NCBI GenBank assembly: GCA_963662285.2
Contig: CAXXMV010000006.1
Span: forward strand, 1,152,001 to 1,216,000
DNA length: 64,000 nucleotides
DNA from: a bacterium
GTDB taxonomy: Bacteria; Hinthialibacterota; Hinthialibacteria; Hinthialibacterales; Hinthialibacteraceae
Direction: 5' to 3'
Made by a program: the position numbers and the translations under genes
The notes under the pieces: generated by a model
What the model was told of the DNA's origin: nothing
Seen by the model: the letters and a program-made list of their open reading frames with translations, nothing else
Database searches by the model: none
Part shown: in pieces, positions 1-64,000 of the stretch
Numbering within the stretch: position 1 is the stretch's first letter
Layout: the number at the start of each line of letters is the position of its first letter

Positions 1-340
1 AATACAAGCGGATTAATTGGAGGTCATTACGAAACAATTCACCTTTGGTGCGAACAAAATTCCTCAGTTTCTCCACTTCATCTCCCGACTCTTCGAGCGC
101 CCGCATAATCTCATCGTGGAAACTCTGGGAATGTTCTAAAATTATATCTTTGTAGAGATGTTCCTTGTTCTGGAAAAACTTATATAGCGTTCCAATGGCG
201 AATTCGGACTTTTCCGCAATCTCTTGCATGGAAACGTTTTGGAATCCCTTCTCAGAGAATAGATCGACTGCCGCATTGAGAATCTCTTGCCGTTGCCAAA
301 GTTTCTCTCTCTCGCGTCTTGAAAGAGTTTCTTTTTCCAT
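1..340 (-). CDS. TetR/AcrR family transcriptional regulator (5' part; runs off the window)
   Basis: Not in the ORF track. Manual translation from ATG at 340 gives MEKETLSRREREKLWQRQEILNAAVDLFSEKGFQNVSMQEIAEKSEFAIGTLYKFFQNKEHL, a typical TetR N-terminal HTH. Confidence 0.9.
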   Translation of the reverse strand, partial: MEKETLSRREREKLWQRQEILNAAVDLFSEKGFQNVSMQEIAEKSEFAIGTLYKFFQNKEHLYKDIILEHSQSFHDEIMRALEESGDEVEKLRNFVRTKGELFRNDLQLIRLY

Positions 341-555
341 TTTCTAACCTCATAAAAAAGGTTACGTTCAAAAAGTGAATCAATATTCATATTATATAAT
401 ATGGCGTCATAATACGAAGGTGTGATTCATACATTTTTGTTTTTGAAAAATATACTAAGGATAATTCAGAACGTGGGGGATTGATCCAATTCTCAGAACT
501 CCTGACTCGCCAAAATCATGTACATTTTAAGAACAATCAGTTGGTTTATTGGAAA

Positions 556-1173
556 TCAAAGAAAAGCGTCTTGTTTGGGGTGTTCTCCTAAAAAGTCAAC
601 TTGGCCGGTTTCAACTTGATATATTGCAGCTTCAACTCTTAATTTATTATGCTTGATTCGCTCACTAATCAATTCGCTCTCGCATATTAATTGTTCTATT
701 CCTTGCATGATGTTTAACAAAACGGATTTTTTGATGATATCTTCTTCGCTTGAATCAGGATTACTGCGTCTTATCATCTCCACCGGTTTGGAAACAGATT
801 CAATGACTGTTGAGATGAATCCTTCTCCTTGCACTCCTTGAACTGCGGCAGTGATCGCTCCGCACCGGGTATGCCCCATCATAATCATCAGAGGCGTTTC
901 CAGGAAACCAATGCCATATTCTATAGAACCTAAACCCATGTCATAGCAACGGTTTCCAGCAGTGCGGACAGTGAATAAATCTCCCAGGCCAACATCAAAG
1001 ATGTGTTCAGGGGAGACTCGTGAATCAGAACAACACAAAATAGTTGCTAAGGGATTTTGTCCGTCGGCGATTTCTGCAACTCTCGGTTGGTCTTGCCGCA
1101 GATAAGTTCTTTCGTCGGTTACAAATCGTTGGTTGCCTTGCTTCAGCATTTCAAGAATTTGCTCTGCATTCAT
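556..1173 (-). CDS. Beta-class carbonic anhydrase
   Basis: GNQRFV, CSDSRV and GHTRCGA zinc-ligand motifs. Confidence 0.93.
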   Translation of the reverse strand: MNAEQILEMLKQGNQRFVTDERTYLRQDQPRVAEIADGQNPLATILCCSDSRVSPEHIFDVGLGDLFTVRTAGNRCYDMGLGSIEYGIGFLETPLMIMMGHTRCGAITAAVQGVQGEGFISTVIESVSKPVEMIRRSNPDSSEEDIIKKSVLLNIMQGIEQLICESELISERIKHNKLRVEAAIYQVETGQVDFLGEHPKQDAFL

Positions 1174-1348
1174 CTTAACATCTCCAGTATTAATTCTTGA
1201 ACTATAATATTAAGATGGAATTTTACCTATATTATGATAATAAGATAGAGTAATTCTCGAAAAATGAGTAAAGTTAGTGAATTTTTTAACTTTTATATTT
1301 TTTATATATATATTGATTAAAGAGTATCTTCTTCTTTATAAAATAACG

Positions 1349-1378
1349 TTGACAATATCCAATTCTCTGTGTGATAAT
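1349..1378 (+). promoter_or_regulatory. Putative sigma70 promoter
   Basis: TTGACA at 1349-1354, 18-bp spacer, GATAAT at 1373-1378, upstream of a structured leader and the 1701 CDS. Confidence 0.5.
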
Positions 1379-1384
1379 CAATTT

Positions 1385-1630
1385 TCCCAAATGAAATAAG
1401 GGCAGATTCTCTTTTCATCCGAGTAATCCAGGTTCATTGGAGTGGATGCTCTTTCATTTGTACTGCTCAATTCAACAATTTGTGGAGAAAACCATGCTGT
1501 GTGAAAGCAAGGCCGCAATAGTGAGAGGAGGAACCGGAAAAGGTATGGGGCGCAGTACGATATCACCCCAGGATATTACCGAAGGCGTTGCCTTCCTCTG
1601 AACAGAGGAAGGCAGGTTCATATCGGGAGC
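1385..1630 (+). ncRNA. Candidate structured RNA or 5' leader, class unassigned
   Basis: GC-richer island in AT-rich intergenic DNA. Stems: CAAATGAAA/TTTCATTTG (1388-1396/1452-1460), GTACTGC/GCAGTAC (1460-1466/1552-1558), TGCCTTCCTCTG/CAGAGGAAGGCA (1589-1614). Confidence 0.35.
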
Positions 1631-1700
1631 AATACCACCATATTTGTATCGTTAAGTTGTTTAGATTTAAGTAAAACACTTTTTATTCAGGAGTCTGATT

Positions 1701-3251
1701 ATGAAGATAACTAAATGTGCAATATTCTGCTTTCTGTTTTCTACCAGTATCATTGGTTTCTGTGCAGATACTTTATTAGACGTACCTATATATGTTACAG
1801 GTGGTTTTTCAGAACCTTCTTGGGAACCTGGTAATGGCGCCGTACCTAATGGTGCGATAGAGGATCTACGGTTATTTGATGATGGCCAGTCAAATGGCGA
1901 TATAGTTGCAGATGATGGAATCTGGACCTGTGTTGTTTCCGGATTAGAGCCTTTTCAAGAATTTGATTGGAAAATCGCCAGTCCTGGTTGGAGTCCTGTC
2001 AATGTCCCCGACTCAGCTCCAACAAATCTTTGGGCTATTGCTGATGAAAATGGTACAGTTTCTTTCATGTTCGATACGAATTTCCAAAATGATGGTTTGC
2101 TGCCCGATGTTGGACAACCCAATAGTATTGGATTTGCCTATTCAGAATCGACCTGGGATGCGCTTCAACCCATAGACACTATTTCGTTAACCGGAAATTT
2201 CCAGACTCAGTTGGGAGGAGATATCGATTGGGATTTTTACAATGAAGAATCGCAAATCTTATTACGGGATGATGGTAACGGTTTTGATCAAATCGAGGGA
2301 GATGATATCTTTACCGGCTCGGTAACTGGATTGCAAAACGGTACGTATGAATACCGGGGAATAATTGAGTTTGATGATGTGTACTTTCCAGAATTTACTG
2401 CCATTGGATTAGCGAATGCTGAGCGGAATCTAAAGTTTAATGTTCTCGACAGTTCTGAGGAGATTGTATTTCAGTTGGATGCAAAAAAATCCCGCTTAGG
2501 TCCGATTGGGGATTCTTCTTCCCCTGGACCTCCATTCTACGCTCATTCAGCCGCTTGGGGGAATAGTTTTACTAATACAGAGGATATGGGAAACGCATTG
2601 GATTTGGTGTATCGAAAAATATTTACCGTCGTTGAACCAAACAATTATACAGTGCGAATACGCGACAAATCATTGAAAGAATATCCTGTATCAGGGAGTT
2701 ATCCGTTTACCACCACTGAGCCAAACCAGGAAGTTCAAGTAGTGTTTGATCAAAACCAATACGAAGATGATTACGAACCTTCATCAAATATTGTTTTTAT
2801 AGTTGATAACAAGACAAAATCACCATTGAACCAATGGGAATACGTACAGCTTGTCGGTGATTGTATGATTGATTTTGGTGGAGAATCGGACTGGAATGCG
2901 GACGATAGTGGATTTGAAGCTTTTGATCAAGGGATCGTTTCAGAGGGTGACCAAGTTGCCGATGATGGCGTTTTCGCTATCCGTATCCAAACAGACGCCA
3001 CGGCGGCTAACAAGCAGTTGAAAGCTGTTGGTAGAAGGCTTGATATGGGTGACGGGCAGTGGGATATTCAGATTGGTGGGCCAGGGGAAGGATTGACCAT
3101 CAACACAACCAATACGAATATTCCTTTCAGTTACACACCGGGTGAATACACTATCCAAATCGATACATTGACTGGTCGCGTCGGTGTAGGAAGCATACCA
3201 CCGGAACGTATGTCGTTTGAGGTTTCTGTAGGTGGATGGGAATTACATTAA
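1701..3251 (+). CDS. Exported protein with three choice-of-anchor-X-like (DDG...D..A.DG.[WF]) repeats and C-terminal VGGWELH tail
   Basis: Signal peptide; repeats LFDDGQSNGDIVADDGIWT, LRDDGNGFDQIEGDDIFT and AFDQGIVSEGDQVADDGVFA; acidic composition. Confidence 0.75.
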   Translation: MKITKCAIFCFLFSTSIIGFCADTLLDVPIYVTGGFSEPSWEPGNGAVPNGAIEDLRLFDDGQSNGDIVADDGIWTCVVSGLEPFQEFDWKIASPGWSPVNVPDSAPTNLWAIADENGTVSFMFDTNFQNDGLLPDVGQPNSIGFAYSESTWDALQPIDTISLTGNFQTQLGGDIDWDFYNEESQILLRDDGNGFDQIEGDDIFTGSVTGLQNGTYEYRGIIEFDDVYFPEFTAIGLANAERNLKFNVLDSSEEIVFQLDAKKSRLGPIGDSSSPGPPFYAHSAAWGNSFTNTEDMGNALDLVYRKIFTVVEPNNYTVRIRDKSLKEYPVSGSYPFTTTEPNQEVQVVFDQNQYEDDYEPSSNIVFIVDNKTKSPLNQWEYVQLVGDCMIDFGGESDWNADDSGFEAFDQGIVSEGDQVADDGVFAIRIQTDATAANKQLKAVGRRLDMGDGQWDIQIGGPGEGLTINTTNTNIPFSYTPGEYTIQIDTLTGRVGVGSIPPERMSFEVSVGGWELH

Positions 3252-3315
3252 AGAAATCGATACGAATACATAAATTCAATCGGTATTTTCGGTCATAGCA
3301 TGAAAGGAACTTTCA

Positions 3316-4452
3316 ATGTCACGATTGTTCAGTAAATTGATTATTGCTTTTATTGGCATCAGTGTTTTTTTAAGTTTAGTGTATGCGGAGCCACAGGTTC
3401 ATGTTATTAAAAATATGGATGTATATCGTGAGAAAGGGCGGTTTGGCGGGTGGCCTGCCAATCATGGGATGTGGCATTGGGGGAATGAGATTCTGGTTGG
3501 ATTCAGCCGGGGGTATTATAAGGATTTAGGTGACCGGCACCATATTGACAGGGAGAAGCCCGAAGAGCATCTTTTTGCCCGAAGCAAGGATGGCGGTATG
3601 TCCTGGAGTATTGAAGATCCTTCCAAGGTTATCGTTCCTAGAGGGAATACGCTTCATGGAATTAAGCCACCTCATCTTATTCCCGTTAAACCAGTTAAAA
3701 ATCAAACTCCAATTAATTTCACCCATCCGGATTTTGCGATGACGCTACGGATGCTGGATGTTAATTCAGGACCTTCTTTGTTTTATTATTCCCACGACCG
3801 TGGACGCAACTGGAAAGGGCCGTTTGAACTTATAATTAATGGTGTTAAAGGTATCGCCGCAAGGACCGATTATCTGGTTGATTCTTCCAAAGATTGCATG
3901 GCTTTCTTAACATGCGCCAAGGAGAATGGCCAGGAAGGACGCCCTTTTTGCGCCCGAACTCAGGATGGCGGCGTCACATGGAACCTTGTATCCCGGATCG
4001 GCCCGGAACCGGAGGGATTCTCAATTATGCCTTCATCAGTTCGGCTCTCTGAGACAGAATTACTTAGTGCAGTGAGACGGCGTGAAGGAGATAAACGCTG
4101 GATTGAAATTTACCGGTCGACCAGTAACGGTTCAAATTGGAGTTTATATAGCACTCCGACTGATAACATCGGTATCGGGAATCCGCCAAGTATGATTCAA
4201 TTACACGATGGCCGGATTTGCTTAACCTATGGTTACAGGGCTGAGCCGTTTAGCATCCGAACTCAGTTAAGTGATGATAAAGGGAAAACCTGGAGCAAAC
4301 CAATTAGCCTGCGCTCAGATGGAGCCAGCCGGGATCTTGGTTATCCACGGACCCTTCAACTGCCTGATGGCGTTATTGTGACGGTTTATTATTTTTGCGA
4401 TCATCTTTCTCCGGAACGGTATATTGGAGCAACTTTGTGGAGAGTAGAGTAG
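3316..4452 (+). CDS. Exported sialidase-like BNR/Asp-box repeat protein
   Basis: Signal peptide; Asp boxes SKDGGMSW, SHDRGRNW, TQDGGVTW, SDDKGKTW; DLGYP motif. Confidence 0.85.
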   Translation: MSRLFSKLIIAFIGISVFLSLVYAEPQVHVIKNMDVYREKGRFGGWPANHGMWHWGNEILVGFSRGYYKDLGDRHHIDREKPEEHLFARSKDGGMSWSIEDPSKVIVPRGNTLHGIKPPHLIPVKPVKNQTPINFTHPDFAMTLRMLDVNSGPSLFYYSHDRGRNWKGPFELIINGVKGIAARTDYLVDSSKDCMAFLTCAKENGQEGRPFCARTQDGGVTWNLVSRIGPEPEGFSIMPSSVRLSETELLSAVRRREGDKRWIEIYRSTSNGSNWSLYSTPTDNIGIGNPPSMIQLHDGRICLTYGYRAEPFSIRTQLSDDKGKTWSKPISLRSDGASRDLGYPRTLQLPDGVIVTVYYFCDHLSPERYIGATLWRVE

Positions 4453-4490
4453 TATTCTAATCTTTCATTAAAAAAAGGAATGGATGGATT

Positions 4491-5600
4491 ATGCCCGAAT
4501 CTGAGAAAAAAGAACTACTGTGGAGTAAGTTGGTTTTACGCTGGACGCTAATTCTGATGGGCGTGATAGCTATAGTTTGGGTATTGTATTGGAGCATATC
4601 AACTCTGGTGCTATTGGCGTTTAGCTTTTTGTTAGCCTACTTGCTTAATCCATTAGTTACAAAGTTAACTCAGCAGGGAGCGCCACGGACTGCATCGATT
4701 ATGATGTTGTTGTTTTTCTTTTTGATTGTAACCATTGGATTTACGCTATACATTGTTCCTAAAATCTCTGATGAAGCGGCGCGATTGATTAATCATAATG
4801 AGGCCTTTGCCAGCGCTACGGAGTGGATAAGCAATAATGTGAATCCCAAATTAGAGAAAATTGGAATCGAAGCATGGGGAGAAGAAGAACTTAGGACAAA
4901 AATCAATTATCTATTCTCTTTGATCAATAGTTATTATCCACAATGGATCAGGCCGACCTTTAACGCTTTTCATTCCATGTTTTCTGGCATAGCCAGTTTT
5001 ATAGTTGGTTTGTTAAGTTTGATGCTGGTTCCTGTGTTTACCTTTTATCTACTACGGGATTTTCCCAAGATCAGCCAATCGTTTTTTGAAATGATTCCTC
5101 CACATTGGCGGGCGATTGTCTCTGACTGGGGAGGCGAACTGGATCATGTCGTTGGTGGTTATATCCGAGGGCAATTCAGCATCGCTCTGTTTTTGGCGAC
5201 CATCAATGCTATCGGCTTGACAATATTGGGCGTCCCGTTCGGCTTCCTGATAGGATTTGTGGCTGGTATGGCTAACATGGTTCCCTATATGAGCATCGTG
5301 GTTGGCCTGATTCCGGCATTGATAATATCATTCCTGGATAAGCCGGAAATTTGGCGCTTGATCTGGATACTAATGATTTTCGGCGGCTCGCAGATGTTGG
5401 AGGGATTTTACCTGAGTCCACGGATTATGGGGCATGAAATTGGTTTGCATCCCGTGTTGATTATGCTGTCTATAATATTAGGCGGTTCAATATTTGGTCT
5501 TGTCGGTATTATACTGGCTGTGCCTACAATGGCGGTTCTTAAGGTAGTCGCAGTTCGGGCGCATCATGAATGGAAGAAAAAGTGGCCTCAGGAGGCTTAG
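4491..5600 (+). CDS. AI-2E family (PerM/YhhT-like) membrane transporter
   Basis: LAYLLNPLV, GYIRGQ, PRIMG..IGLHP and GIILAVP motifs; multiple hydrophobic helices. Confidence 0.92.
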   Translation: MPESEKKELLWSKLVLRWTLILMGVIAIVWVLYWSISTLVLLAFSFLLAYLLNPLVTKLTQQGAPRTASIMMLLFFFLIVTIGFTLYIVPKISDEAARLINHNEAFASATEWISNNVNPKLEKIGIEAWGEEELRTKINYLFSLINSYYPQWIRPTFNAFHSMFSGIASFIVGLLSLMLVPVFTFYLLRDFPKISQSFFEMIPPHWRAIVSDWGGELDHVVGGYIRGQFSIALFLATINAIGLTILGVPFGFLIGFVAGMANMVPYMSIVVGLIPALIISFLDKPEIWRLIWILMIFGGSQMLEGFYLSPRIMGHEIGLHPVLIMLSIILGGSIFGLVGIILAVPTMAVLKVVAVRAHHEWKKKWPQEA

Positions 5601-5667
5601 GTGGATTAAGCGCCCTTATTAGTTTGTTCCGCTTTGTTTTTTTGTATTCGTTATTGATTGTCATATA

Positions 5668-5692
5668 GGGCGCCCATGAAGGACGCCCCTAC
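5668..5692 (-). repeat. GTAG-type REP-like palindrome
   Basis: Minus strand reads GTAGGGGCGTCCTTCATGGGCGCCC; a relative lies at 49699-49724. Confidence 0.6.
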
Positions 5693-5748
5693 TGGTTTTA
5701 TTTCGTGTTTCTTTTAGTAAAGGTTCTTTTTTGTATCATAGTATTAGT

Positions 5749-5780
5749 CAAGGGCAGAAAGGACACTGCCCTTGGCGTCC
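5749..5780. repeat. REP-like palindrome family B (CAAGGGC...GCCCTTG)
   Basis: CAAGGGCAGAAAGGACACTGCCCTTGG, identical to the copy at 28777. Confidence 0.7.
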
Positions 5781-5843
5781 TTTTAGCATTATATTAGGTT
5801 GTATTGATAAGATTTAAGATGAATGTTTTAATGGAGATTATTA

Positions 5844-6803
5844 ATGTCTGGTACTGAAATGAACTATGTTTCGCTGGGGCGTTGCGGGATGAAAGTGAGC
5901 CGGTTTGCTCTTGGTGGATGGACTACATTCGGTGATAGCGTGGCCGATAAGCCCATAATCCGGAATATCCTGCAAACCGCTTTTGATAGCGGAATTAATT
6001 ATTTTGATATAAGTGATATATACAACCGGGGAGAGACCGAACGGGCTATGGGTTCTGTGCTGGCTGATTTTCCCCGGCATGAGATCGTGATAGCCAGTAA
6101 GGTCTTTTTCCCCATGAGTGATGATGTCAATGACCGGGGCTTGTCACGTAAACATATCATGGAATCGATCGAAAAAAGCCTTCAGCGTATTGGAACTGAT
6201 TATCTGGATATCTATTTTTGCCATCGCTTTGATGTTGAGACGCCTATTGAAGAGACAGTCCGCGCTATGGATGATCTGGTGCATCAAGGCAAGATTCTAT
6301 ATTGGGGAACCAGCGAATGGACTGGCGAACAAATAAATCAGGCTCATGAAATATGCGATAAGCGGAACCTCTATTTCTCTCAAGTCGAGCAGCCGGTCTA
6401 TAATCTTTTAACCCGTAATGCTTTTGAGAATGATGTGCAACCAACCGCTACCCGGTTGGGTAAGGGATTGGTTACTTTTAGTCCATTGGCCTATGGAGTT
6501 TTGACGGGGAAATATGATAACGGAATTCCCCAAGGTACAAGATTAGATCAAATTGAGTGGCTGCGGGACCGGTATTATAATGAAGAGTGTCTTAACCGGG
6601 TGCGCCAAATGGAAACCTATGCTAAGCAACTTGGATGCACCAGAGCGCAGCTGGCTTTGGCCTGGATTGCAGCCAATCCTGCGGTTTCGAGCGTTATAAC
6701 CGGAGCGACCAGCGTTGATCAACTCAAAGATAATCTAGGCGCTATCAAGGTTAAACTTGATAGTTCCATGATTGATAATCTCAATAGGCTGTTTCCTCTA
6801 TGA
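5844..6803 (+). CDS. Aldo/keto reductase (Kv-beta-like)
   Basis: GINYFDISDIY, GLSRKHIMES, DYLDIYFCHRFD, GKILYWGTSEW. Confidence 0.93.
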   Translation: MSGTEMNYVSLGRCGMKVSRFALGGWTTFGDSVADKPIIRNILQTAFDSGINYFDISDIYNRGETERAMGSVLADFPRHEIVIASKVFFPMSDDVNDRGLSRKHIMESIEKSLQRIGTDYLDIYFCHRFDVETPIEETVRAMDDLVHQGKILYWGTSEWTGEQINQAHEICDKRNLYFSQVEQPVYNLLTRNAFENDVQPTATRLGKGLVTFSPLAYGVLTGKYDNGIPQGTRLDQIEWLRDRYYNEECLNRVRQMETYAKQLGCTRAQLALAWIAANPAVSSVITGATSVDQLKDNLGAIKVKLDSSMIDNLNRLFPL

Positions 6804-6860
6804 TTCTAAAAACGTCAATTAGATTATAATTCAAAAGTCAATTGAAAAATCTATAGTTTT

Positions 6861-6903
6861 AGAAAACAACCCCCTCTTGGGAGAGGTTAGGAGAGGGTTG
6901 ATA
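6861..6903 (+). repeat. Internally deleted derivative of the ~150-bp composite palindromic element
   Basis: AGAAAACAACCCCCTCTTG is joined directly to GGAGAGGTTAGGAGAGGGTTGATA, the two ends of the 63805-63955 element. Confidence 0.6.
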
Positions 6904-7187
6904 TTAATCACTCTCGCAAAGAAAAAACCAGCAATATGAGATTAACTTTTTAGGTGAAATGAAACAATATTGTGTTATCATACTGATTACAAATGATTTA
7001 TTTAATTATTTGTAAATTAACCTCCGTTTTTTAGGATGATGCAAGATATGAAAAATCGATATAAAACTACTGTAAGTAATGTTAATGGATCGCAAGACAA
7101 GCGATCCATTGCTGCTCTTCATTGATTGAGATGGAATTGGTATTAAAATCATATTAATAGGTTAGAAGGGATTGATCCGTCGAAGAG

Positions 7188-7227
7188 CAACCCCCCTCTA
7201 ACTCCCCCCCAACTTGGGGGGAGAATT
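7188..7227 (+). repeat. REP-like palindrome family C
   Basis: CAACCCCCCTCTAACTCCCCCCCAACTTGGGGGGAGAATT; near copy at 28845-28884. Confidence 0.7.
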
Positions 7228-7269
7228 TTTGTTTTACCTAATTCAACATATATAAAGGATTGACATAGT

Positions 7270-7683
7270 TTGACAGACGCTAAACTGACTGAAAATAAAC
7301 AGGTTGTAGAATTTCGTGTTCGATACAGCGAGACGGATCAGATGGGTGGAATATATAACGCCCGCGTGTTGGAATGGTTTGAAGTCGGGCGCACGGAGTG
7401 GTTTCGCGGTAAGGGATTGGCATATACTGAAGTCGAAAAGAGGGGTATTTTCCTGCCCCTGGTTGAAGCGCATGTCGAGTATAAGGGACATGCTGAGTAT
7501 GATGATTTGCTCAAAATGACGGTTACTGGCTGCATCGCTGGTAAAGTCCGGCTGCGTTGCGATCATGAGATTGTTCATAGCGACAGCGGTAATCCTGTTG
7601 CGCAGGGTTATACAATACATGCCTGTTTGAATGAATCGGGCAAGCCGGTTCGGCTTCCGGAATGGCTGTTGGAGATAGTTTGA
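7270..7683 (+). CDS. Acyl-CoA thioesterase (YbgC/4-HBT hotdog family)
   Basis: RVRYSETDQMG...WFEVGRTE motif. Confidence 0.9.
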   Translation: MTDAKLTENKQVVEFRVRYSETDQMGGIYNARVLEWFEVGRTEWFRGKGLAYTEVEKRGIFLPLVEAHVEYKGHAEYDDLLKMTVTGCIAGKVRLRCDHEIVHSDSGNPVAQGYTIHACLNESGKPVRLPEWLLEIV

Positions 7684-7769
7684 TTGGATAGGTTATATCA
7701 AGTGTTAGACTGATTGGTGTAAGTCTTTAATATGGAGTGTTTTATTTGTAGTTTATTTTTGTGGATTTA

Positions 7770-7806
7770 CCCCTCACCCTAGCCCTCTCCCGTGGGGAGA
7801 GGGGAC
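7770..7806 (+). repeat. REP-like palindrome family C
   Basis: CCCTCACCCTAGCCCTCTCCCGTGGGGAGAGGGGAC; one mismatch to the copy at 10138. Confidence 0.75.
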
Positions 7807-7910
7807 TTGGTTGTCCGATTTTATAGAGTGAATTTATATTAAAATTAGTTTAAATCATATAAAGTTAGAACAAATCTAGAGTTTGAAAAATATATGTCTG
7901 TGAGAGCGTT

Positions 7911-9545
7911 ATGAAAATATCTGACCGAATGTTATTGAGTGGAAATGAAGCAATCGCGCTGGCTGCCTATAAATCTAAAGTGGCTTTAGGCGCTGGTTAT
8001 CCAGGGACGCCATCTACTGAAATATTAGAGAATTTTTCAGAATTCGGCGGGCAGGCGCAATGGTCGCCCAACGAGAAAGTGGCGCTTGAAGTGGCCATTG
8101 GAGCGGCGTTCGGTAAGACGCGGGCTATGGCGACTATGAAGCATGTGGGATTGAATGTCGCCGCTGATCCATTGTTCACCGCCGCCTATACCGGAGTACA
8201 GGGCGCTTTGGTTATTATCTGCGCCGATGATCCGGGAATGGCTTCGAGTCAGAACGAGCAGGATAACCGCAACTACGCCTCCGCCGCCGGACTGCCTATG
8301 CTGGAACCTTCTGATTCTCAGGAAGCCTATGATTTTACTGTGGCTGCTTTTGAACTATCCGAAAAGTGGAATATCCCGGTCATCCTGCGGGTGACGACGC
8401 GCATCTGTCATTCCAAAACGGTTGTTAATGTTAAGGATATTGAGGCGCCCTCTTATGAAGCGGATTTCGTGCGGGATATTAAAGGGCGGGTTATGATCCC
8501 GGCTTACGCCCGTATCGCTCATAAAAAACTACGTCAGAAACTTGATGATATCGCCGCGTGGAATGAAACAAGTGATTTGAACCAGGTGTTTGAAGGCGAT
8601 AAGTCTCTGGGAGTGATTGCATCGGGCATCTCTTTTCAGCATTCACGCGAGGCGGCGCCGGGGGCCAGTTTATTTAAGCTGAGCGTCAGTTATCCATTGC
8701 CATTAGAGAAATTACGTAAATTCGCCGCATCGGTGGATCGTTGCGTGGTTATAGAAGAGGGCGACCCCTATCTAGAAAAAGCTATACTGGCGGAAGGCGT
8801 CAAAGTTGAAGGCAAAGCGCAGATGTACCGCTTTGGAGAATTAAACGTTGACCGGGTTTGTCGAATAATCGCTGGCGACGAGTCTCCCGAAGCCGTTCCT
8901 GCGCCGGGTAAACCGCCTCAGTTATGTCAGGGATGCGCGCACCGCACCGTCTTTCAAATATTGAGCGATCTGGATTGCATTGTATCCGGCGATATCGGAT
9001 GTTATACGCTGGGCGTGCTGCCTCCATTTAGTGCGATGGATTCGTGCGTATGCATGGGCGCCAGCGTCAGCATCGGATTGGGATTGCGCCATGTGCTTCC
9101 CGATGAACAAGCCAAACGCGTGGTTAGCGTAATCGGGGATAGCACCTTCATGCATAGCGGCATCACTGGTCTGGTGGATATGGTTTACAACAAACCCAAA
9201 ACCGGACATGTAGTGATTATTCTGGATAACGGAACTACAGCCATGACCGGTTTACAGGAACATCCGGGAACAGGTCGTCTGCTGGATCATTCCGCCTCCG
9301 CCAAAATCGATTATGAGGCGCTGGGTAAATCAATTGGCATCCAGAATGTCCATACCATTGATCATGTGAAATTTGAGGATGAGTTCAAAAAACTGTTGAT
9401 GGAAGCATTAGAGAAAAATGAACCATCACTTCTAATAGCCCGGAAAGAATGCGTCCTTGCCGTGCGGAAAATTAGGCAATATGAAAAAGAGGCCGCTGAA
9501 AAATCGAAATGTGAGCGCCAGTGTCAATGTGAAGGGCAGGAGTAA
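7911..9545 (+). CDS. iorA: Indolepyruvate:ferredoxin oxidoreductase alpha subunit
   Basis: SGNEAIA, GYPGTPSTEI, MKHVGLNVAAD, SSQNEQD, LCQGCAH, DIGCY and TPP motif GDSTFMHSG...DN. Confidence 0.93.
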   Translation: MKISDRMLLSGNEAIALAAYKSKVALGAGYPGTPSTEILENFSEFGGQAQWSPNEKVALEVAIGAAFGKTRAMATMKHVGLNVAADPLFTAAYTGVQGALVIICADDPGMASSQNEQDNRNYASAAGLPMLEPSDSQEAYDFTVAAFELSEKWNIPVILRVTTRICHSKTVVNVKDIEAPSYEADFVRDIKGRVMIPAYARIAHKKLRQKLDDIAAWNETSDLNQVFEGDKSLGVIASGISFQHSREAAPGASLFKLSVSYPLPLEKLRKFAASVDRCVVIEEGDPYLEKAILAEGVKVEGKAQMYRFGELNVDRVCRIIAGDESPEAVPAPGKPPQLCQGCAHRTVFQILSDLDCIVSGDIGCYTLGVLPPFSAMDSCVCMGASVSIGLGLRHVLPDEQAKRVVSVIGDSTFMHSGITGLVDMVYNKPKTGHVVIILDNGTTAMTGLQEHPGTGRLLDHSASAKIDYEALGKSIGIQNVHTIDHVKFEDEFKKLLMEALEKNEPSLLIARKECVLAVRKIRQYEKEAAEKSKCERQCQCEGQE

Positions 9546-9551
9546 ATTAAG

Positions 9552-10031
9552 ATGACTAATAAAGTTACCAACGTCGTGGTGGCCGGATTAGGTGGTCAGG
9601 GCGTACTTAAAGCGTCTGATATTTTGGCGGAAGCGGTGTTTGGCGCTGGATTCGATATAAAAAAAGCTGAAGTGCATGGCATGAGCCAGCGCGGCGGCTC
9701 GGTGAACAGCGACGTCCGTTTTGGCGACCGGGTTGATAGCCCGATGGTTCCCGATGGCCAGGCTGATTATCTGGTGGTGTTATCCGAAGACCAGATTGAT
9801 AATAATCTTGATCGTTTGCGTGAAGGCGGCGTATTGATCGTACCGGATAATATTGACAAGAAAGCTTTGTCTAATCCAAAAAGTTTGAACGTGGCGCTGC
9901 TGGGCGTTTTGAGTTCTCATCTGGGTATTGATGAAAAATTCTGGATAGAATCGATTTTGGCGAATCTTCCAGAGAAAATTCATGAAGTGAATAAAGCGGC
10001 GTTTGCTTTAGGTAAAGAAAGCGTTTCATGA
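9552..10031 (+). CDS. iorB: Indolepyruvate:ferredoxin oxidoreductase beta subunit
   Basis: GLGGQG and EVHGMSQRGGSV; directly follows iorA. Confidence 0.92.
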   Translation: MTNKVTNVVVAGLGGQGVLKASDILAEAVFGAGFDIKKAEVHGMSQRGGSVNSDVRFGDRVDSPMVPDGQADYLVVLSEDQIDNNLDRLREGGVLIVPDNIDKKALSNPKSLNVALLGVLSSHLGIDEKFWIESILANLPEKIHEVNKAAFALGKESVS

Positions 10032-10137
10032 TTCTGAAATTGCTGGGAAAGTTGCCTGGATAAGTGCCCACCTATCTTTTTTCATGAGGAATGTGTGTTA
10101 TATTAGAATGGATGGCCGGGGCATGTTGCAAATTTCG

Positions 10138-10173
10138 CCCTCACCCTATCCCTCTCCCGTGGGGAGAGGGGAC
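10138..10173 (+). repeat. REP-like palindrome family C
   Basis: CCCTCACCCTATCCCTCTCCCGTGGGGAGAGGGGAC. Confidence 0.75.
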
Positions 10174-10253
10174 ATGCAGGAATACGTAAACATAAATGTC
10201 GGAATAACTATGCTGGGATTTAATAATATTCTGTCTAATGGTGGGAAAGATAC

Positions 10254-11591
10254 ATGAAAGAACAATGGAATGACCGACCTGGTGGATTTCATCCGGCCAG
10301 TACGCCTGATTATCTACCCAAGACGCAACTGGAAGACCTGCAACTTCGTCGGCTTATATCGGTAGTCGAACTTTCGTATGAGAACGTACCAATGTTTCGT
10401 CAGCGAATGGAAGAACGGAAACTCACTCCAGATGATATTAAATCATTGGATGATATCCGGCGTCTTCCATTTACTATGAAAGCAGACCTGCGCGACTCAT
10501 ATCCATTTGGTTTATTCGCCCGGCCAATGGATGAGGTGGTTCGTCTTCATGCTTCGAGCGGAACTACCGGCAAGCCTACCGTTGTGGCATATACCCAAGA
10601 GGATATTGATGTCTGGTCGAGCGTCATGGTGCGAACCTTTGCGGCTTGCGGGCTGCATCGCGGCGATATCATTCAAAACGCCTATGGTTATGGGTTGTTT
10701 ACCGGAGGCTTGGGCGCTCATTATGGCGCTGAGGGACTTGGGGCGACGGTTATTCCCATATCGGGCGGCAACACTGACCGGCAGATAATGATCATGAAGG
10801 ATTTCGGAGTTTCCGCATTATGCTGCACTCCCAGTTATTTTCTTCATATCGTAGATCGCGCGGAAGAGATGGGGATTGATATCCGCGAGTTGCCCATCCG
10901 CGCAGGCATATTCGGCGCTGAGCCATGGTCTGAATCGATGCGCACCAGGTTGGAGAGCGGCGGCGGGATCAAAGCTTACGATATTTATGGACTATCGGAG
11001 ATTATCGGTCCTGGAGTAGCCAGCGAATGCGAGGCGCAGTCCGGGCTGCATATATTTGAAGATCATTTCTACCCCGAAATCATTGATCCAGAAACTGGCG
11101 ACCCGGTTCCTGATGGAGAAGAAGGCGAATTGGTCTTCACTACTCTGAGCAAGAGGGCGATGCCCGTCATCCGTTATAGGACCAGGGACATTACTTCAAT
11201 CATCACCGAACCCTGCGCTTGCGGACGTATTGTCCGGCGGATTAAACGCATCGGCCGCCGCAGCGATGATATGTTTATTATTCGTGGAGTTAACGTCTTC
11301 CCGTCACAGGTTGAAGTAGCCCTTTTGTCGATTGAAGACACGCTGCCTCATTATCAGATTATCCTGGAGCGGGTAAAAGACCTGGATATCATGACGGTTG
11401 AAGTTGAAGTGACCGCCAAATATTTCAGCGACAAAGTGCGGGCTATCGAAGAACTGCATCAGAAATTATCCCATGCCATAGAACAGACATTGGGAGTGAA
11501 GGTAAACCTGCGTTTGGTGGAACCGCATACCATTCAGAGAAGTGAAGGGAAAGCGAAGCGCGTCATAGATAATCGTGATCTCAATGCGTAA
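10254..11591 (+). CDS. paaK: Phenylacetate--CoA ligase
   Basis: [47 protein letters not shown]. Confidence 0.93.
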
Positions 11592-11647
11592 AATTTTATA
11601 TAGAAGATAGTATGTAGTTAACTTCTATAAACCGGGGATTAAATATT

Positions 11648-12091
11648 ATGAAAATTCATCAATTATCTCTGTTTATCGAGAATAAAGCCGGTCAATTGAC
11701 TGAACCGTGCGCTTTGCTGGCAGATGCAGGCATCAATATCTTAACCTTGATGCTGGCGGATACTCAACAGTTCGGCATCCTGCGCCTGATTGTGCGTGAT
11801 TGGGATAAAACCAAGACGCTATTGGAAGATAATGGTCATGTGGTTAATGTAACCGAGGTGGTTGCCATTGAAGTGCCTGACCGTCCTGGCGGCATTAAGG
11901 AAATCATCGAGATCATTGATACGGAAAGCCTGAATATTGAATATATGTATGCTTTTACTTCGGGCCGAAAAGATAAATCCGTTATTATCTTCCGTTTTGA
12001 GGATGTGGATAACGCTATTGAGGTTTTAAAGGACAAAGGCGTTAATGTTATTGGAAGCATCGATTTGTTTGACCAGGTCGAAAATAGTTGA
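11648..12091 (+). CDS. ACT domain protein (paaK-associated)
   Basis: QLSLFIENKAGQL, FGILRLIV, PDRPGG, NIEYMYAF. Confidence 0.9.
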   Translation: MKIHQLSLFIENKAGQLTEPCALLADAGINILTLMLADTQQFGILRLIVRDWDKTKTLLEDNGHVVNVTEVVAIEVPDRPGGIKEIIEIIDTESLNIEYMYAFTSGRKDKSVIIFRFEDVDNAIEVLKDKGVNVIGSIDLFDQVENS

Positions 12092-12131
12092 TATTAATAA
12101 TCTGCTGATTTATTGGAGTTGTTTTTGAATC

Positions 12132-13478
12132 ATGAGCATTACGAAAACGGAACATCATACATCCTTTGTTATAGACAATAAAATATGGGACCCGGCGGAG
12201 ACGCTGTCGAGGTCTCAATTACGTGAATTGCAAGCAGTCCGTTTAAGGGAAATCGTCGCCCGCGTGGCGGATGTGCCTTTTTATAGTGATGCTTTCAAAG
12301 AGAGAAATATCTCACCGGACTCCATTCAAAGCGTGGATGATCTTCATAAACTGCCTTTTACGAATAAATCTGACCTAAGGGATCATTATCCCCTGGGATT
12401 CCTGGCCGTGCCGCGGGAAAAGCTGGTTCGTCTGCATGGTTCTTCTGGTACTACCGGCAAGCCGACCTTCGTGGGGTATACACCCAAAGATATGAAGATG
12501 TGGTCTGATATCTGCGCCCGGTTTCTCACCGCTGGGGGATTACGGCCTGAGCATACCGTCCAAATCGCTTTTGGTTATGGATTGTTTACCGGCGGCTTCG
12601 GTTTGCATTACGGCGTTGAAAAAGTCGGCGCCCTGGTGATTCCTGTGGGCGGCGGTAACACAGAGCGTCAGTTATCCCTGATGATGGACCTTAATACCGA
12701 AGTCCTGGTTTGCACCCCCAGTTATGCGCTTTATCTGGCCGAGTACGCCAGAGAAAAAGGCATCGGGCCGGATGAACTGCCCTTGCAATACGCTCATTTA
12801 GGCGGCGAACCCTGGACCGAAGATATGCGTATTGAAATCGAACGTCAAATGGGTTTGTATGCCTTCAATAATTATGGATTGAGCGAAGTTATCGGTCCCG
12901 GCGTCAGCGGTGAATGCGCCGCCCGATGCGGAATGCATATTCAGGAAGATCATTTCCTGGTTGAGTGTTTGAACCCCGATACTTTAGAACCTGTGGCTGA
13001 AGGTGAAAAGGGTGAGTTGGTTTTCACTACGCTTACTAAAAAGGCCATGCCTTTGATTCGATACCGCACCAGGGATATTGCATCACTGGATTCAAGTCCC
13101 TGCGTATGCGGTCGTACCACCGTCAGAATGAGCCGGGTGGTTGGACGTACGGATGATATGATGATTATCCGTGGAGTTAACGTCTTTCCTTCTCAGATCG
13201 AGGAAGCTCTGCTGCGGGTGGAAGGAACTGCGCCGCACTATCAAATTATAATTTCCCGTCCCCAGGCATTAGATGAAGTGACGGTTCGTGTGGAAATGCG
13301 TCCTGAAGATTTCTCGGATATGATGACGAAAATGCAGGATTTGAAGATGCGCATCATCAAGGAAATTCAACATGTGGCTAACATCAGGGCTAATGTTGAG
13401 TTGGTTGATCCCCACACGCTGGAGCGCTTCCAGGGCAAAGCCCAGCGCGTAGTTGACAACCGGCAAGATCAGGCTTGA
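12132..13478 (+). CDS. paaK: Phenylacetate--CoA ligase (second paralogue)
   Basis: [41 protein letters not shown]. Confidence 0.92.
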   Translation: MSITKTEHHTSFVIDNKIWDPAETLSRSQLRELQAVRLREIVARVADVPFYSDAFKERNISPDSIQSVDDLHKLPFTNKSDLRDHYPLGFLAVPREKLVRLHGSSGTTGKPTFVGYTPKDMKMWSDICARFLTAGGLRPEHTVQIAFGYGLFTGGFGLHYGVEKVGALVIPVGGGNTERQLSLMMDLNTEVLVCTPSYALYLAEYAREKGIGPDELPLQYAHLGGEPWTEDMRIEIERQMGLYAFNNYGLSEVIGPGVSGECAARCGMHIQEDHFLVECLNPDTLEPVAEGEKGELVFTTLTKKAMPLIRYRTRDIASLDSSPCVCGRTTVRMSRVVGRTDDMMIIRGVNVFPSQIEEALLRVEGTAPHYQIIISRPQALDEVTVRVEMRPEDFSDMMTKMQDLKMRIIKEIQHVANIRANVELVDPHTLERFQGKAQRVVDNRQDQA

Positions 13479-13507
13479 TCGATTAGGTCTTTCATTGAAT
13501 AAATCTC

Positions 13508-13539
13508 AAAACGCCCGATTCTGTTGGGCGTTTTTTTTT
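13508..13539 (+). terminator. Rho-independent terminator
   Basis: AAAACGCCC...GGGCGTTTT hairpin with a T9 tract after the second paaK. Confidence 0.8.
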
Positions 13540-13550
13540 AAGTAAACTAT

Positions 13551-14747
13551 ATGTCAAATAAATGGATGTCCTGGACAATCTGGTTGATTGGCGCCGGGTG
13601 GATAATGTGGGATTTGCCTTACATTGTCCTGGTGCTGCCCAACGATTTTGATTACTACCTGAAAGCGGCGATCGATTTGGCGTCAGGTCAGAATATTTAT
13701 TATGATTGGATGGCCGAATCGGTGCGGGAAGGCATCGGGTCCTGGTATTTATATCCGCCTTATTTCGCCGCTGCGCTTTATCCCCTGACTTTTTTTGGAC
13801 AAATTATCGCGGAAGTGATCTTCGCTGTTTTGGTTATCTTATCAATACTGGGAGTTGATTATGGATTGATTCGTTTAAGGCGCAGAATTTTTCCTGATGC
13901 GCATCGCATTGATCTTTTAGTGCATAGTCTGGTCTTCTTCGCCATGCCTACCCGGTTGCTGGTCGGTTCTTTACAGGTTGAGGGCTTGTTGTTTTTATTG
14001 TTTTTGATTGCCTTGATATCGATGATCGAAAGATGGAGCGCATGGACAAGTGGAGCGGCGATTACTTTGGGCGTATTAATAAAAATATGGCCTACGCCGT
14101 ATATTGCATCCATGTACGGCGTGTTGCGATGGCGTATGATTTATCCGGTTATTATAGTAAGCGGTATAATCATTGCGCTGTTTACATTATTGTTTGGAGC
14201 GAAACCGCAATGGATTTTTATATTTGATATCTTCCCCGTTCTTATGTCTTACGCCGATGCATATAAAGATAACCAGTCATTGACGTTGTTCGCTCAACAG
14301 CACTTGTTTTTATCAGAAAATATAATGCGCCTGGTCAGGTGGTCGATACTGGCGAGTTATCTTTATATGACCTATCGTTCCAGAAAAGCTTTGCAGCATT
14401 ATGATTCAAGCGCTATTGTGATTAACGCATCTTTGTTTTTGTCCGCATCACTCTTGATCACTCCAACCGCCTGGACTGCCAGTCATATACGATTGCTGCT
14501 GCCTATCATGTTGTTATGTGGGTTGTGTTCAGAAAGAGGACGTCAATCTACATGGTTATCTTGGGTGACATTATCGGCTATTGTATTTTACATATATCCA
14601 CAAGAGCTATTGAAAAAATACCTGCCCATCTGGATCGACCGGTTCCCCATGCTTTATGCGGCGGGTATATTATATATTATTTTTCTGACCCTCTCTTTTT
14701 ATAGAACTAAGAATATTTGTGATAATCCTCCAAGTCCAAAGCAATGA
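13551..14747 (+). CDS. GT87-like (DUF2029) polytopic membrane glycosyltransferase
   Basis: DFDYY...G..IY, YLYPP, IKIWP, DNQSL and SP-like TPTAWTASH motifs; about 10 hydrophobic helices. Confidence 0.8.
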   Translation: MSNKWMSWTIWLIGAGWIMWDLPYIVLVLPNDFDYYLKAAIDLASGQNIYYDWMAESVREGIGSWYLYPPYFAAALYPLTFFGQIIAEVIFAVLVILSILGVDYGLIRLRRRIFPDAHRIDLLVHSLVFFAMPTRLLVGSLQVEGLLFLLFLIALISMIERWSAWTSGAAITLGVLIKIWPTPYIASMYGVLRWRMIYPVIIVSGIIIALFTLLFGAKPQWIFIFDIFPVLMSYADAYKDNQSLTLFAQQHLFLSENIMRLVRWSILASYLYMTYRSRKALQHYDSSAIVINASLFLSASLLITPTAWTASHIRLLLPIMLLCGLCSERGRQSTWLSWVTLSAIVFYIYPQELLKKYLPIWIDRFPMLYAAGILYIIFLTLSFYRTKNICDNPPSPKQ

Positions 14748-14806
14748 ACCTGGAGGATGAAAAGGTTTACGTTACTTTTAACGATAAGTTTGTTGTGTGA
14801 GTTATC

Positions 14807-15010
14807 CTAGCCACTTAACATCTGAGTCGTTTGATTTTGCTTTTTCAATGCGTACTTCAATTCCGCGATTTTCCAGAAATTTCGCAAAGCGTTGTAAGCG
14901 TTCTGTGGTTGCTGGCTGTTCACTGTCGCCAAGAGAAGTTTTTCCGATATCTGTCCGGTTAAAATTGGGTCGTGAGGCATATCGATTAGCATACATGATT
15001 TATACTCCAT
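14807..15010 (-). CDS. Small hypothetical protein
   Basis: 67-aa ORF with ATG preceded by AAGGAA; no family recognised. Confidence 0.3.
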   Translation of the reverse strand: MEYKSCMLIDMPHDPILTGQISEKLLLATVNSQQPQNAYNALRNFWKIAELKYALKKQNQTTQMLSG

Positions 15011-15382
15011 ATTTCCTTATTTGCTTTTTTCTCATATCACTTATAACGAAGAGATCGTATTGATTATTGAGTCAACTAAAGATGATTTTTGTTTAATGCT
15101 GTTTATGAATACAAAGAAACCATTTAAGTATTGACTTTAACTAAACGAATTATATTCAAATTAATTTGATGTAGAAATTTTGAAAACGCATTGTGGAATT
15201 TGAGATTGAAAAATTGCTCGATAGCGTTTTGTTTATCTCTCTACATCTTATTACGATCTTTCTGTCAAAAAGTTTCATTTATTTTTTAATTTTTTAAAAA
15301 AACTCATACCATTATTTATTTCGAATAGACAGATAGAATTATTATGGGTCAATAAAGTTATCAAGAAACATGGAGCAAACTG

Positions 15383-16378
15383 ATGAAAAACATGAATGAT
15401 AAGAGAACCCAATCCCTTGATAGAAGGAAGTTTCTGGAAATCTCGGCAGCTGTTACTGCCAGTGGAGAAAGCCTCTCTTGCATTGCTCAGGCGAGTGATA
15501 ATAGCAAGGGCGAATTGATCCACAAGAACGAACGTCCAACAATGACTTATCGATGTTTGGGTCGAACCAATTTCATGAGCAGCCGTCTGGTATTCGGCTG
15601 CGGCGCAGCTTTACGCGGAGGACATGCCTTCAATTTATTAGAACGGGCCTTTGAAGCGGGAATTAACCATTTCGACACCGGGAGACCCTATGGAGATAGC
15701 GAGCGGCAACTGGCGCCTTTTCTGAAATCACATCGTGATGAGATTTGGATTACTTCTAAGGCGGCGCACATGGGATGGCCTAGTATGAAGGTTACTCCCG
15801 ATCAGGGAAAAGAAGCAGCCAAACTTTATACGGATCAGCTGGAAGAGAGCCTCAGGGAATTGAAGACTGATTACATCGATTGCTATATGTTAATGATGAT
15901 TGATGATCCAGGCTTTGTTAAGAACGAAGAATTACACAACGCTTTCTTGAATGCAAAAAAGGCGGGTAAGGTGGGATGCTTTGGCGTTAGTACTCACAAA
16001 AATGCTCAAAAGGTTTTAGAGGCAGCTATTGAGACGGGGTGGTATAGCCTCGTTATGCCGGCCATCACTCCTGCTGGATGGTACGATTATGAAACCAAAG
16101 AACTATCGGTGAAAACTGTTCCTCTATTGAATCTTCAACCACTGCTTAAAAAAGCCAGCGAAGCCGGGATCGGATTGATCGCCATGAAGGCGGCGCGTAT
16201 GCTCGAAAAGCAACCGGAAATCTTTGATCAATATTATCCGGAAGAATTGAAAATGAAATCGCTGACGCCGTTTCAACGATCTTATACCTATATTTTGGAA
16301 AACGGTTTTGACGCCGCCAATTCTCATATGCCCAATAATTCCATATTACAGGATAACCTGCAAGTGGTTCGGGCTTAA
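15383..16378 (+). CDS. Aldo/keto reductase with Tat-like leader
   Basis: DRRKFL twin-arginine motif; GINHFDT, LKTDYID and IAMK motifs. Confidence 0.85.
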   Translation: MKNMNDKRTQSLDRRKFLEISAAVTASGESLSCIAQASDNSKGELIHKNERPTMTYRCLGRTNFMSSRLVFGCGAALRGGHAFNLLERAFEAGINHFDTGRPYGDSERQLAPFLKSHRDEIWITSKAAHMGWPSMKVTPDQGKEAAKLYTDQLEESLRELKTDYIDCYMLMMIDDPGFVKNEELHNAFLNAKKAGKVGCFGVSTHKNAQKVLEAAIETGWYSLVMPAITPAGWYDYETKELSVKTVPLLNLQPLLKKASEAGIGLIAMKAARMLEKQPEIFDQYYPEELKMKSLTPFQRSYTYILENGFDAANSHMPNNSILQDNLQVVRA

Positions 16379-16516
16379 ATAAAATCGTAGTTATTAATAT
16401 TGCGTTTAGCAGAAAATAAAATCATAAAATATATCTAATAAGCCTAGTAATTGATAAGTTTATGTGAGTAGAATAATTGAGTCTTATGTATTATAAAAAA
16501 AAAGGAGAAAAGGGAA

Positions 16517-17533
16517 ATGAGAAAAGTTTTGTTTTTGCTACTGCTGTGCGCAGCTCCGTTGATGACTCAGGCGCAACTATTTGAACCTGGTAATGTTATC
16601 TTTGCTGATCCATTTTATTCACCAGATGGTCAAATTGTTGAGTTGAAGATCACTGGTAATGAAGCTGAAGTAATCAATGTCGTCCGGTGGGATTTGGGCG
16701 ACACAGATCGCCGTCGCGCTTTGGGATTGGATGTTGATCCCAGCGGCAATGTCTGGGTAGGTCTGACTGCCGCTTATGGTGATGACAGCGAATTCCCTGA
16801 AGGAATCGGCGAAATTCTACGCATCGACAGTCAAGGCAACCAGCAAATATTTCAGACCGATATAACAAAAGTAACTTTCCTTACTGCTGTCGGTACTGAC
16901 GAAGTTATTATTCAGAGTAATGTTGCGACTGATAATTTTGCTCTGGGTTATAAGGTCGAAAATGGTGAAGTAGTAGATTCTCCCTATTATGAAAAAACAG
17001 GTTATGGTGAAGCTCTGCTGCTGCCTGACGGTCGCTTGCTGATGGGTGATCATGTTACTGGTGGAATTCTATTATTTGATAAAGCTGGTGGAGCATCTAC
17101 TGGCATGTTCTCTGAAGTTTTGGGTGCTGATGGTAATGCAAGAACGGTCCGTTCGCTGACCTATAATAATGAGATAGGCGCGGTTATCGCTTCTCTGCAA
17201 GATCAACACACCTTCCTGCGTATAAACTTGAATGGTGAGATCGAAGAAGAATATAATGGAACCGCTGATGGATTTACCGGAGTGTGGGGCGTCGCGCAGA
17301 TACCTGGAACAACCCAGTTCATAACTGGAAACCATAATGTTGCAGATTTAGCTAATACTTTGGCTATTTTTGATGCCAATGATCTGGCTGCCGGTCCACG
17401 CTTGATTGAAATTACATCTGGTTTTGAGCAAGCTGGTTTGGAAGCTGGAACCTCGTTCCAATCATTCTTTAACATCGCTGTAGTACCAGGCGCTGAATTC
17501 CCGGTTGGCCTTGCTGAATGGCAATTGTTCTAA
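16517..17533 (+). CDS. Exported probable beta-propeller protein with C-terminal LAEWQLF tail
   Basis: Signal peptide MRKVLFLLLLCAAPLMTQA; blade-like GLDVDPSGNVWVG and LPDGRLLMG; AGGAG RBS. Confidence 0.7.
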   Translation: MRKVLFLLLLCAAPLMTQAQLFEPGNVIFADPFYSPDGQIVELKITGNEAEVINVVRWDLGDTDRRRALGLDVDPSGNVWVGLTAAYGDDSEFPEGIGEILRIDSQGNQQIFQTDITKVTFLTAVGTDEVIIQSNVATDNFALGYKVENGEVVDSPYYEKTGYGEALLLPDGRLLMGDHVTGGILLFDKAGGASTGMFSEVLGADGNARTVRSLTYNNEIGAVIASLQDQHTFLRINLNGEIEEEYNGTADGFTGVWGVAQIPGTTQFITGNHNVADLANTLAIFDANDLAAGPRLIEITSGFEQAGLEAGTSFQSFFNIAVVPGAEFPVGLAEWQLF

Positions 17534-17598
17534 GAAACAATAGTTTATAGAAAATGATGGGACGCGCTGACGCTTTGTTCCATACTACAATAGCTACA

Positions 17599-17631
17599 AA
17601 AGCGGGCTGGAGATTATCTTCAGCCCGCTTT
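17599..17631. terminator. Bidirectional terminator between convergent genes
   Basis: AAAGCGGGCTG...CAGCCCGCTTT. Confidence 0.75.
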
Positions 17632-17645
17632 CATATATGCTATGC

Positions 17646-18659
17646 TTAATTTTTTGATGTATCGCTGATGATGCGGTAGGCTTCTGGATTCCGGTCGCTG
17701 AGGACGCTGTCGCGGAACATTTCGCCCTGTTGGCCGGATGAGAAGCCGGGGGCGATGCGTCGGCGGTTCAGGTCTATATCGGTAATGATCATCCCCGCTT
17801 CGTAGCCCGCATTGGATAGTATCTGACCATAGGGATCGACGATGCCGCTGCGCCCGATGGGGTCTCTGGGTCTCCAACCATTACCGTCTTGTACTCCCCG
17901 GCTGACGACGGCTAGATACTGGTCATTGTCGATAGCCCGGCTGCGGATCACTATCCAATCCAACTCCTGTCCCCAACCCGACCACCAGGTAGGCCAGAAA
18001 ACCAGTTCGGCGCCTTTTAACATAAAGACGCGGCTGGATTCAGGAAAACTAAGGTCATGGCAGATTTGTATGCCGATTGTTCCGAAATCGAGTTTGAATA
18101 CGGGGAAATAATCGCCGCGTACTACTCCTTTTTTGAGTTCCGTCTGGGTGGGATGAACTTTGTCGTAGTATCCAGTGATGGAACCGTCGCGCCCAACAAC
18201 AATGGCGGTGTTGCGCCTGGTTCCGTCTCTCTCGGCGACCACGGGGAAGATGATGTGCATCTTATGTTTTCTGGCGTTATCTCTGATGGAGTTCAAGGCC
18301 GTGAAATCCGGTATCTTCAGCCCTTCCATATTAATGGCGCCCTCACCCAGACAGGCGATATCGGCGTGGGCTTTTCCTGCTTGATCCAAATGTTGTAATA
18401 TCCATTTCATCTGCCAGGCGCGGATTGCTTCAGGAGTTTCGCCTTCCTCCCAACACGGTTGTTGAAGGATGGCGACCTTAACTATACGTTTTTTAGATTG
18501 CTCAGCTGATTCGGCTGTATTAAGAGAAATTACCAATAATGAACAAGTAAATAGAACTAAGGTAATAGGTATGAGTAAGCGATGAGTTTTGGAATGTAAA
18601 CATGTTTTAATTAGTCGTCTAAACAATCGGGTAAGAACTTTATGATATTGGTTTTTCAT
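17646..18659 (-). CDS. Carbon-nitrogen hydrolase (nitrilase superfamily) with N-terminal membrane anchor
   Basis: Glu-Lys-Cys triad contexts CLGE, YDKVH, QICHDLSFPE; RSRAIDN. Confidence 0.9.
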   Translation of the reverse strand: MKNQYHKVLTRLFRRLIKTCLHSKTHRLLIPITLVLFTCSLLVISLNTAESAEQSKKRIVKVAILQQPCWEEGETPEAIRAWQMKWILQHLDQAGKAHADIACLGEGAINMEGLKIPDFTALNSIRDNARKHKMHIIFPVVAERDGTRRNTAIVVGRDGSITGYYDKVHPTQTELKKGVVRGDYFPVFKLDFGTIGIQICHDLSFPESSRVFMLKGAELVFWPTWWSGWGQELDWIVIRSRAIDNDQYLAVVSRGVQDGNGWRPRDPIGRSGIVDPYGQILSNAGYEAGMIITDIDLNRRRIAPGFSSGQQGEMFRDSVLSDRNPEAYRIISDTSKN

Positions 18660-18694
18660 GAGGTTTACTCCGCTTTTTTAGTTTATAAGTTTTT

Positions 18695-18734
18695 CACTAC
18701 GGATCATTACATTAATATATAATGATCCGTAGTG
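18695..18734. promoter_or_regulatory. Perfect 15-bp inverted repeat in a divergent intergenic region
   Basis: CACTACGGATCATTA-N10-TAATGATCCGTAGTG. Confidence 0.5.
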
Positions 18735-19105
18735 GATTGAATAGGAGTGTATAGTGATTGTGTAGTAAGCGTATGTTATCCGATTAGAGAGTTTTTTATA
18801 ATTATGTTCCGTAATTCGCATTTCTAAAAAAGCCGAAAAAGAAATCCTTCTTTTCTTATTATCACCCAAAAACATAAATTATCCTCATTACTATAATCAT
18901 CCATTTTGTATAGTAAATATACAAAAAGTAACGAAAAAAGGTTTTATTGATATTTTTGTATTGATATATATATTGGTCTATCGAAAAAATAAATAAATAC
19001 TGTTGACTTCTCAATTGTAATGGATAAGTTCCTCTAGATAAAGTATTAATATCTGCTTGGAGACGCATAATGGAAAACAGACAAATTCAGGAAGGTTATT
19101 GACTA

Positions 19106-20920
19106 ATGAAGAAAGTATTTGATATTTATCTACCTTTCATCGTGTTTGGTTTTTGTGTGTGTATGGTCTTTCTGGTTCCATTGGCAATGGCGCAAGATGT
19201 GGAAGACGAGATTCCTACGGCGGTGATTCAACTTCAGGCAGTAACTGAGCAAGACCTCACTGATAATGGGATCACCACGGGTCGAGCTACAGGTTTACCC
19301 GTAGTCGGTTATGGAACCACCGTTTATCTTTTGGGTAGTGGAATACCAGTGGAAGAAACCGAGATCATAGGATACCAATGGACCATCACTGGTGATGATT
19401 TCTTATTCGACTCAACCGAGCAGAATCCAACTTTTGTTCCTGCAGTCGTAGGAACCTACAAAGTCGAGTTGGTAGTAACGGATTCTGCTGGAGAAAAGAG
19501 TAAACCGGCTAGCTTGGATATCACGGCGGCGAAATGGCTAGGGGTTGCGAATTGCGCGATATGTCATTCTGACACCCCTCTCAAACTGGGTAACCGATTC
19601 GAAGAATGGAGCATGACGGGTCATGCTGCGTTTTTCGCGGAAAATATCGATCACGGCGCAGCTTATTATGGTGAGCGTTGCATCCATTGCCACACGGTTG
19701 GATACGATGAACTGGTCGATAATGGAGGTTTTGACGATGTAGCCAGGAAATTAGGCTGGACATACCCCGAAACCAAGGAAGCAGGGAACTGGGCAAAAAT
19801 GCAAATGGATTACCCTGATCTAGCCAATTTGGCTAATATTCAATGCGAAAACTGCCATGGACCGGGAGGTTCGCATTACGGCAACAGATTTAAGATTGCC
19901 ACCACTTTCGATTCCGGGATGTGCGGTTTCTGTCACGATGCGCGTGGCGGCGGTAATCATGTCAAAAACTACCAATGGGATACGTCTAATCATGCGAGTT
20001 TCCCCCCGATTCGTTCTGGTCCAGGCAGTGAAAGCTGCGTACCATGTCATACCGGTATCGGCTTTGTGATGACGCACGATGAAGATTACGCAACTCATAA
20101 GCTCTCGACTGAACCCTCAGCTATTGGTTGCGCTGTTTGTCACGATCCGCATAATGAGGATAACGAGCATCAAGTGCGCGTGGTTAAAGATGTCACGCTT
20201 GGAAACGGAGTCGTGGTGACGGCGGAAGAAGCTGGATTAGGCGCTCTCTGCATAAACTGCCATAAAGCGCGAACCAATGTGGATGAATATGCTTTGGAAT
20301 ATCACAGCCGCTTCGGACCCCATCACGGACCGCAAGGCGATTTGGTCAAAGGCACGGGTGGTTATGAATATCCTGATATTACCTATACCTCTTTTTCGCC
20401 TCACATGAAGGTAACTGGTGATTCATGCGTGACCTGTCACATGGCTGAACCGCCTGAAGATGCTCCAGATCGAGCTGTTGGACTCCACACCTTCCGAATG
20501 TCGGCTGCAGCAGGGGAAATTGAAGGAGTCACTGAAGACGTCGTCAACACGAACGCCTGCGCGAGATGTCATGGTGAAATGGAATCGATCAATTATATGG
20601 CTAAAGGCGACTATGACGGAGACAACGTGCGGGAAGGCATCCAGGACGAAGTTAGCGGCTTGATGGAATTAGTTGGTCATCTGCTTCCTCCATACGGTTC
20701 TCCCGATGTCGCTGTGGCGGATACTTACACCGATGCCGAACTGAAAGCGGCGTATAACCATATCTTTCTAGAAGAAGATAGAAGCCAAGGCGTCCATAAT
20801 CCGCAATACGCTGTGCAACTCTTGCAAAGCTCTTACTTCTCGATGACCGGCCAGAATATTCCTAATGCATATATGCTCATTGAATGGACGACGCCTGTGG
20901 ATAATTGGTCGATATACTAA
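19106..20920 (+). CDS. Exported nonaheme cytochrome c with N-terminal PKD-like domain, NrfA/OcwA-like C-terminal bundle and VDNWSIY tail
   Basis: Nine CxxCH motifs (CAICH, CIHCH, CENCH, CGFCH, CVPCH, CAVCH, CINCH, CVTCH, CARCH); GYQWT...GTYKVELVVTD PKD pattern; EDRSQGVHNPQYA. Confidence 0.9.
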   Translation: MKKVFDIYLPFIVFGFCVCMVFLVPLAMAQDVEDEIPTAVIQLQAVTEQDLTDNGITTGRATGLPVVGYGTTVYLLGSGIPVEETEIIGYQWTITGDDFLFDSTEQNPTFVPAVVGTYKVELVVTDSAGEKSKPASLDITAAKWLGVANCAICHSDTPLKLGNRFEEWSMTGHAAFFAENIDHGAAYYGERCIHCHTVGYDELVDNGGFDDVARKLGWTYPETKEAGNWAKMQMDYPDLANLANIQCENCHGPGGSHYGNRFKIATTFDSGMCGFCHDARGGGNHVKNYQWDTSNHASFPPIRSGPGSESCVPCHTGIGFVMTHDEDYATHKLSTEPSAIGCAVCHDPHNEDNEHQVRVVKDVTLGNGVVVTAEEAGLGALCINCHKARTNVDEYALEYHSRFGPHHGPQGDLVKGTGGYEYPDITYTSFSPHMKVTGDSCVTCHMAEPPEDAPDRAVGLHTFRMSAAAGEIEGVTEDVVNTNACARCHGEMESINYMAKGDYDGDNVREGIQDEVSGLMELVGHLLPPYGSPDVAVADTYTDAELKAAYNHIFLEEDRSQGVHNPQYAVQLLQSSYFSMTGQNIPNAYMLIEWTTPVDNWSIY

Positions 20921-20979
20921 CGTTAACAAAGAAGAAATAATCTATTCAGATTATTTCTATTGTCTCTCTAGGGAAAAAA

Positions 20980-21007
20980 CCCTCGCCTTTAGGCGAGGGC
21001 TTTTTTT
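20980..21007 (+). terminator. Rho-independent terminator
   Basis: CCCTCGCCT-TT-AGGCGAGGG followed by a T7 tract. Confidence 0.8.
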
Positions 21008-21094
21008 ATTTGTAAGCGTTAACATTTTTATTTGTGATCGTTTAACCTTCTGAACGATAAAGTAGACTTCGTAATAAGTTTCTGGGGAGAGATA

Positions 21095-23539
21095 TTGATT
21101 ATGAAGCGAATTGCTCTTTGTTTAGGTGTATTTGTAATTCTTCTGCTGCTGATAATATCGATCATCAAGTTTGATAATATTTCAACAACTACTAATGAAA
21201 TAAATCAAAGAATTTCAACGCCTAATAATGTGGAACAACCACTTCTGACTCAACCGGATGATGCCAAAAATCACAATAGTGCTATTCAATCTAGACCTAG
21301 TCAAATATCTGCGTTATTAAATACACCCACTCCCGCAGAAATCATTCCTCAAACAATAACCATTAATGGTTTAGTGGTTGATGAGAAAAATGAAGCAGTA
21401 TCTAACGCTGATGTTTCTGTAGAAATATATAAAAAGGCAGATTTGAAGAAGACGGAGAAGCGTAAATCATTGGATGATGGTTCTTTTAATTTCAAACTAA
21501 ACGATGCGCAAACCTACAAACTAATCGTAAGTCATGAAGGTTATATTCCGTCTAAATATACTGGAGGTTTTACGGATCACAATCCACGGATCATATTGAA
21601 GCGCCTGGGTAAATTCATTGGCCGGGTGGTTGATGAGTTAGAAAAACCCGTGCAATTCGCCAATGTTGTGATCAAGCCCGTCACAGGCGCAGCCCGGATT
21701 CTGTTGAATTTACAGACGGATCAGGGTGGCGCGTTTGCAACAGAGGAAATTTTACCCCCTGGTGAATATGAAATTGCTGCAACCCAGGATGAATATCATG
21801 ATGTTGGTGAGGGAAGTCTTAAACAGGAAATAACGCATCCTGTGGAAAAGGTAACGTTGAGGCTGCTTTCTGAGGTGTTTGAACTGCAAGGCCGCGTGAT
21901 TGATTACAGAACGAAAAATGGCGTTCCAGGAATGAAAGTCGTCATGCAGTCATGGGGATATGGTGGAACATATTCAGGTCAAGTAGGCGAAGAGACCAGT
22001 GATGATAAGGGGGCGTTTCATTTTAAGAATATTCCTCCCGGAGAATATGTAGTGAGCGGATGGAAGCCAGCTGACGATTCCAATCCATACCGTTTTGCGG
22101 ATCGATGCAGGTCGGTGGTTGCTTCAATGCGCCATAAATCCATGAATGAAATAATTCTTTATGCAGCCAAATCAATCGAAATTTCGGGTAAAGTCATTGA
22201 TGCAAAACGAAAACCAGTTTCCGGCGCTAAAATCATCTGCGCTGAACCAGGTGGAGGAATGGATGCAACGACGGATAAATCAGGTCAATTCAAGCTGATA
22301 TTTCCACCGTCTGAGTTGCACAAACCATCCCGCTACCGGCTTCTGGCCAGTAAAAAAGTAGATGACAAAACCAGGTATTCATTTAGCCAATGGCTGGTGA
22401 GTGAGAATGGTGATCCTATTCGTAATGTTGTGTTGACCTTGGAGGAAGGGATAACCTTGAAAGGCCGGGTGCTATCGCGCCAAGGGGCGCCTATTCCTGA
22501 TGCGGCGTTGAAAATTAAGAATAGATATACCAGTGAATCTTCTGAGACGAAATCAGACGATGCCGGAGCGTATGAATTTTTAGATATCATGCCTGTGAGT
22601 TTGATCGACAACGCTTATCAAAATGCATATTGGCTAAAGGCCAATGCTGAGAATTATTCAGAAGCATTGCATTTTCTTAACCCTTCAAGCGATCAGCAAG
22701 AGATGATCCGCGATATCATTCTTGATGAATCATTAATGATAAAAGGCAAAGTCACCGATTCTGAAAACAGGCCTATTAAAGATGTCTGGGTCGATGCCAG
22801 CCTTCCCGGACAACCGGGCAAATCGGAAATGACTGACGCCGATGGTCTATATGAATTTAAGAATTTACCTTCCGGGCGTTATGATCTGATGTTTCAATAT
22901 ACCAAAAGACCAATGAGATCAGGTTATTTATGGGGGGTGCAGGCGGGTGAAGAGAATGCTGATATTAAACTTACGTTCCAACCAATTTCTTTAAATGTAA
23001 GTCTGGATATTCATGAAGACGTTGACCGGGCGGCGCCGATATCAGCCAATATATATAGAAAAATGGAGGATGGATCATTGGCGGAACGCAATGGAGTTAA
23101 GGTTTCGCTATCTTCATCCTCATTATCCATAATGATGTGGGAGCCGGGCATATATCATTTGCGCTGTTATGTTCCAAATTGTCCTATGGCGGGCGCCTGG
23201 GTGGTGGTAGAGCAGGATATGGAGGAAGATGTAATTGAGATAACTGTTCCGATTGGCCCGCCGAAACCGATGAATTCCATCACGGGAATTATCCAACAGA
23301 TGGAAGGATTTACCTGTCGTTTTATCCAAAGTCCTTTATGGAACCAAGCGCCTGTCGGACCTTCGGGAGAGTTTAGTTTGACCGATATTCCTGATGGATT
23401 GGTTGATCTGGTTTTATGGGTATACGACGACCAAAGAGGAATGCCCATTAATGTTGATGCGTTGATGAATATGCGGGTTGAAGGCGGCCGGACAATTAAT
23501 ATTGGAGAGATATCCGTCGCTGATTTCTTTCATCCATGA
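21095..23539 (+). CDS. Membrane-anchored protein with repeated carboxypeptidase-regulatory-like beta-sandwich domains
   Basis: N-terminal TM helix; about 6 repeats of I.G.V.D....PV..A.V...TD..G.F. Confidence 0.8.
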   Translation: MIMKRIALCLGVFVILLLLIISIIKFDNISTTTNEINQRISTPNNVEQPLLTQPDDAKNHNSAIQSRPSQISALLNTPTPAEIIPQTITINGLVVDEKNEAVSNADVSVEIYKKADLKKTEKRKSLDDGSFNFKLNDAQTYKLIVSHEGYIPSKYTGGFTDHNPRIILKRLGKFIGRVVDELEKPVQFANVVIKPVTGAARILLNLQTDQGGAFATEEILPPGEYEIAATQDEYHDVGEGSLKQEITHPVEKVTLRLLSEVFELQGRVIDYRTKNGVPGMKVVMQSWGYGGTYSGQVGEETSDDKGAFHFKNIPPGEYVVSGWKPADDSNPYRFADRCRSVVASMRHKSMNEIILYAAKSIEISGKVIDAKRKPVSGAKIICAEPGGGMDATTDKSGQFKLIFPPSELHKPSRYRLLASKKVDDKTRYSFSQWLVSENGDPIRNVVLTLEEGITLKGRVLSRQGAPIPDAALKIKNRYTSESSETKSDDAGAYEFLDIMPVSLIDNAYQNAYWLKANAENYSEALHFLNPSSDQQEMIRDIILDESLMIKGKVTDSENRPIKDVWVDASLPGQPGKSEMTDADGLYEFKNLPSGRYDLMFQYTKRPMRSGYLWGVQAGEENADIKLTFQPISLNVSLDIHEDVDRAAPISANIYRKMEDGSLAERNGVKVSLSSSSLSIMMWEPGIYHLRCYVPNCPMAGAWVVVEQDMEEDVIEITVPIGPPKPMNSITGIIQQMEGFTCRFIQSPLWNQAPVGPSGEFSLTDIPDGLVDLVLWVYDDQRGMPINVDALMNMRVEGGRTINIGEISVADFFHP

Positions 23540-23682
23540 CAAAACCTATCTGCAATGGCTTTCATACTTTCTGCAAGTAACTCTTATAGTTCAATAAAAG
23601 ATACTTTAATCCGCCTCTATATGATAAAATATTAATAGAAGATTGTATGAGCAATAACACTGGTTTTACATGGAGAACGACC

Positions 23683-24033
23683 ATGAAGATACCGGCTCAA
23701 GCGGAACTGCTTAGAATCTATATTGGCGAGAATGATAAATATAAAGGCAAGCCGCTCTATGAAGCGATTGTCGACCGGGCGCGGGAAGAGAAACTGGCGG
23801 GCGCCACGGTGCTGCGCGGCCTGTTGGGGTTCGGCGCCCACAACCGGATGCATACCCATAAAATTCTGCGCCTGTCAGAAGACCTTCCCTTGGTTATAGA
23901 AATAGTTGATTATCCAGAAAAGATCGCCCAATTCGCTCCACTGCTCGATGATATGATCGAGGAAGGATACGTCACCTTGGAGAAGGTGAATGTTATTGCT
24001 TACCGGGTCGGGGATGATAAGAAGGATGTTTGA
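23683..24033 (+). CDS. DUF190 (PII-like) protein
   Basis: LLRIYIGEND...GATVLRG..GFG...LSEDLPLVIEIVD; start placed at ATG 23683 after GGAG. Confidence 0.9.
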   Translation: MKIPAQAELLRIYIGENDKYKGKPLYEAIVDRAREEKLAGATVLRGLLGFGAHNRMHTHKILRLSEDLPLVIEIVDYPEKIAQFAPLLDDMIEEGYVTLEKVNVIAYRVGDDKKDV

Positions 24034-24234
24034 TGACGTAATACTCAGTAGGCTAAAGAATGATGATGGTTGTTAATTTTAACCAGTAAAATTACTCATT
24101 GCCTCTTTTCGGGGGAATGAGCTAAAAACCCCTTTATGCTTTCTTCCCTAATCTTTTTGCAAATCATTACATCTCTATCATACATGTATTCATGATTTGA
24201 TTGATAATAACGTTATCAAATAAACGTCACTAAC

Positions 24235-25374
24235 ATGTCTGGAGGTGACAACATGTATGTTAAAAGGCGTATTCATCAAAGAAGGAAAATGATATTTAGA
24301 ATAAATGGAATTTTAACTTTTCAAATATTAATAATTCTTATTGCTATAGTAGCGTCACAGGGAATTTGCTCTGAAATTGAAACCATCCACAATCCCTTAT
24401 TAACTATTCCACCCGGGTACTCAAAAGGGGTAACTTCCGTCGTTGTTTTTTCAGATGATTCTCGAATCATAACGGGGTCTGGTGATGGCGTGATTATATA
24501 CTGGGATAGTATATCCCTCGAGATGATTAGAATGTTCTTTGATCATGAAGGCGGCGTGACTGCTTTGGCTATTTCGGCGGATGAGGGGAAATTTTTATCC
24601 GGCAGTGGAGACAATAGCGCAAAACTATGGGATTTGGAAACAGGAGAAATCATCAGTCAATTCGAAGGGCACTTAGGCGCAGTAAACAGCGTGGCTTTCT
24701 CGCCAAAGGGCGAATATGTACTTACCAGCAGCAATGATGGGACTGCCAAACTGTGGAATAGTACTAATGCTAAAGTAGTGCATACATTTAGTGGACATGA
24801 AGATTCTGTAAATTCTGCGGTTTTCTCTCCTGATGGGTCTCATGTTATCACTGGATCACAAGATCAGACAGCGCGTATTTGGAACTTGGAGAAACCAGAC
24901 CAACCAATCAGGATTATAGAACATACAGGAAGCATAAATAATGTCGAGTTCTCTCCTGATGGAACTAAATTCCTTACTTGTGGGCAAAATGTTATCCTAT
25001 GGGAGTTGCATAGCGGGAAACCTCTTCATGAATGGTCAACATCAAATTCTTTTACTCCTTGCGCTTTTTCAAAAGATGGTAAGCAGGTTTTTGTTGGTTT
25101 TAATTTGTATGATGTTGAGAGTGGAAATCTAGTTGAGTCATTTTTTAATCATTCTTATACTCCACGAAGCAATGCTTTTGTTCATGATGGGAAATCTTAT
25201 GTAAACGGTTTTACTATATGGAATCTAATACAGGGAAATCTGAACAACCTACCTTTATTCGCGGTTTATATCTTGCGCACATTGCAAACGCTGTATTTTC
25301 ACCTAATGGAAGGACTGTTCTTTTTGCTTCTGGTCGTTCAGGGCAAAAACCGATTGATCATTCAAAGCAATTAA
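24235..25374 (+). CDS. Exported WD40 repeat protein, N-terminal part (frameshifted near 25225)
   Basis: Signal peptide; GH...V.SVAFSP.G...SGS.D.TAKLW repeats; the WD pattern is lost after about 25225. Confidence 0.8.
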   Translation: MSGGDNMYVKRRIHQRRKMIFRINGILTFQILIILIAIVASQGICSEIETIHNPLLTIPPGYSKGVTSVVVFSDDSRIITGSGDGVIIYWDSISLEMIRMFFDHEGGVTALAISADEGKFLSGSGDNSAKLWDLETGEIISQFEGHLGAVNSVAFSPKGEYVLTSSNDGTAKLWNSTNAKVVHTFSGHEDSVNSAVFSPDGSHVITGSQDQTARIWNLEKPDQPIRIIEHTGSINNVEFSPDGTKFLTCGQNVILWELHSGKPLHEWSTSNSFTPCAFSKDGKQVFVGFNLYDVESGNLVESFFNHSYTPRSNAFVHDGKSYVNGFTIWNLIQGNLNNLPLFAVYILRTLQTLYFHLMEGLFFLLLVVQGKNRLIIQSN

Positions 25375-26261
25375 CTCCGGAAAGTGGTGAAATATCTGTA
25401 GGTTCAGTGACAATGTGGGACATTATTACCGGGGAATTGTTATTGACTCTTCCCGATCATGCTTATCCTACTGCAATTGCGTTTTCTAGAGACGGCGCAA
25501 AGATTGCGACAGGCGAATCTTGTAAATATGAGCGTCCCCATCTGCGTGTGTGGAGCGCTCAAACCGGGGAATTATTACAGGCTTTTCCCTCTTTCTCTGG
25601 CATGGTGAAAAAATTGTCGTTTTCACCAGATGTTCATAAGATTGTTATCATACATTTCAGTGAAAATCGTGAAATGGCGGAAATTTGGGATGTAGAGAGT
25701 GGTGAACTGATTCAACAATTAACAGTGGATGATATACCTCTAACGGATATTTCTTTCTCGCCCGATGGAAAGAAGGTTCTCGCAGGAGACTATGACGGAA
25801 ATCTTAAACTATGGGATGCGGAGACGGGTGAATTACTAAAAATGTGGATTGGGCATGATCCAAATAAAGTTACCACAGTCGGTTTCTCACCAGATGGAAC
25901 AAAAATGGCTTCAGGAGGTGAGGACGATATGGTGAAGGTATGGGATATGAAAACAGGCCAACTTCTTCAGACCTTATACCAAGTAACTATTTACTCTTTA
26001 GCCTTCTCTCCCGATGGAAACTATCTTCTTGGTGGATCTTATTCCTCATCTTCAAGCGATTCTGGCGATATTTTTATATGGGATGTAAACAGTGGTGAGC
26101 AATTGGTCCGTTTTCGTGGGAACCATATATTATCGAGATCGGTAGCATTTTCGCCCGATGGAGGGCTAATTGTGACCAGTGGAAGTGATGGTTCAGCGAA
26201 AATATGGGACGTAAGCGAATTCATCAAGGATTCTTTTGTTCAAAGGTGGAGTTTATATTAA
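25218..26261 (+). CDS. WD40 repeat protein, C-terminal part, ending in VQRWSLY
   Basis: WD repeats continue in the other frame; adding 1 nt at TGG-AAT-CTA-(A)AT-ACA-GGG gives WNLNTGK and one continuous ORF. Confidence 0.8.
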   Translation: MESNTGKSEQPTFIRGLYLAHIANAVFSPNGRTVLFASGRSGQKPIDHSKQLTPESGEISVGSVTMWDIITGELLLTLPDHAYPTAIAFSRDGAKIATGESCKYERPHLRVWSAQTGELLQAFPSFSGMVKKLSFSPDVHKIVIIHFSENREMAEIWDVESGELIQQLTVDDIPLTDISFSPDGKKVLAGDYDGNLKLWDAETGELLKMWIGHDPNKVTTVGFSPDGTKMASGGEDDMVKVWDMKTGQLLQTLYQVTIYSLAFSPDGNYLLGGSYSSSSSDSGDIFIWDVNSGEQLVRFRGNHILSRSVAFSPDGGLIVTSGSDGSAKIWDVSEFIKDSFVQRWSLY

Positions 26262-26319
26262 ACGCTCCGTACCAATTATAGCGGTTAACAAAAGTATAGG
26301 CGTATTGATAGTGGTGGTT

Positions 26320-28623
26320 TTACTCAGTAGGCGTAAGCACATTGATGGTTGCCTTATCGACTCTTCCATCATTGGTCATACATGATATAGCGTGGCTGCC
26401 GGATTGTAGTTTTAGGTACATGGGATTATCAACCGTCGCTTCACCCAGATATTTTGTTTCATAATACCAATGGATGGAGCCATCCTTATCCAGGGATGTT
26501 TTGAGTTGGATGCGGTCTGCATTATCTTCTCCAGTTAATATAAATTCCGAGCGGTCAGTGGGGGAAAGGATGCGCAACTCTTTGGAGATCACTGCGCCGC
26601 TGGATTTGGATTGAGCGATATATGGAGATGTGATGTTGGATAAATCCCAGCCCTGGGGTGACGCAGGCCAGCGCTCGATAATTGCATTGGCGCTTGGCGA
26701 CTGGTTCGGAGCGGGATAGTGAATGTCGCATTTCCGGTTAAGAAACTGGCTTTTGGGTAGATGCTCCACATGGGTGTGAGGGCACCAATTAGATGCAGGC
26801 AATCCGCTGCGGGAACAAATCTGGACTTCCTGAAAATCTCCCTGAACGCCGGGCCATTCGGCGCGGTTCAGCCGGGGCAGCATGGTGAACAACTTACGGG
26901 CCAGCGGCAGGGCGCTGCGTGAACCGACCAGCAGCCGTGATGCGCGGCCGTCATTGTTGCCCAGCCAGACTGCTACGGTGTATTGTTGATTGAACATTAC
27001 CGTCCAGGCGTCGCGGTATCCCTGCGATGTTCCTGTTTTCCAGCATACACGCGGCGCCATTGAAATCCGGTCGGGGTTTGCGGCCAGGGGATCATTCTGC
27101 AAAGGCGCTTCCAGCATCTCATAGGTTTTGATGCAAACGCCCCGCGATAATGATCGAAATGGCGGCGCCGTTTTTTGATCTTTGAAATATTTCAACACGC
27201 GGTATTCACCCAGATTGGCCAACATGGCGTAAGCCGTAGCCAATTCTTCTAATTTAACTTCGCAGTTGCCGATGATTATGCCTAGGCCGTAATGTTCGGC
27301 TGAACGGTGCAGGGAACTGAATTTGATGCTTTGCAAATAACTATGGAAGGATTGTTGGCCGATACGTTCTAAAACAGTTATGCACGGCACATTGCGCGAA
27401 GTCTGCAAGACGCTGCCAGCGGTGATCAAGCCTTGGTAGGATTGGTCGAAATTCTCTGGATTGTAGATTCCCTGATCCCATGAATCATCCAGCAGAATCT
27501 CGCAGGGATAGAGTTGGTTTTTTTTCATGGCCAAGGCGAACAACAACGGTTTGAGCGTCGAACCTGGAGAGCGTTCGGCCTGACAGATATCAAATTGTCC
27601 ATCGATTTCCTGATTAGCAAAATCTACTGAACCAACCCGCGCCAACACTTCCGCATTAGAAGAATCAATGATGATAGCGGCGGCGTTTTCTATCTGCCCC
27701 CATGTACGTTTTACCGTTTCCTGAATTATTTGTTCGGTTTTAAGTTGGATGGAGTAATCGAGCGTAGTGACAAGTTTATTGCTATCATTGAGTTTATCGC
27801 GGTATTGCATCGCCAGATGGGGCGAAAGTTTGGGGAAATCGCGCCAAGTAGTGTTGATCCATTTTCGTTTGGCTTCATTGTATTCCTGGGTGGTTATCAA
27901 ATCTTCCTGCAACATACGGACTAAAACAAAATCGCGTCTTTTCTTGGCCTGCATCAAATGCAAGCGTGGATTATATTTGCTGGGCGCTTTGGGTAATCCA
28001 GCTAATAGGGCGGCTTCATCAAGGTTGAGTTCGTTGGAAGGTTTACCAAAATAACGCCGTGAAGCGGCTTCGCAGCCAATTAAGTTTCCTCCATAGGGCG
28101 CGTTATTGAGGTACGACCAGAGGATTTGTTCTTTGCTTGCTCTCAGCCGTAGGCGTATAGCCTGCAACTGTTGGTAGAGTTTAGTCTTGATGGAACTCTG
28201 GTGACCGTGACGCAGTTTGATTACCTGCATGGTTAGAGTCGATGCGCCGGATACGGTTCGACCATGCCGCATGTTTTGATAGAGGGCGCGCAGTACTGCG
28301 ATGGGATCGACGCCGGGATGATAATCAAAACGATGATCCTCAACGGCCAGCGTGGCCTGGATCAGTTTGGGGCTGATTTGATCCAGCGGGCGCTCAAAGC
28401 ACCAGTTATCATCGGAGTTCAAAACCGGATAAAGTAATTGTCCATTGCGGTCATGCAGTTCTCCAGATGAATTGGTTTTTAGATAGAATCCCACATCCAT
28501 AGGCCATAGCAAGATTGTGCAGACTATCAGCAATGATACGCATACGACTAGTATCAATGCTTTGCGCTGTTTACGCAGATAGTCTATAAGGCGTCTGGCT
28601 ATGTTGGAGAATCTTTGCTTCAT
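26320..28623 (-). CDS. pbpC: Penicillin-binding protein 1C
   Basis: EDHRF, SGASTLTMQ, SPGSTLKP, SRN, WKTGTS; immediately downstream of alpha-2-macroglobulin. Confidence 0.93.
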   Translation of the reverse strand: MKQRFSNIARRLIDYLRKQRKALILVVCVSLLIVCTILLWPMDVGFYLKTNSSGELHDRNGQLLYPVLNSDDNWCFERPLDQISPKLIQATLAVEDHRFDYHPGVDPIAVLRALYQNMRHGRTVSGASTLTMQVIKLRHGHQSSIKTKLYQQLQAIRLRLRASKEQILWSYLNNAPYGGNLIGCEAASRRYFGKPSNELNLDEAALLAGLPKAPSKYNPRLHLMQAKKRRDFVLVRMLQEDLITTQEYNEAKRKWINTTWRDFPKLSPHLAMQYRDKLNDSNKLVTTLDYSIQLKTEQIIQETVKRTWGQIENAAAIIIDSSNAEVLARVGSVDFANQEIDGQFDICQAERSPGSTLKPLLFALAMKKNQLYPCEILLDDSWDQGIYNPENFDQSYQGLITAGSVLQTSRNVPCITVLERIGQQSFHSYLQSIKFSSLHRSAEHYGLGIIIGNCEVKLEELATAYAMLANLGEYRVLKYFKDQKTAPPFRSLSRGVCIKTYEMLEAPLQNDPLAANPDRISMAPRVCWKTGTSQGYRDAWTVMFNQQYTVAVWLGNNDGRASRLLVGSRSALPLARKLFTMLPRLNRAEWPGVQGDFQEVQICSRSGLPASNWCPHTHVEHLPKSQFLNRKCDIHYPAPNQSPSANAIIERWPASPQGWDLSNITSPYIAQSKSSGAVISKELRILSPTDRSEFILTGEDNADRIQLKTSLDKDGSIHWYYETKYLGEATVDNPMYLKLQSGSHAISCMTNDGRVDKATINVLTPTE

Positions 28624-28653
28624 TGTTTAAGCCTTATTCATGATCTTAGTGGC

Positions 28654-28808
28654 GGGTGCCAAGGGCAGTGTATTTTCTGCCCTTGATTCAGTCTCCTCAT
28701 ATTTCCAGAATTCTCACTAACGATCTATCGAAAGACAGGGTCATAAGGTGGATTTCGTTTTGCTATGGTTGTACGTCAAGGGCAGAAAGGACACTGCCCT
28801 TGGCACCC
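28654..28808. repeat. Inverted doublet of family B palindromes (REPIN-like)
   Basis: GGGTGCCAAGGGCAGTGTATTTTCTGCCCTTGA (28654-28686) and TCAAGGGCAGAAAGGACACTGCCCTTGGCACCC (28776-28808), about 90 bp apart. Confidence 0.7.
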
Positions 28809-28844
28809 AAACAACCGTGGAATCCAGAGTAATGTCAGAAAGCA

Positions 28845-28884
28845 CAACCCCACTCTAACTCCCCCCAGGCTTGGGGGGAGAATT
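28845..28884 (+). repeat. REP-like palindrome family C
   Basis: CAACCCCACTCTAACTCCCCCCAGGCTTGGGGGGAGAATT. Confidence 0.7.
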
Positions 28885-28898
28885 CTAAACTCAATACT

Positions 28899-31800
28899 TT
28901 ATTCCACCGTGATCGTTTTAGGTAATGATGAAGAGCGGATTTTTGCGTCGTACATGCATTCGGCCTGGATTGGTGGATATTGATAGCGTCCCTTGGTTAC
29001 GGCTCGCACCAGGTAGTAGAAATGATGGGTTCCCCGGTGTAATTGGTTGAACGCCAGAACTACACGGTCGTCACGGATTTCCATATGAGACGGCAACACT
29101 GCTTCTTTTAGGCTGCCGGATGGAACCGCGTTTGGATCAAGCCGGGGATTTTCGATTTCCAAGCCGGCTGGTAATAAGTCGGATACCAGAACATAATCTA
29201 AGGTATTGGGACAATCGATCTGGATATCGACTACATATAATTCACCCTGATCGAAGTGCGAGCCTTCGAACTCTTCATTGCCTAACATTAACTGACGTTT
29301 AACGCGGATTCCTTCATTAACCTCTTCAGGCGTAGCGTCTTGAGGGATGCCATGCGATGTCAGACTGACGTACATCGGGGTGGAACCTGTGTTGGTTACT
29401 TTGCCTTGGATTAAAACACCCTCTTCTTTGGCTGAGAATATCTCCGTTCCCTCGATTGATTCATTGGTTGATTCAAATTGAATATTCGCTGAAGCCTTAG
29501 TGATGCCTTGGGCCATGTCGGATAGATATCCACTCAGGGCGGTGACGATAAAGGCGGTCTCCTGGGTGTTGCCATAGCGGTGTTGTTCGAGGAAGGAGAT
29601 CAGTTTTTCCGCCAGTAATGCGATTTTTTCCGGTTCTCCACCCATCTGTTGTAGGGCCATTAACTCCACTGCATCATTACGGATTTCTGATCCGAAAACA
29701 GCGCTGTTATAAGGCGAATCGAATTGTTTGGTTGGCGTCTTGCTCAGGTAGAATTTGATGCGTTCCTGATCGTTGGTATTCATGGCTAACGCCGCCGCCA
29801 GCAGATAGCGAACCGTAGTGGGCAGGGCGATGGCGTCAAAGCGCTGGATTTGTTCCAATGCTTCAGAATCGCCGCCCAGCGCCAGAACATACAGGGCGTA
29901 GGCGCGGATATACATATCGTGATCTGAACGCTTGTTCCACTCCTGGCTGATGGAGCGCACGTACTTTTTCAAGGCGTCATAATTGGCTTCGGGGATTTTA
30001 TATTCCCGGTCATTTTTGATTAACGTCAAAAAATGAAATGCATAAATTGAGCCGTATACATGAGGTCTGGTATCTCCACTCCAGTAGCCTAATCCTCCCG
30101 ACGAGGTTTGCATGGAGAGCAGGCGTTCGATTCCGATACGGATGTACTCATCTATCCGGCTGTCTTCCAGCGAGGCTTTGAGCAGCGTCTGGTTCTTGCG
30201 CAGCAGGAACATGGGCAGCAGCCTGGATGTGGTTTGTTCCACGCATCCGTGGGGATAGCCCACCAGGAAGGCTAATGCGTCTTTAAGTCGCAGCAGCGAA
30301 TTGGCGCTGACCATTATCTCCATTTTATTGCGTGGATCGGCGATCATCTCACTGTTATCGAACGAGAATGTTTCTCCCGCCGGAAGAACCTTAAGAGCAT
30401 GTCGGGCTTGAAATGCCAATGGAGGATAGACCGGAATAGGCAGTTGTTCGCTAACCTCTTCGATAGAGTTTCCACTCTCATCAAAGAATTCAGCCTTCCA
30501 GTTTACATATCCCTGTCCGACCAGTTTTTTGGTTATCAGGTTGGCTGAATAGGCTTTTTCGGCATGAGCCGGAATTTCCAACTCAATCGCGCCTTGGGTA
30601 TCCTGCAGGGTTCCAGATGTAGACCAGGTTAATTTGACCAGGCAGTCCTGATCGGTCTGGTTGAATACTACAGCGCTGCTTTGGATTGAATCATTGGGCA
30701 GCAAAAAGCGGGGCAGGCTGGTGCGCAGCATGTAGGGACGCCGCACGAATATATTGTCGCTGATGGAACCTGTGGCGGTGGCGTTTCTAACCACTGCGTC
30801 CATTCTTAATTGACCGGTATATTCGGGGATATCCATTTCGATGGTGACCAGTCCATTCTCGTCGCTGGTTACCATGCCCGACCATACCGCTACCGGTTTA
30901 ATCCAATTCTTCAATGGAGGAGCGGCCACCCGCGAGGCTAACGCCATATCGCCGCCGCCGGGCAGCAGCTTTTCGAAATCATATACCACCCTATCGTAGT
31001 AGTGGTTGTAGCGTAAATCCGGGCGCCGCAAGCGGGCGAAATGAGAGTATGGATCAGGGCTTTGGTAACTGGTCAGACCATGAATCCCTTCATCCACCGC
31101 CGCCAGGGTTAACTCCGTCTTCACTGGTTGCCCGTCATGATCTGTGATGGAAAGCGTGAAACTATGTTTCTGCGCCGGACGGATTTCTTCCGGCAATTCT
31201 GTGAATGCAACATTCAGTTTCCGATTGGGATCATTAACCTTGATGGTCTTGGCGGTAAAACTTGAGAATGGATAGACCTGTGATTTCTTGGAATCCACTT
31301 CATGGATGACCGATGCTTCGATCCAGATATTTGGATAATCCTTCTCTGTGAGTTCAAGGCTGAACTGACCCACATTATCTTTGATGCTAACGGGAATCAT
31401 TTTCTGAATCTCATCGGTTTGTATTACAACCAGACCTTGTCCGTTGAAGGGAGACTCAATGCGGAAGACCGCTTCATCTCCCACGTTATAACTCGATTGG
31501 TCGGCTTGTATCTTAACCAGACTGGGTTGGGAAGATTTTACCGGGAAACATTGTCTACCGTTGCAATAAAAGTGTAATGTGCTGAATTGAGGCGTAGCAT
31601 CGCTGTGAACTCTGATACGGTACTGTCCATAATCTTTAACGTCGAAATAGGTTTGTCCTTTTCCCTCTGTTAAAGGTATCGATACAGTCTTGATAATTTG
31701 ATATTTTTTGGTCCAGTTGGGCGAGTTGTAACTGTAATAACGGCGCACGTAATAATCCCATGTCTCCTTTTCCAGTGTGACCGAGGCGTAACTAATCTGC

Positions 31801-34583
31801 GCAGCAGCCTGATCCGGCTGAATGGCGGCGGCGAACACATCAATACCCCCGGCGCCTTTGTTGGGCGTAGCGGCAATGCCCAGGATAGTCGTACTTGGGA
31901 AAAAGGTTGCGTTGGCTTTGGCGGCGACCGAACGTCCGCCCAGCTCGGATACTTCGCCGATCACTACGGCCTGCATTGGAAATGTGACGTCATTACCGGG
32001 TGTGTAGTTGAAACTGAAATCCGCTCTGCCTTCAGAGTCAGACCAGTTTTCACCCAGGGATACGCTGTTTGGAACATGGGTGGAATCATTATCGAAATGA
32101 AATTCCTTCCACTTTTCGGGCTGATAGGCGCCGCGTTTGAACAGTACTTTGACGCTGCATTTACGTTCTGAGGCGGGGGAACCGAACAGGTGTTTTGCAA
32201 AAACGTTTATGAGGTAGTCTTTTGCTGGAAGCCAGTTATTTTCCACCACTTTAACTTCAGCTTTCATGCGCTGTGGAACGAACTCTTCCAGATTGAAACT
32301 GTATCTTCCAATAGGGCTGTTTGATCCAGGTATAGAAAGTTGGATTTGATATTTTCCAGTCGGGTATTCTTTTTGAGTCTCGATATCCATCGTCCCGCTG
32401 CCCAGCTCGGATAAAGTTATTGGGCGGCTGAACAGGTTTTTGTTGTTTGGCTTAACAACTGTAAGCAACATGGGAACATCGGGAACCGCATCTCCGTAAT
32501 TGGTGCGAACAATCCAGTTGGCGTGAATCGTTTCGCCCGGACGGTAAAGGTCGCGGTCGGCGTAAATAAAGGCGTCATAGGCGTCGCGTTGATATAAGGG
32601 ATGCCAGTTGGGAACTTCGGAAGCGTTAATTGGCCGATCTCTTAACTCCAGAAAAGTAAAATCGGCGCCTTTTTCAATAACAATAGTCGATGGGTATCCT
32701 TTGGGGCTGGACAAATCACTAAGTAGCGCGATTCCCTGACTGTCGGTGATGCCATGAGCCAGAATCTGGTTTTTGTGTGAATAAACTGTGACTTTAGCCT
32801 CTGACAGAGGTTCTAGAGAGAACAGGTCATGAGCGAAGACCGCCAATTGATTATTGGTCCAATGAGTCAGCAAACCGATGTCGGTGTAGAGAATAATTTT
32901 AGTGGTTTGAGTGTAATCTTCACCATTGGCTTGAAGACAGAATACGCCCCGTTTTTGTTCCGGGAATATATTGTCCAAATCAATAGGCGTGGTGATCTCT
33001 GTATAGTCGTTGCCTTGTATAGACATTTTTTTATGGCTGATCTGTTCACACCATAAATTATTGAAATGAGGGCTGCCATCACCATTATTCAAGTCCCTTA
33101 GAGCAGTCGGCATATTGGACGGGAATACGCGATAAAGAGTTAAATCAACTTCTTTAATGTTACGGGTTATGAGAGGGAGATGCATTTTGGTGCGTTGGGG
33201 GAAATAATATTTGCCTTCGATGCCGAAACGGGCTGAGGGTGAGATGCGTTCAGTTTTAACCGACCGGGTAATAGGGTAATCAGTTGTGAAATTTTGATTA
33301 TATTTGATTCCCTGATTGAACGTAATCTGATAGGAAGTATTCTGCTTCCAATCGCCGTAAATATATAGATTGCTATTGCTCCAGGCATAGGCAACTCTTT
33401 GATTGGAAAGCGCAGGAAGGATTTCAACAAATTGATTAAGTTCATCCGGCGTGTTTTCCAGGTTGAAATTGGTACGGATATTTAACGCTAATCCTTCATC
33501 TCCACGATTATAAAAATAATCGCCTTCGATAGTCAGAGGTTGTGGAATATATTCCAGTTTTGTTTCATAATCGCTTTGTAGGATGCGTCCTTTTTCTCCC
33601 GGCATGCCCTGGGGTAAATGCAGGTTGACCTGAAATCTATTTATGTCAGTAGGGGAAAACTGCACATTATGAGCGTCTTGATAATCCCTGGTCAACACCT
33701 CAAATGCAATAGACTCTTTTCCGGGGATAGACGTGATTTTTAAGTTATTTTTCAGTACATCAGAATGCACCTTATCAGAAAAACGAAGAGTACAGATCGG
33801 GCTGTAGCGGTCTCTGTTTCTCCAATACTCACAGCCCCTCACCTGGTAATTATTATCCCAGGAGACTGTTTGACTATATATGTTTTTAAGATCAATTTGC
33901 CGACTGGCATCAAATAAGGGAGGTTTCAGGGAGTAATTGACCGGCCAAGCCAATTGGGCTTGTTGAAAATCAAGTATAAAACTCTGGTTGTTTGGACCCT
34001 CTGAAAGATCATAAGAAAGGATATTACCCTTGGCGTCCTTGATTTGAACGGCTTTTTTTAGATCATCCTGTGAGACGGGGTAGTTAAAGGTGATTGAAAG
34101 TTTTAAGGAATCTTTGGTTTGCTCTTGAATCCAAAGATTAGATTGCAGGAAGGCGGCGGGGAAACTGAAATCACATTGTTGAGGATTAATGGCTTTTCCG
34201 TCTACCGACTTAAGCGTATTTTTTAGAGAGACTTTGAATAATCCGTTAGCTGGTTTCTGGTGGGGCGTAAACATCAAAAAATTCGGCCCGGTTTTAAAGT
34301 TTCCCTCAAGTTTGGGTTCAATCGAGAAAACCGACCAGAACTCATCTGGTTTGATATCAATTTTACGGTCGAAGAAAATGATTATCTTGTCGCCTAGAGT
34401 CTCATCTGGTAGTGGTACGGTTCCGGCGACATTCAGGTAGGCGTCTGACCTGGATTCAATCAGCGAATTAATACCGGCGGCCAGACCAATGGTCGCAATC
34501 AAGACGGAACTTATCAGAATGAAGAATACTAATGGATTAGTAGCAGCGCTAAATCTTCTGGGAATTCTCAATAACCTTTTCAT
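28899..34583 (-). CDS. Bacterial alpha-2-macroglobulin
   Basis: DRDLYRPGE, AAVDEGI, thioester motif YPHGCVEQ, NTQE, DLLPAGLEIEN; paired with pbpC. Confidence 0.95.
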   Translation of the reverse strand: MKRLLRIPRRFSAATNPLVFFILISSVLIATIGLAAGINSLIESRSDAYLNVAGTVPLPDETLGDKIIIFFDRKIDIKPDEFWSVFSIEPKLEGNFKTGPNFLMFTPHQKPANGLFKVSLKNTLKSVDGKAINPQQCDFSFPAAFLQSNLWIQEQTKDSLKLSITFNYPVSQDDLKKAVQIKDAKGNILSYDLSEGPNNQSFILDFQQAQLAWPVNYSLKPPLFDASRQIDLKNIYSQTVSWDNNYQVRGCEYWRNRDRYSPICTLRFSDKVHSDVLKNNLKITSIPGKESIAFEVLTRDYQDAHNVQFSPTDINRFQVNLHLPQGMPGEKGRILQSDYETKLEYIPQPLTIEGDYFYNRGDEGLALNIRTNFNLENTPDELNQFVEILPALSNQRVAYAWSNSNLYIYGDWKQNTSYQITFNQGIKYNQNFTTDYPITRSVKTERISPSARFGIEGKYYFPQRTKMHLPLITRNIKEVDLTLYRVFPSNMPTALRDLNNGDGSPHFNNLWCEQISHKKMSIQGNDYTEITTPIDLDNIFPEQKRGVFCLQANGEDYTQTTKIILYTDIGLLTHWTNNQLAVFAHDLFSLEPLSEAKVTVYSHKNQILAHGITDSQGIALLSDLSSPKGYPSTIVIEKGADFTFLELRDRPINASEVPNWHPLYQRDAYDAFIYADRDLYRPGETIHANWIVRTNYGDAVPDVPMLLTVVKPNNKNLFSRPITLSELGSGTMDIETQKEYPTGKYQIQLSIPGSNSPIGRYSFNLEEFVPQRMKAEVKVVENNWLPAKDYLINVFAKHLFGSPASERKCSVKVLFKRGAYQPEKWKEFHFDNDSTHVPNSVSLGENWSDSEGRADFSFNYTPGNDVTFPMQAVVIGEVSELGGRSVAAKANATFFPSTTILGIAATPNKGAGGIDVFAAAIQPDQAAAQISYASVTLEKETWDYYVRRYYSYNSPNWTKKYQIIKTVSIPLTEGKGQTYFDVKDYGQYRIRVHSDATPQFSTLHFYCNGRQCFPVKSSQPSLVKIQADQSSYNVGDEAVFRIESPFNGQGLVVIQTDEIQKMIPVSIKDNVGQFSLELTEKDYPNIWIEASVIHEVDSKKSQVYPFSSFTAKTIKVNDPNRKLNVAFTELPEEIRPAQKHSFTLSITDHDGQPVKTELTLAAVDEGIHGLTSYQSPDPYSHFARLRRPDLRYNHYYDRVVYDFEKLLPGGGDMALASRVAAPPLKNWIKPVAVWSGMVTSDENGLVTIEMDIPEYTGQLRMDAVVRNATATGSISDNIFVRRPYMLRTSLPRFLLPNDSIQSSAVVFNQTDQDCLVKLTWSTSGTLQDTQGAIELEIPAHAEKAYSANLITKKLVGQGYVNWKAEFFDESGNSIEEVSEQLPIPVYPPLAFQARHALKVLPAGETFSFDNSEMIADPRNKMEIMVSANSLLRLKDALAFLVGYPHGCVEQTTSRLLPMFLLRKNQTLLKASLEDSRIDEYIRIGIERLLSMQTSSGGLGYWSGDTRPHVYGSIYAFHFLTLIKNDREYKIPEANYDALKKYVRSISQEWNKRSDHDMYIRAYALYVLALGGDSEALEQIQRFDAIALPTTVRYLLAAALAMNTNDQERIKFYLSKTPTKQFDSPYNSAVFGSEIRNDAVELMALQQMGGEPEKIALLAEKLISFLEQHRYGNTQETAFIVTALSGYLSDMAQGITKASANIQFESTNESIEGTEIFSAKEEGVLIQGKVTNTGSTPMYVSLTSHGIPQDATPEEVNEGIRVKRQLMLGNEEFEGSHFDQGELYVVDIQIDCPNTLDYVLVSDLLPAGLEIENPRLDPNAVPSGSLKEAVLPSHMEIRDDRVVLAFNQLHRGTHHFYYLVRAVTKGRYQYPPIQAECMYDAKIRSSSLPKTITVE

Positions 34584-34968
34584 GACAGTATCCTTTACCT
34601 TTTATAAATTTAATCGAATTAATATGCTTGTGTATAACCACGTTATGTTTTTAATTTTGTTTGACAACGAACAATAATATTGAGAGGATATCGAATCTCA
34701 AATATCACTTGTTTTGACGCATCATAATCAAAAATCTTCACACGATTTAAATATTACTCGATTTGTGATTTAAACAGAGTTGATAAGGGTGTTTTTAGAG
34801 AAATTCTAACCTTGAAAAGTGGAATACTACGGCATTTCCACTAGTATCAAACCATTACAAAAATGAAGCAATATACTTTTCAGCGCCTTCTTTCGATAGA
34901 TATGACGATTCTCATTTGTTATACTAAATTCAGGATATTGGAGATACGTAAAAATTATTGGAGGAACC

Positions 34969-36516
34969 ATGAAAATTAAGTACTGTGTTTTGATTTTTAT
35001 TGCAATGTTAGTTGTTTTTGCGCCATTTAATGCATCATACGCCCAACCAGTCGAACAGTCTCCAGTCGCCGCCGGGCCGGAAGCGGTTGGCATCGTACCT
35101 CTGACTGGCGACGTCAATCTCTGGGCTGAAAACGGCGGAGGCAGCAACTGGTGGAGACCGGATTGCGACATGCTCAGCAATGGCAACGCTATTGTGTTGG
35201 GCGGCATGCGCAAAGTCCCTTACGCATCGGGCGGTCCCGACGCCGAAAACGCCCGCGATATGATCGCGGTTTTTTCACCCACAGGCGAGTTGCTAGTACC
35301 TGCGCGTACCGCGTTCTTTACCAATGCCGGTGAACCGTGGGAAAACACTATCTGTACGATCCGCAATGATGATAAATTTTACGGTCTCTGCGCTGATACA
35401 GTTGGAGGCCGTTCCGGCGACCGCTATGTTGTCCATACCATCGCCAATCCACACATGTTTCCTGACGCTTTCCCCGGTTACGCCGCAGACTACCGCAACG
35501 ATTACCATACCGCGATTCAGATAATCAACAACGATGGCACTCCAGAAACCAACTTAATCAACATTTACGGCGATTACCTCTCAGAAAACGGTCTCTTGCG
35601 CGGCGGGATGGTTCGTTTCCTGTCCAATGGCAATATTGTTGTCAATTATGAAGACCGCCAAACCAGTAGCCTGAAAGCTGAAGTCTATGGTAGAGAAAGG
35701 CCCGGCCAAATCGTTGGCGCCGTGATTCTCGCCCCGGATGGCAGCATCGTCAAAGACAAGTTCGCGGTTAGCAGCGACAGCCGCAGTAATTCTTCAAACC
35801 GTTTCGGCCTAACTTCCGGCGATGGCTGGTTTGCTGTGCGTTATGATGACGCAATTACCGGCCCCACTATCGTGGCCTATGATAACGATGGCAACGAACT
35901 GGGCGGCGGCGAGGGGCGCATATATACGGCTATTGATATTCCCGAACTGGGCGGCGATGGCGGCAACCGGGGCGACCCCAATGGACTCGAAGCGGTAGGC
36001 GACGTTCTATATATCACCCATCGGGGAATCGACCGGGCGGGCTATCTAACCACCTTTAAGGTAAGCGATGCTGGAGTATCGGTCATTAGAACAGTACGTT
36101 TTTCGGATCAATCTTGGAGCACCTTCGAACATAACGCCGATCTGGGCGTTGATTCGGCGGGCAATGTCATTGTCTTGTGGCAGGATCAGGCATGGGACCG
36201 TTTTCAAACGGGGCGTTGGGAAGCCTTGGCTAGAATGTTTGACGCCAACCTGGAACCTTTGACGCCGTCGTTCTGTATGTTTGAAATCGGCAATAATACT
36301 GATGAGGATGAGATTGATCCTATCTTGGGTCCAGGGCGCACCAAGCAATGCCGCATCGCTATGAACGATGATATTATCATCGCCATCGCTGAAACCAATA
36401 ACGCGCCCTATGGCGACCCGTCATCGATTGCAGACGAATATTTCACCTATACATTCATTGCCAGAATGCTGAAGAATCCAACTCAGACTCCAGTCCTCAA
36501 CTGGGAGGTCTTTTAA
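34969..36516 (+). CDS. Exported protein of unknown function (probable beta-propeller) with C-terminal VLNWEVF tail
   Basis: GGAGG RBS; signal peptide ending ASYA-Q; repeated LSNGN[AI] and DSAGNVIV blade-like segments. Confidence 0.7.
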   Translation: MKIKYCVLIFIAMLVVFAPFNASYAQPVEQSPVAAGPEAVGIVPLTGDVNLWAENGGGSNWWRPDCDMLSNGNAIVLGGMRKVPYASGGPDAENARDMIAVFSPTGELLVPARTAFFTNAGEPWENTICTIRNDDKFYGLCADTVGGRSGDRYVVHTIANPHMFPDAFPGYAADYRNDYHTAIQIINNDGTPETNLINIYGDYLSENGLLRGGMVRFLSNGNIVVNYEDRQTSSLKAEVYGRERPGQIVGAVILAPDGSIVKDKFAVSSDSRSNSSNRFGLTSGDGWFAVRYDDAITGPTIVAYDNDGNELGGGEGRIYTAIDIPELGGDGGNRGDPNGLEAVGDVLYITHRGIDRAGYLTTFKVSDAGVSVIRTVRFSDQSWSTFEHNADLGVDSAGNVIVLWQDQAWDRFQTGRWEALARMFDANLEPLTPSFCMFEIGNNTDEDEIDPILGPGRTKQCRIAMNDDIIIAIAETNNAPYGDPSSIADEYFTYTFIARMLKNPTQTPVLNWEVF

Positions 36517-36562
36517 GACATCACAAGCAAGACGGTATTCTTATTCCTGAAATGGAGAACTC

Positions 36563-39547
36563 ATGTTCTTAAATATAAGTAATTCAGTCTATTATGCAAA
36601 GCAATTGATACGTTCTTCTCTGCTATGTTTATTATGCTTTTATTTATCGAATCCGGTTGTGGCTCAAGATGCAGCATGGACTCCATCGATCGTAACAGAG
36701 CTAACCTTCGATCTTTTTACTATTGAAGACTCAACCCGTGATGATTTTATCCGTACTGGAAAGTACATTACTCCGGCGGATGATGATCCATCACTGCTAC
36801 AGACCGTTTTTCAGGATGTAAATAAATACCGGCTGCATCTGGAATTTATGGTTGCCGAATTTCCCGAACGCTTTGCTGGTTTAACTTCAGCTGAATACGC
36901 TGACATGGTGTTAAAGCGCAGCGTCCGGCAATATTTCGCTGGTTCCATCTTTAAAATCAAGACGCGGCAAAACGAAATAATGTACGGTTTCAACGTCGAA
37001 ACCAATCCCGCTGAACCAGTTGAACTCGCTGAAGCGATAGATGTGTATCATCAATTAGCTGCTGTAATGACGCTGCGGCCTTTGGTTTATGCTCCCATAT
37101 CAATAAACGATATTGAACGTGCGGCGCCGTGGAGCGTCAATTCTCAGATGCCAATTTATCTACCCGATGCGCAGGTAGCGCAGGATTACGAAGTATACTC
37201 ATCTGCGGTTAATTATGGCCGCGTTAGGTTGGTTGAACTTGATGAGTTGGCTGATCTGGTGGATAGCGGCCAGGTCGGGTGGCAGGATATCGTGGTCATA
37301 GATAGTGCGCCATCTGATATCGAAACGGTGGTAGCAGGAGTGGTGACAGGCTCTCTGCAGGGAGAACTATCCCATGTCAATGTGCGTTCTCTGCGTCGCG
37401 GGACGCCCAATGCGTATATTAAAAATCCGCATGAAGTGTTTGCGCCCTATGAAGGCCAACTGGTTAAAATAGATTTCGGGCAAGAAAACTACCAAATTAT
37501 CGCGCCTGTAGATTTATCAGAAGCCGAAGCCTGGTGGGATGAGCGCCGCCCTAAACTGGAACCGCTGCCTGAATCAGGCGACGATTTTACCGACCTGATA
37601 ACTCTACCGGATTTAGCTGTTTTGCTGGATCACTCAGAAACTGTAACCAGGTACGGCGGCAAAACTTCTGGTATTGTCCAGTTATACAGATTTCTCGATG
37701 ACTCGTTTTTGGTAGATGGATATGGCATCCCCTTTTACTATTACCTTGAGTTCATGAGATCAAATACCATACCAGATTTTCGTAATCCAGAACAACATGT
37801 AACCTATGAAGAATATATAAACCTGCTCTCGGAAGATGAAAAATTCCGCAGCGACTCGGTTTACCGCTTTGAGATTCTCAATGAATTTCAAGATTACATG
37901 CGCGACAATGGCCGCATTAGCCCTGCTTTGATTGATCTAATCGTCAACCAGACCATCGACGTTTTTGGCTCGTCAGACGTCAAAATACGTTTCCGTTCAT
38001 CCTCCAATGCCGAAGATAGCCTCGAGTTCAACGGAGCGGGACTCTACGATTCAACCTCGGCCTGCGTACTGGATACGCTCGACGTTGATGATGAGGGGCC
38101 TTGTAATTGCGATCCCGGCGAAAAGGCGGAACGCACAGTCGAGCGTGGTCTGAAGAAAGTCTGGGCCAGTCTGTGGAATACCAGAGCATTTGAGGAGCGT
38201 GAGTATTTTCAAATCGACCATACAAAAGTCCGTATGGGAATATTAGTATCGCGCGCTTTTCCAAGCGAAGACTCCAACGGTGTGGCCTTTACAGGCGACC
38301 CTGTAGCTGGAAACAAAGACTATTATGTAATCAACGTTCAACAAGGCGATGAAAGCGTAGTTCAGCCCGGAACAGGCATCATATCTGAAAAAGACATTCT
38401 TTCTATCGAAAATGGTCAGGTGATCAGCCTTAACCGTTCGCGTGGTTCTTCATTGCTGACCGCTGGCCAATGGGTTCTTTCAGAAGAGCAACTAAACCAG
38501 CTCGGGGCAGTTATGCATGAAATCGATATTAACATGCCGCTTGGAGAGTATGAAAACCTGCGCGACCGGATTATTTTTGATATAGAGTTTAAGTTCCAGG
38601 ATGGCGTTTTAGTACTCAAACAATTTCGACCTTCGCTGATTGCTTCAGAATTGAATCCACCAAACCAAGACTTATTTACTATTCAGATTCCACCTGATAC
38701 CAAAGTTGTAGGCGTATTTCAAGAAGGCCGTTCCTTGATTGATGAGTATGAGTTGTTATCGACCATCCATTTTGCTGAGGGAGATTTCACCATACCTACC
38801 AATCCGGGGCAATATGATTTAGATATAATTAAGCGCTTCGAGTTTGGCCGCAAAGATCAAACTGCTGAAGCCCTGGGGACAGGCCGTGTGGATGTCTCTG
38901 TCGAAACGGGCGTCGATAGTGATATTGTCAGGTTTAAATTTATGCAGGATTTCAAGGTTAATGGTAATACGATTAACTTATCTATCGATAATTTATGGAC
39001 TAGCATTACGAACGGAGCATTGGATCAGGAATCATTGCTTTTTGATGAACCTTATTTGTCGCAAAATCTTTACATGTTAGGTAAAATGCAGGTTGGAGTT
39101 CGCATTATATTCTTGAGATTTGCATCATCCGGATACGAAAGTCTGCCATTGTATCTTCTTGATCTGCAACTGGAAGACAATCAGTTCATTCAGCTCTATC
39201 AGCGTTGGCAGCCTCCTATGGCCGGTTCAGGTCCGGCAAACCTGGTTTTTGCAACCTACAATATCCATGAAGGCATTGGCATTCAATCGGATTATTGGAA
39301 CCTGATCTATGCTGCTGAACATCACAATTGGAATGAACAATATTGGGTGTTTTTTGATGAACCGATTGGCGAAGCCTTCGGTCTGGCCGTCATTACCGAA
39401 GATTTTCCCAGTGCTATAGAGGTCTATACCTTAGACGCAGATTTATACCCTCTACGCAGCATTGAAATTAACTCGATTATCAAGGAACTCTACCTGGGCG
39501 TCTTTCCACCATCAGTGAATGTAAAATCTTGGCAATTATATAATTAA
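36563..39547 (+). CDS. Exported PEP/pyruvate-binding (PPDK N-terminal, ATP-grasp) domain protein with C-terminal VKSWQLYN tail
   Basis: Signal peptide; YGGKT, RFRSSSNAEDSLEFNGAGLYDS, VWASLW, NGVAFT, DIEFKF...LKQFRP. Confidence 0.82.
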   Translation: MFLNISNSVYYAKQLIRSSLLCLLCFYLSNPVVAQDAAWTPSIVTELTFDLFTIEDSTRDDFIRTGKYITPADDDPSLLQTVFQDVNKYRLHLEFMVAEFPERFAGLTSAEYADMVLKRSVRQYFAGSIFKIKTRQNEIMYGFNVETNPAEPVELAEAIDVYHQLAAVMTLRPLVYAPISINDIERAAPWSVNSQMPIYLPDAQVAQDYEVYSSAVNYGRVRLVELDELADLVDSGQVGWQDIVVIDSAPSDIETVVAGVVTGSLQGELSHVNVRSLRRGTPNAYIKNPHEVFAPYEGQLVKIDFGQENYQIIAPVDLSEAEAWWDERRPKLEPLPESGDDFTDLITLPDLAVLLDHSETVTRYGGKTSGIVQLYRFLDDSFLVDGYGIPFYYYLEFMRSNTIPDFRNPEQHVTYEEYINLLSEDEKFRSDSVYRFEILNEFQDYMRDNGRISPALIDLIVNQTIDVFGSSDVKIRFRSSSNAEDSLEFNGAGLYDSTSACVLDTLDVDDEGPCNCDPGEKAERTVERGLKKVWASLWNTRAFEEREYFQIDHTKVRMGILVSRAFPSEDSNGVAFTGDPVAGNKDYYVINVQQGDESVVQPGTGIISEKDILSIENGQVISLNRSRGSSLLTAGQWVLSEEQLNQLGAVMHEIDINMPLGEYENLRDRIIFDIEFKFQDGVLVLKQFRPSLIASELNPPNQDLFTIQIPPDTKVVGVFQEGRSLIDEYELLSTIHFAEGDFTIPTNPGQYDLDIIKRFEFGRKDQTAEALGTGRVDVSVETGVDSDIVRFKFMQDFKVNGNTINLSIDNLWTSITNGALDQESLLFDEPYLSQNLYMLGKMQVGVRIIFLRFASSGYESLPLYLLDLQLEDNQFIQLYQRWQPPMAGSGPANLVFATYNIHEGIGIQSDYWNLIYAAEHHNWNEQYWVFFDEPIGEAFGLAVITEDFPSAIEVYTLDADLYPLRSIEINSIIKELYLGVFPPSVNVKSWQLYN

Positions 39548-40035
39548 TCGATAGAGGAGTTATAACCTATAATTGCAGGGTGAAAAAAACTGGGAGAACC
39601 AATTCAGGGACGCAGGGAAGTTTTCGTCTATATTTTCTTGCAGGTAATTTGGGAAGGATGGACGAATCTTTAATCGGTTCTCCCTATAGTCGTTTTGACC
39701 AAATCAGTGTTATTTTTTGTTTTCTTATAATATTTGCCCTCCTTTTATTAGTACTGCATGGTTGATTATATTATTATTTCTTGACATAATGTAAAATAAT
39801 ATGAGTATTTTTTTTTGTTTGTGATATCCTTACAATGGTAAGTAAATAACAGGTTGGTATTTTTGTCAAGTATTTTGTTAAGTATTTTAATATTATTTTT
39901 AGATTATTTGAATTTTAGATGAAAGTCAGAAGATAAATAATTGAAATTTTAGTTTCTATAATGTTGTGATGATGGTGGAAGTCGTTTAATATGTGGTAAG
40001 ATATTTACTAGCATCAGTAAGGGAGTATCAAGGTT

Positions 40036-41217
40036 TTGAAAGCATTCGGTGAATTGCTTCGTGATTTTCGACAAGATCGGCGGATGACTCAGCAGGAAAT
40101 GGCTGATCGTCTTGGCCTTTCATCTCCGTATATTGCGCAAATGGAGAGCGGTTTTAAGCCGCCGCCGCCTCAGCCGCTTGTAGAAAAATTGTCTGCTCTG
40201 CTGCAATTGCGTTTTGAAGAAAAACGCACCTTCGTTGAATCGGCTGAAAAACAGCGGGAATTACAAAGTCTGGTCAAGGCGACGCGTAAGGTTGGATATG
40301 TTCTGGCGGGTAACAAGGTTTGCGTTCCCCAGAAGTCTATTGCTTATCGCATCCAACAGGAGATAGACGACCTGGTTGATTCCGTCCCGTTATCAACTTC
40401 TTTTTCCGTTGATCGCATCAAAAGTACCAAGGGTAATCGTTCTACGGGTCTCGGAAAAAATCTACGGTCAAGGGATGATATCCGGTCGTGGGCGCTTACT
40501 CAGGTGGGCGATCAGCCTTCAAATTGGTTGTCATTTCTCGGTAGTATGTATGGCATGTTATTACTAACGCCGGATGAACGGTTGTTATGCCGGCAACCAT
40601 CTGATGTCAGAGATAAAATTATTAACCATGGCGAGGATGTAGGTACATTCTTCAGTCTTCTTCATCAGGCCATTGATGAATCAAAGGATCAGGTTAACGA
40701 AGGCGTTCTTCCCGAAGTTATTGCGCCTCATGAAGCATGGCGTAATATGGATAGTTTAATGGGGCAGCCTCCTGATTCGGCGGTTGAATTGATCCCCAGG
40801 CAATTAGAAGGCGGGGATAATATTCGTCATATTCCGGTTATCGGCGTGATTAATACAGGAAGCGATGAGTTTGAACATGAAACCGGCTTGGGTTATGTTG
40901 GATTGCCGATGGACTGGTTTAATGTTGAGAATGAGTATGAAGCTTGCATGGTGAAAAGTGACGCCTATGTTGCGCTTGGCGTGTGGCCGGGTTGCAAGGC
41001 GATTTATGAAATAGACGCCCCGGTTGAAAACGAAGACCTGGTAGTTGTCCAAATGGGTGACCGGCGTTGTTTGAGAAAGTATTTCGATCTCGGCGAGCAG
41101 ATTATGCTCCAAGGCGGACCACTCTCTCGACCGGTTCAAGTTTCCAAAGGACAATCCTCTATAAAAGTGATCGGGGTTGTTAGAGAACTCATTTCCCGAT
41201 TCAAGGAAATGCGTTAG
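40036..41217 (+). CDS. XRE-family HTH regulator with C-terminal LexA/S24-like domain
   Basis: MTQQEMADRLGLSSPYIAQMESG HTH; IPVIG...VKSDAY...NEDLVVV...VIGVV S24-like region. Confidence 0.8.
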   Translation: MKAFGELLRDFRQDRRMTQQEMADRLGLSSPYIAQMESGFKPPPPQPLVEKLSALLQLRFEEKRTFVESAEKQRELQSLVKATRKVGYVLAGNKVCVPQKSIAYRIQQEIDDLVDSVPLSTSFSVDRIKSTKGNRSTGLGKNLRSRDDIRSWALTQVGDQPSNWLSFLGSMYGMLLLTPDERLLCRQPSDVRDKIINHGEDVGTFFSLLHQAIDESKDQVNEGVLPEVIAPHEAWRNMDSLMGQPPDSAVELIPRQLEGGDNIRHIPVIGVINTGSDEFEHETGLGYVGLPMDWFNVENEYEACMVKSDAYVALGVWPGCKAIYEIDAPVENEDLVVVQMGDRRCLRKYFDLGEQIMLQGGPLSRPVQVSKGQSSIKVIGVVRELISRFKEMR

Positions 41218-41222
41218 GAGAA

Positions 41223-41888
41223 GTGACTATGGGAGAAGGTACAATAGATTTCGGGCCTTATATTATCGCAGGCGAGAGCATCCTTCTTTTGGCATTGGTT
41301 ATCCTTGCCACAATCATTTACCGTAATAGAAAATTGCTTGTTCGTCAGGGCGGGCGTACGGAGACGCTTCAACCGGATGAAGATATGTCCATCCAGGAAC
41401 TGGTTGATAGAGCACGCAAAGAGAACCCATCAATGCCATTGAATATTATGTTGGGCAGCGGTTCTTATATTATGGAAGAACAGCTTGACGTTAATTCATC
41501 CGTGCGGCTGCATGGAACAAGCGTTAATAAAACCAAGATTGTATCCACTGGCGATCATCCCGCCATATCTATAAAAGACGCCAAGGATTGTTCCCTGGCC
41601 AATATCCAGATCGAAGGCGCCGTCCAGTGCAGCAATGGAGAAGTGACTCTGCGCAATTGTCATATCGTCGCTAAAGAGGATGGCATTTGCATCGAGGCGC
41701 TTGACGGTTCCGCTGTTACCTTCAGCGGCGCTATAAGCGGACAAGAGGGAGTCGCTATTCGCGCCAAGGGTGGATCGAAAGTTACTCTCAAACCGCCGTA
41801 CGCTCTTTCGGGGGATGACTTCATCGTGGTTGATCCCAAGAGTTCTGTTGGCATCGAAGATCAAAATGATGCTGCCAAAAAAGAATAA
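41223..41888 (+). CDS. Membrane-anchored protein with short right-handed beta-helix (pectin-lyase-like) domain
   Basis: One TM helix, then LGSGSY..E.L.V...V.LHG and beta-helix-like repeats; 5 bp after the regulator. Confidence 0.6.
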   Translation: MTMGEGTIDFGPYIIAGESILLLALVILATIIYRNRKLLVRQGGRTETLQPDEDMSIQELVDRARKENPSMPLNIMLGSGSYIMEEQLDVNSSVRLHGTSVNKTKIVSTGDHPAISIKDAKDCSLANIQIEGAVQCSNGEVTLRNCHIVAKEDGICIEALDGSAVTFSGAISGQEGVAIRAKGGSKVTLKPPYALSGDDFIVVDPKSSVGIEDQNDAAKKE

Positions 41889-41943
41889 TAAACTTAATAA
41901 GCCCACGAACTGACCAGTTCGATTATGGATTTTAATCCTGATC

Positions 41944-43011
41944 CTAATCTGGTATAGAGTGATTTTGCGTTGCGCTCCACTCTGCGGGAGTGTTGCAGTT
42001 TTTCCAGTTTGACGTAAGTTCTTGCGGGATCGCCGCCCGGTATGTTTTGGGATGATTCAGGGCTTCCCGCAGCGAGAAATTTCCCCCTCTACAAGCATTC
42101 TCCAGCATCTCCTGGGCTTGCGGTTCATAAATCGCGAGCAATGGTTGCACCTGGTCTTCGATGCAAGGCAACACTACCCACCGACCCGGCTTGCGTTGTT
42201 GTTGCAGCCATTGCAAAGCCTCAACCGACAACAACGGCATGTCGCATGCCGCAAATAGCCAGCCCGATGTTGGCGCCCAACGCATGGCGCTTAACATACC
42301 CGCCATCGGTCCCTCGCATCCGGTGATATCCGGGATTTGCTTAAAATCAGGCAAACTGATTTCAGTAGGCGCCTCACCCAATAAAACAGGATTTGCTATT
42401 TCTTCTTTAACCGTATCCAGTATCGACTCCAGCAAATTTCTCCCCTGCCATTGCAATGCTGCCTTTGGTTTACCCATTCGCTTGCTCTTGCCGCCGATCA
42501 GGATTCCCGCATAAAGTGGCGCCGCAGACCATGCATCCGCTAACCAGTTATTAATTATCTCTTTGGCGCGCTCCAACCTGTTTTCCGCATTCCAAGGCAG
42601 GATATCAATTATGTTATGCAGTCCATCCGGTTTCTCTTCCTTGTCAGGATGTTCCAGCCATAGTTTCGGCAAGGCGGTATTTTTATGACCTTCCAGCAAA
42701 ACAAAGTCCACTTGTTTTGCAAAATAACCAAGATGGTGTTCAATATCTGAACTGTTTTTACGCGCCCTAATGAATACCTGTTCTGCATCGTGAGCGATTA
42801 ACCGGCAGGCGCCCGCTTTCCAAAGACGGTCGGTGTCTTTACCGGGGCGGTCTAATTCCAACTGATGCGCATCATGCTTAACTACGCCAACCGATAGTCC
42901 ATGTTCATAAAAATACGCAATGAGTCTCTCCAAAAGCCAGGTTTTGCCGGATCCGCTCCAACCGCATATCGCGAAAACAAGGGGGTGGGAAGAATTATTT
43001 GATATTTGCAT
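41944..43011 (-). CDS. mobB: Fused molybdopterin-guanine dinucleotide biosynthesis protein MobB / molybdenum cofactor guanylyltransferase MobA
   Basis: N-terminal GWSGSGKT, KHDAH, GKDT, EGHK; C-terminal LIGGKSKRMG..KA, GPMAG, ACDMP, NCNTP. Confidence 0.9.
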   Translation of the reverse strand: MQISNNSSHPLVFAICGWSGSGKTWLLERLIAYFYEHGLSVGVVKHDAHQLELDRPGKDTDRLWKAGACRLIAHDAEQVFIRARKNSSDIEHHLGYFAKQVDFVLLEGHKNTALPKLWLEHPDKEEKPDGLHNIIDILPWNAENRLERAKEIINNWLADAWSAAPLYAGILIGGKSKRMGKPKAALQWQGRNLLESILDTVKEEIANPVLLGEAPTEISLPDFKQIPDITGCEGPMAGMLSAMRWAPTSGWLFAACDMPLLSVEALQWLQQQRKPGRWVVLPCIEDQVQPLLAIYEPQAQEMLENACRGGNFSLREALNHPKTYRAAIPQELTSNWKNCNTPAEWSATQNHSIPD

Positions 43012-43022
43012 TTTTTTAATTA

Positions 43023-44264
43023 TTAAATCCAGGGATGATATTCCACTATTTCTCCACTTTTATAATCTTCTCGATCCGGCGGAAAAATAGCCGTTCCTTC
43101 AGCCGAACTGGCCGAAATGAAATCACCCGATCCATGCGAGGGTATTAATTCCAGCATAAGTTTCTTACCAACATTAATAGTCTTGGCCAGCTTATAATGG
43201 ATGCGGCCTTTGGGGCATTGCACTGGTTCAGAAAGTTTTACTGGAATGGAAAACGGCTCGCATTTTTCATATCCCATCCGGCGGCGCAAGGCAGGTAAAA
43301 CCATCTCCCGCATTGAAACCATTACCGAAACCGGATTTCCCGGCAGCCCGAATACCAAGGTTTGTTTTCCACTCTGTTTATCCTTCATTAAACCAAAATG
43401 AAAAGGCTTGCCCGGTTTCATCCGAATCCCGCGAATCAGCCACTTGACGCCCAGTTCTTCAAGAACATCTGGAACATAATCAAAGTCACCCTTACTCACT
43501 CCTCCGGCAATGATAACCACGTCATGCTTAAGCGCATCCTTCAGTTTCCTTTTCAACGCAGCCTTTACATCGCGAACCAGGCGAAGTGAAACTGGTTTCA
43601 ACTGAAGAGTCTTCAGCAATTCTTTTATGGATACGCTATTACAATCCCGGATCTGTTCCGGTTTAGGCTGAACGCCATGGGCGACAATCTCATCTCCGGT
43701 AACAATCACCGCTATACCTGGTTTTGAGACGACGTCAACCTCGGAAATTCCCAATGACGCCAGAGTGGCAATCGTTGCGGGATTCACGACGGTTTTTTTA
43801 GGTAAAACAATCCGGCCCCGCCTGGCGTCCTCGCCGCGCTTGCATACATTTTCACCGGCTTGCGCTTCACGCAAGAAACGCACTTGATCTTCACTCGCTA
43901 TCTCAGTGTGTTCCACCATAACCACCGCATTGGCGCCGGACGGGACAGGCGCGCCTGTCATGATGCGCAAGCATTGACCGCGTCTGATGCGTCCTTCCCA
44001 TGTCTGACCGGCAGGCAAGACGCCGATATTAGAGAGCGTCCCGCCATTGACCACATCTTGCGCCCGTACGGCATAACCATCCATCGCGGATCGATTAAAA
44101 GGTGGATAATCCCTATCAGCGCAGATCGGCTTGGCCAGCACGCACCCTATGGATTTACTTGCCGGGATAGTTGAACAGGCGCCAGGCGCAACGGCAGCGA
44201 GAATTGTTTGCAAGGCTTCTGTTGGATCAATTAATGGTTGTTTGGAATTTTGGTTATTTTTCAT
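43023..44264 (-). CDS. moeA: Molybdopterin molybdotransferase
   Basis: PPFNRSAMDGYA, IMTGAPVP, TGDE, GGVSKGDFD, MKPGKP, LPGNPVS. Confidence 0.95.
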   Translation of the reverse strand: MKNNQNSKQPLIDPTEALQTILAAVAPGACSTIPASKSIGCVLAKPICADRDYPPFNRSAMDGYAVRAQDVVNGGTLSNIGVLPAGQTWEGRIRRGQCLRIMTGAPVPSGANAVVMVEHTEIASEDQVRFLREAQAGENVCKRGEDARRGRIVLPKKTVVNPATIATLASLGISEVDVVSKPGIAVIVTGDEIVAHGVQPKPEQIRDCNSVSIKELLKTLQLKPVSLRLVRDVKAALKRKLKDALKHDVVIIAGGVSKGDFDYVPDVLEELGVKWLIRGIRMKPGKPFHFGLMKDKQSGKQTLVFGLPGNPVSVMVSMREMVLPALRRRMGYEKCEPFSIPVKLSEPVQCPKGRIHYKLAKTINVGKKLMLELIPSHGSGDFISASSAEGTAIFPPDREDYKSGEIVEYHPWI

Positions 44265-44301
44265 TAAGATGGGTTGCTGGTTTCTTATGATTTCTCCTCA
44301 C

Positions 44302-45279
44302 CTATCCCCCGATAGCGTAAAGCGGGGCAGGGAGGCCTTCGCGATCAACATCTTTCTTGTCATCAATAGCTGTGTGGAATATATCGACTAAGTCATCATA
44401 TCTTTCCTCGATTAAAAGCGGGCGGATATTATAAGTTTGACGTGACTTAATACATATAAGCAATTGTCCGTCATGGGTTATCCTTATCCGGTTGCAGGCC
44501 GCGCAGATTTGCCTGGTTCCAGAATGGATCAAACCGATTTCACCGCCGGTTTCTTTGATAAAATAATATTTCGCCGGCCCCATGCCGATGGAACCATCAG
44601 CTGGAATCAAAGTAAAGTACCGGGATAAGTAATCATGGATTTGATTGCATGTAATCGTCTCGCCCATATCATTATTCCAGGCGGGATGATTCATATATTC
44701 AATAAAACGTATGGTTGTCCCTTCAAGGTGCGCTTTCCTGACCGCATCAGGGATATATGCTATACTGGTGAAATTCATCAACACCCAGTTGAGTTTCACC
44801 GGCGCCAGATTATATCTCCGGGCTTCTTGTATTCCTGCAAAAACTGCATCAAGGCGGTCATGGCCAGTCAAATTTGCAAAGTGGTCTCTATCGAAAGAAT
44901 CCAGACTGATATTAATGCGCGACAATCCGGCTTTTTTTAATGCCTGGCATTTTCCGGCTAATAAAGTTCCATTGGTGGTTAAGGAGATATCAAGATTTTC
45001 ATTCAACTCTCTAAGGTCAGATGTGATTTCAAGCAAATCCGGGCGCAGCAAAGGTTCACCGCCAGTCAACCGGATATGATGCAGGCCATTTTGAACCAGC
45101 ATCGAACATAGAAATACAATTTCTTCACGGGTTAAACTGTGGGTTGAGGCGATTTCTTCCAGGTATTTTTCAGGGCGGCAATAGACGCAATTCAGGTTGC
45201 ACCGGTCAGTTAAAGACAAGCGTAGATACAGGTGCTTAAAAACGTCTGATATCTGTTTCATATTGCTATCATACACCAT
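44302..45279 (-). CDS. moaA: GTP 3',8-cyclase
   Basis: YLRLSLTDRCNLNCVYC, TGGEPLLR, RFIEYM, CAACNRIR...C, C-terminal IGG. Confidence 0.93.
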   Translation of the reverse strand: MVYDSNMKQISDVFKHLYLRLSLTDRCNLNCVYCRPEKYLEEIASTHSLTREEIVFLCSMLVQNGLHHIRLTGGEPLLRPDLLEITSDLRELNENLDISLTTNGTLLAGKCQALKKAGLSRINISLDSFDRDHFANLTGHDRLDAVFAGIQEARRYNLAPVKLNWVLMNFTSIAYIPDAVRKAHLEGTTIRFIEYMNHPAWNNDMGETITCNQIHDYLSRYFTLIPADGSIGMGPAKYYFIKETGGEIGLIHSGTRQICAACNRIRITHDGQLLICIKSRQTYNIRPLLIEERYDDLVDIFHTAIDDKKDVDREGLPAPLYAIGG

Positions 45280-45313
45280 TAGATCGATTATGTATATTTG
45301 AGAAGTAGCTGGT

Positions 45314-45865
45314 TTACCTGATCAATATCAAGCCCATTTCATTCACTAATGCGCGTCCCTTGTCCATATTATTAGCATCATTCTTTGCGTCTTCTTTTTC
45401 AAATTCCAGCGCCAGCGCTTGCATTTCTTCATCCGTCAATGTTTCTGCAACCATGGGGTATAAGATATAGTCTTCTGTTTGCATGTGTTTTCTCAGCATG
45501 GATGCGTACTGGGATATATTATCCATCAGTTTTTCGGTGGGGATATTTTTCCCTTCCGAATACCCCTTCAGCGCGTTGGATATTTCAGAAATCATATTAC
45601 GCCCGTGGTTGTGTTGATTGTTAAGAGCCTCGATTTGCGCATCCATTTCGCCTTTCTTTTTTTGCGCCAAAAGGCCGAACATTACATGTTCCTCTTTGAA
45701 ATGATGCAGCTTAAACACCACGGTGCGGAAGAATTCGACCGCTTTTTGAAAGAATTCCACAGGAGGCCGATTGCCGTTTTCCATATCTTCTTTGGCCAAA
45801 GTAATGTTATCCAACGCTTGCCGGATTAAACCATGTTCGTGTTTTAATGTTTGCAGAGGATCCAT
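45314..45865 (-). CDS. Hemerythrin-like domain protein
   Basis: EH, HHFKEE, QH and H...ED..LYP motifs. Confidence 0.85.
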   Translation of the reverse strand: MDPLQTLKHEHGLIRQALDNITLAKEDMENGNRPPVEFFQKAVEFFRTVVFKLHHFKEEHVMFGLLAQKKKGEMDAQIEALNNQHNHGRNMISEISNALKGYSEGKNIPTEKLMDNISQYASMLRKHMQTEDYILYPMVAETLTDEEMQALALEFEKEDAKNDANNMDKGRALVNEMGLILIR

Positions 45866-45950
45866 TATTTATCTCCCTTGTAATATAAGCAAAATTTAAT
45901 CGAAGACTCTTGTTCAAAGAATCTTATTCAATAACATAGAATTAATATTA

Positions 45951-46071
45951 TAGAGCGATTCTCAAAATAATGCTCTTTTATTAAAACGTTTCTAAAAAGC
46001 CTGCTCCAAGAGATATAGCGGTTAACAAAAATATATGCGCCTTAACGCATGTTATTTTGAGAATCGCTCTA
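45951..46071. mobile_element. Putative 121-bp MITE with perfect 20-bp terminal inverted repeats
   Basis: TAGAGCGATTCTCAAAATAA (45951-45970) and TTATTTTGAGAATCGCTCTA (46052-46071), TA at both ends. Confidence 0.55.
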
Positions 46072-46080
46072 GCATGTAAA

Positions 46081-46112
46081 AAGAGGAGGTTGAAAGTGAT
46101 CAACCTCCTCTT
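46081..46112 (-). terminator. Rho-independent terminator
   Basis: AAGAGGAGGTTGA/TCAACCTCCTCTT hairpin with a T-run on the minus strand, after the 46168 gene. Confidence 0.7.
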
Positions 46113-46167
46113 GAGTTTCGTCTTCCATCCACTTTTTGCCGGTTCATCAGTTATATTACTGATCTGA

Positions 46168-49100
46168 TTATTTCAATGTTTCGTTATACCAGCTCGAAGA
46201 ACCCGCTAATGTATTTTGTTTAGTGATAATATCAAGGAAATAATCAACTTCTTCTATGTTGCCATCTTTAAAGGTTACGATAATTCTTACAGCAGTACTC
46301 TTGGCATTCTCCGGAACCTGCCAGTTTATCATCCCTGTCTGGTCGCAGGTCATTCCTTCCGGACCTTCGATTAAAGTGAATGTAGGATCTCCATTCAAAT
46401 CATGCGTTTCAATTCTGTGAGTATACGCGGCGCCCGCTCTAGCGCTGAGTTTTGGCGCGTTTAATATGTGGTTGGCCGTATTGCCATCAATGAACATCTC
46501 ATGGCGATGTCCGACAGTAACTATAAATGATTCGTCAATTTTATCCAGCAATTCACCGTTAAGAAAAATCTTACGTTCGATCCTAATAAGATTTTCTCCA
46601 GTTTGTTCGGCAGTTGGAGTCCATAAGATCAATCCGTTTTCCGGATTCAGCGTCATTCCCCCGACATTCTCCAGCAATTCCCATGTCATGGTATGTCCCA
46701 GATAAAAATGTCGCTCGCTGTCCGTGAATTTAGGCTTATGCACATACAATACGCCAACTTGCGCATGTTCGCCCGGTTCTGATGTTGACATTTGCGGTGT
46801 TGAACCATCGGGTTTATGGGGAATCACCCGCAGAATTGTTTCAGGATGAGAACGGCGTTGTTCCATATCCACCGCCACAACCGTTACCAACAAAGGCGCT
46901 CCATTTTCGACGCCGTCTACCACTGTTTGATTGGTGGTACGGCCATAGATCGCTTTTTCACATTCGAAATATCCCAAATCTCCCTGAGCGGTATACATCA
47001 CCACATATCCTTCAACATTCTCATCTATGCTGGGCGTCCAGCGTACCGCAAATTGGCCATCGTAAGCGCCCACCGCAATATCCTGAACCGCATCGGGTAA
47101 TTCATGGTGTGCGATTCGGATAGTTTGATCTGAATACGCCCATACTATATTATTCTTGTTATCATGCACCGATATGGCAATATAATAATCACCGGCGGGT
47201 AATGTAAGTTGGTCTGTGTTGATGATATGAGAATTTTCTATGTTATCTTCCTGATATACGCCAATCAGAAAACCATCTCCACCTTGACGGTCGCGATCAA
47301 GATAAACCGAAGCAATCGCGCTGCTGTCAGGGTCTTCATCATACCAGGTGACGCGATATTGATTGGCTTCTCCCGTCGGTTCAATGCTGATGATCTCTAC
47401 TTCTGGAACATGGTTTTGAATCAATGCTTCAACAGTAAAATTCCCTAACGATTCAGAATTTTCAATCGTTACAACATAATCACCGCCTTCAGGCTCGCTC
47501 AATGCTATTGACGCTTCCCGTTGATTTGGCCTGAACAATGAAAAACCACTGACGCTCGCATATCCGTCTGGCAGGGCGCCATTACTCATATCCAGTACTG
47601 TTCCATCCGGCAGCGTAATCGACATTATTAATTCTGTGACATTTTCGTTCTCATAGTTTAAGCGAAAGATAACCGCTTGCGCATCATAGGGGATTTGCAA
47701 ATTGGTAATCGGTTCGCCTTGTGGAGTAAACTGTACTTTTTTCCCTACTCGTCCAGTAGTTATGGCATCCACCCGGTCCCAATTCGACATGAATGAGACC
47801 ACCGGGATGGGCTTGTTTTCTTCCGACTCCATTGCTAGTGCTGCATTGGATTGGCGCCACTCGCTAACCGGAATTAATTGCTGGCTGACTTCATCAAAAA
47901 TATACTGCTGGTTATAAGGCGTTTCCCAGGCATTGACCGGAGCAACAATTTTAGCGCCGCCGCCGCCTTCCCATATAACTTTTTCATTGGGATATATAAG
48001 TACTGAAGCATGACATACATCAACAAATGCCGCTGTTATTTTGCCATATAGATAAATGAATTTATCGGTAACTCTTGCGGTCGCCGAAGCAAACGACATA
48101 CCACCGATAATTGGAATATAATCAGGTATGCCAATCGAAGCATTCGCCTCGCCATTGATTACTGTATCCCATGCTTTTGCTTTATTCTGTGATTCAATTG
48201 TGGCTTCATAATAGTCATGTGTAGGTTCGTTGTTGCTGTCAACCAGTTGGAATCCATAATCAACGCTGCCCCAGATATCTATTGTGTTGACTATGCATTC
48301 ATCAGTCGAAGCGTCCCAACCAGCATCCGGTTTGACTGATATAGGACAGACTTGTTCGATAAACTGGTTGCGATAACTCCCTATTCTTATAGAGCCATCC
48401 CATTTCACCACGCCTGCTAAATAGGTGGTGTTATAGGAGACATAGAAATCATAGGGCGCCGAATATGATAATTCCGCTCCGCCCAGCGGGATAAAACCAA
48501 ACATCGACATATCAGCTTTAATATCTATATAAAACGGCCAGGGACGTATTTTTCCTTCTGCATTTACTAGAAAAGCAGATATACCGCCAAACTCCGGACC
48601 TGCCGTGATTGATACGCCCGCACCCAGCACCATAGCTGGAAGATTGCGAAAACTCACATTCTCAATATCAAATTTGACGCCCTGAAGAAATGCGCCGGTT
48701 TCAAACAAATCCACATTCATTCCTGCTGCTGAACCGGATAACTTGATCAATCCGGGATACTCTGGTTGGATAAAACCGATAGCCAGTTCACCTCCGATGC
48801 CTGCTCCTTTTTGTTTCTTAAGCAAGAAGATTCCTCCACCGAGATGTAAGAAAAATGGATCCTCACGAAATTCAAAAATAACCTGTTTGATTTGAAATAA
48901 ACCTTTGATATCTATTGTTGGAATCTGGATGCTCAGGTCGGATATCCCCCAACTATCACCAGATAAATAAATGGTGATTCTCTCTTTCATGGGAACCAGA
49001 GTCTGGTCCATTCCAGCAGAATTTTCATCATCGTCAAATTTCATAAATATAGGAGGCAGTGAAACAGTTAAAGTGATATTCAACCGGCCATTGGCAATTT

Positions 49101-49425
49101 CAATATCCGCTCCGGCGACATCACTATCCAAACCAAGCAGCCGGGTTCTTCCACTATTTCCGACTGTATGGATTTTTCCTTGTTGAACTACAACATCTTC
49201 CAACAAAATATCATCAATTGGGCCTATACCATTAATAATCAAATGATCGTATGTACCGTTGGTTAAATTGCCCGAGATAACCTCAGATGCGTTTACTCGA
49301 ATGTCATTGGCATAATTATGCTGAGGACAAAGTGATAATATTACCATAAATAACGTGAGTAATATGCTTCGTAAATGTAGAATATAGGCGTCTGATAGAC
49401 ATTGTTTAACTACTGAAAGATTCAT
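46168..49425 (-). CDS. Large exported protein with FN3 and putative Ig-like repeats
   Basis: Signal-like hydrophobic segment; VRWTPS...GYVVMY...VTVVAVD (FN3); GMTLNPENGLILWTP and GPEGMTCDQTGMINW (Ig-like); ATG at 49425 has GGAG RBS. Confidence 0.75.
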   Translation of the reverse strand: MNLSVVKQCLSDAYILHLRSILLTLFMVILSLCPQHNYANDIRVNASEVISGNLTNGTYDHLIINGIGPIDDILLEDVVVQQGKIHTVGNSGRTRLLGLDSDVAGADIEIANGRLNITLTVSLPPIFMKFDDDENSAGMDQTLVPMKERITIYLSGDSWGISDLSIQIPTIDIKGLFQIKQVIFEFREDPFFLHLGGGIFLLKKQKGAGIGGELAIGFIQPEYPGLIKLSGSAAGMNVDLFETGAFLQGVKFDIENVSFRNLPAMVLGAGVSITAGPEFGGISAFLVNAEGKIRPWPFYIDIKADMSMFGFIPLGGAELSYSAPYDFYVSYNTTYLAGVVKWDGSIRIGSYRNQFIEQVCPISVKPDAGWDASTDECIVNTIDIWGSVDYGFQLVDSNNEPTHDYYEATIESQNKAKAWDTVINGEANASIGIPDYIPIIGGMSFASATARVTDKFIYLYGKITAAFVDVCHASVLIYPNEKVIWEGGGGAKIVAPVNAWETPYNQQYIFDEVSQQLIPVSEWRQSNAALAMESEENKPIPVVSFMSNWDRVDAITTGRVGKKVQFTPQGEPITNLQIPYDAQAVIFRLNYENENVTELIMSITLPDGTVLDMSNGALPDGYASVSGFSLFRPNQREASIALSEPEGGDYVVTIENSESLGNFTVEALIQNHVPEVEIISIEPTGEANQYRVTWYDEDPDSSAIASVYLDRDRQGGDGFLIGVYQEDNIENSHIINTDQLTLPAGDYYIAISVHDNKNNIVWAYSDQTIRIAHHELPDAVQDIAVGAYDGQFAVRWTPSIDENVEGYVVMYTAQGDLGYFECEKAIYGRTTNQTVVDGVENGAPLLVTVVAVDMEQRRSHPETILRVIPHKPDGSTPQMSTSEPGEHAQVGVLYVHKPKFTDSERHFYLGHTMTWELLENVGGMTLNPENGLILWTPTAEQTGENLIRIERKIFLNGELLDKIDESFIVTVGHRHEMFIDGNTANHILNAPKLSARAGAAYTHRIETHDLNGDPTFTLIEGPEGMTCDQTGMINWQVPENAKSTAVRIIVTFKDGNIEEVDYFLDIITKQNTLAGSSSWYNETLK

Positions 49426-49641
49426 AGTCTTTCTCCATTTTAAGAAGATTTTTAATAACAATAACTACTTTTGGTTGGGCTATTCAATCAATAAAATAGA
49501 AAATAGAATAACTGCAAAATAAACACTATAATAATTAAATAATGAATAAAATATACACCATTATCGATTATTATACAATTATAATTTTATAAGCAACAAT
49601 CTCTGCAATTAAATATTGTATTATGGATTGAGGAATTTAGG

Positions 49642-49739
49642 TTATCAGGCAACCATGAAGAGATTACCCATATGTGTTGCCGTGGGGTGTATATTATCGG
49701 GCAACCATGAAGGATTGCCCCTACGTGTTGTCATAGGGG
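49642..49739. repeat. Two tandem 52-bp units, each containing a GTAG-type REP
   Basis: TTATCAGGCAACCATGAAGAGATTACCCATATGTGTTG and TTATCGGGCAACCATGAAGGATTGCCCCTACGTGTTG. Confidence 0.6.
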
Positions 49740-49750
49740 AGTTTTGTTTT

Positions 49751-50740
49751 TTATAATGTTACCCAACCGTTTTGTTTGGCGCTTTGGAACAGGGCTTCGA
49801 TGACTTTCATGTTTGATACGGCATCTTCTATAGGAGTAGGGACATCTGTATCATTTATGATCGCCTGCGAAAAAAGATCGCCCTGGATGGTGTATTGATC
49901 GCAGGATTCTAGCAGTATTTCTTCGATATTATCTTCGTGTTGATGCCAGATTTTACATGCTGCGCCAGGGGGAGCGTTGAAAGGTATTTCGATTTCCACC
50001 CGTCCACGGGTTCCTAGAATATTGACTCTTTGATAGGGCGCCAGTTGGGTTGAGCAAACGAATGATGATGCGCCTTCAGCGAATTCCATGATGCCGGATG
50101 CGAGGCGGTCAGTCTTGAATTTTGGATCAAACTCAATCAATCCACATACGCGTTGCGGTTCTGCATCGAAGATAAACCGGGATAGGGATATGTTGTAGCA
50201 CCCGATATCCATCAAACCGCCTCCACCGATATCAGCCTGATTGCGGATATTGGCGGGATCGAGATTGGTGTAAGAGAAGAATGATTGAATGGCCTTGAGT
50301 TCTCCGATGCCTCCGTCATGCACAATACCCCTCGCCCTTAGCCATTGCGGGTGATGGCGGTACATGAAGGCTTCCATGGTCTTCAACTGTGGTTTTGATT
50401 TGGCGCAATCGACCAGTTTTTGGCCCTCAACTGATGATAGCCCGATGGGCTTTTCGCAGAGAATATGTTTGCCGGATTGCAATGTTTTTATCGACCACTC
50501 AACATGAAGGTGGTTGGGCAGGGGATTGTAGATGGCGTCGATATCCGGATCGGCCAGAAGTGCATCATAACTGCCGTAGGCTTTGGCGATGCCCAGCTCG
50601 GCGGCAGCTTGTTTGGCTTTATTGATATCACGCGAAGCGATAGCGGTTACTTCGCATAAGCGCCCCTGCTGCATGGCGGGGATTACTTTTTCCGTTCCGA
50701 TTTTGGCGGTGCTGATGATTCCCCAGCGGACTTTTTTCAT
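49751..50740 (-). CDS. Gfo/Idh/MocA family oxidoreductase
   Basis: WGIISTAKI, YNPLPNHLH, CEKP, EAFMYRHHP, GGGLMDIGCY. Confidence 0.93.
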   Translation of the reverse strand: MKKVRWGIISTAKIGTEKVIPAMQQGRLCEVTAIASRDINKAKQAAAELGIAKAYGSYDALLADPDIDAIYNPLPNHLHVEWSIKTLQSGKHILCEKPIGLSSVEGQKLVDCAKSKPQLKTMEAFMYRHHPQWLRARGIVHDGGIGELKAIQSFFSYTNLDPANIRNQADIGGGGLMDIGCYNISLSRFIFDAEPQRVCGLIEFDPKFKTDRLASGIMEFAEGASSFVCSTQLAPYQRVNILGTRGRVEIEIPFNAPPGAACKIWHQHEDNIEEILLESCDQYTIQGDLFSQAIINDTDVPTPIEDAVSNMKVIEALFQSAKQNGWVTL

Positions 50741-50744
50741 GGCG

Positions 50745-51108
50745 TCATCCTCCTGAACGTTTGACGGTGTGGCCTTGTTTGGTTAGTTCATCGACTAATA
50801 AATCCCGGTGGTCGCCCTGGATTTCTATGACGCCATCTTTGACGGTTCCACCGGAGCCGCATTTTTGCTTGAGTTGTTTGGCCAGCTCGCGCAGGTCATC
50901 CATAGTATGAGGCAGCCCGGTGATCAGGGTGACGCCCTTGCCTTTGCGGCCTTTGGTCTCACGGCTGACCCCGAACCACGCCATCCCGCTTGGGCGTCGG
51001 CTGCTGCTTTTTACAGGCGCCTTTGGATGGAGATTTACTCTGTTTAGAGAGCATCCCGCCTTGTTCGGTGGAGTAAACCAGTTCGCTATTATTATTGCTT
51101 GATTTCAT
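50745..51108 (-). CDS. yciH: Translation initiation factor SUI1/YciH (single frameshift near 50973)
   Basis: MKSSNNNSELVYSTEQG...DGVVR, one extra G in CGGGGTC, then VSRETKGRKGKGVT...KCGSGGTVKDGVIEIQGDHR. Confidence 0.9.
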
Positions 51109-51203
51109 TATTGTTTTTTGTGATTCTTTGAATTTTGTTAGTTTAATATAGCGTTTGATTTAAGAAACGGGAATGTTGATGTTGCGATTGTCAGGGTGAT
51201 CGT

Positions 51204-51353
51204 TATCAACCCTCACCTAACCTCTCCCAATCTTGGGAGAGGGATGTATGCCTATAGTTTTTTATAACACCAAGCCAAAGCAAAATAACTGGTGATATCT
51301 CAAAACCCCTCTCCCCCAAGCATGGGGGAGAATTCAAGAGGGAGTTGTTTTCT
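51204..51353 (-). repeat. ~150-bp composite palindromic element (family C doublet)
   Basis: Inverted near copy of 63805-63955, including a related spacer. Confidence 0.75.
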
Positions 51354-51410
51354 TAACCCTGAATAATTATCTTATGTGCTTTTAGCGTGGTATGCGGTAG
51401 GAGTGGCTTT

Positions 51411-51450
51411 GGTGGGCTACGCCGCTTTGCGGCTTTTAGCCCACCCTACG
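51411..51450 (-). repeat. GTAG-type REP family A
   Basis: Exact reverse complement of CGTAGGGTGGGCTAAAAGCCGCAAAGCGGCGTAGCCCACC found in the 142-bp array. Confidence 0.8.
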
Positions 51451-51463
51451 TATGTTAAATAAT

Positions 51464-52001
51464 TTATTCATCATCGGTTGTTGGAATTTCATTGTCATCA
51501 AAATTTTCTGAAGTCGCAGTAGGAGATTGAATATTTTTTATGTGATCGCGGACTTCATCTAATTCCAACTGTAAAGATTTGGGGATATCATCCCATTGCT
51601 CGGATGAGTCAATGTATTTCTGGAAATATTGCTTGGCCTTGGATTTTTCCTTTTTTTCTTCATGAATCAGAGCCATGTTATAGAAGAGTTCCGGGCGGTT
51701 GCAACCCATCGACTCGGCCTTCTCGAAATTTTGCATGGCTTCATCAAAATTTTCTTCTTCGCATAACGAGGCGCCTGCATTATAGAAATCCAGCGGCTCC
51801 TCAGTTTTCCATTCATATTTCTGCATCATATTGAAGGTTTTGTCTGGCTCCAAACTGTAAAAAAAGAGTCCAGCCATATCTCTGAAAGGCGTAATATTGA
51901 TCTTTTTCAAGTAAATCTTCAAAGCGTTTAATCTCGAATTCGAACAAATCCTTGATAGGTTTTTCCTGCTCTATTTCAACAATTTGAGTTTCTTCGTTCA
52001 T
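51464..52001 (-). CDS. Tetratricopeptide repeat protein (frameshift at A7 run 51859-51865)
   Basis: FYNAGASL...F..A...F.KA and LFYNMALI...A..YFQKY TPRs; removing one A joins RYGWTLF to YSLEPDK. Confidence 0.75.
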
Positions 52002-52153
52002 TTCAACAATTTCGCTTTCCTCGTAATATTAAAACCTGATAAACCTTAATTATAATAGCGAATAGTCCAGAAAATACAAGTTGCCGTTATAAGGGTGATG
52101 CTTTACTACCTTTTTTCATTTTATTGACTTGTATGATTTGATGGAACGCCCGA

Positions 52154-53769
52154 TCATTTTCTCTTAAGTACGGCTTGAAGTTCCAGACGGAAGAGCAGCC
52201 AGCCCAGGCCGAAGAATACGGTTACGCCTGCTCCAACCACGAATGCTACGCGGGCCATCAGTTCGAATTGCGACCCGGTGTAGACTGGAACTAATTCCAT
52301 TAAACCCCGGCAGGCTAAGGCCATTCCCGCAGCTGCGATGATGACGCGGATGAAGAATGGAATCAGGGGCCATAGTGGAAGGCGTCTGATAGTAGGCCAT
52401 AATAGGGCTATGAGTAAAATCATCTGCAAACCACTGGCTAATGATGACGCCAGCGCCAGCGACCAGAGCGGCCATTCCGTATGAACGAACCAGGCGCATA
52501 GAGCGATATTAAACGCCACGCTGATGATTCCGGTAATGACCGGAGTGCGGAAATCATGTCGCGCCTGGAAGGTTCTGACCAGCACTTTGACTATGGCGAA
52601 GAAAAACAGCCCGATGCTATACATAACCAATATTTCCACCGTTGGTTGCAGCCATCCGCTGGAGTGAAAGGCGCCCCGGTCATAGATTACGCCTACGATT
52701 TCCGGCGCCAGAACAATCAATCCAACAGCGGATGGAATCATGAGCAGGGTGAGGTACTTGATGACATTGATCAGGGTTTTGGACGCCTCTTCATGCTTGC
52801 CCTGTTCGAAATACTGGGCGATGCGGGGAAACGAGGCTGTGGCTAATGCTACGCCGATCACGCCCAGGGGGAAACTGGATCAGGCGGAAGGCGTAGTTCA
52901 TCTGCGATATCCCGCCATTGCCGTATTGTGATGCGAAGCAAGTCTGGGTAATAAGCGAGTTGATCTGATATATGGCCAATCCAAACACGCTGGGCGCCAG
53001 TATTTTCAAAACATGCCTACTTTGGGATGAAACGGCGAGGCCCAGGGAGGCGGGAAGAAATTAATCTTCCTGGCTGGGAAAAGTTGTATGACGAACTGAA
53101 GTAAACCACCGAATATCACCGCTGCGATCATGATGCTCATCAGCGAAAAACCGACGGCGCCGTATAATCCCGCGCCAACCAGGCAGCCGACTATCAGACT
53201 GGCATTGAATAATGTCGGCGCCAGCGCGGGGATGAAGAATATACGGTAGGTGTTTAACACTCCCATGGCCCAGGCCGATAATGCGATGAAGAAGAGAAAG
53301 GGGAACATCATCTGCGTCGCCCATATGCCAGCTTCGACGCGCCAGTTTTCACTGGGTATAACCTGCATCTGCTGGGCCAGGGGTTGCAGTTCATCAGGGA
53401 GATTCAATTGCTGGGGGAATTGCAGCAAAATAGGGACGAACCAGGGCGCCAGCAGTATGGCCAATACTGAGACTGCTCCGACGGTGATCGCCAATGCGCG
53501 GAACACGGCGGCGCTGGCGATGCGGACCGCCTCTTCGCCTTCCCGCTCGCGCACGCGGGTCAGCAATGGGATGAAAGCGGCTGAGAGGGCCCCTTCGGCG
53601 AACAATTGCCGGCAGGTGGATGGAATTTTGAATCCAGCCCAGAATATATCCTGCCACACATGGGGCACGTAGGCGGCGATGCACGAATCGCGCACTAATC
53701 CCAGTATGCGGCTCATTAAAGTCGCAATGCGAAAAGTCCGGTTGATTTAAGTAGAGAATCTTTTTTCAT
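52154..53769 (-). CDS. murJ: Lipid II flippase MurJ (three frameshifts, near 53733, 53006 and 52870)
   Basis: SRILGLVRD, RQLFAEGALSAAFIP, YAFRLIQFP(LG)VIGVALATASFP; pieces lie in successive frames. Confidence 0.92.
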
Positions 53770-54133
53770 ACTGGCCGCATTGTAGGCGTGGCGTATAAGT
53801 TTTCAATACCATCACATGTTTATGTAATGAGATATTGGGAAGCTAATTTGATTTATGCTGAAATGTTGACGATTGATACGGTTTATATATTCAATCTGGT
53901 TGTACTTGATGTTATTAAATTTATTACTTTAAGGTGGCAGGGAGTTATCAAAAAATAGGAGTTCCTGTGGATGCCTATGGATAAATGATTCCTGATAGCT
54001 TCCACCTTATTTTCTCAAAAATGCTGTTCTATAATGACCGATTATCGTTTTTAGCTAAAAGATCGATCATTGCGATAGAAAATGACGACCACTCTATCAA
54101 ACGAGTCTACGTAAATACTTAGGAGAGATAAAC

Positions 54134-55609
54134 ATGGCTGACAAGAAACCTCAGACTCAAGGAGTCAACCGAAGAGAATTTTTCAATACTTCCGGTAAAG
54201 TGACCGCCGCTCTAAGCGCCGCCGCCATCGCTGGACCCGCTATCAACGTGCTTGGCGCGAACGATAAGATTCGCGTTGGCGTTATCGGACCGGGCAAGCG
54301 TGGAAAATACCTGATGAAAATGGCCACCGATGCCGTTACCCGTAACGAACTGAACGTCGATTTGAGCATGCAGTTTGTAGCGGTTGCCGACATCTATGAA
54401 GGCTGGGCCGAAGAAGGCGCCGCCAAAGGCGAACAGTACAACGAAAACGCCCTCGATAACGAAGGCGAAGTCAAAGTTTACGACCATCATAAAAAACTGC
54501 TGGAAGATAAAAACGTGGACGCGGTTATCATTGCTACCCCCGAACACCAGCATGCTTTCCAGTTGATCGATGCGCTCGCCGCAGGTAAAGACGTTTACTG
54601 CGAAAAACCGATGGTTCAAAACATTGCTCAAGGCAAAAAGGTTCTGGACGCCTTCAAAGGCAGCGACCGCGTGGTTCAGGTCGGAACCCAGCGCCGCAGC
54701 GTTCCTCTATTCAAAAAAGCCAATGAAATCGTTAAAAGCGGTGATATTGGTCAAGTCACCTATTGCGAAGGCTGGTGGCACCGCAATGAACCTGATGGCA
54801 AACCGGGTCCCTGGGCTTATCCCATTCCCGACGACGCCTCTCCTGACGTCATAAACTGGCCTGAATTCCTTTATGAAGCCAAGAAAACTGCATTTGACAA
54901 ACAACGCTACTTCCAGTGGAGAAGTTTTTGGGATTACTCAAACGGCATCGGCAGCGACTTGATGGTTCATCAGATCGACGCCATCTGCATGGTCATGGGC
55001 GTTGGCGTACCCAAGAGCGTTATCTCTTCCGGTGGACTATACCGCTGGAAAGACGGCCGCATGACTCCTGATACATGGGGTTGCCTGATGGAATTTGAAG
55101 AAGGCTTCCAGATCAATTATAATGCGCGCTTCAACAACATCTGCCGCCCGAATGAAAGATACGTCATCGAAGCTGAGATCGACCGTATCGAAGATAAAGA
55201 GAAACAAAAAGAACTTAATGCGGCGCTCAAGGTTTTGACTCGCGGCAAGGTCATCAATGAAAAAATCCAGGATTACGGAGTTCGCATCTGTGGTTCCAAA
55301 GGTTTGATTGAAGTTTTCTGCCACCATGATATGAATGTATGGCCCGAACCTAAATACCTGTGGGGCACAGCTTCCAAACTGAAATTCCAGAATTACAAAT
55401 ATTGCAATACCCAAGCCGAAGCAACTGATCAAGCGGTTCGCGATCACATGCAGAACTGGCTGGAAAGCATCGTCACCCGCAAAACTCCTAATTGCACAGT
55501 GCGAGATGGATTCGACGGCGCCTGCATTTCCAACATGGGAACCATGTCATTCATGTCCGGCAAAAAAGTTATATTCGACAAAGAGAAACTCGAAGCCAAT
55601 ACTATCTAG
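54134..55609 (+). CDS. Tat-exported Gfo/Idh/MocA family oxidoreductase
   Basis: NRREFF twin-arginine leader; GANDKIRVGVIG, IATPEHQH, DVYCEKP, QVGTQRRS, WRSFWDYS. Confidence 0.92.
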   Translation: MADKKPQTQGVNRREFFNTSGKVTAALSAAAIAGPAINVLGANDKIRVGVIGPGKRGKYLMKMATDAVTRNELNVDLSMQFVAVADIYEGWAEEGAAKGEQYNENALDNEGEVKVYDHHKKLLEDKNVDAVIIATPEHQHAFQLIDALAAGKDVYCEKPMVQNIAQGKKVLDAFKGSDRVVQVGTQRRSVPLFKKANEIVKSGDIGQVTYCEGWWHRNEPDGKPGPWAYPIPDDASPDVINWPEFLYEAKKTAFDKQRYFQWRSFWDYSNGIGSDLMVHQIDAICMVMGVGVPKSVISSGGLYRWKDGRMTPDTWGCLMEFEEGFQINYNARFNNICRPNERYVIEAEIDRIEDKEKQKELNAALKVLTRGKVINEKIQDYGVRICGSKGLIEVFCHHDMNVWPEPKYLWGTASKLKFQNYKYCNTQAEATDQAVRDHMQNWLESIVTRKTPNCTVRDGFDGACISNMGTMSFMSGKKVIFDKEKLEANTI

Positions 55610-55626
55610 ATTGCTTAGGTGGTTTT

Positions 55627-55660
55627 GGTGGGCTACGCTTCGCTTTTAGCCCACCCTACG
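55627..55660 (-). repeat. GTAG-type REP family A (short-loop variant)
   Basis: GGTGGGCTACGCTTCGCTTTTAGCCCACCCTACG. Confidence 0.75.
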
Positions 55661-55689
55661 GAATTATCTTATTTACAATGCATACTTAC

Positions 55690-55722
55690 CAAAGGCCGCG
55701 TAGCGATACGCGGCCTTTGTTG
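55690..55722 (+). terminator. Probable terminator hairpin
   Basis: CAAAGGCCGCGTA-GCGA-TACGCGGCCTTTG between convergent genes. Confidence 0.65.
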
Positions 55723-55764
55723 TAAAACAGATACGAATATCACAAAGAATTGTAGGTTATAACT

Positions 55765-55803
55765 GGGCGCCAAGGGCAAGAGCGCATTGCGCTCAGCCCT
55801 TGA
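55765..55803. repeat. REP-like palindrome family B
   Basis: GGGCGCCAAGGGCAAGAGCGCATTGCGCTCAGCCCTTGA. Confidence 0.65.
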
Positions 55804-55864
55804 TCAAGCCACCAACGATATGGTGAAATTCCATAACTTAATGAAATCACCTCTATAAAACTAT

Positions 55865-56467
55865 TTAAGATTCAATTCTGGATTGCAGGAAATTGGTGAT
55901 GGCGTTGTCGTATCTGGATGTATGCTCGAAGGCTTTAGCGGCCAGGCGATGCCGGGTTTTGATTGAAATGCCGCCCTGCTGGTTCATCTCTTGTATGATT
56001 AATTCATAATCAGCCGGGTCGGTAATCACAACTACTGATTTGAAATTCTTGGCTGATGAGCGGATCATGGTTGGTCCGCCGATATCGATATTCTCTGTTG
56101 CCACGTCCATCGATACATCCGGTTTAGCGACGGTTGCTTCGAAGGGGTATAGGTTGACCGCAACCAGATCGATGGGATAGATGCCGTATTTTTCCGCTTC
56201 TTCAGACTGCGCCGGATCATTGCGCTTAAACAAAAGCCCGCCATGAATCTTGGGGTGCAGCGTTTTGACCCGGCCGCCCAGCATCTCCGGCGATCCGGTG
56301 TAATCGCTAACTTCCTGATACTTAACGCCGACTTTGGAAAGTGAGCGGCCTGTGCCTCCAGTTGATAATATATGGACATCTTTTTCCGCCAGGGCTTTGC
56401 CGAACTCTTCAATGCCGGTTTTGTCGAAAACGGAGAGTATCGCTTTTCGGATTGTGACGATGCTCAT
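55865..56467 (-). CDS. purH: Stand-alone IMP cyclohydrolase (PurH N-terminal MGS-like domain only)
   Basis: [50 protein letters not shown]; stops at 200 aa. Confidence 0.85.
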
Positions 56468-56558
56468 CGGGATTCCTTTCAGTTATGCAAAATAATTAAC
56501 GTTAATATCAATATGTATTATTAAAATTGCGTTATCGCTTCCAGTCAATCTAAGCCGC

Positions 56559-57656
56559 TTATTGCTTTTTGGGATTCAATCGATTCAGATACCATTCAAT
56601 ATTGTTTCTCATGCGGGTTGTGGAAGCCTTGGCCAGGGCTTTTTGGAATGCAATTTCAGCCGACTCGAGTGACGTCGGGTCGCCCATTGCATAGAGACCC
56701 ACGCCCTCATTGTAATAAAAATCCGCTTCGCCGGGGTGTAGTTTCTGTGAAGCCCGCGCCAGATTTACCAGCATCTCGTGATCTTTCTTGCGGTAATAGA
56801 CTTCGCTGAGGCTTTTCACGGTAGGCGCTGAGATGTCATGAATGGTCAAAAGAAAAAAGTCTTCAGCGAAATCCAGCCAGTCCAATTTTTCAAACAGGTT
56901 AAGCAGGCTGCGTTGATTGGCTGGATCGGTAGGATTTTTAAGAACCTTCTCCTGCAATGAGGTCAGGCCGGATTTATCTTCCAGGTATTTTCTCAGTTCG
57001 GCAATCTCTTTACTTTTTTTGGGATAATAGCTTTTTAAGCGGAAATAATCGTCTTGCACTACATCGTAAAAGCGCCGGTGAAACAAACATTTTTCGCGTA
57101 TCATCAAGGCGTCGAAGCGTTCGTCTTTATCGATGGTATGAGCCAGTATCGCTTCCAACTCTTTTTGGGTTTGCTCATACTTCCGCCGTTTGAAGAGTTC
57201 CTTGGCGTAATCCAATCTGTTTTCGGGAGCGACATCCGACCATACATCCTTGATGGTTCCCGTAGCGTCTTTTGGCATGGGGATGTCATCAGGATCGGGT
57301 ATCTTTCCCATTTCACGCAAGCGCTTCAAGGTCTCATCCGAGTCGCCATCTGGACCAATGAATTTTGACAAGTCGATGGGAGTGTCGCTGTATTGCCCTT
57401 TGCCCAGTTCGGGTCTGGGGCGCCGGGGGCGGTTCTGGGAACCTTCTTCATTGGGCGTGGTCTTGGTATAGCGGCGCAGCAAATCATTCTTCAACAGGTT
57501 CATCAAAGAATTTTGGTTATTGGCGCCATCCGAATCAAGCAAAGGCGCCAAGGGTATGCTATCCTGGGCGTAAACAGGCGCTGACAAAAACAAGCACACC
57601 GATCCCACAAGTAGAATAAGTTTATTAAAATAATCGCCCGTCAATAATAACCACAT
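56559..57656 (-). CDS. Exported tetratricopeptide repeat protein
   Basis: Signal peptide ending APVYA-Q; helical repeats such as PGEADFYYNEGVGLY...AFQKAL. Confidence 0.7.
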   Translation of the reverse strand: MWLLLTGDYFNKLILLVGSVCLFLSAPVYAQDSIPLAPLLDSDGANNQNSLMNLLKNDLLRRYTKTTPNEEGSQNRPRRPRPELGKGQYSDTPIDLSKFIGPDGDSDETLKRLREMGKIPDPDDIPMPKDATGTIKDVWSDVAPENRLDYAKELFKRRKYEQTQKELEAILAHTIDKDERFDALMIREKCLFHRRFYDVVQDDYFRLKSYYPKKSKEIAELRKYLEDKSGLTSLQEKVLKNPTDPANQRSLLNLFEKLDWLDFAEDFFLLTIHDISAPTVKSLSEVYYRKKDHEMLVNLARASQKLHPGEADFYYNEGVGLYAMGDPTSLESAEIAFQKALAKASTTRMRNNIEWYLNRLNPKKQ

Positions 57657-57721
57657 TGATCAAAAACGCCTTTGAATATTTTTCCAATCGTATGATGAGT
57701 TAAAAGCCAATTGAGTGGGCT

Positions 57722-58431
57722 AAAAGCCAAATCGTAGGGTGGGCTAAAAGCCGCAAAGCGGCGTAGCCCACCAAAGCCACCCATGTATCAATCATCCTTT
57801 GGCATAACAATCTTCCCCGGATTAAGAATATTATGCGGATCGAATACCGCTTTGATTTTGGTCAAAAGCCAAATCGTAGGGTGGGCTAAAAGCCGCAAAG
57901 CGGCGTAGCCCACCAAAGCCACCCATGTATCAATCATCCTTTGGCATAACAATCTTGCCCGGATTAAGAATATTATGCGGATCGAATACCGCTTTGATTT
58001 TGGTCAAAAGCCAAATCGTAGGGTGGGCTAAAAGCCGCAAAGCGGCGTAGCCCACCAAAGCCACCCATGTATCAATAATCCTTTGGCATAACAATCTTCC
58101 CCGGATTAAGAATATTATGCGGATCGAATACCGCTTTGATTTTGGTCAAAAGCCAAATCGTAGGGTGGGCTAAAAGCCGCAAAGCGGCGTAGCCCACCAA
58201 AGCCACCCATGTATCAATCATCCTTTGGCATAACAATCTTGCCCGGATTAAGAATATTATGCGGATCGAATACCGCTTTGATTTTGGTCAAAAGCCAAAT
58301 CGTAGGGTGGGCTAAAAGCTGCAAAGCGGCGTAGCCCACCAAAGCCACCCATGTATCAATCATCCTTTGGCATAACAATCTTCCCCGGATTAAGAATATT
58401 ATGCGGATCGAATACTGCTTTAATTCCGGTC
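57722..58431. repeat. Tandem array of 5 x 142 bp; unit = GTAG-REP plus the last ~26 codons of the adjacent oxidase gene
   Basis: Units start at 57722, 57864, 58006, 58148 and 58290; the fifth overlaps the real gene end. Confidence 0.95.
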
Positions 58432-59783
58432 AACAGATCAATCTCCGTTTGACTCATTTCATAGGCGATATAGGGTTGCTTGCTGATGCCGATGCCATGC
58501 TCGCCGGAGATTGAGCCATCCATCTCCACGGTTTTCTTGAACAGGTCGCTGACCGCCTGTTCGACGTTGGGGTCGCTCTCGTCATGCGACATGAAATTGA
58601 CATGCAGGTTGCCGTCTCCAGCATGACCGAAGCACAGGGTGAAGATGTCATACTTGCGGCCGATGGCGTAGGCTTCTTCGAGTATTTGGGGAAACGCGGC
58701 GACCGGGACGCAGATATCCTCATTGGTCTTGAACGGCGCTTTGGCGAACATGGCCGGACTGAGGCTGCGCCGGATATCCCACAGTTTTTCCCGCTCGGCG
58801 TCGTTTTGCGACTCGGTAATCTTGCTGGCTCCATTGGAGCGGCATATACCGGCCAGGATATCCAGGTCGCGGCGCACTTCATCCTGATTGAAGCCATCGG
58901 TCTCCACCAGCAGCAGCCCGTCGGCGATGGGTAGGTTAGCTTCGGGTTGATGAGCGTTGGCCGCTTCGAGGCTCAGGCGGTCGATGAATTCCAAAGCGCA
59001 GGGCAGGGTTCCGCTGTTGAGCATGGCGCGCACCGCCACCGCTGATTGGTTGACCGAGTCGAACAATGCGACGAAGGTAGCGCGGTGAGCCGGGTAGGGA
59101 ATCAGCCGCATAGTGGCTTCGGTGATAATGGCCAGGGTTCCTTCCGAGCCGATCAGAAGTTGCAGCAGGTTGTAGCCCACCACGTTCTTGCGGGCTTTGG
59201 TCCCGGCGTGGATGATCTCTCCGGTGGGCAGCACGGCCTGCACTGATTGGATCCAATCCTTGGTGGTGCCGTATTTTACGCAATTGAGTCCCCCTGCGCA
59301 TTCAGCCAATGTACCGCCCAGGCTGGCCGTCTTGGCGCTGGATGGATCGGGTGGATAAAACAACCCTTCTTTCTGCACGGCTGATTTCAGTTCTCCCAAC
59401 GGAATGCCGGGCTGGGTTCTGACCAGGCGGTTATCCTTATCTATCTCCAGAATTTTTGACATACGCTCCAGCGACAGCAGGATGCCGCCCTTGAGAGCCA
59501 ATGCGCCGCCGGTATGACCAGTGCCGCCGCCGCGTGGATAGACCGGAGTCTTATATTCACAGGCCAACTTCATCACCGCAGAAATTTCCTCAACGCTCTC
59601 AGGCCACACCACCACTTGAGGGGGATAATTGTTGCGCGTTGCGTCATAGGCGTAGGTCATAAGGTCGACATCTTCGCTCGACGCGCGTTCTTTGCTTAAC
59701 ACGTTGCGCAACGCCTTCAACAACGATGCATTGATAGGAGGGTGGGCGGTGGATGATGCATGAACGTCTGACATTGATAGCAC
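58356..59783 (-). CDS. FAD-linked oxidase, GlcD/D-lactate dehydrogenase-like
   Basis: PRGGGTG..GG, YPPDPSS, KYGTT, GSEGTLAIITE, GHAGDGNLH, SGEHGIG, DPHNILNPGK. Confidence 0.92.
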   Translation of the reverse strand: MLSMSDVHASSTAHPPINASLLKALRNVLSKERASSEDVDLMTYAYDATRNNYPPQVVVWPESVEEISAVMKLACEYKTPVYPRGGGTGHTGGALALKGGILLSLERMSKILEIDKDNRLVRTQPGIPLGELKSAVQKEGLFYPPDPSSAKTASLGGTLAECAGGLNCVKYGTTKDWIQSVQAVLPTGEIIHAGTKARKNVVGYNLLQLLIGSEGTLAIITEATMRLIPYPAHRATFVALFDSVNQSAVAVRAMLNSGTLPCALEFIDRLSLEAANAHQPEANLPIADGLLLVETDGFNQDEVRRDLDILAGICRSNGASKITESQNDAEREKLWDIRRSLSPAMFAKAPFKTNEDICVPVAAFPQILEEAYAIGRKYDIFTLCFGHAGDGNLHVNFMSHDESDPNVEQAVSDLFKKTVEMDGSISGEHGIGISKQPYIAYEMSQTEIDLLTGIKAVFDPHNILNPGKIVMPKDD

Positions 59784-59936
59784 CTGCTTATATTGAGTTA
59801 TATCATTTTATCCCAAGTTCCCCACGCTCAAATAGGGAAGTGATTGATTAATGGATGTTTGGCTGCTTCGGGCGCCAAAGACAGGCGCCAAGAGCAGGGT
59901 ATTTTTTCTACCATTGAAGCGATCACCCACGGTGGG

Positions 59937-60357
59937 TGGCGGGTGGCAAGGGCAAGACCGCAAAGCGGTCAGCCCTTGATGCGATAACCTACGTTTCTCA
60001 GTATCCCTCTCCCAAGACTAGTAGAGGCCAGGAGAGAGTTGATAACAACCACCCAATCATAAAAAAACTAAACAAATGGCGGGTGGCAAGGGCAAGACCG
60101 CAAAGCGGTCAGCCCTTGATGCGATAACCAACGTTTCTCAGTATCCCTCTCCCAAGACTGGGAGAGGCCAGGAGAGAGTTGATAACAACCACCCAATCAT
60201 AAAAAAACTAAACAAATGGCGGGTGGCAAGGGCAAGACCGCAAAGCGGTCAGCCCTTGATGCGATAACCTACGTTTCTCAGTATCCCTCTCCCAAGACTA
60301 GTAGAGGCCAGGAGAGGGTTGATAATAATCACTCAATCATAAAAAAAACTAAACAAA
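59937..60357. repeat. Tandem array of 3 x 140 bp containing family B and family C palindromes
   Basis: Units start at 59937, 60077 and 60217. Confidence 0.93.
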
Positions 60358-60432
60358 TGTACAATATTGGCACGCTTATTGCCATATAACGTATCGAAGC
60401 ATCAAATAAATCTAATATTCAGGAGAAGCAAA

Positions 60433-60798
60433 ATGACTCTCACACCCCAAGCCATTACCAAATTCGATGAAAATATCATGGATACCATGTCCTACTGCAT
60501 CATGAAGATTTCCGAAAACTTAAAAAAAAGATACGACCCGGACTCGCCAGAATCAAACTCGCTCTTCCGTCTCTTCTGTTCTGCGTCCAGAACCATGATG
60601 CAAATGACCAATAAATATCTCAGAGCCAAAAAAATCGAAATTCAAAACACCCAAAATCAAAATACCAAAAATATAGTTAACAGCAATCAATCAAATTTCA
60701 ACAATATCCCGGTTGATAACTCAAATTCATCATTAAAACAGCAAAAAAATGATAATAATCATGTAGCATCATTCTGGAAAAAAAAGAAAACCGCATAA
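60433..60798 (+). CDS. Hypothetical protein with Asn/Gln-rich low-complexity tail
   Basis: AGGAG RBS before ATG at 60433 within the 60367 ORF; no family recognised. Confidence 0.5.
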   Translation: MTLTPQAITKFDENIMDTMSYCIMKISENLKKRYDPDSPESNSLFRLFCSASRTMMQMTNKYLRAKKIEIQNTQNQNTKNIVNSNQSNFNNIPVDNSNSSLKQQKNDNNHVASFWKKKKTA

Positions 60799-61004
60799 CC
60801 AAAACGGTTTCAAAGAAAAATTAAATGCAATTTCCCGCCGTTCCTCGACGGGCATAGGATAGTAATGCGTGTTATCTTGCACTGAAGAATATAAATAGTC
60901 GCCAAGAATGGGTGGCAAGGCGATATTGTCATTAAGTTAAGTCTTAAAGTCCCCTCTACCACCGGGCTACTCTTCGTACACAAATCAGGAGATGAGAATG
61001 AAAC

Positions 61005-61063
61005 GGGGAGCATCATAGAATGGGGAGCAACATAGAATGGGGAGCATCGGCTTCTAGCCGGTG
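61005..61063. repeat. 17-bp tandem repeat (~2.6 copies) running into a small hairpin
   Basis: GGGGAGCA[TA]CATAGAAT x2, then GGGGAGCATCGGCTTCTAGCCGGTG. Confidence 0.6.
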
Positions 61064-61161
61064 TGTTAAATAAGATAGAATATTTCTATTAGCTTATGTA
61101 TTCATCCATGCTGGGCGCCAAGGGCAAGTTTCTCTACGCCCTATGCTCAAATAGAGAGACG

Positions 61162-63657
61162 CTAATCCTCCAAAATCTCATAATCCTCACCGGATTCGGG
61201 ATTAAATCCAATGAAGGCTGATATGGGGATCAGCATCAGGTAGCAGATGGCGCCGAGGATGAAGTTCCAGTGGATGCCCAGCGCTATGCTGATTACTACC
61301 GCCAGGGTGGATGAGAGCACTCCGGCTGCGCCGTTCATAGCCCAGAACCAGGGAGTGGGGCGGTTATCGATGTATTGCACCAACCTCATACCGCTGGGGA
61401 AAGCGTAACCCATCATGAATCCCGCTGGCGAGATAAGCGCGACAGCGAACAGGCACTTGATCCAGATATCAACTGTTTGCAGCCATATAAAGAGGAATGG
61501 CGCCCAGAAGGGCAGGGTGATCAGGTAGACGAATAGCCCTAACGACCAGATAACAAAGCGCTTACAGGTGTTTAGTTTATATCTTTCCGAGAGAAAACTA
61601 CCCGCTCCGGTGAAGAGGATCAAGGCGAATAATACGATGCTCAACGAGTAGGCCGGGCGTCCCAGGAAGACGTTTAGCCTTTGTAGGAAGCCAATCTCGA
61701 CGAACATGAATCCCATGCCGATTACTGAGAAATAGGCCGAGCCTCCGCTGATTAGAGCCAAGGGCGTTTCGCGTAGGGCGGGCAGCATGGGGATGACGAT
61801 GGTGGCCAAAACCAGCAATATGGAGAGTACAACGATCATGATCAAGGTGCGGGTGGCCAGCAGGTTGCCGAATACCACTCCCTCTTGCACCGAGGTTTGG
61901 CTTACTCCTTCCCATATATTCATCAGGAACTCAAACAATTTGGCTGGTTTATGAAAGGGCAGCTGATTGAAGAAGAAGGGCTTGTCGTCGGTCGGCGGGG
62001 TCAGGTTCAAATCCAGGGTGGCGGTGTAGGCGTCAAGTTCAGCGCGGTTTTTGGCGGATAGGATGTTTTGCAATACCACCGAATCAGAACTCTTATCAGG
62101 ACTATGTACGATTACATATTCCAGGCCGACAGCTGCTTGGTTCAGTTTTTGGATGGCTGAGGCGTCCAGTGGCGAACGGGATAAAACCAGAGTGGCCAGT
62201 TTGTTGCGCACCGATGCGATGAAGATATGCTTGTGTGGTTCGGTTACGCCTTGATCCATCAAGGCTGCCGCCGCCAGGGCGATCATGCGCCCGGTTTCGT
62301 TGATTTCTCCGGGGGCGTGCCAACGGCTTACGGTCAGGACGCCATCTGGTTTGAGGTGGTTAAGGAAGATATTCCAGCCTTCAACGGTATAAAGGCCGTT
62401 TTCGCTAAGCGAGAAGGCCCCGGCGCCGGTGGCCGCCCAGGTGTCGATCATGCTCATCTGGATCAGGTCGAATTGCTCTGTCGAACGGGCGAACCAGCTG
62501 CGGGCTTCGTCAGCGATCAGTTTGACTCCCGGTAGGGTATTGACGTTGCAGAAATCGCTGAAGCCTTTTTCGTTTTGCAGCAAATTAACGTTGATGGGAT
62601 TCAGTTCGATCCCGGTGATGTCACGGAAGCCGAAATACCAGGCAGATAGGATGTCGCGCCCGCCGCCGATGCCGATGATGGCCGCCTTGCCGCTGTTTTT
62701 GTAATAATAGGCGAAATTGGTGATGTCGTATTTCAGGAATTCCAACTCTTCAGATTGGCCGCGGAAACGGTACATGGGCGAACCCGCCGCGCCATCAATA
62801 TTGAGGATGCGCCATTCTTTCTGGATATCGGGGAATTTGGCTGAAGCGCCCCATAGGTGGGCTGAGCGCATACCCCGGTTATACACCGCCACTCGTGAAT
62901 AGGAATTCCATTTTTCATATAGCATGTTTTTGTTGCGCCGTTCAATATTGTCTTTAACGAACATGGGATGCAGGCCTTTGGTGGTCTGGGTGTTGGCCAC
63001 GCACAGAATGGTTAGTCCTATGAAGATCAAGACCGGGCGTAGGAATAGTTGGTTGAAGCCTTTTTTGATGTATGGCCATTCACCGACATGGGAGAATGAG
63101 AAGAAGATCGCGCCGAAAGCTCCAACGGTTCCCGCCGTCAGCATGGCCGCTGGACCATCCAGATAGTTCAATAAAACCAATACCAGCAAACATCCCGCCG
63201 CCGCTCCAACCAGATCGACCGCATAGACGTAACCTATAGGATACGGGCTGCGGGTCAGAGCCAGGCTGATAGCCACGCCAGCCAGAAAGAAGGGGATGCT
63301 GACGCAGATGGTCAACTCAGCCCAGGCGAATACGCCCGATGCGGTAAACACGCCAGTCAGTGGAATGGTCAATTGCATGGCCAGACAGAAGAGGACGCTC
63401 AGGGCGTAAGCCGAAGTATAGAAGGTTAATTTTTGTGATAGGTTATCGTATGACAGTTGTTCGCGCTTCAGGTATACCCAGACCGAACCGGCGGTCATAC
63501 CGAACATGGCGATGCTGATTACGAAGAAGGCCAGGTAATACCAGGCCATGACGGAGAGGATGCGGGTCTGGATCACTTCCAGCATCAGCATCGATAAGGT
63601 TAAGCAGAATACCCCGGCATAAAAACAGAAGCGATCTAACATTCTCGTCCCCTTCAA
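61162..63657 (-). CDS. Polytopic membrane protein with central spermidine-synthase-like class I SAM-binding domain
   Basis: LEVIQTRILS, YAVDLVGAAAG, IGIGGGRD, IELNP, DEARSW, ENGLYTVE, GFMFVEI, WFWAMNG. Confidence 0.85.
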   Translation of the reverse strand: MKGTRMLDRFCFYAGVFCLTLSMLMLEVIQTRILSVMAWYYLAFFVISIAMFGMTAGSVWVYLKREQLSYDNLSQKLTFYTSAYALSVLFCLAMQLTIPLTGVFTASGVFAWAELTICVSIPFFLAGVAISLALTRSPYPIGYVYAVDLVGAAAGCLLVLVLLNYLDGPAAMLTAGTVGAFGAIFFSFSHVGEWPYIKKGFNQLFLRPVLIFIGLTILCVANTQTTKGLHPMFVKDNIERRNKNMLYEKWNSYSRVAVYNRGMRSAHLWGASAKFPDIQKEWRILNIDGAAGSPMYRFRGQSEELEFLKYDITNFAYYYKNSGKAAIIGIGGGRDILSAWYFGFRDITGIELNPINVNLLQNEKGFSDFCNVNTLPGVKLIADEARSWFARSTEQFDLIQMSMIDTWAATGAGAFSLSENGLYTVEGWNIFLNHLKPDGVLTVSRWHAPGEINETGRMIALAAAALMDQGVTEPHKHIFIASVRNKLATLVLSRSPLDASAIQKLNQAAVGLEYVIVHSPDKSSDSVVLQNILSAKNRAELDAYTATLDLNLTPPTDDKPFFFNQLPFHKPAKLFEFLMNIWEGVSQTSVQEGVVFGNLLATRTLIMIVVLSILLVLATIVIPMLPALRETPLALISGGSAYFSVIGMGFMFVEIGFLQRLNVFLGRPAYSLSIVLFALILFTGAGSFLSERYKLNTCKRFVIWSLGLFVYLITLPFWAPFLFIWLQTVDIWIKCLFAVALISPAGFMMGYAFPSGMRLVQYIDNRPTPWFWAMNGAAGVLSSTLAVVISIALGIHWNFILGAICYLMLIPISAFIGFNPESGEDYEILED

Positions 63658-63804
63658 AATAAATTCATTTGCACAATGAAAAACGCCCTTCCATGTATTG
63701 TCAATTGGCCTGGAAGGGCGTTGGGTTATTATCTACTACACATGTTATGCTACAAATGGAATTTTGACTATGATAAAAACACAAATTGGAATATCTAAAG
63801 TTGT

Positions 63805-63955
63805 AGAAAACAACCCCCTCTTGAATTCTCCCCCAAATTTGGGGGAGAGGGGTTTTGGCGATATAACCAGTTATATTCTATTGGCTCAGTTATACAAAAT
63901 ACTGAGGATAAATATTCCTCTCCCAAGATTGGGAGAGGTTAGGTGAGGGTTGATA
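63805..63955 (+). repeat. ~150-bp composite palindromic element (family C doublet)
   Basis: Inverted near copy of 51204-51353. Confidence 0.75.
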
Positions 63956-64000
63956 ATGACCACTCAAGAAAAAAAATTCAGGTCATCCTTTAATCCAGAG

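Follow-up and report, generated by a model that had tools for sequence, protein, structure and literature searches.

A probable C-terminal address tag shared by unrelated exported proteins of a hinthialibacterial genome

Why should six exported proteins of unrelated fold, all encoded within one window (the whole stretch of 64,000 nucleotides analysed here), end in nearly the same few residues? The initial annotation of this DNA read these endings as a sorting or docking signal. Each testable part of that proposal has held, and I consider the reading supported, although the role itself is inferred. Translation placed all six quoted C-termini where they had been reported (Table 1), and exactly these six among the 191 window ORFs of at least 60 aa end in W.[LIVM][FYH].?$, in agreement with the claim that the full motif is confined to them. 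One gene model did not survive: positions 24235-26261 had been given as a single gene, but no single open frame spans them. Instead, two WD40 ORFs in different frames overlap by 157 nt, with the signal-peptide-like N-terminus on the first and the tail on the second, reflecting either a frameshift (real or introduced in assembly) or two genes. The 516-aa protein matches Pfam X25_BaPul_like and NCBIfam choice_anch_X (E 7e-11). As the annotation had also stated, no secretion or docking machinery was found in the window.

Table 1. Tail-bearing proteins of the window and the two PorU-like peptidases encoded elsewhere in the genome.
Feature	Coordinates	Strand	C-terminus and remarks
Exported 516-aa protein, X25/CBM-like and choice-of-anchor X domains	1701..3251	+	C-terminus EVSVGGWELH; tail VSVGGWELH at 3222-3248
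Exported 338-aa protein, no Pfam family	16517..17533	+	C-terminus PVGLAEWQLF; tail VGLAEWQLF at 17504-17530; in genome-wide tail list
Exported PKD and multihaem cytochrome (MtrC/MtrF-like domain), 604 aa	19106..20920	+	Tail TPVDNWSIY at 20891-20917
Split WD40 protein, N-terminal ORF	24235..25374	+	Signal-peptide-like or anchor-like N-terminus; without tail
Split WD40 protein, C-terminal ORF	25218..26261	+	Tail SFVQRWSLY at 26232-26258
Exported 515-aa protein, no Pfam family	34969..36516	+	Tail TPVLNWEVF at 36487-36513; in genome-wide tail list
Exported 994-aa protein, PPDK_N-type ATP-grasp domain	36563..39547	+	Tail VNVKSWQLY plus one extra residue, N, at 39515-39544; in genome-wide tail list
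PorU-like C25 peptidase 1	C8:485880-491375
PorU-like C25 peptidase 2	C2:500515-504318

Across the whole 7.29-Mb genome, the same pattern finds the W-x-[LIVM]-[FYH] ending on 156 of 5365 non-overlapping ORF-proteins, against 3.7 expected from the internal frequency of the same 4-mer; 156 is a lower bound, because the WD40 tail ORF was lost to the filter for overlaps. The logo of these tails is T-x-V-x-[DNE]-W-[SEM]-[LI]-[YFH]-stop. Conservation lies at the protein level, as had been proposed, and covers only about 9 residues, with information content at background beyond position -6 (counting back from the tryptophan). Strong conservation extends to Thr at -5 (92/156) and to Val or Ile at -3 (138/156), positions that the search pattern did not specify. 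Of 84 copies of the full 9-mer in 2.13 million residues, 69 are terminal, 12 are followed by one residue, one is followed by two and only two are internal. In front of the tail lies a variable Pro/Gly/Glu-rich linker, and in front of that a wide range of folds (WD40, cytochrome, CBM9, CotH, peptidase and binding-protein, as well as proteins of no known fold).

Might the tail be no signal at all, and instead the final strand of some fold that these C-termini have in common, or a product of composition or chance? Many tail proteins do carry jelly-roll or lectin-type domains near their ends, the last strand of which (DN[FIV]xV) sits about 10 residues upstream of the tail. However, the excess over expectation, the loss of information beyond -6, the placement of 82 of the 84 9-mer copies within two residues of the end and the diversity of folds all contradict this idea, as do both AF2 models. 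In that of the 516-aa protein, coil extends over residues 497-516 and pLDDT is <50 at 508-516; in that of the cytochrome (pLDDT 92), the last confident helix spans 566-581 and the tail again has pLDDT <50. The idea is thus close to refuted: in two of two models the tail is predicted to be not an integral strand but a flexible appendage behind a variable linker. Orthologues of the 516-aa protein let the linker drift and keep the tail; among 13 homologues (itself included) 11 retain W-x-[LIVM]-[YFH], two have near variants and W513 is invariant.

The tail is also tied to N-terminal signal peptides, as the annotation had predicted. A strict heuristic finds one in 122/156 tail proteins versus 996/5209 others (odds ratio 15.2, p 7e-55) and a loose one finds a signal-peptide-like N-terminus in 140/156 versus 2050/5209, both heuristics being home-made rather than SignalP. 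Roughly one in ten (about 11%) of the exported proteins of this uncultured bacterium end in the tail. Type I secretion substrates have an extreme C-terminal motif of an acidic residue followed by hydrophobic residues, and the tail resembles it in being short and unstructured and in having hydrophobic residues preceded by an acidic or amide one. To my knowledge, however, those substrates lack N-terminal signal peptides, whereas 122-140 of the 156 tail proteins have them.

A DNA pattern for the tail gave 82 matches in this genome versus 4 for its reversed control, and 20-77 matches in each of the 19 other genomes of the family; across the phylum, 34 of 35 genomes had counts above the reversed control. 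In a second phylum, which includes MAGs titled Candidatus Sumerlaeota, a looser pattern gave at least 5 matches in 29 of 61 sampled genomes (controls 0-3); the tail is patchy there, with 16 zero-count genomes. In the tail-free genome G027, 400 kb encode 60 signal-peptide-like proteins, and not one of them ends in the tail. The phyla that the annotation had named were correct: the closest homologues bear the names Candidatus Hinthialibacter or Omnitrophica, and tails occur in MAGs titled Candidatus Sumerlaeota.

The tail is thus enriched, C-terminal, linked to signal peptides and conserved in one phylum and, in part, in another. The explanation that I favour, and hold to be somewhat probable, is that it is a real, lineage-wide C-terminal address tag that marks unrelated Sec-exported proteins for the cell surface or exterior; such a label would be a new one, and I found no paper on the tail. 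Cargo would cross the inner membrane by Sec, would then cross the outer membrane by some route (type II secretion-type machines are present, in three operons) and would be recognised through its tail. The cargo set is mixed: 3 of 49 periplasmic-binding-protein-type proteins are among it, and an extracellular location is unexpected for them, which counts against this explanation.

The annotation had proposed a comparison with other phyla, and there homologues of the cargo do have a T9SS sorting domain or a dockerin at the tail's position; in two cargo families the tail occupies the place of the T9SS sorting domain. Among the best 120 of 678 homologues of a CotH/LTD cargo, 47 end in a strict W-tail, and in about 11 the motif is followed by 3-12 further residues; 45 have PF18962 or PF13860 T9SS C-terminal domains (CTDs) and one (P0107) has a dockerin. 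For the window cytochrome, the best 120 of 1417 homologues were examined. The four closest have a W-tail (two of them strict), a T9SS CTD closes 53-55, a different C-terminal module closes about 45, and about 8 stop with the core. The 516-aa protein was also counted as a case of this equivalence, through its choice-of-anchor X domain.

Like the tail, T9SS CTDs (type A, TIGR04183/PF18962, and the FlgD_ig-type PF13860) stand at the extreme C-terminus of unrelated Sec-exported surface or secreted proteins, on about 150-190 proteins per genome. They are, however, folded beta-sandwiches of about 70-90 residues, whereas the tail has 9 residues and is unstructured in the models. Moreover, TIGR04183, which matched 8 of the 61 genomes elsewhere, has no match in this genome, nor was any T9SS translocon found in it (no SprA match). 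The tripartite signals (LPXTG/sortase, PEP-CTERM/exosortase, GlyGly-CTERM/rhombosortase and MYXO-CTERM/myxosortase) are likewise C-terminal and present in many copies per genome, with a short signature containing near-invariant residues and with an N-terminal signal peptide, all of which count among the attributes given in 10.1101/2023.06.07.544157. The tail shares these features but, as had been claimed, lacks the transmembrane helix and basic cluster that define such signals in the same source. A regular-expression search of the 5365 proteins found no PEP-CTERM-like or LPXTG-like end, exosortase had no match in this genome, and no NCBIfam sorting model matched any of the six window proteins at E<=1. 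The beta-signal of outer-membrane proteins, which BamA reads, and their C-terminal Y-x-F, which activates DegS, also place an aromatic residue at or next to the C-terminus. The tail cargo, however, consists of soluble multi-domain proteins rather than beta-barrels, and its hydrophobic positions (-1, -2, -4 and -7 from the end) do not alternate; barrel proteins of this genome end otherwise, for example in LTYRF or LMYKF. No known sorting-signal model or enzyme fits the tail.

What, then, might read it? As a single candidate I would tentatively put forward one of this genome's two PorU-like C25 cysteine peptidases, or the pair, as the likeliest of the readers considered and still a doubtful one. 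They match the NCBIfam PorU sortase model NF033707 with E 1e-68 and 8e-57 (the first over model positions 5-743 of 1095), although their scores of 232 and 193 bits are below the NCBIfam cut-off of 420. Their only solved relative is PorU (6za2), and both keep the His/Cys dyad (the GHG histidine and the cysteine), in a genome without T9SS-type cargo. The C25 family (PF01364) is found in 35/35 and 61/61 genomes of the two phyla and in 0/14 control genomes. Two papers describe PorU as removing the CTD and attaching A-LPS (PMC4560394, PMC8545088). By analogy, the PorU-like enzymes would bind the tail as an extended nine-residue site, trim off its final residues, and either free the cargo or join it to an acceptor on the surface. 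In 28/156 tails the motif is followed by a single residue, usually a polar one, and tolerance of one to about 12 such residues is easier to reconcile with a site that is recognised or cleaved than with a ligand bound through its free carboxylate. Against the PorU-like reader stand the only moderate conservation at position -1, its putative P1 (D46, N36, E25, S11 and G11 of 156), and the description of PorU, in PMC4804311, as cutting behind a folded CTD 'in a sequence-independent manner', which differs from reading a 9-mer. Nor do C25 peptidases track the tail, being present in G027 and in every one of the second phylum's 16 zero-count genomes, and the PorU-like genes lie beside tail genes no more often than tail density predicts. 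Indeed, no reader candidate examined (T2SS markers, pilin-like genes, cohesin, dockerin or C25) co-varies with the tail.

The same extra residues bear on whether the tail is instead a maturation or degradation tag for periplasmic PDZ proteases (CtpA, tricorn-like S41 or DegP/Q). A hydrophobic or aromatic C-terminus is the ligand of such PDZ domains, as work on DegS, Prc and Ctp established; the genome encodes one CtpA-like and two DegP-like proteins as well as three tricorn-like S41 proteins, each of about 1100 aa and containing PDZ domains. Yet residues beyond the aromatic one, which many orthologues also have, fit free-carboxylate binding poorly, a degron kept across a phylum on about 11% of exported proteins is hard to rationalise, and the position shared with T9SS sorting domains speaks for export. 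I regard this reading as very improbable.

It is unlikely, to a lesser degree, that a type II secretion-type machine reads the tail directly as an outer-membrane export signal and leaves it unprocessed. The genome has 8 secretin matches, three complete-looking T2SS operons and a single Omp85, and the cargo is folded and Sec-dependent, some of it belonging to types that leave other bacteria by T2SS, such as MtrC-type cytochromes. However, PF21687 occurs in 50/61 genomes, most of the zero-tail ones among them, but has no match at E<=0.001 in the tail-rich G084 and G052; GspK of operon C is in 60/61; rho with tail counts is -0.21; no PDZ-bearing GspC-like gene lies within the three operons; and I know of no linear T2SS signal.

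I would give no better chance to the tail as a non-covalent docking peptide, a minimal 'dockerin' that fastens exported proteins to a surface receptor, be it one of about 115 GspG-like pilin or pseudopilin paralogues, a fibre of them or a cohesin-like protein. Dockerins are likewise C-terminal appendages of extracellular enzymes and replace the tail in some homologues (P0107, and a CotH homologue in the tail-free G095 that ends in a dockerin-like repeat), and this genome encodes cohesin-like domains, some of them immediately in front of the tail in two giant tail proteins. A dockerin, however, has about 60 residues and a Ca-binding repeat pair that the tail lacks, dockerin counts are not complementary to tail counts (rho -0.15, p 0.24), and a secretin-operon cohesin-domain protein is present in 60/61 genomes, with tails or without. 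For pilins, too, counts of prepilin-like genes (10-128 per genome) do not follow tail counts (rho 0.16), the tail-adjacent pilins are scattered over the family tree, and of 97 genes that lie close to a pilin-like gene on the same strand only 16 encode the strict tail. Nevertheless, 22/156 tail genes have a prepilin-like immediate neighbour, versus 94/1918 other signal-peptide-like genes (odds ratio 3.2, p 2.6e-5) and 6.6 +/- 2.5 under permutation, with none of 1000 shuffles reaching 22. Tail and pilin share a strand in 24 of 27 pairs, with 15 of these 24 less than 150 nt apart, and the same arrangement recurs at three loci in three genomes of the second phylum.

In its strict form (W.[LIVM][FYH].?$), the nine-residue tail T-x-V-x-[DNE]-W-[SEM]-[LI]-[YFH]-stop was found at the C-terminus of at least 156 of 5365 proteins in the window's own genome, G000 (7.29 Mb, eight contigs, 44% GC), against 3.7 expected from how often the same 4-mer occurs within proteins. 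The protein set comprises ORFs of at least 80 aa, with overlaps settled greedily, longest first, and covers 88% of the DNA; one WD40 ORF bearing the tail was lost to this overlap filter, so the tail counts are lower bounds. Aligned on the Trp at position 0 (n = 156), the ends favour T (92), V (29) or S (19) at -5, V (108) or I (30) at -3, D (46), N (36) or E (25) at -1, S (50), E (35) or M (21) at +1, L (98) or I (33) at +2, and Y (96), F (38) or H (22) at +3, followed by an immediate stop in 128 and by one, mostly polar, residue in 28. Upstream of -6 the information is at background, apart from a slight excess of Pro, Gly and Glu. Because the Thr and Val are conserved although they lie outside the search pattern, they confirm the motif independently. 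The 9-mer [TSV].[VI].[DNE]W.[LIM][YFH] occurs 84 times in the 2.13 million residues of G000: 69 copies are terminal, 12 have one residue after them, one has two, and two are internal. Both internal copies are followed by roughly 140 more residues, which looks like a further domain acquired behind what was once a tail. A broader pattern that admits degenerate ends (e.g. DWMIWE, NWELQ) takes in 189 proteins.

Coordinates of the features discussed (C1-C8, contigs of G000; "window", positions within the 64,000 nt, which correspond to C6:1152001-1216000)
Feature	Position	Strand	Length	Content
Window protein 1	window 1701-3251		516 aa	CBM-like, choice-of-anchor X; tail
Window cytochrome	window 19106-20920		604 aa	PKD, multihaem; tail
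WD40 ORF 1	window 24235-25374	+		WD40; export-type N-terminus
WD40 ORF 2	window 25218-26261	+		WD40; other frame than ORF 1; tail
ATP-grasp protein	window 36563-39547			PPDK_N; tail
CotH/LTD tail protein	C2:450995-452989			CotH, lamin-tail domain
Internal 9-mer, first	C1:1156453-1158240
Internal 9-mer, second	C2:537179-539590
PorU-like 1	C8:485880-491375		1831 aa	C25, CARDB
PorU-like 2	C2:500515-504318		1267 aa	C25, CARDB
Cohesin-barrel pair	C3:327247-331306			958-aa cohesin-domain exported protein, 28 nt, then barrel with the 60-bit PorV/PorQ match
T2SS-like operons	C1:556-567k; C6:875-890k; C7:12-24k
Unusual secretin operon (L005)	C8:417000-432000
GspG-like prepilin, example	C6:1705046-1707596
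Modelled pilin-cargo pair	C6:1705046-1706733
Giant-protein cluster	C8:1017932-1054799		1436-2388 aa	five giant exported proteins
Barrel in that cluster	C8:1027178-1028449			BamG/PorV-like
TonB-dependent receptor array	C6:1100745-1113460		~690 aa each	six tandem paralogues, ~39 kb before the window
Cohesin-like row	C2:1568724-1590589		735-1522 aa	six large exported paralogues

The initial annotation had quoted six C-termini from the window, all of which are reproduced by translation, and had seen the full motif on none of the cytoplasmic, Tat-type or membrane-anchored proteins; W.[LIVM][FYH] plus at most one residue ends just these six of 191 ORFs of at least 60 aa. Of the six exported proteins it described, five stand, with plain signal-peptide-like N-termini and unrelated domains, and the sixth, taken for a single gene at 24235-26261, proved to be two WD40 ORFs that overlap by 157 nt. 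This split reflects either a frameshift (real or assembly-derived) or two genes; the frame change must fall near 25225-25262, where the DNA has no long homopolymer. Two of the other five have no Pfam family. The PPDK_N domain, a PEP-synthase-type ATP-grasp nucleotide-binding domain, is an odd one to find on an exported protein, in a compartment without ATP.

Signal peptides were called across G000 by home-made rules, loose and strict, the strict rule also demanding no later TM segment. Under the strict rule a signal peptide was found on 122 of the 156 tail proteins versus 996 of 5209 others (odds ratio 15.2, p 7e-55), so the association with export proposed for the window holds for the genome; the loose rule gives 140/156 versus 2050/5209, and in several of its 16 negatives a signal peptide is visible. 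The tail is carried by about 11% of the soluble proteins with a strict signal peptide, and a lipobox-like N-terminus was found on just seven of the 156. The cargo was sampled through 49 of the 156; these were picked solely for lying in groups within 20 kb and for being shorter than 1300 aa, so the sample is not random. No Pfam family was matched at 1e-5 by 23 of them; the others include CBM9 (8), CotH with a lamin-tail domain (LTD; 4), periplasmic-binding-protein type (3) and FG-GAP (2) proteins, together with S9 and S15 peptidases, LamG, WD40, beta-helix, DUF3160, a tyrosine phosphatase and others. Giant proteins (1800-2900 aa) also bear the tail. Among the housekeeping envelope proteins encountered, secretins, TonB-dependent receptors, alpha-2-macroglobulin and PBP1C lack it, as do the DegP-, CtpA- and tricorn-like proteases encountered.

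Structure prediction suggests that, as first supposed, the tail is a peptide appended to its cargo and not an integral strand of the preceding domain, since it is of low confidence in both AlphaFold2 models. In window protein 1 (13-sequence alignment, mean pLDDT 84.9) the last strand spans residues 493-496, followed by coil at 497-516 with pLDDT below 50 at 508-516, and in the window cytochrome (95 sequences, pLDDT 92.1) the last confident helix spans 566-581 and pLDDT falls along the tail from 73 to below 50. Of 13 aligned window protein 1 sequences (32-100% identity), 11 have the strict motif and two near variants (WSLLE, WQLW); the Trp column is invariant, and the linker differs among them in both length and sequence. 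Judging from this alignment, selection acts on the tail.

The initial annotation had also raised the question of whether homologues of the cargo carry T9SS or dockerin ends at the tail position, and they do. Among the best 120 of 678 homologues of a CotH/LTD tail protein, 47 have the strict tail and about 11 more the motif plus 3-12 residues; 45 have PF18962 and/or PF13860 (T9SS C-terminal domain, CTD) in the precomputed Pfam column, with two further look-alikes, one has a dockerin, and the remainder end otherwise. The tail-bearing members of this set are the closer relatives, with at least 40% identity. Among the best 120 of 1417 homologues of the window cytochrome, the tail is present on the four closest (two strict, one with three residues added, one degenerate), a T9SS CTD ends 53-55, another shared module about 45, and about eight end with the core. 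Several of the CTD cytochromes bear the name "T9SS type A sorting domain-containing protein"; their sources are KSB1, Calditrichaeota, Latescibacteria or Rhodothermales. The other module (...W.N.G.P..GTG....TR....F[YF]RV..., on homologues P0168-P0254, often with PF18884) may in its turn serve for sorting or anchoring, in other phyla. Window protein 1 carries the NCBIfam choice-of-anchor X domain, a name presumably used for domains that occur with alternative anchors at the C-terminus.

The range named in the initial annotation, Sumerlaeota- and Hinthialibacterota-like phyla, is borne out: homologues of window protein 1 (32-40% identity) occur in MAGs titled Candidatus Sumerlaeota, and the closest homologues of one tail protein have the source names Candidatus Hinthialibacter sp., Ca. 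H. antarcticus or Candidatus Omnitrophica, in agreement with the phylum Hinthialibacterota/OLB16. In the phylum of G000, represented in the collection by 35 genomes of one class, each genome was scored for the DNA pattern T-x-[VIM]-x-x-W-x-Φ-[YFH]-stop, with the reversed pattern as control.

Tail pattern counts per genome in the phylum of G000
Group	Genomes	Pattern	Control
G000	1	82	4
Same family (f1)	19	20-77	0-5
Family f2	4	13-41	0-2
Family f3	2	7-19	0-2
Family f4	1	8	2
Family f5	7	4-27	0-6
Family f6 (G027)	1	1	1

In G027 (65% GC), the motif ended none of 60 signal-peptide-like proteins read by eye in 400 kb. In 61 genomes sampled from the second phylum, that of the Sumerlaeota-titled MAGs, the pattern V-x-[DN]-W-x-Φ-[YF]-stop gave at least five hits in 29, one to four in 16 and none in 16 (controls 0-3). 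Individual loci of this phylum follow a consensus of their own, [SA]-V-x-[DN]-W-x-[LIVM]-[YF], and hold more tails than the pattern catches, so the low counts understate; one of the "zero" genomes has the variant end TSVGRWEWYR.

The tail was proposed as new, and indeed no NCBIfam sorting model matches any of the six window proteins at E<=1. A literature search of titles, abstracts and terms gave no description of it, and the searchable text of PMC9324843 and PMC8092238 contains neither "C-terminal" nor "secretion system". Passages of 10.1101/2023.06.07.544157 define tripartite signals by a TM helix and a basic cluster. Such signals (LPXTG, PEP-CTERM, GlyGly-CTERM, MYXO-CTERM) resemble the tail in being C-terminal, in many copies per genome, with at least three near-invariant residues and a signal peptide, but, as noted at the outset, their TM helix and Arg-rich basic cluster are absent from the tail, which has only 3-4 residues beyond the Trp. 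By regex, PEP-CTERM-like or LPXTG-like ends were found on none of the 5365 G000 proteins, and exosortase PF09721 had no match in this 92.5%-complete genome. The OMP beta-signal is a barrel strand of alternating hydrophobics ending in Phe, Tyr or Trp, whereas the tail logo lacks alternation, its cargo domains are soluble and 28 of the 156 tails end in one additional polar residue. Type I secretion signals go without an N-terminal signal peptide and serve direct export out of the cytoplasm, whereas 122-140 of the 156 tail proteins are signal-peptide-like. The dockerin is a duplicated Ca-binding loop-helix (PF00404) whereas the tail has only nine residues, and PF00404 was matched by none of the six window proteins and none of 49 further tail proteins scanned.

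The T9SS CTD is like the tail in standing at the C-terminus of Sec-exported cargo and in being interchangeable between homologues, but it is a folded beta-sandwich of about 70-90 residues, whereas the tail has about nine conserved residues, predicted as coil in both models. TIGR04183 has no match in G000; the same model matched in eight of the 61 second-phylum genomes, as single hits, and CTD counts are not a complement of the tail. SprA_N (PF14349) gave no candidate in G000, nor any match in the positive-control genomes, and no SprA was found in the 16 of 31 ORFs of at least 1700 aa scanned against NCBIfam; GldK matches among giant ORFs were generic sulfatase-modifying-factor domains. Omp85 is single-copy in G000.

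Full-length Peptidase_C25 was found in 35/35 and 61/61 genomes searched from the two phyla and in none of 14 control genomes. The two PorU-like proteins of G000 match the NCBIfam PorU sortase model at E 1e-68 and 8e-57 (232 and 193 bits, below the cut-off of 420), the match in the 1831-aa protein spanning the PorU N-terminal domains and the catalytic domain; their sole solved relative is PorU (6za2), and in both of them the GHG histidine and the cysteine are conserved. Nothing telling lies around either gene. PorV/PorQ-family matches in three outer-membrane barrels are below cut-off (60 and 45 bits versus 90), and a single-sequence query with the PorV/PorQ-like protein, uninformative as a test, gave no match in the other phylum. 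PorU-type enzymes without T9SS-type cargo are thus present in genomes where T9SS-type cargo families bear the tail instead; G000, which encodes two, has no T9SS CTD or SprA match.

Taken as a whole, the tail is probably a tag that addresses its proteins to the cell surface or the exterior. If so, in two poorly known, uncultured, polymer-degrading phyla it would mark the proteins of the surface and the secretome, about 150-190 per genome and many of them without family, and would let annotators predict protein location from sequence alone. As an address tag, its likeliest single reading step is processing by the PorU-like peptidases, which I put forward tentatively. The nine-residue tag would take the place of the 80-residue T9SS domain, and stand-alone PorU-type C25 transpeptidases would read it, possibly with an expanded pilin-like family, leading to sortase-like attachment to the surface or release without the T9SS translocon. 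That the two candidate phyla thus have a sorting pathway of their own, with an anchor-less tag, PorU-type C25 readers and no T9SS translocon, seems to me doubtful. If the tail is an address tag, it would also show that nine residues can do the work of a folded domain as a signal for secretion or attachment, and it would suggest a role, open to testing, for the widespread stand-alone PorU-like peptidases and the very large pilin-like families. Such a short tag could also find use in surface display.

Direct recognition of the tail by a T2SS is a main rival, and an improbable one. G000 has eight secretin matches and three T2SS-like operons, and none of these operons has a PDZ-bearing GspC. The PDZ route led only to an RseP-type site-2 protease (three PDZ domains) and to DegP-, CtpA- or tricorn-like proteases. 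Co-variation with the tail was examined in the 61 second-phylum genomes in their three count classes, in tests that are crude because kinship among the genomes is not given. Tail-rich and tail-free genomes were not separated by T2SSK_1st (PF21687, 50/61), GspK of operon C (60/61), the prepilin N-terminal pattern (61/61, its counts not tracking either), the cohesin-domain protein of the secretin operon (60/61), dockerin PF00404 (44/61) or Peptidase_C25 (61/61), and rank correlations with tail counts (-0.21, 0.16, -0.15) are all non-significant.

The other main rival, also rather unlikely, is non-covalent docking of the tail to pilin-like or cohesin-like partners. About 115 GspG-like prepilin paralogues of 150-250 aa are encoded in G000; their head, FTLIELLIVVAIIGILAAIAVPNF, is nearly invariant, and they share the C-terminal motif SNGLxSxGDI. 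A prepilin-like gene is the immediate neighbour of 22 of the 156 tail genes (permutation 6.6 +/- 2.5; 22 reached by 0/1000 shuffles), versus 94 of 1918 other signal-peptide-like genes (OR 3.2, p 2.6e-5); 24 of 27 pilin-tail pairs are co-directional, some overlapping by 1-4 nt. The arrangement also occurs at three loci of three Sumerlaeota-titled genomes, and recurrent-neighbour clustering over 20 tail loci from genomes with low counts yielded the pilin-like family alone. Pilins and tails are associated in part only: of 97 genes that closely neighbour a pilin-like gene on the same strand, just 16 have the strict tail, and the tail-adjacent pilins form no clade. Complex prediction for an operonic pilin-cargo pair gave no answer (score 0.00) and is neutral on binding. 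The PorU-like, docking and T2SS readings share one main difficulty, that their candidate machines are universal in both phyla whereas the tail is not.

Outer-membrane candidates whose ends resemble the beta-signal proved to be TonB-dependent receptors, porins, alginate-export-like barrels or enzymes; two of the six receptors in the tandem array near the window were scanned. Peptidase_C13 gave weak matches only, within three giant proteins. In the giant-protein cluster, three members have such weak clan-CD (C13-like) matches and one a sulfatase-modifying-factor domain. In the unusual secretin operon, the secretin (1057 aa) begins with TPR and STN domains; encoded alongside it are a PilM-PilN fusion of 693 aa, a TPR protein, two exported proteins with cohesin domains and a sigma-54 activator. 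In the row of exported paralogues with cohesin-like domains, QVNDGQIRINLNYPE ends four of the six, and a tail gene stands on each flank.
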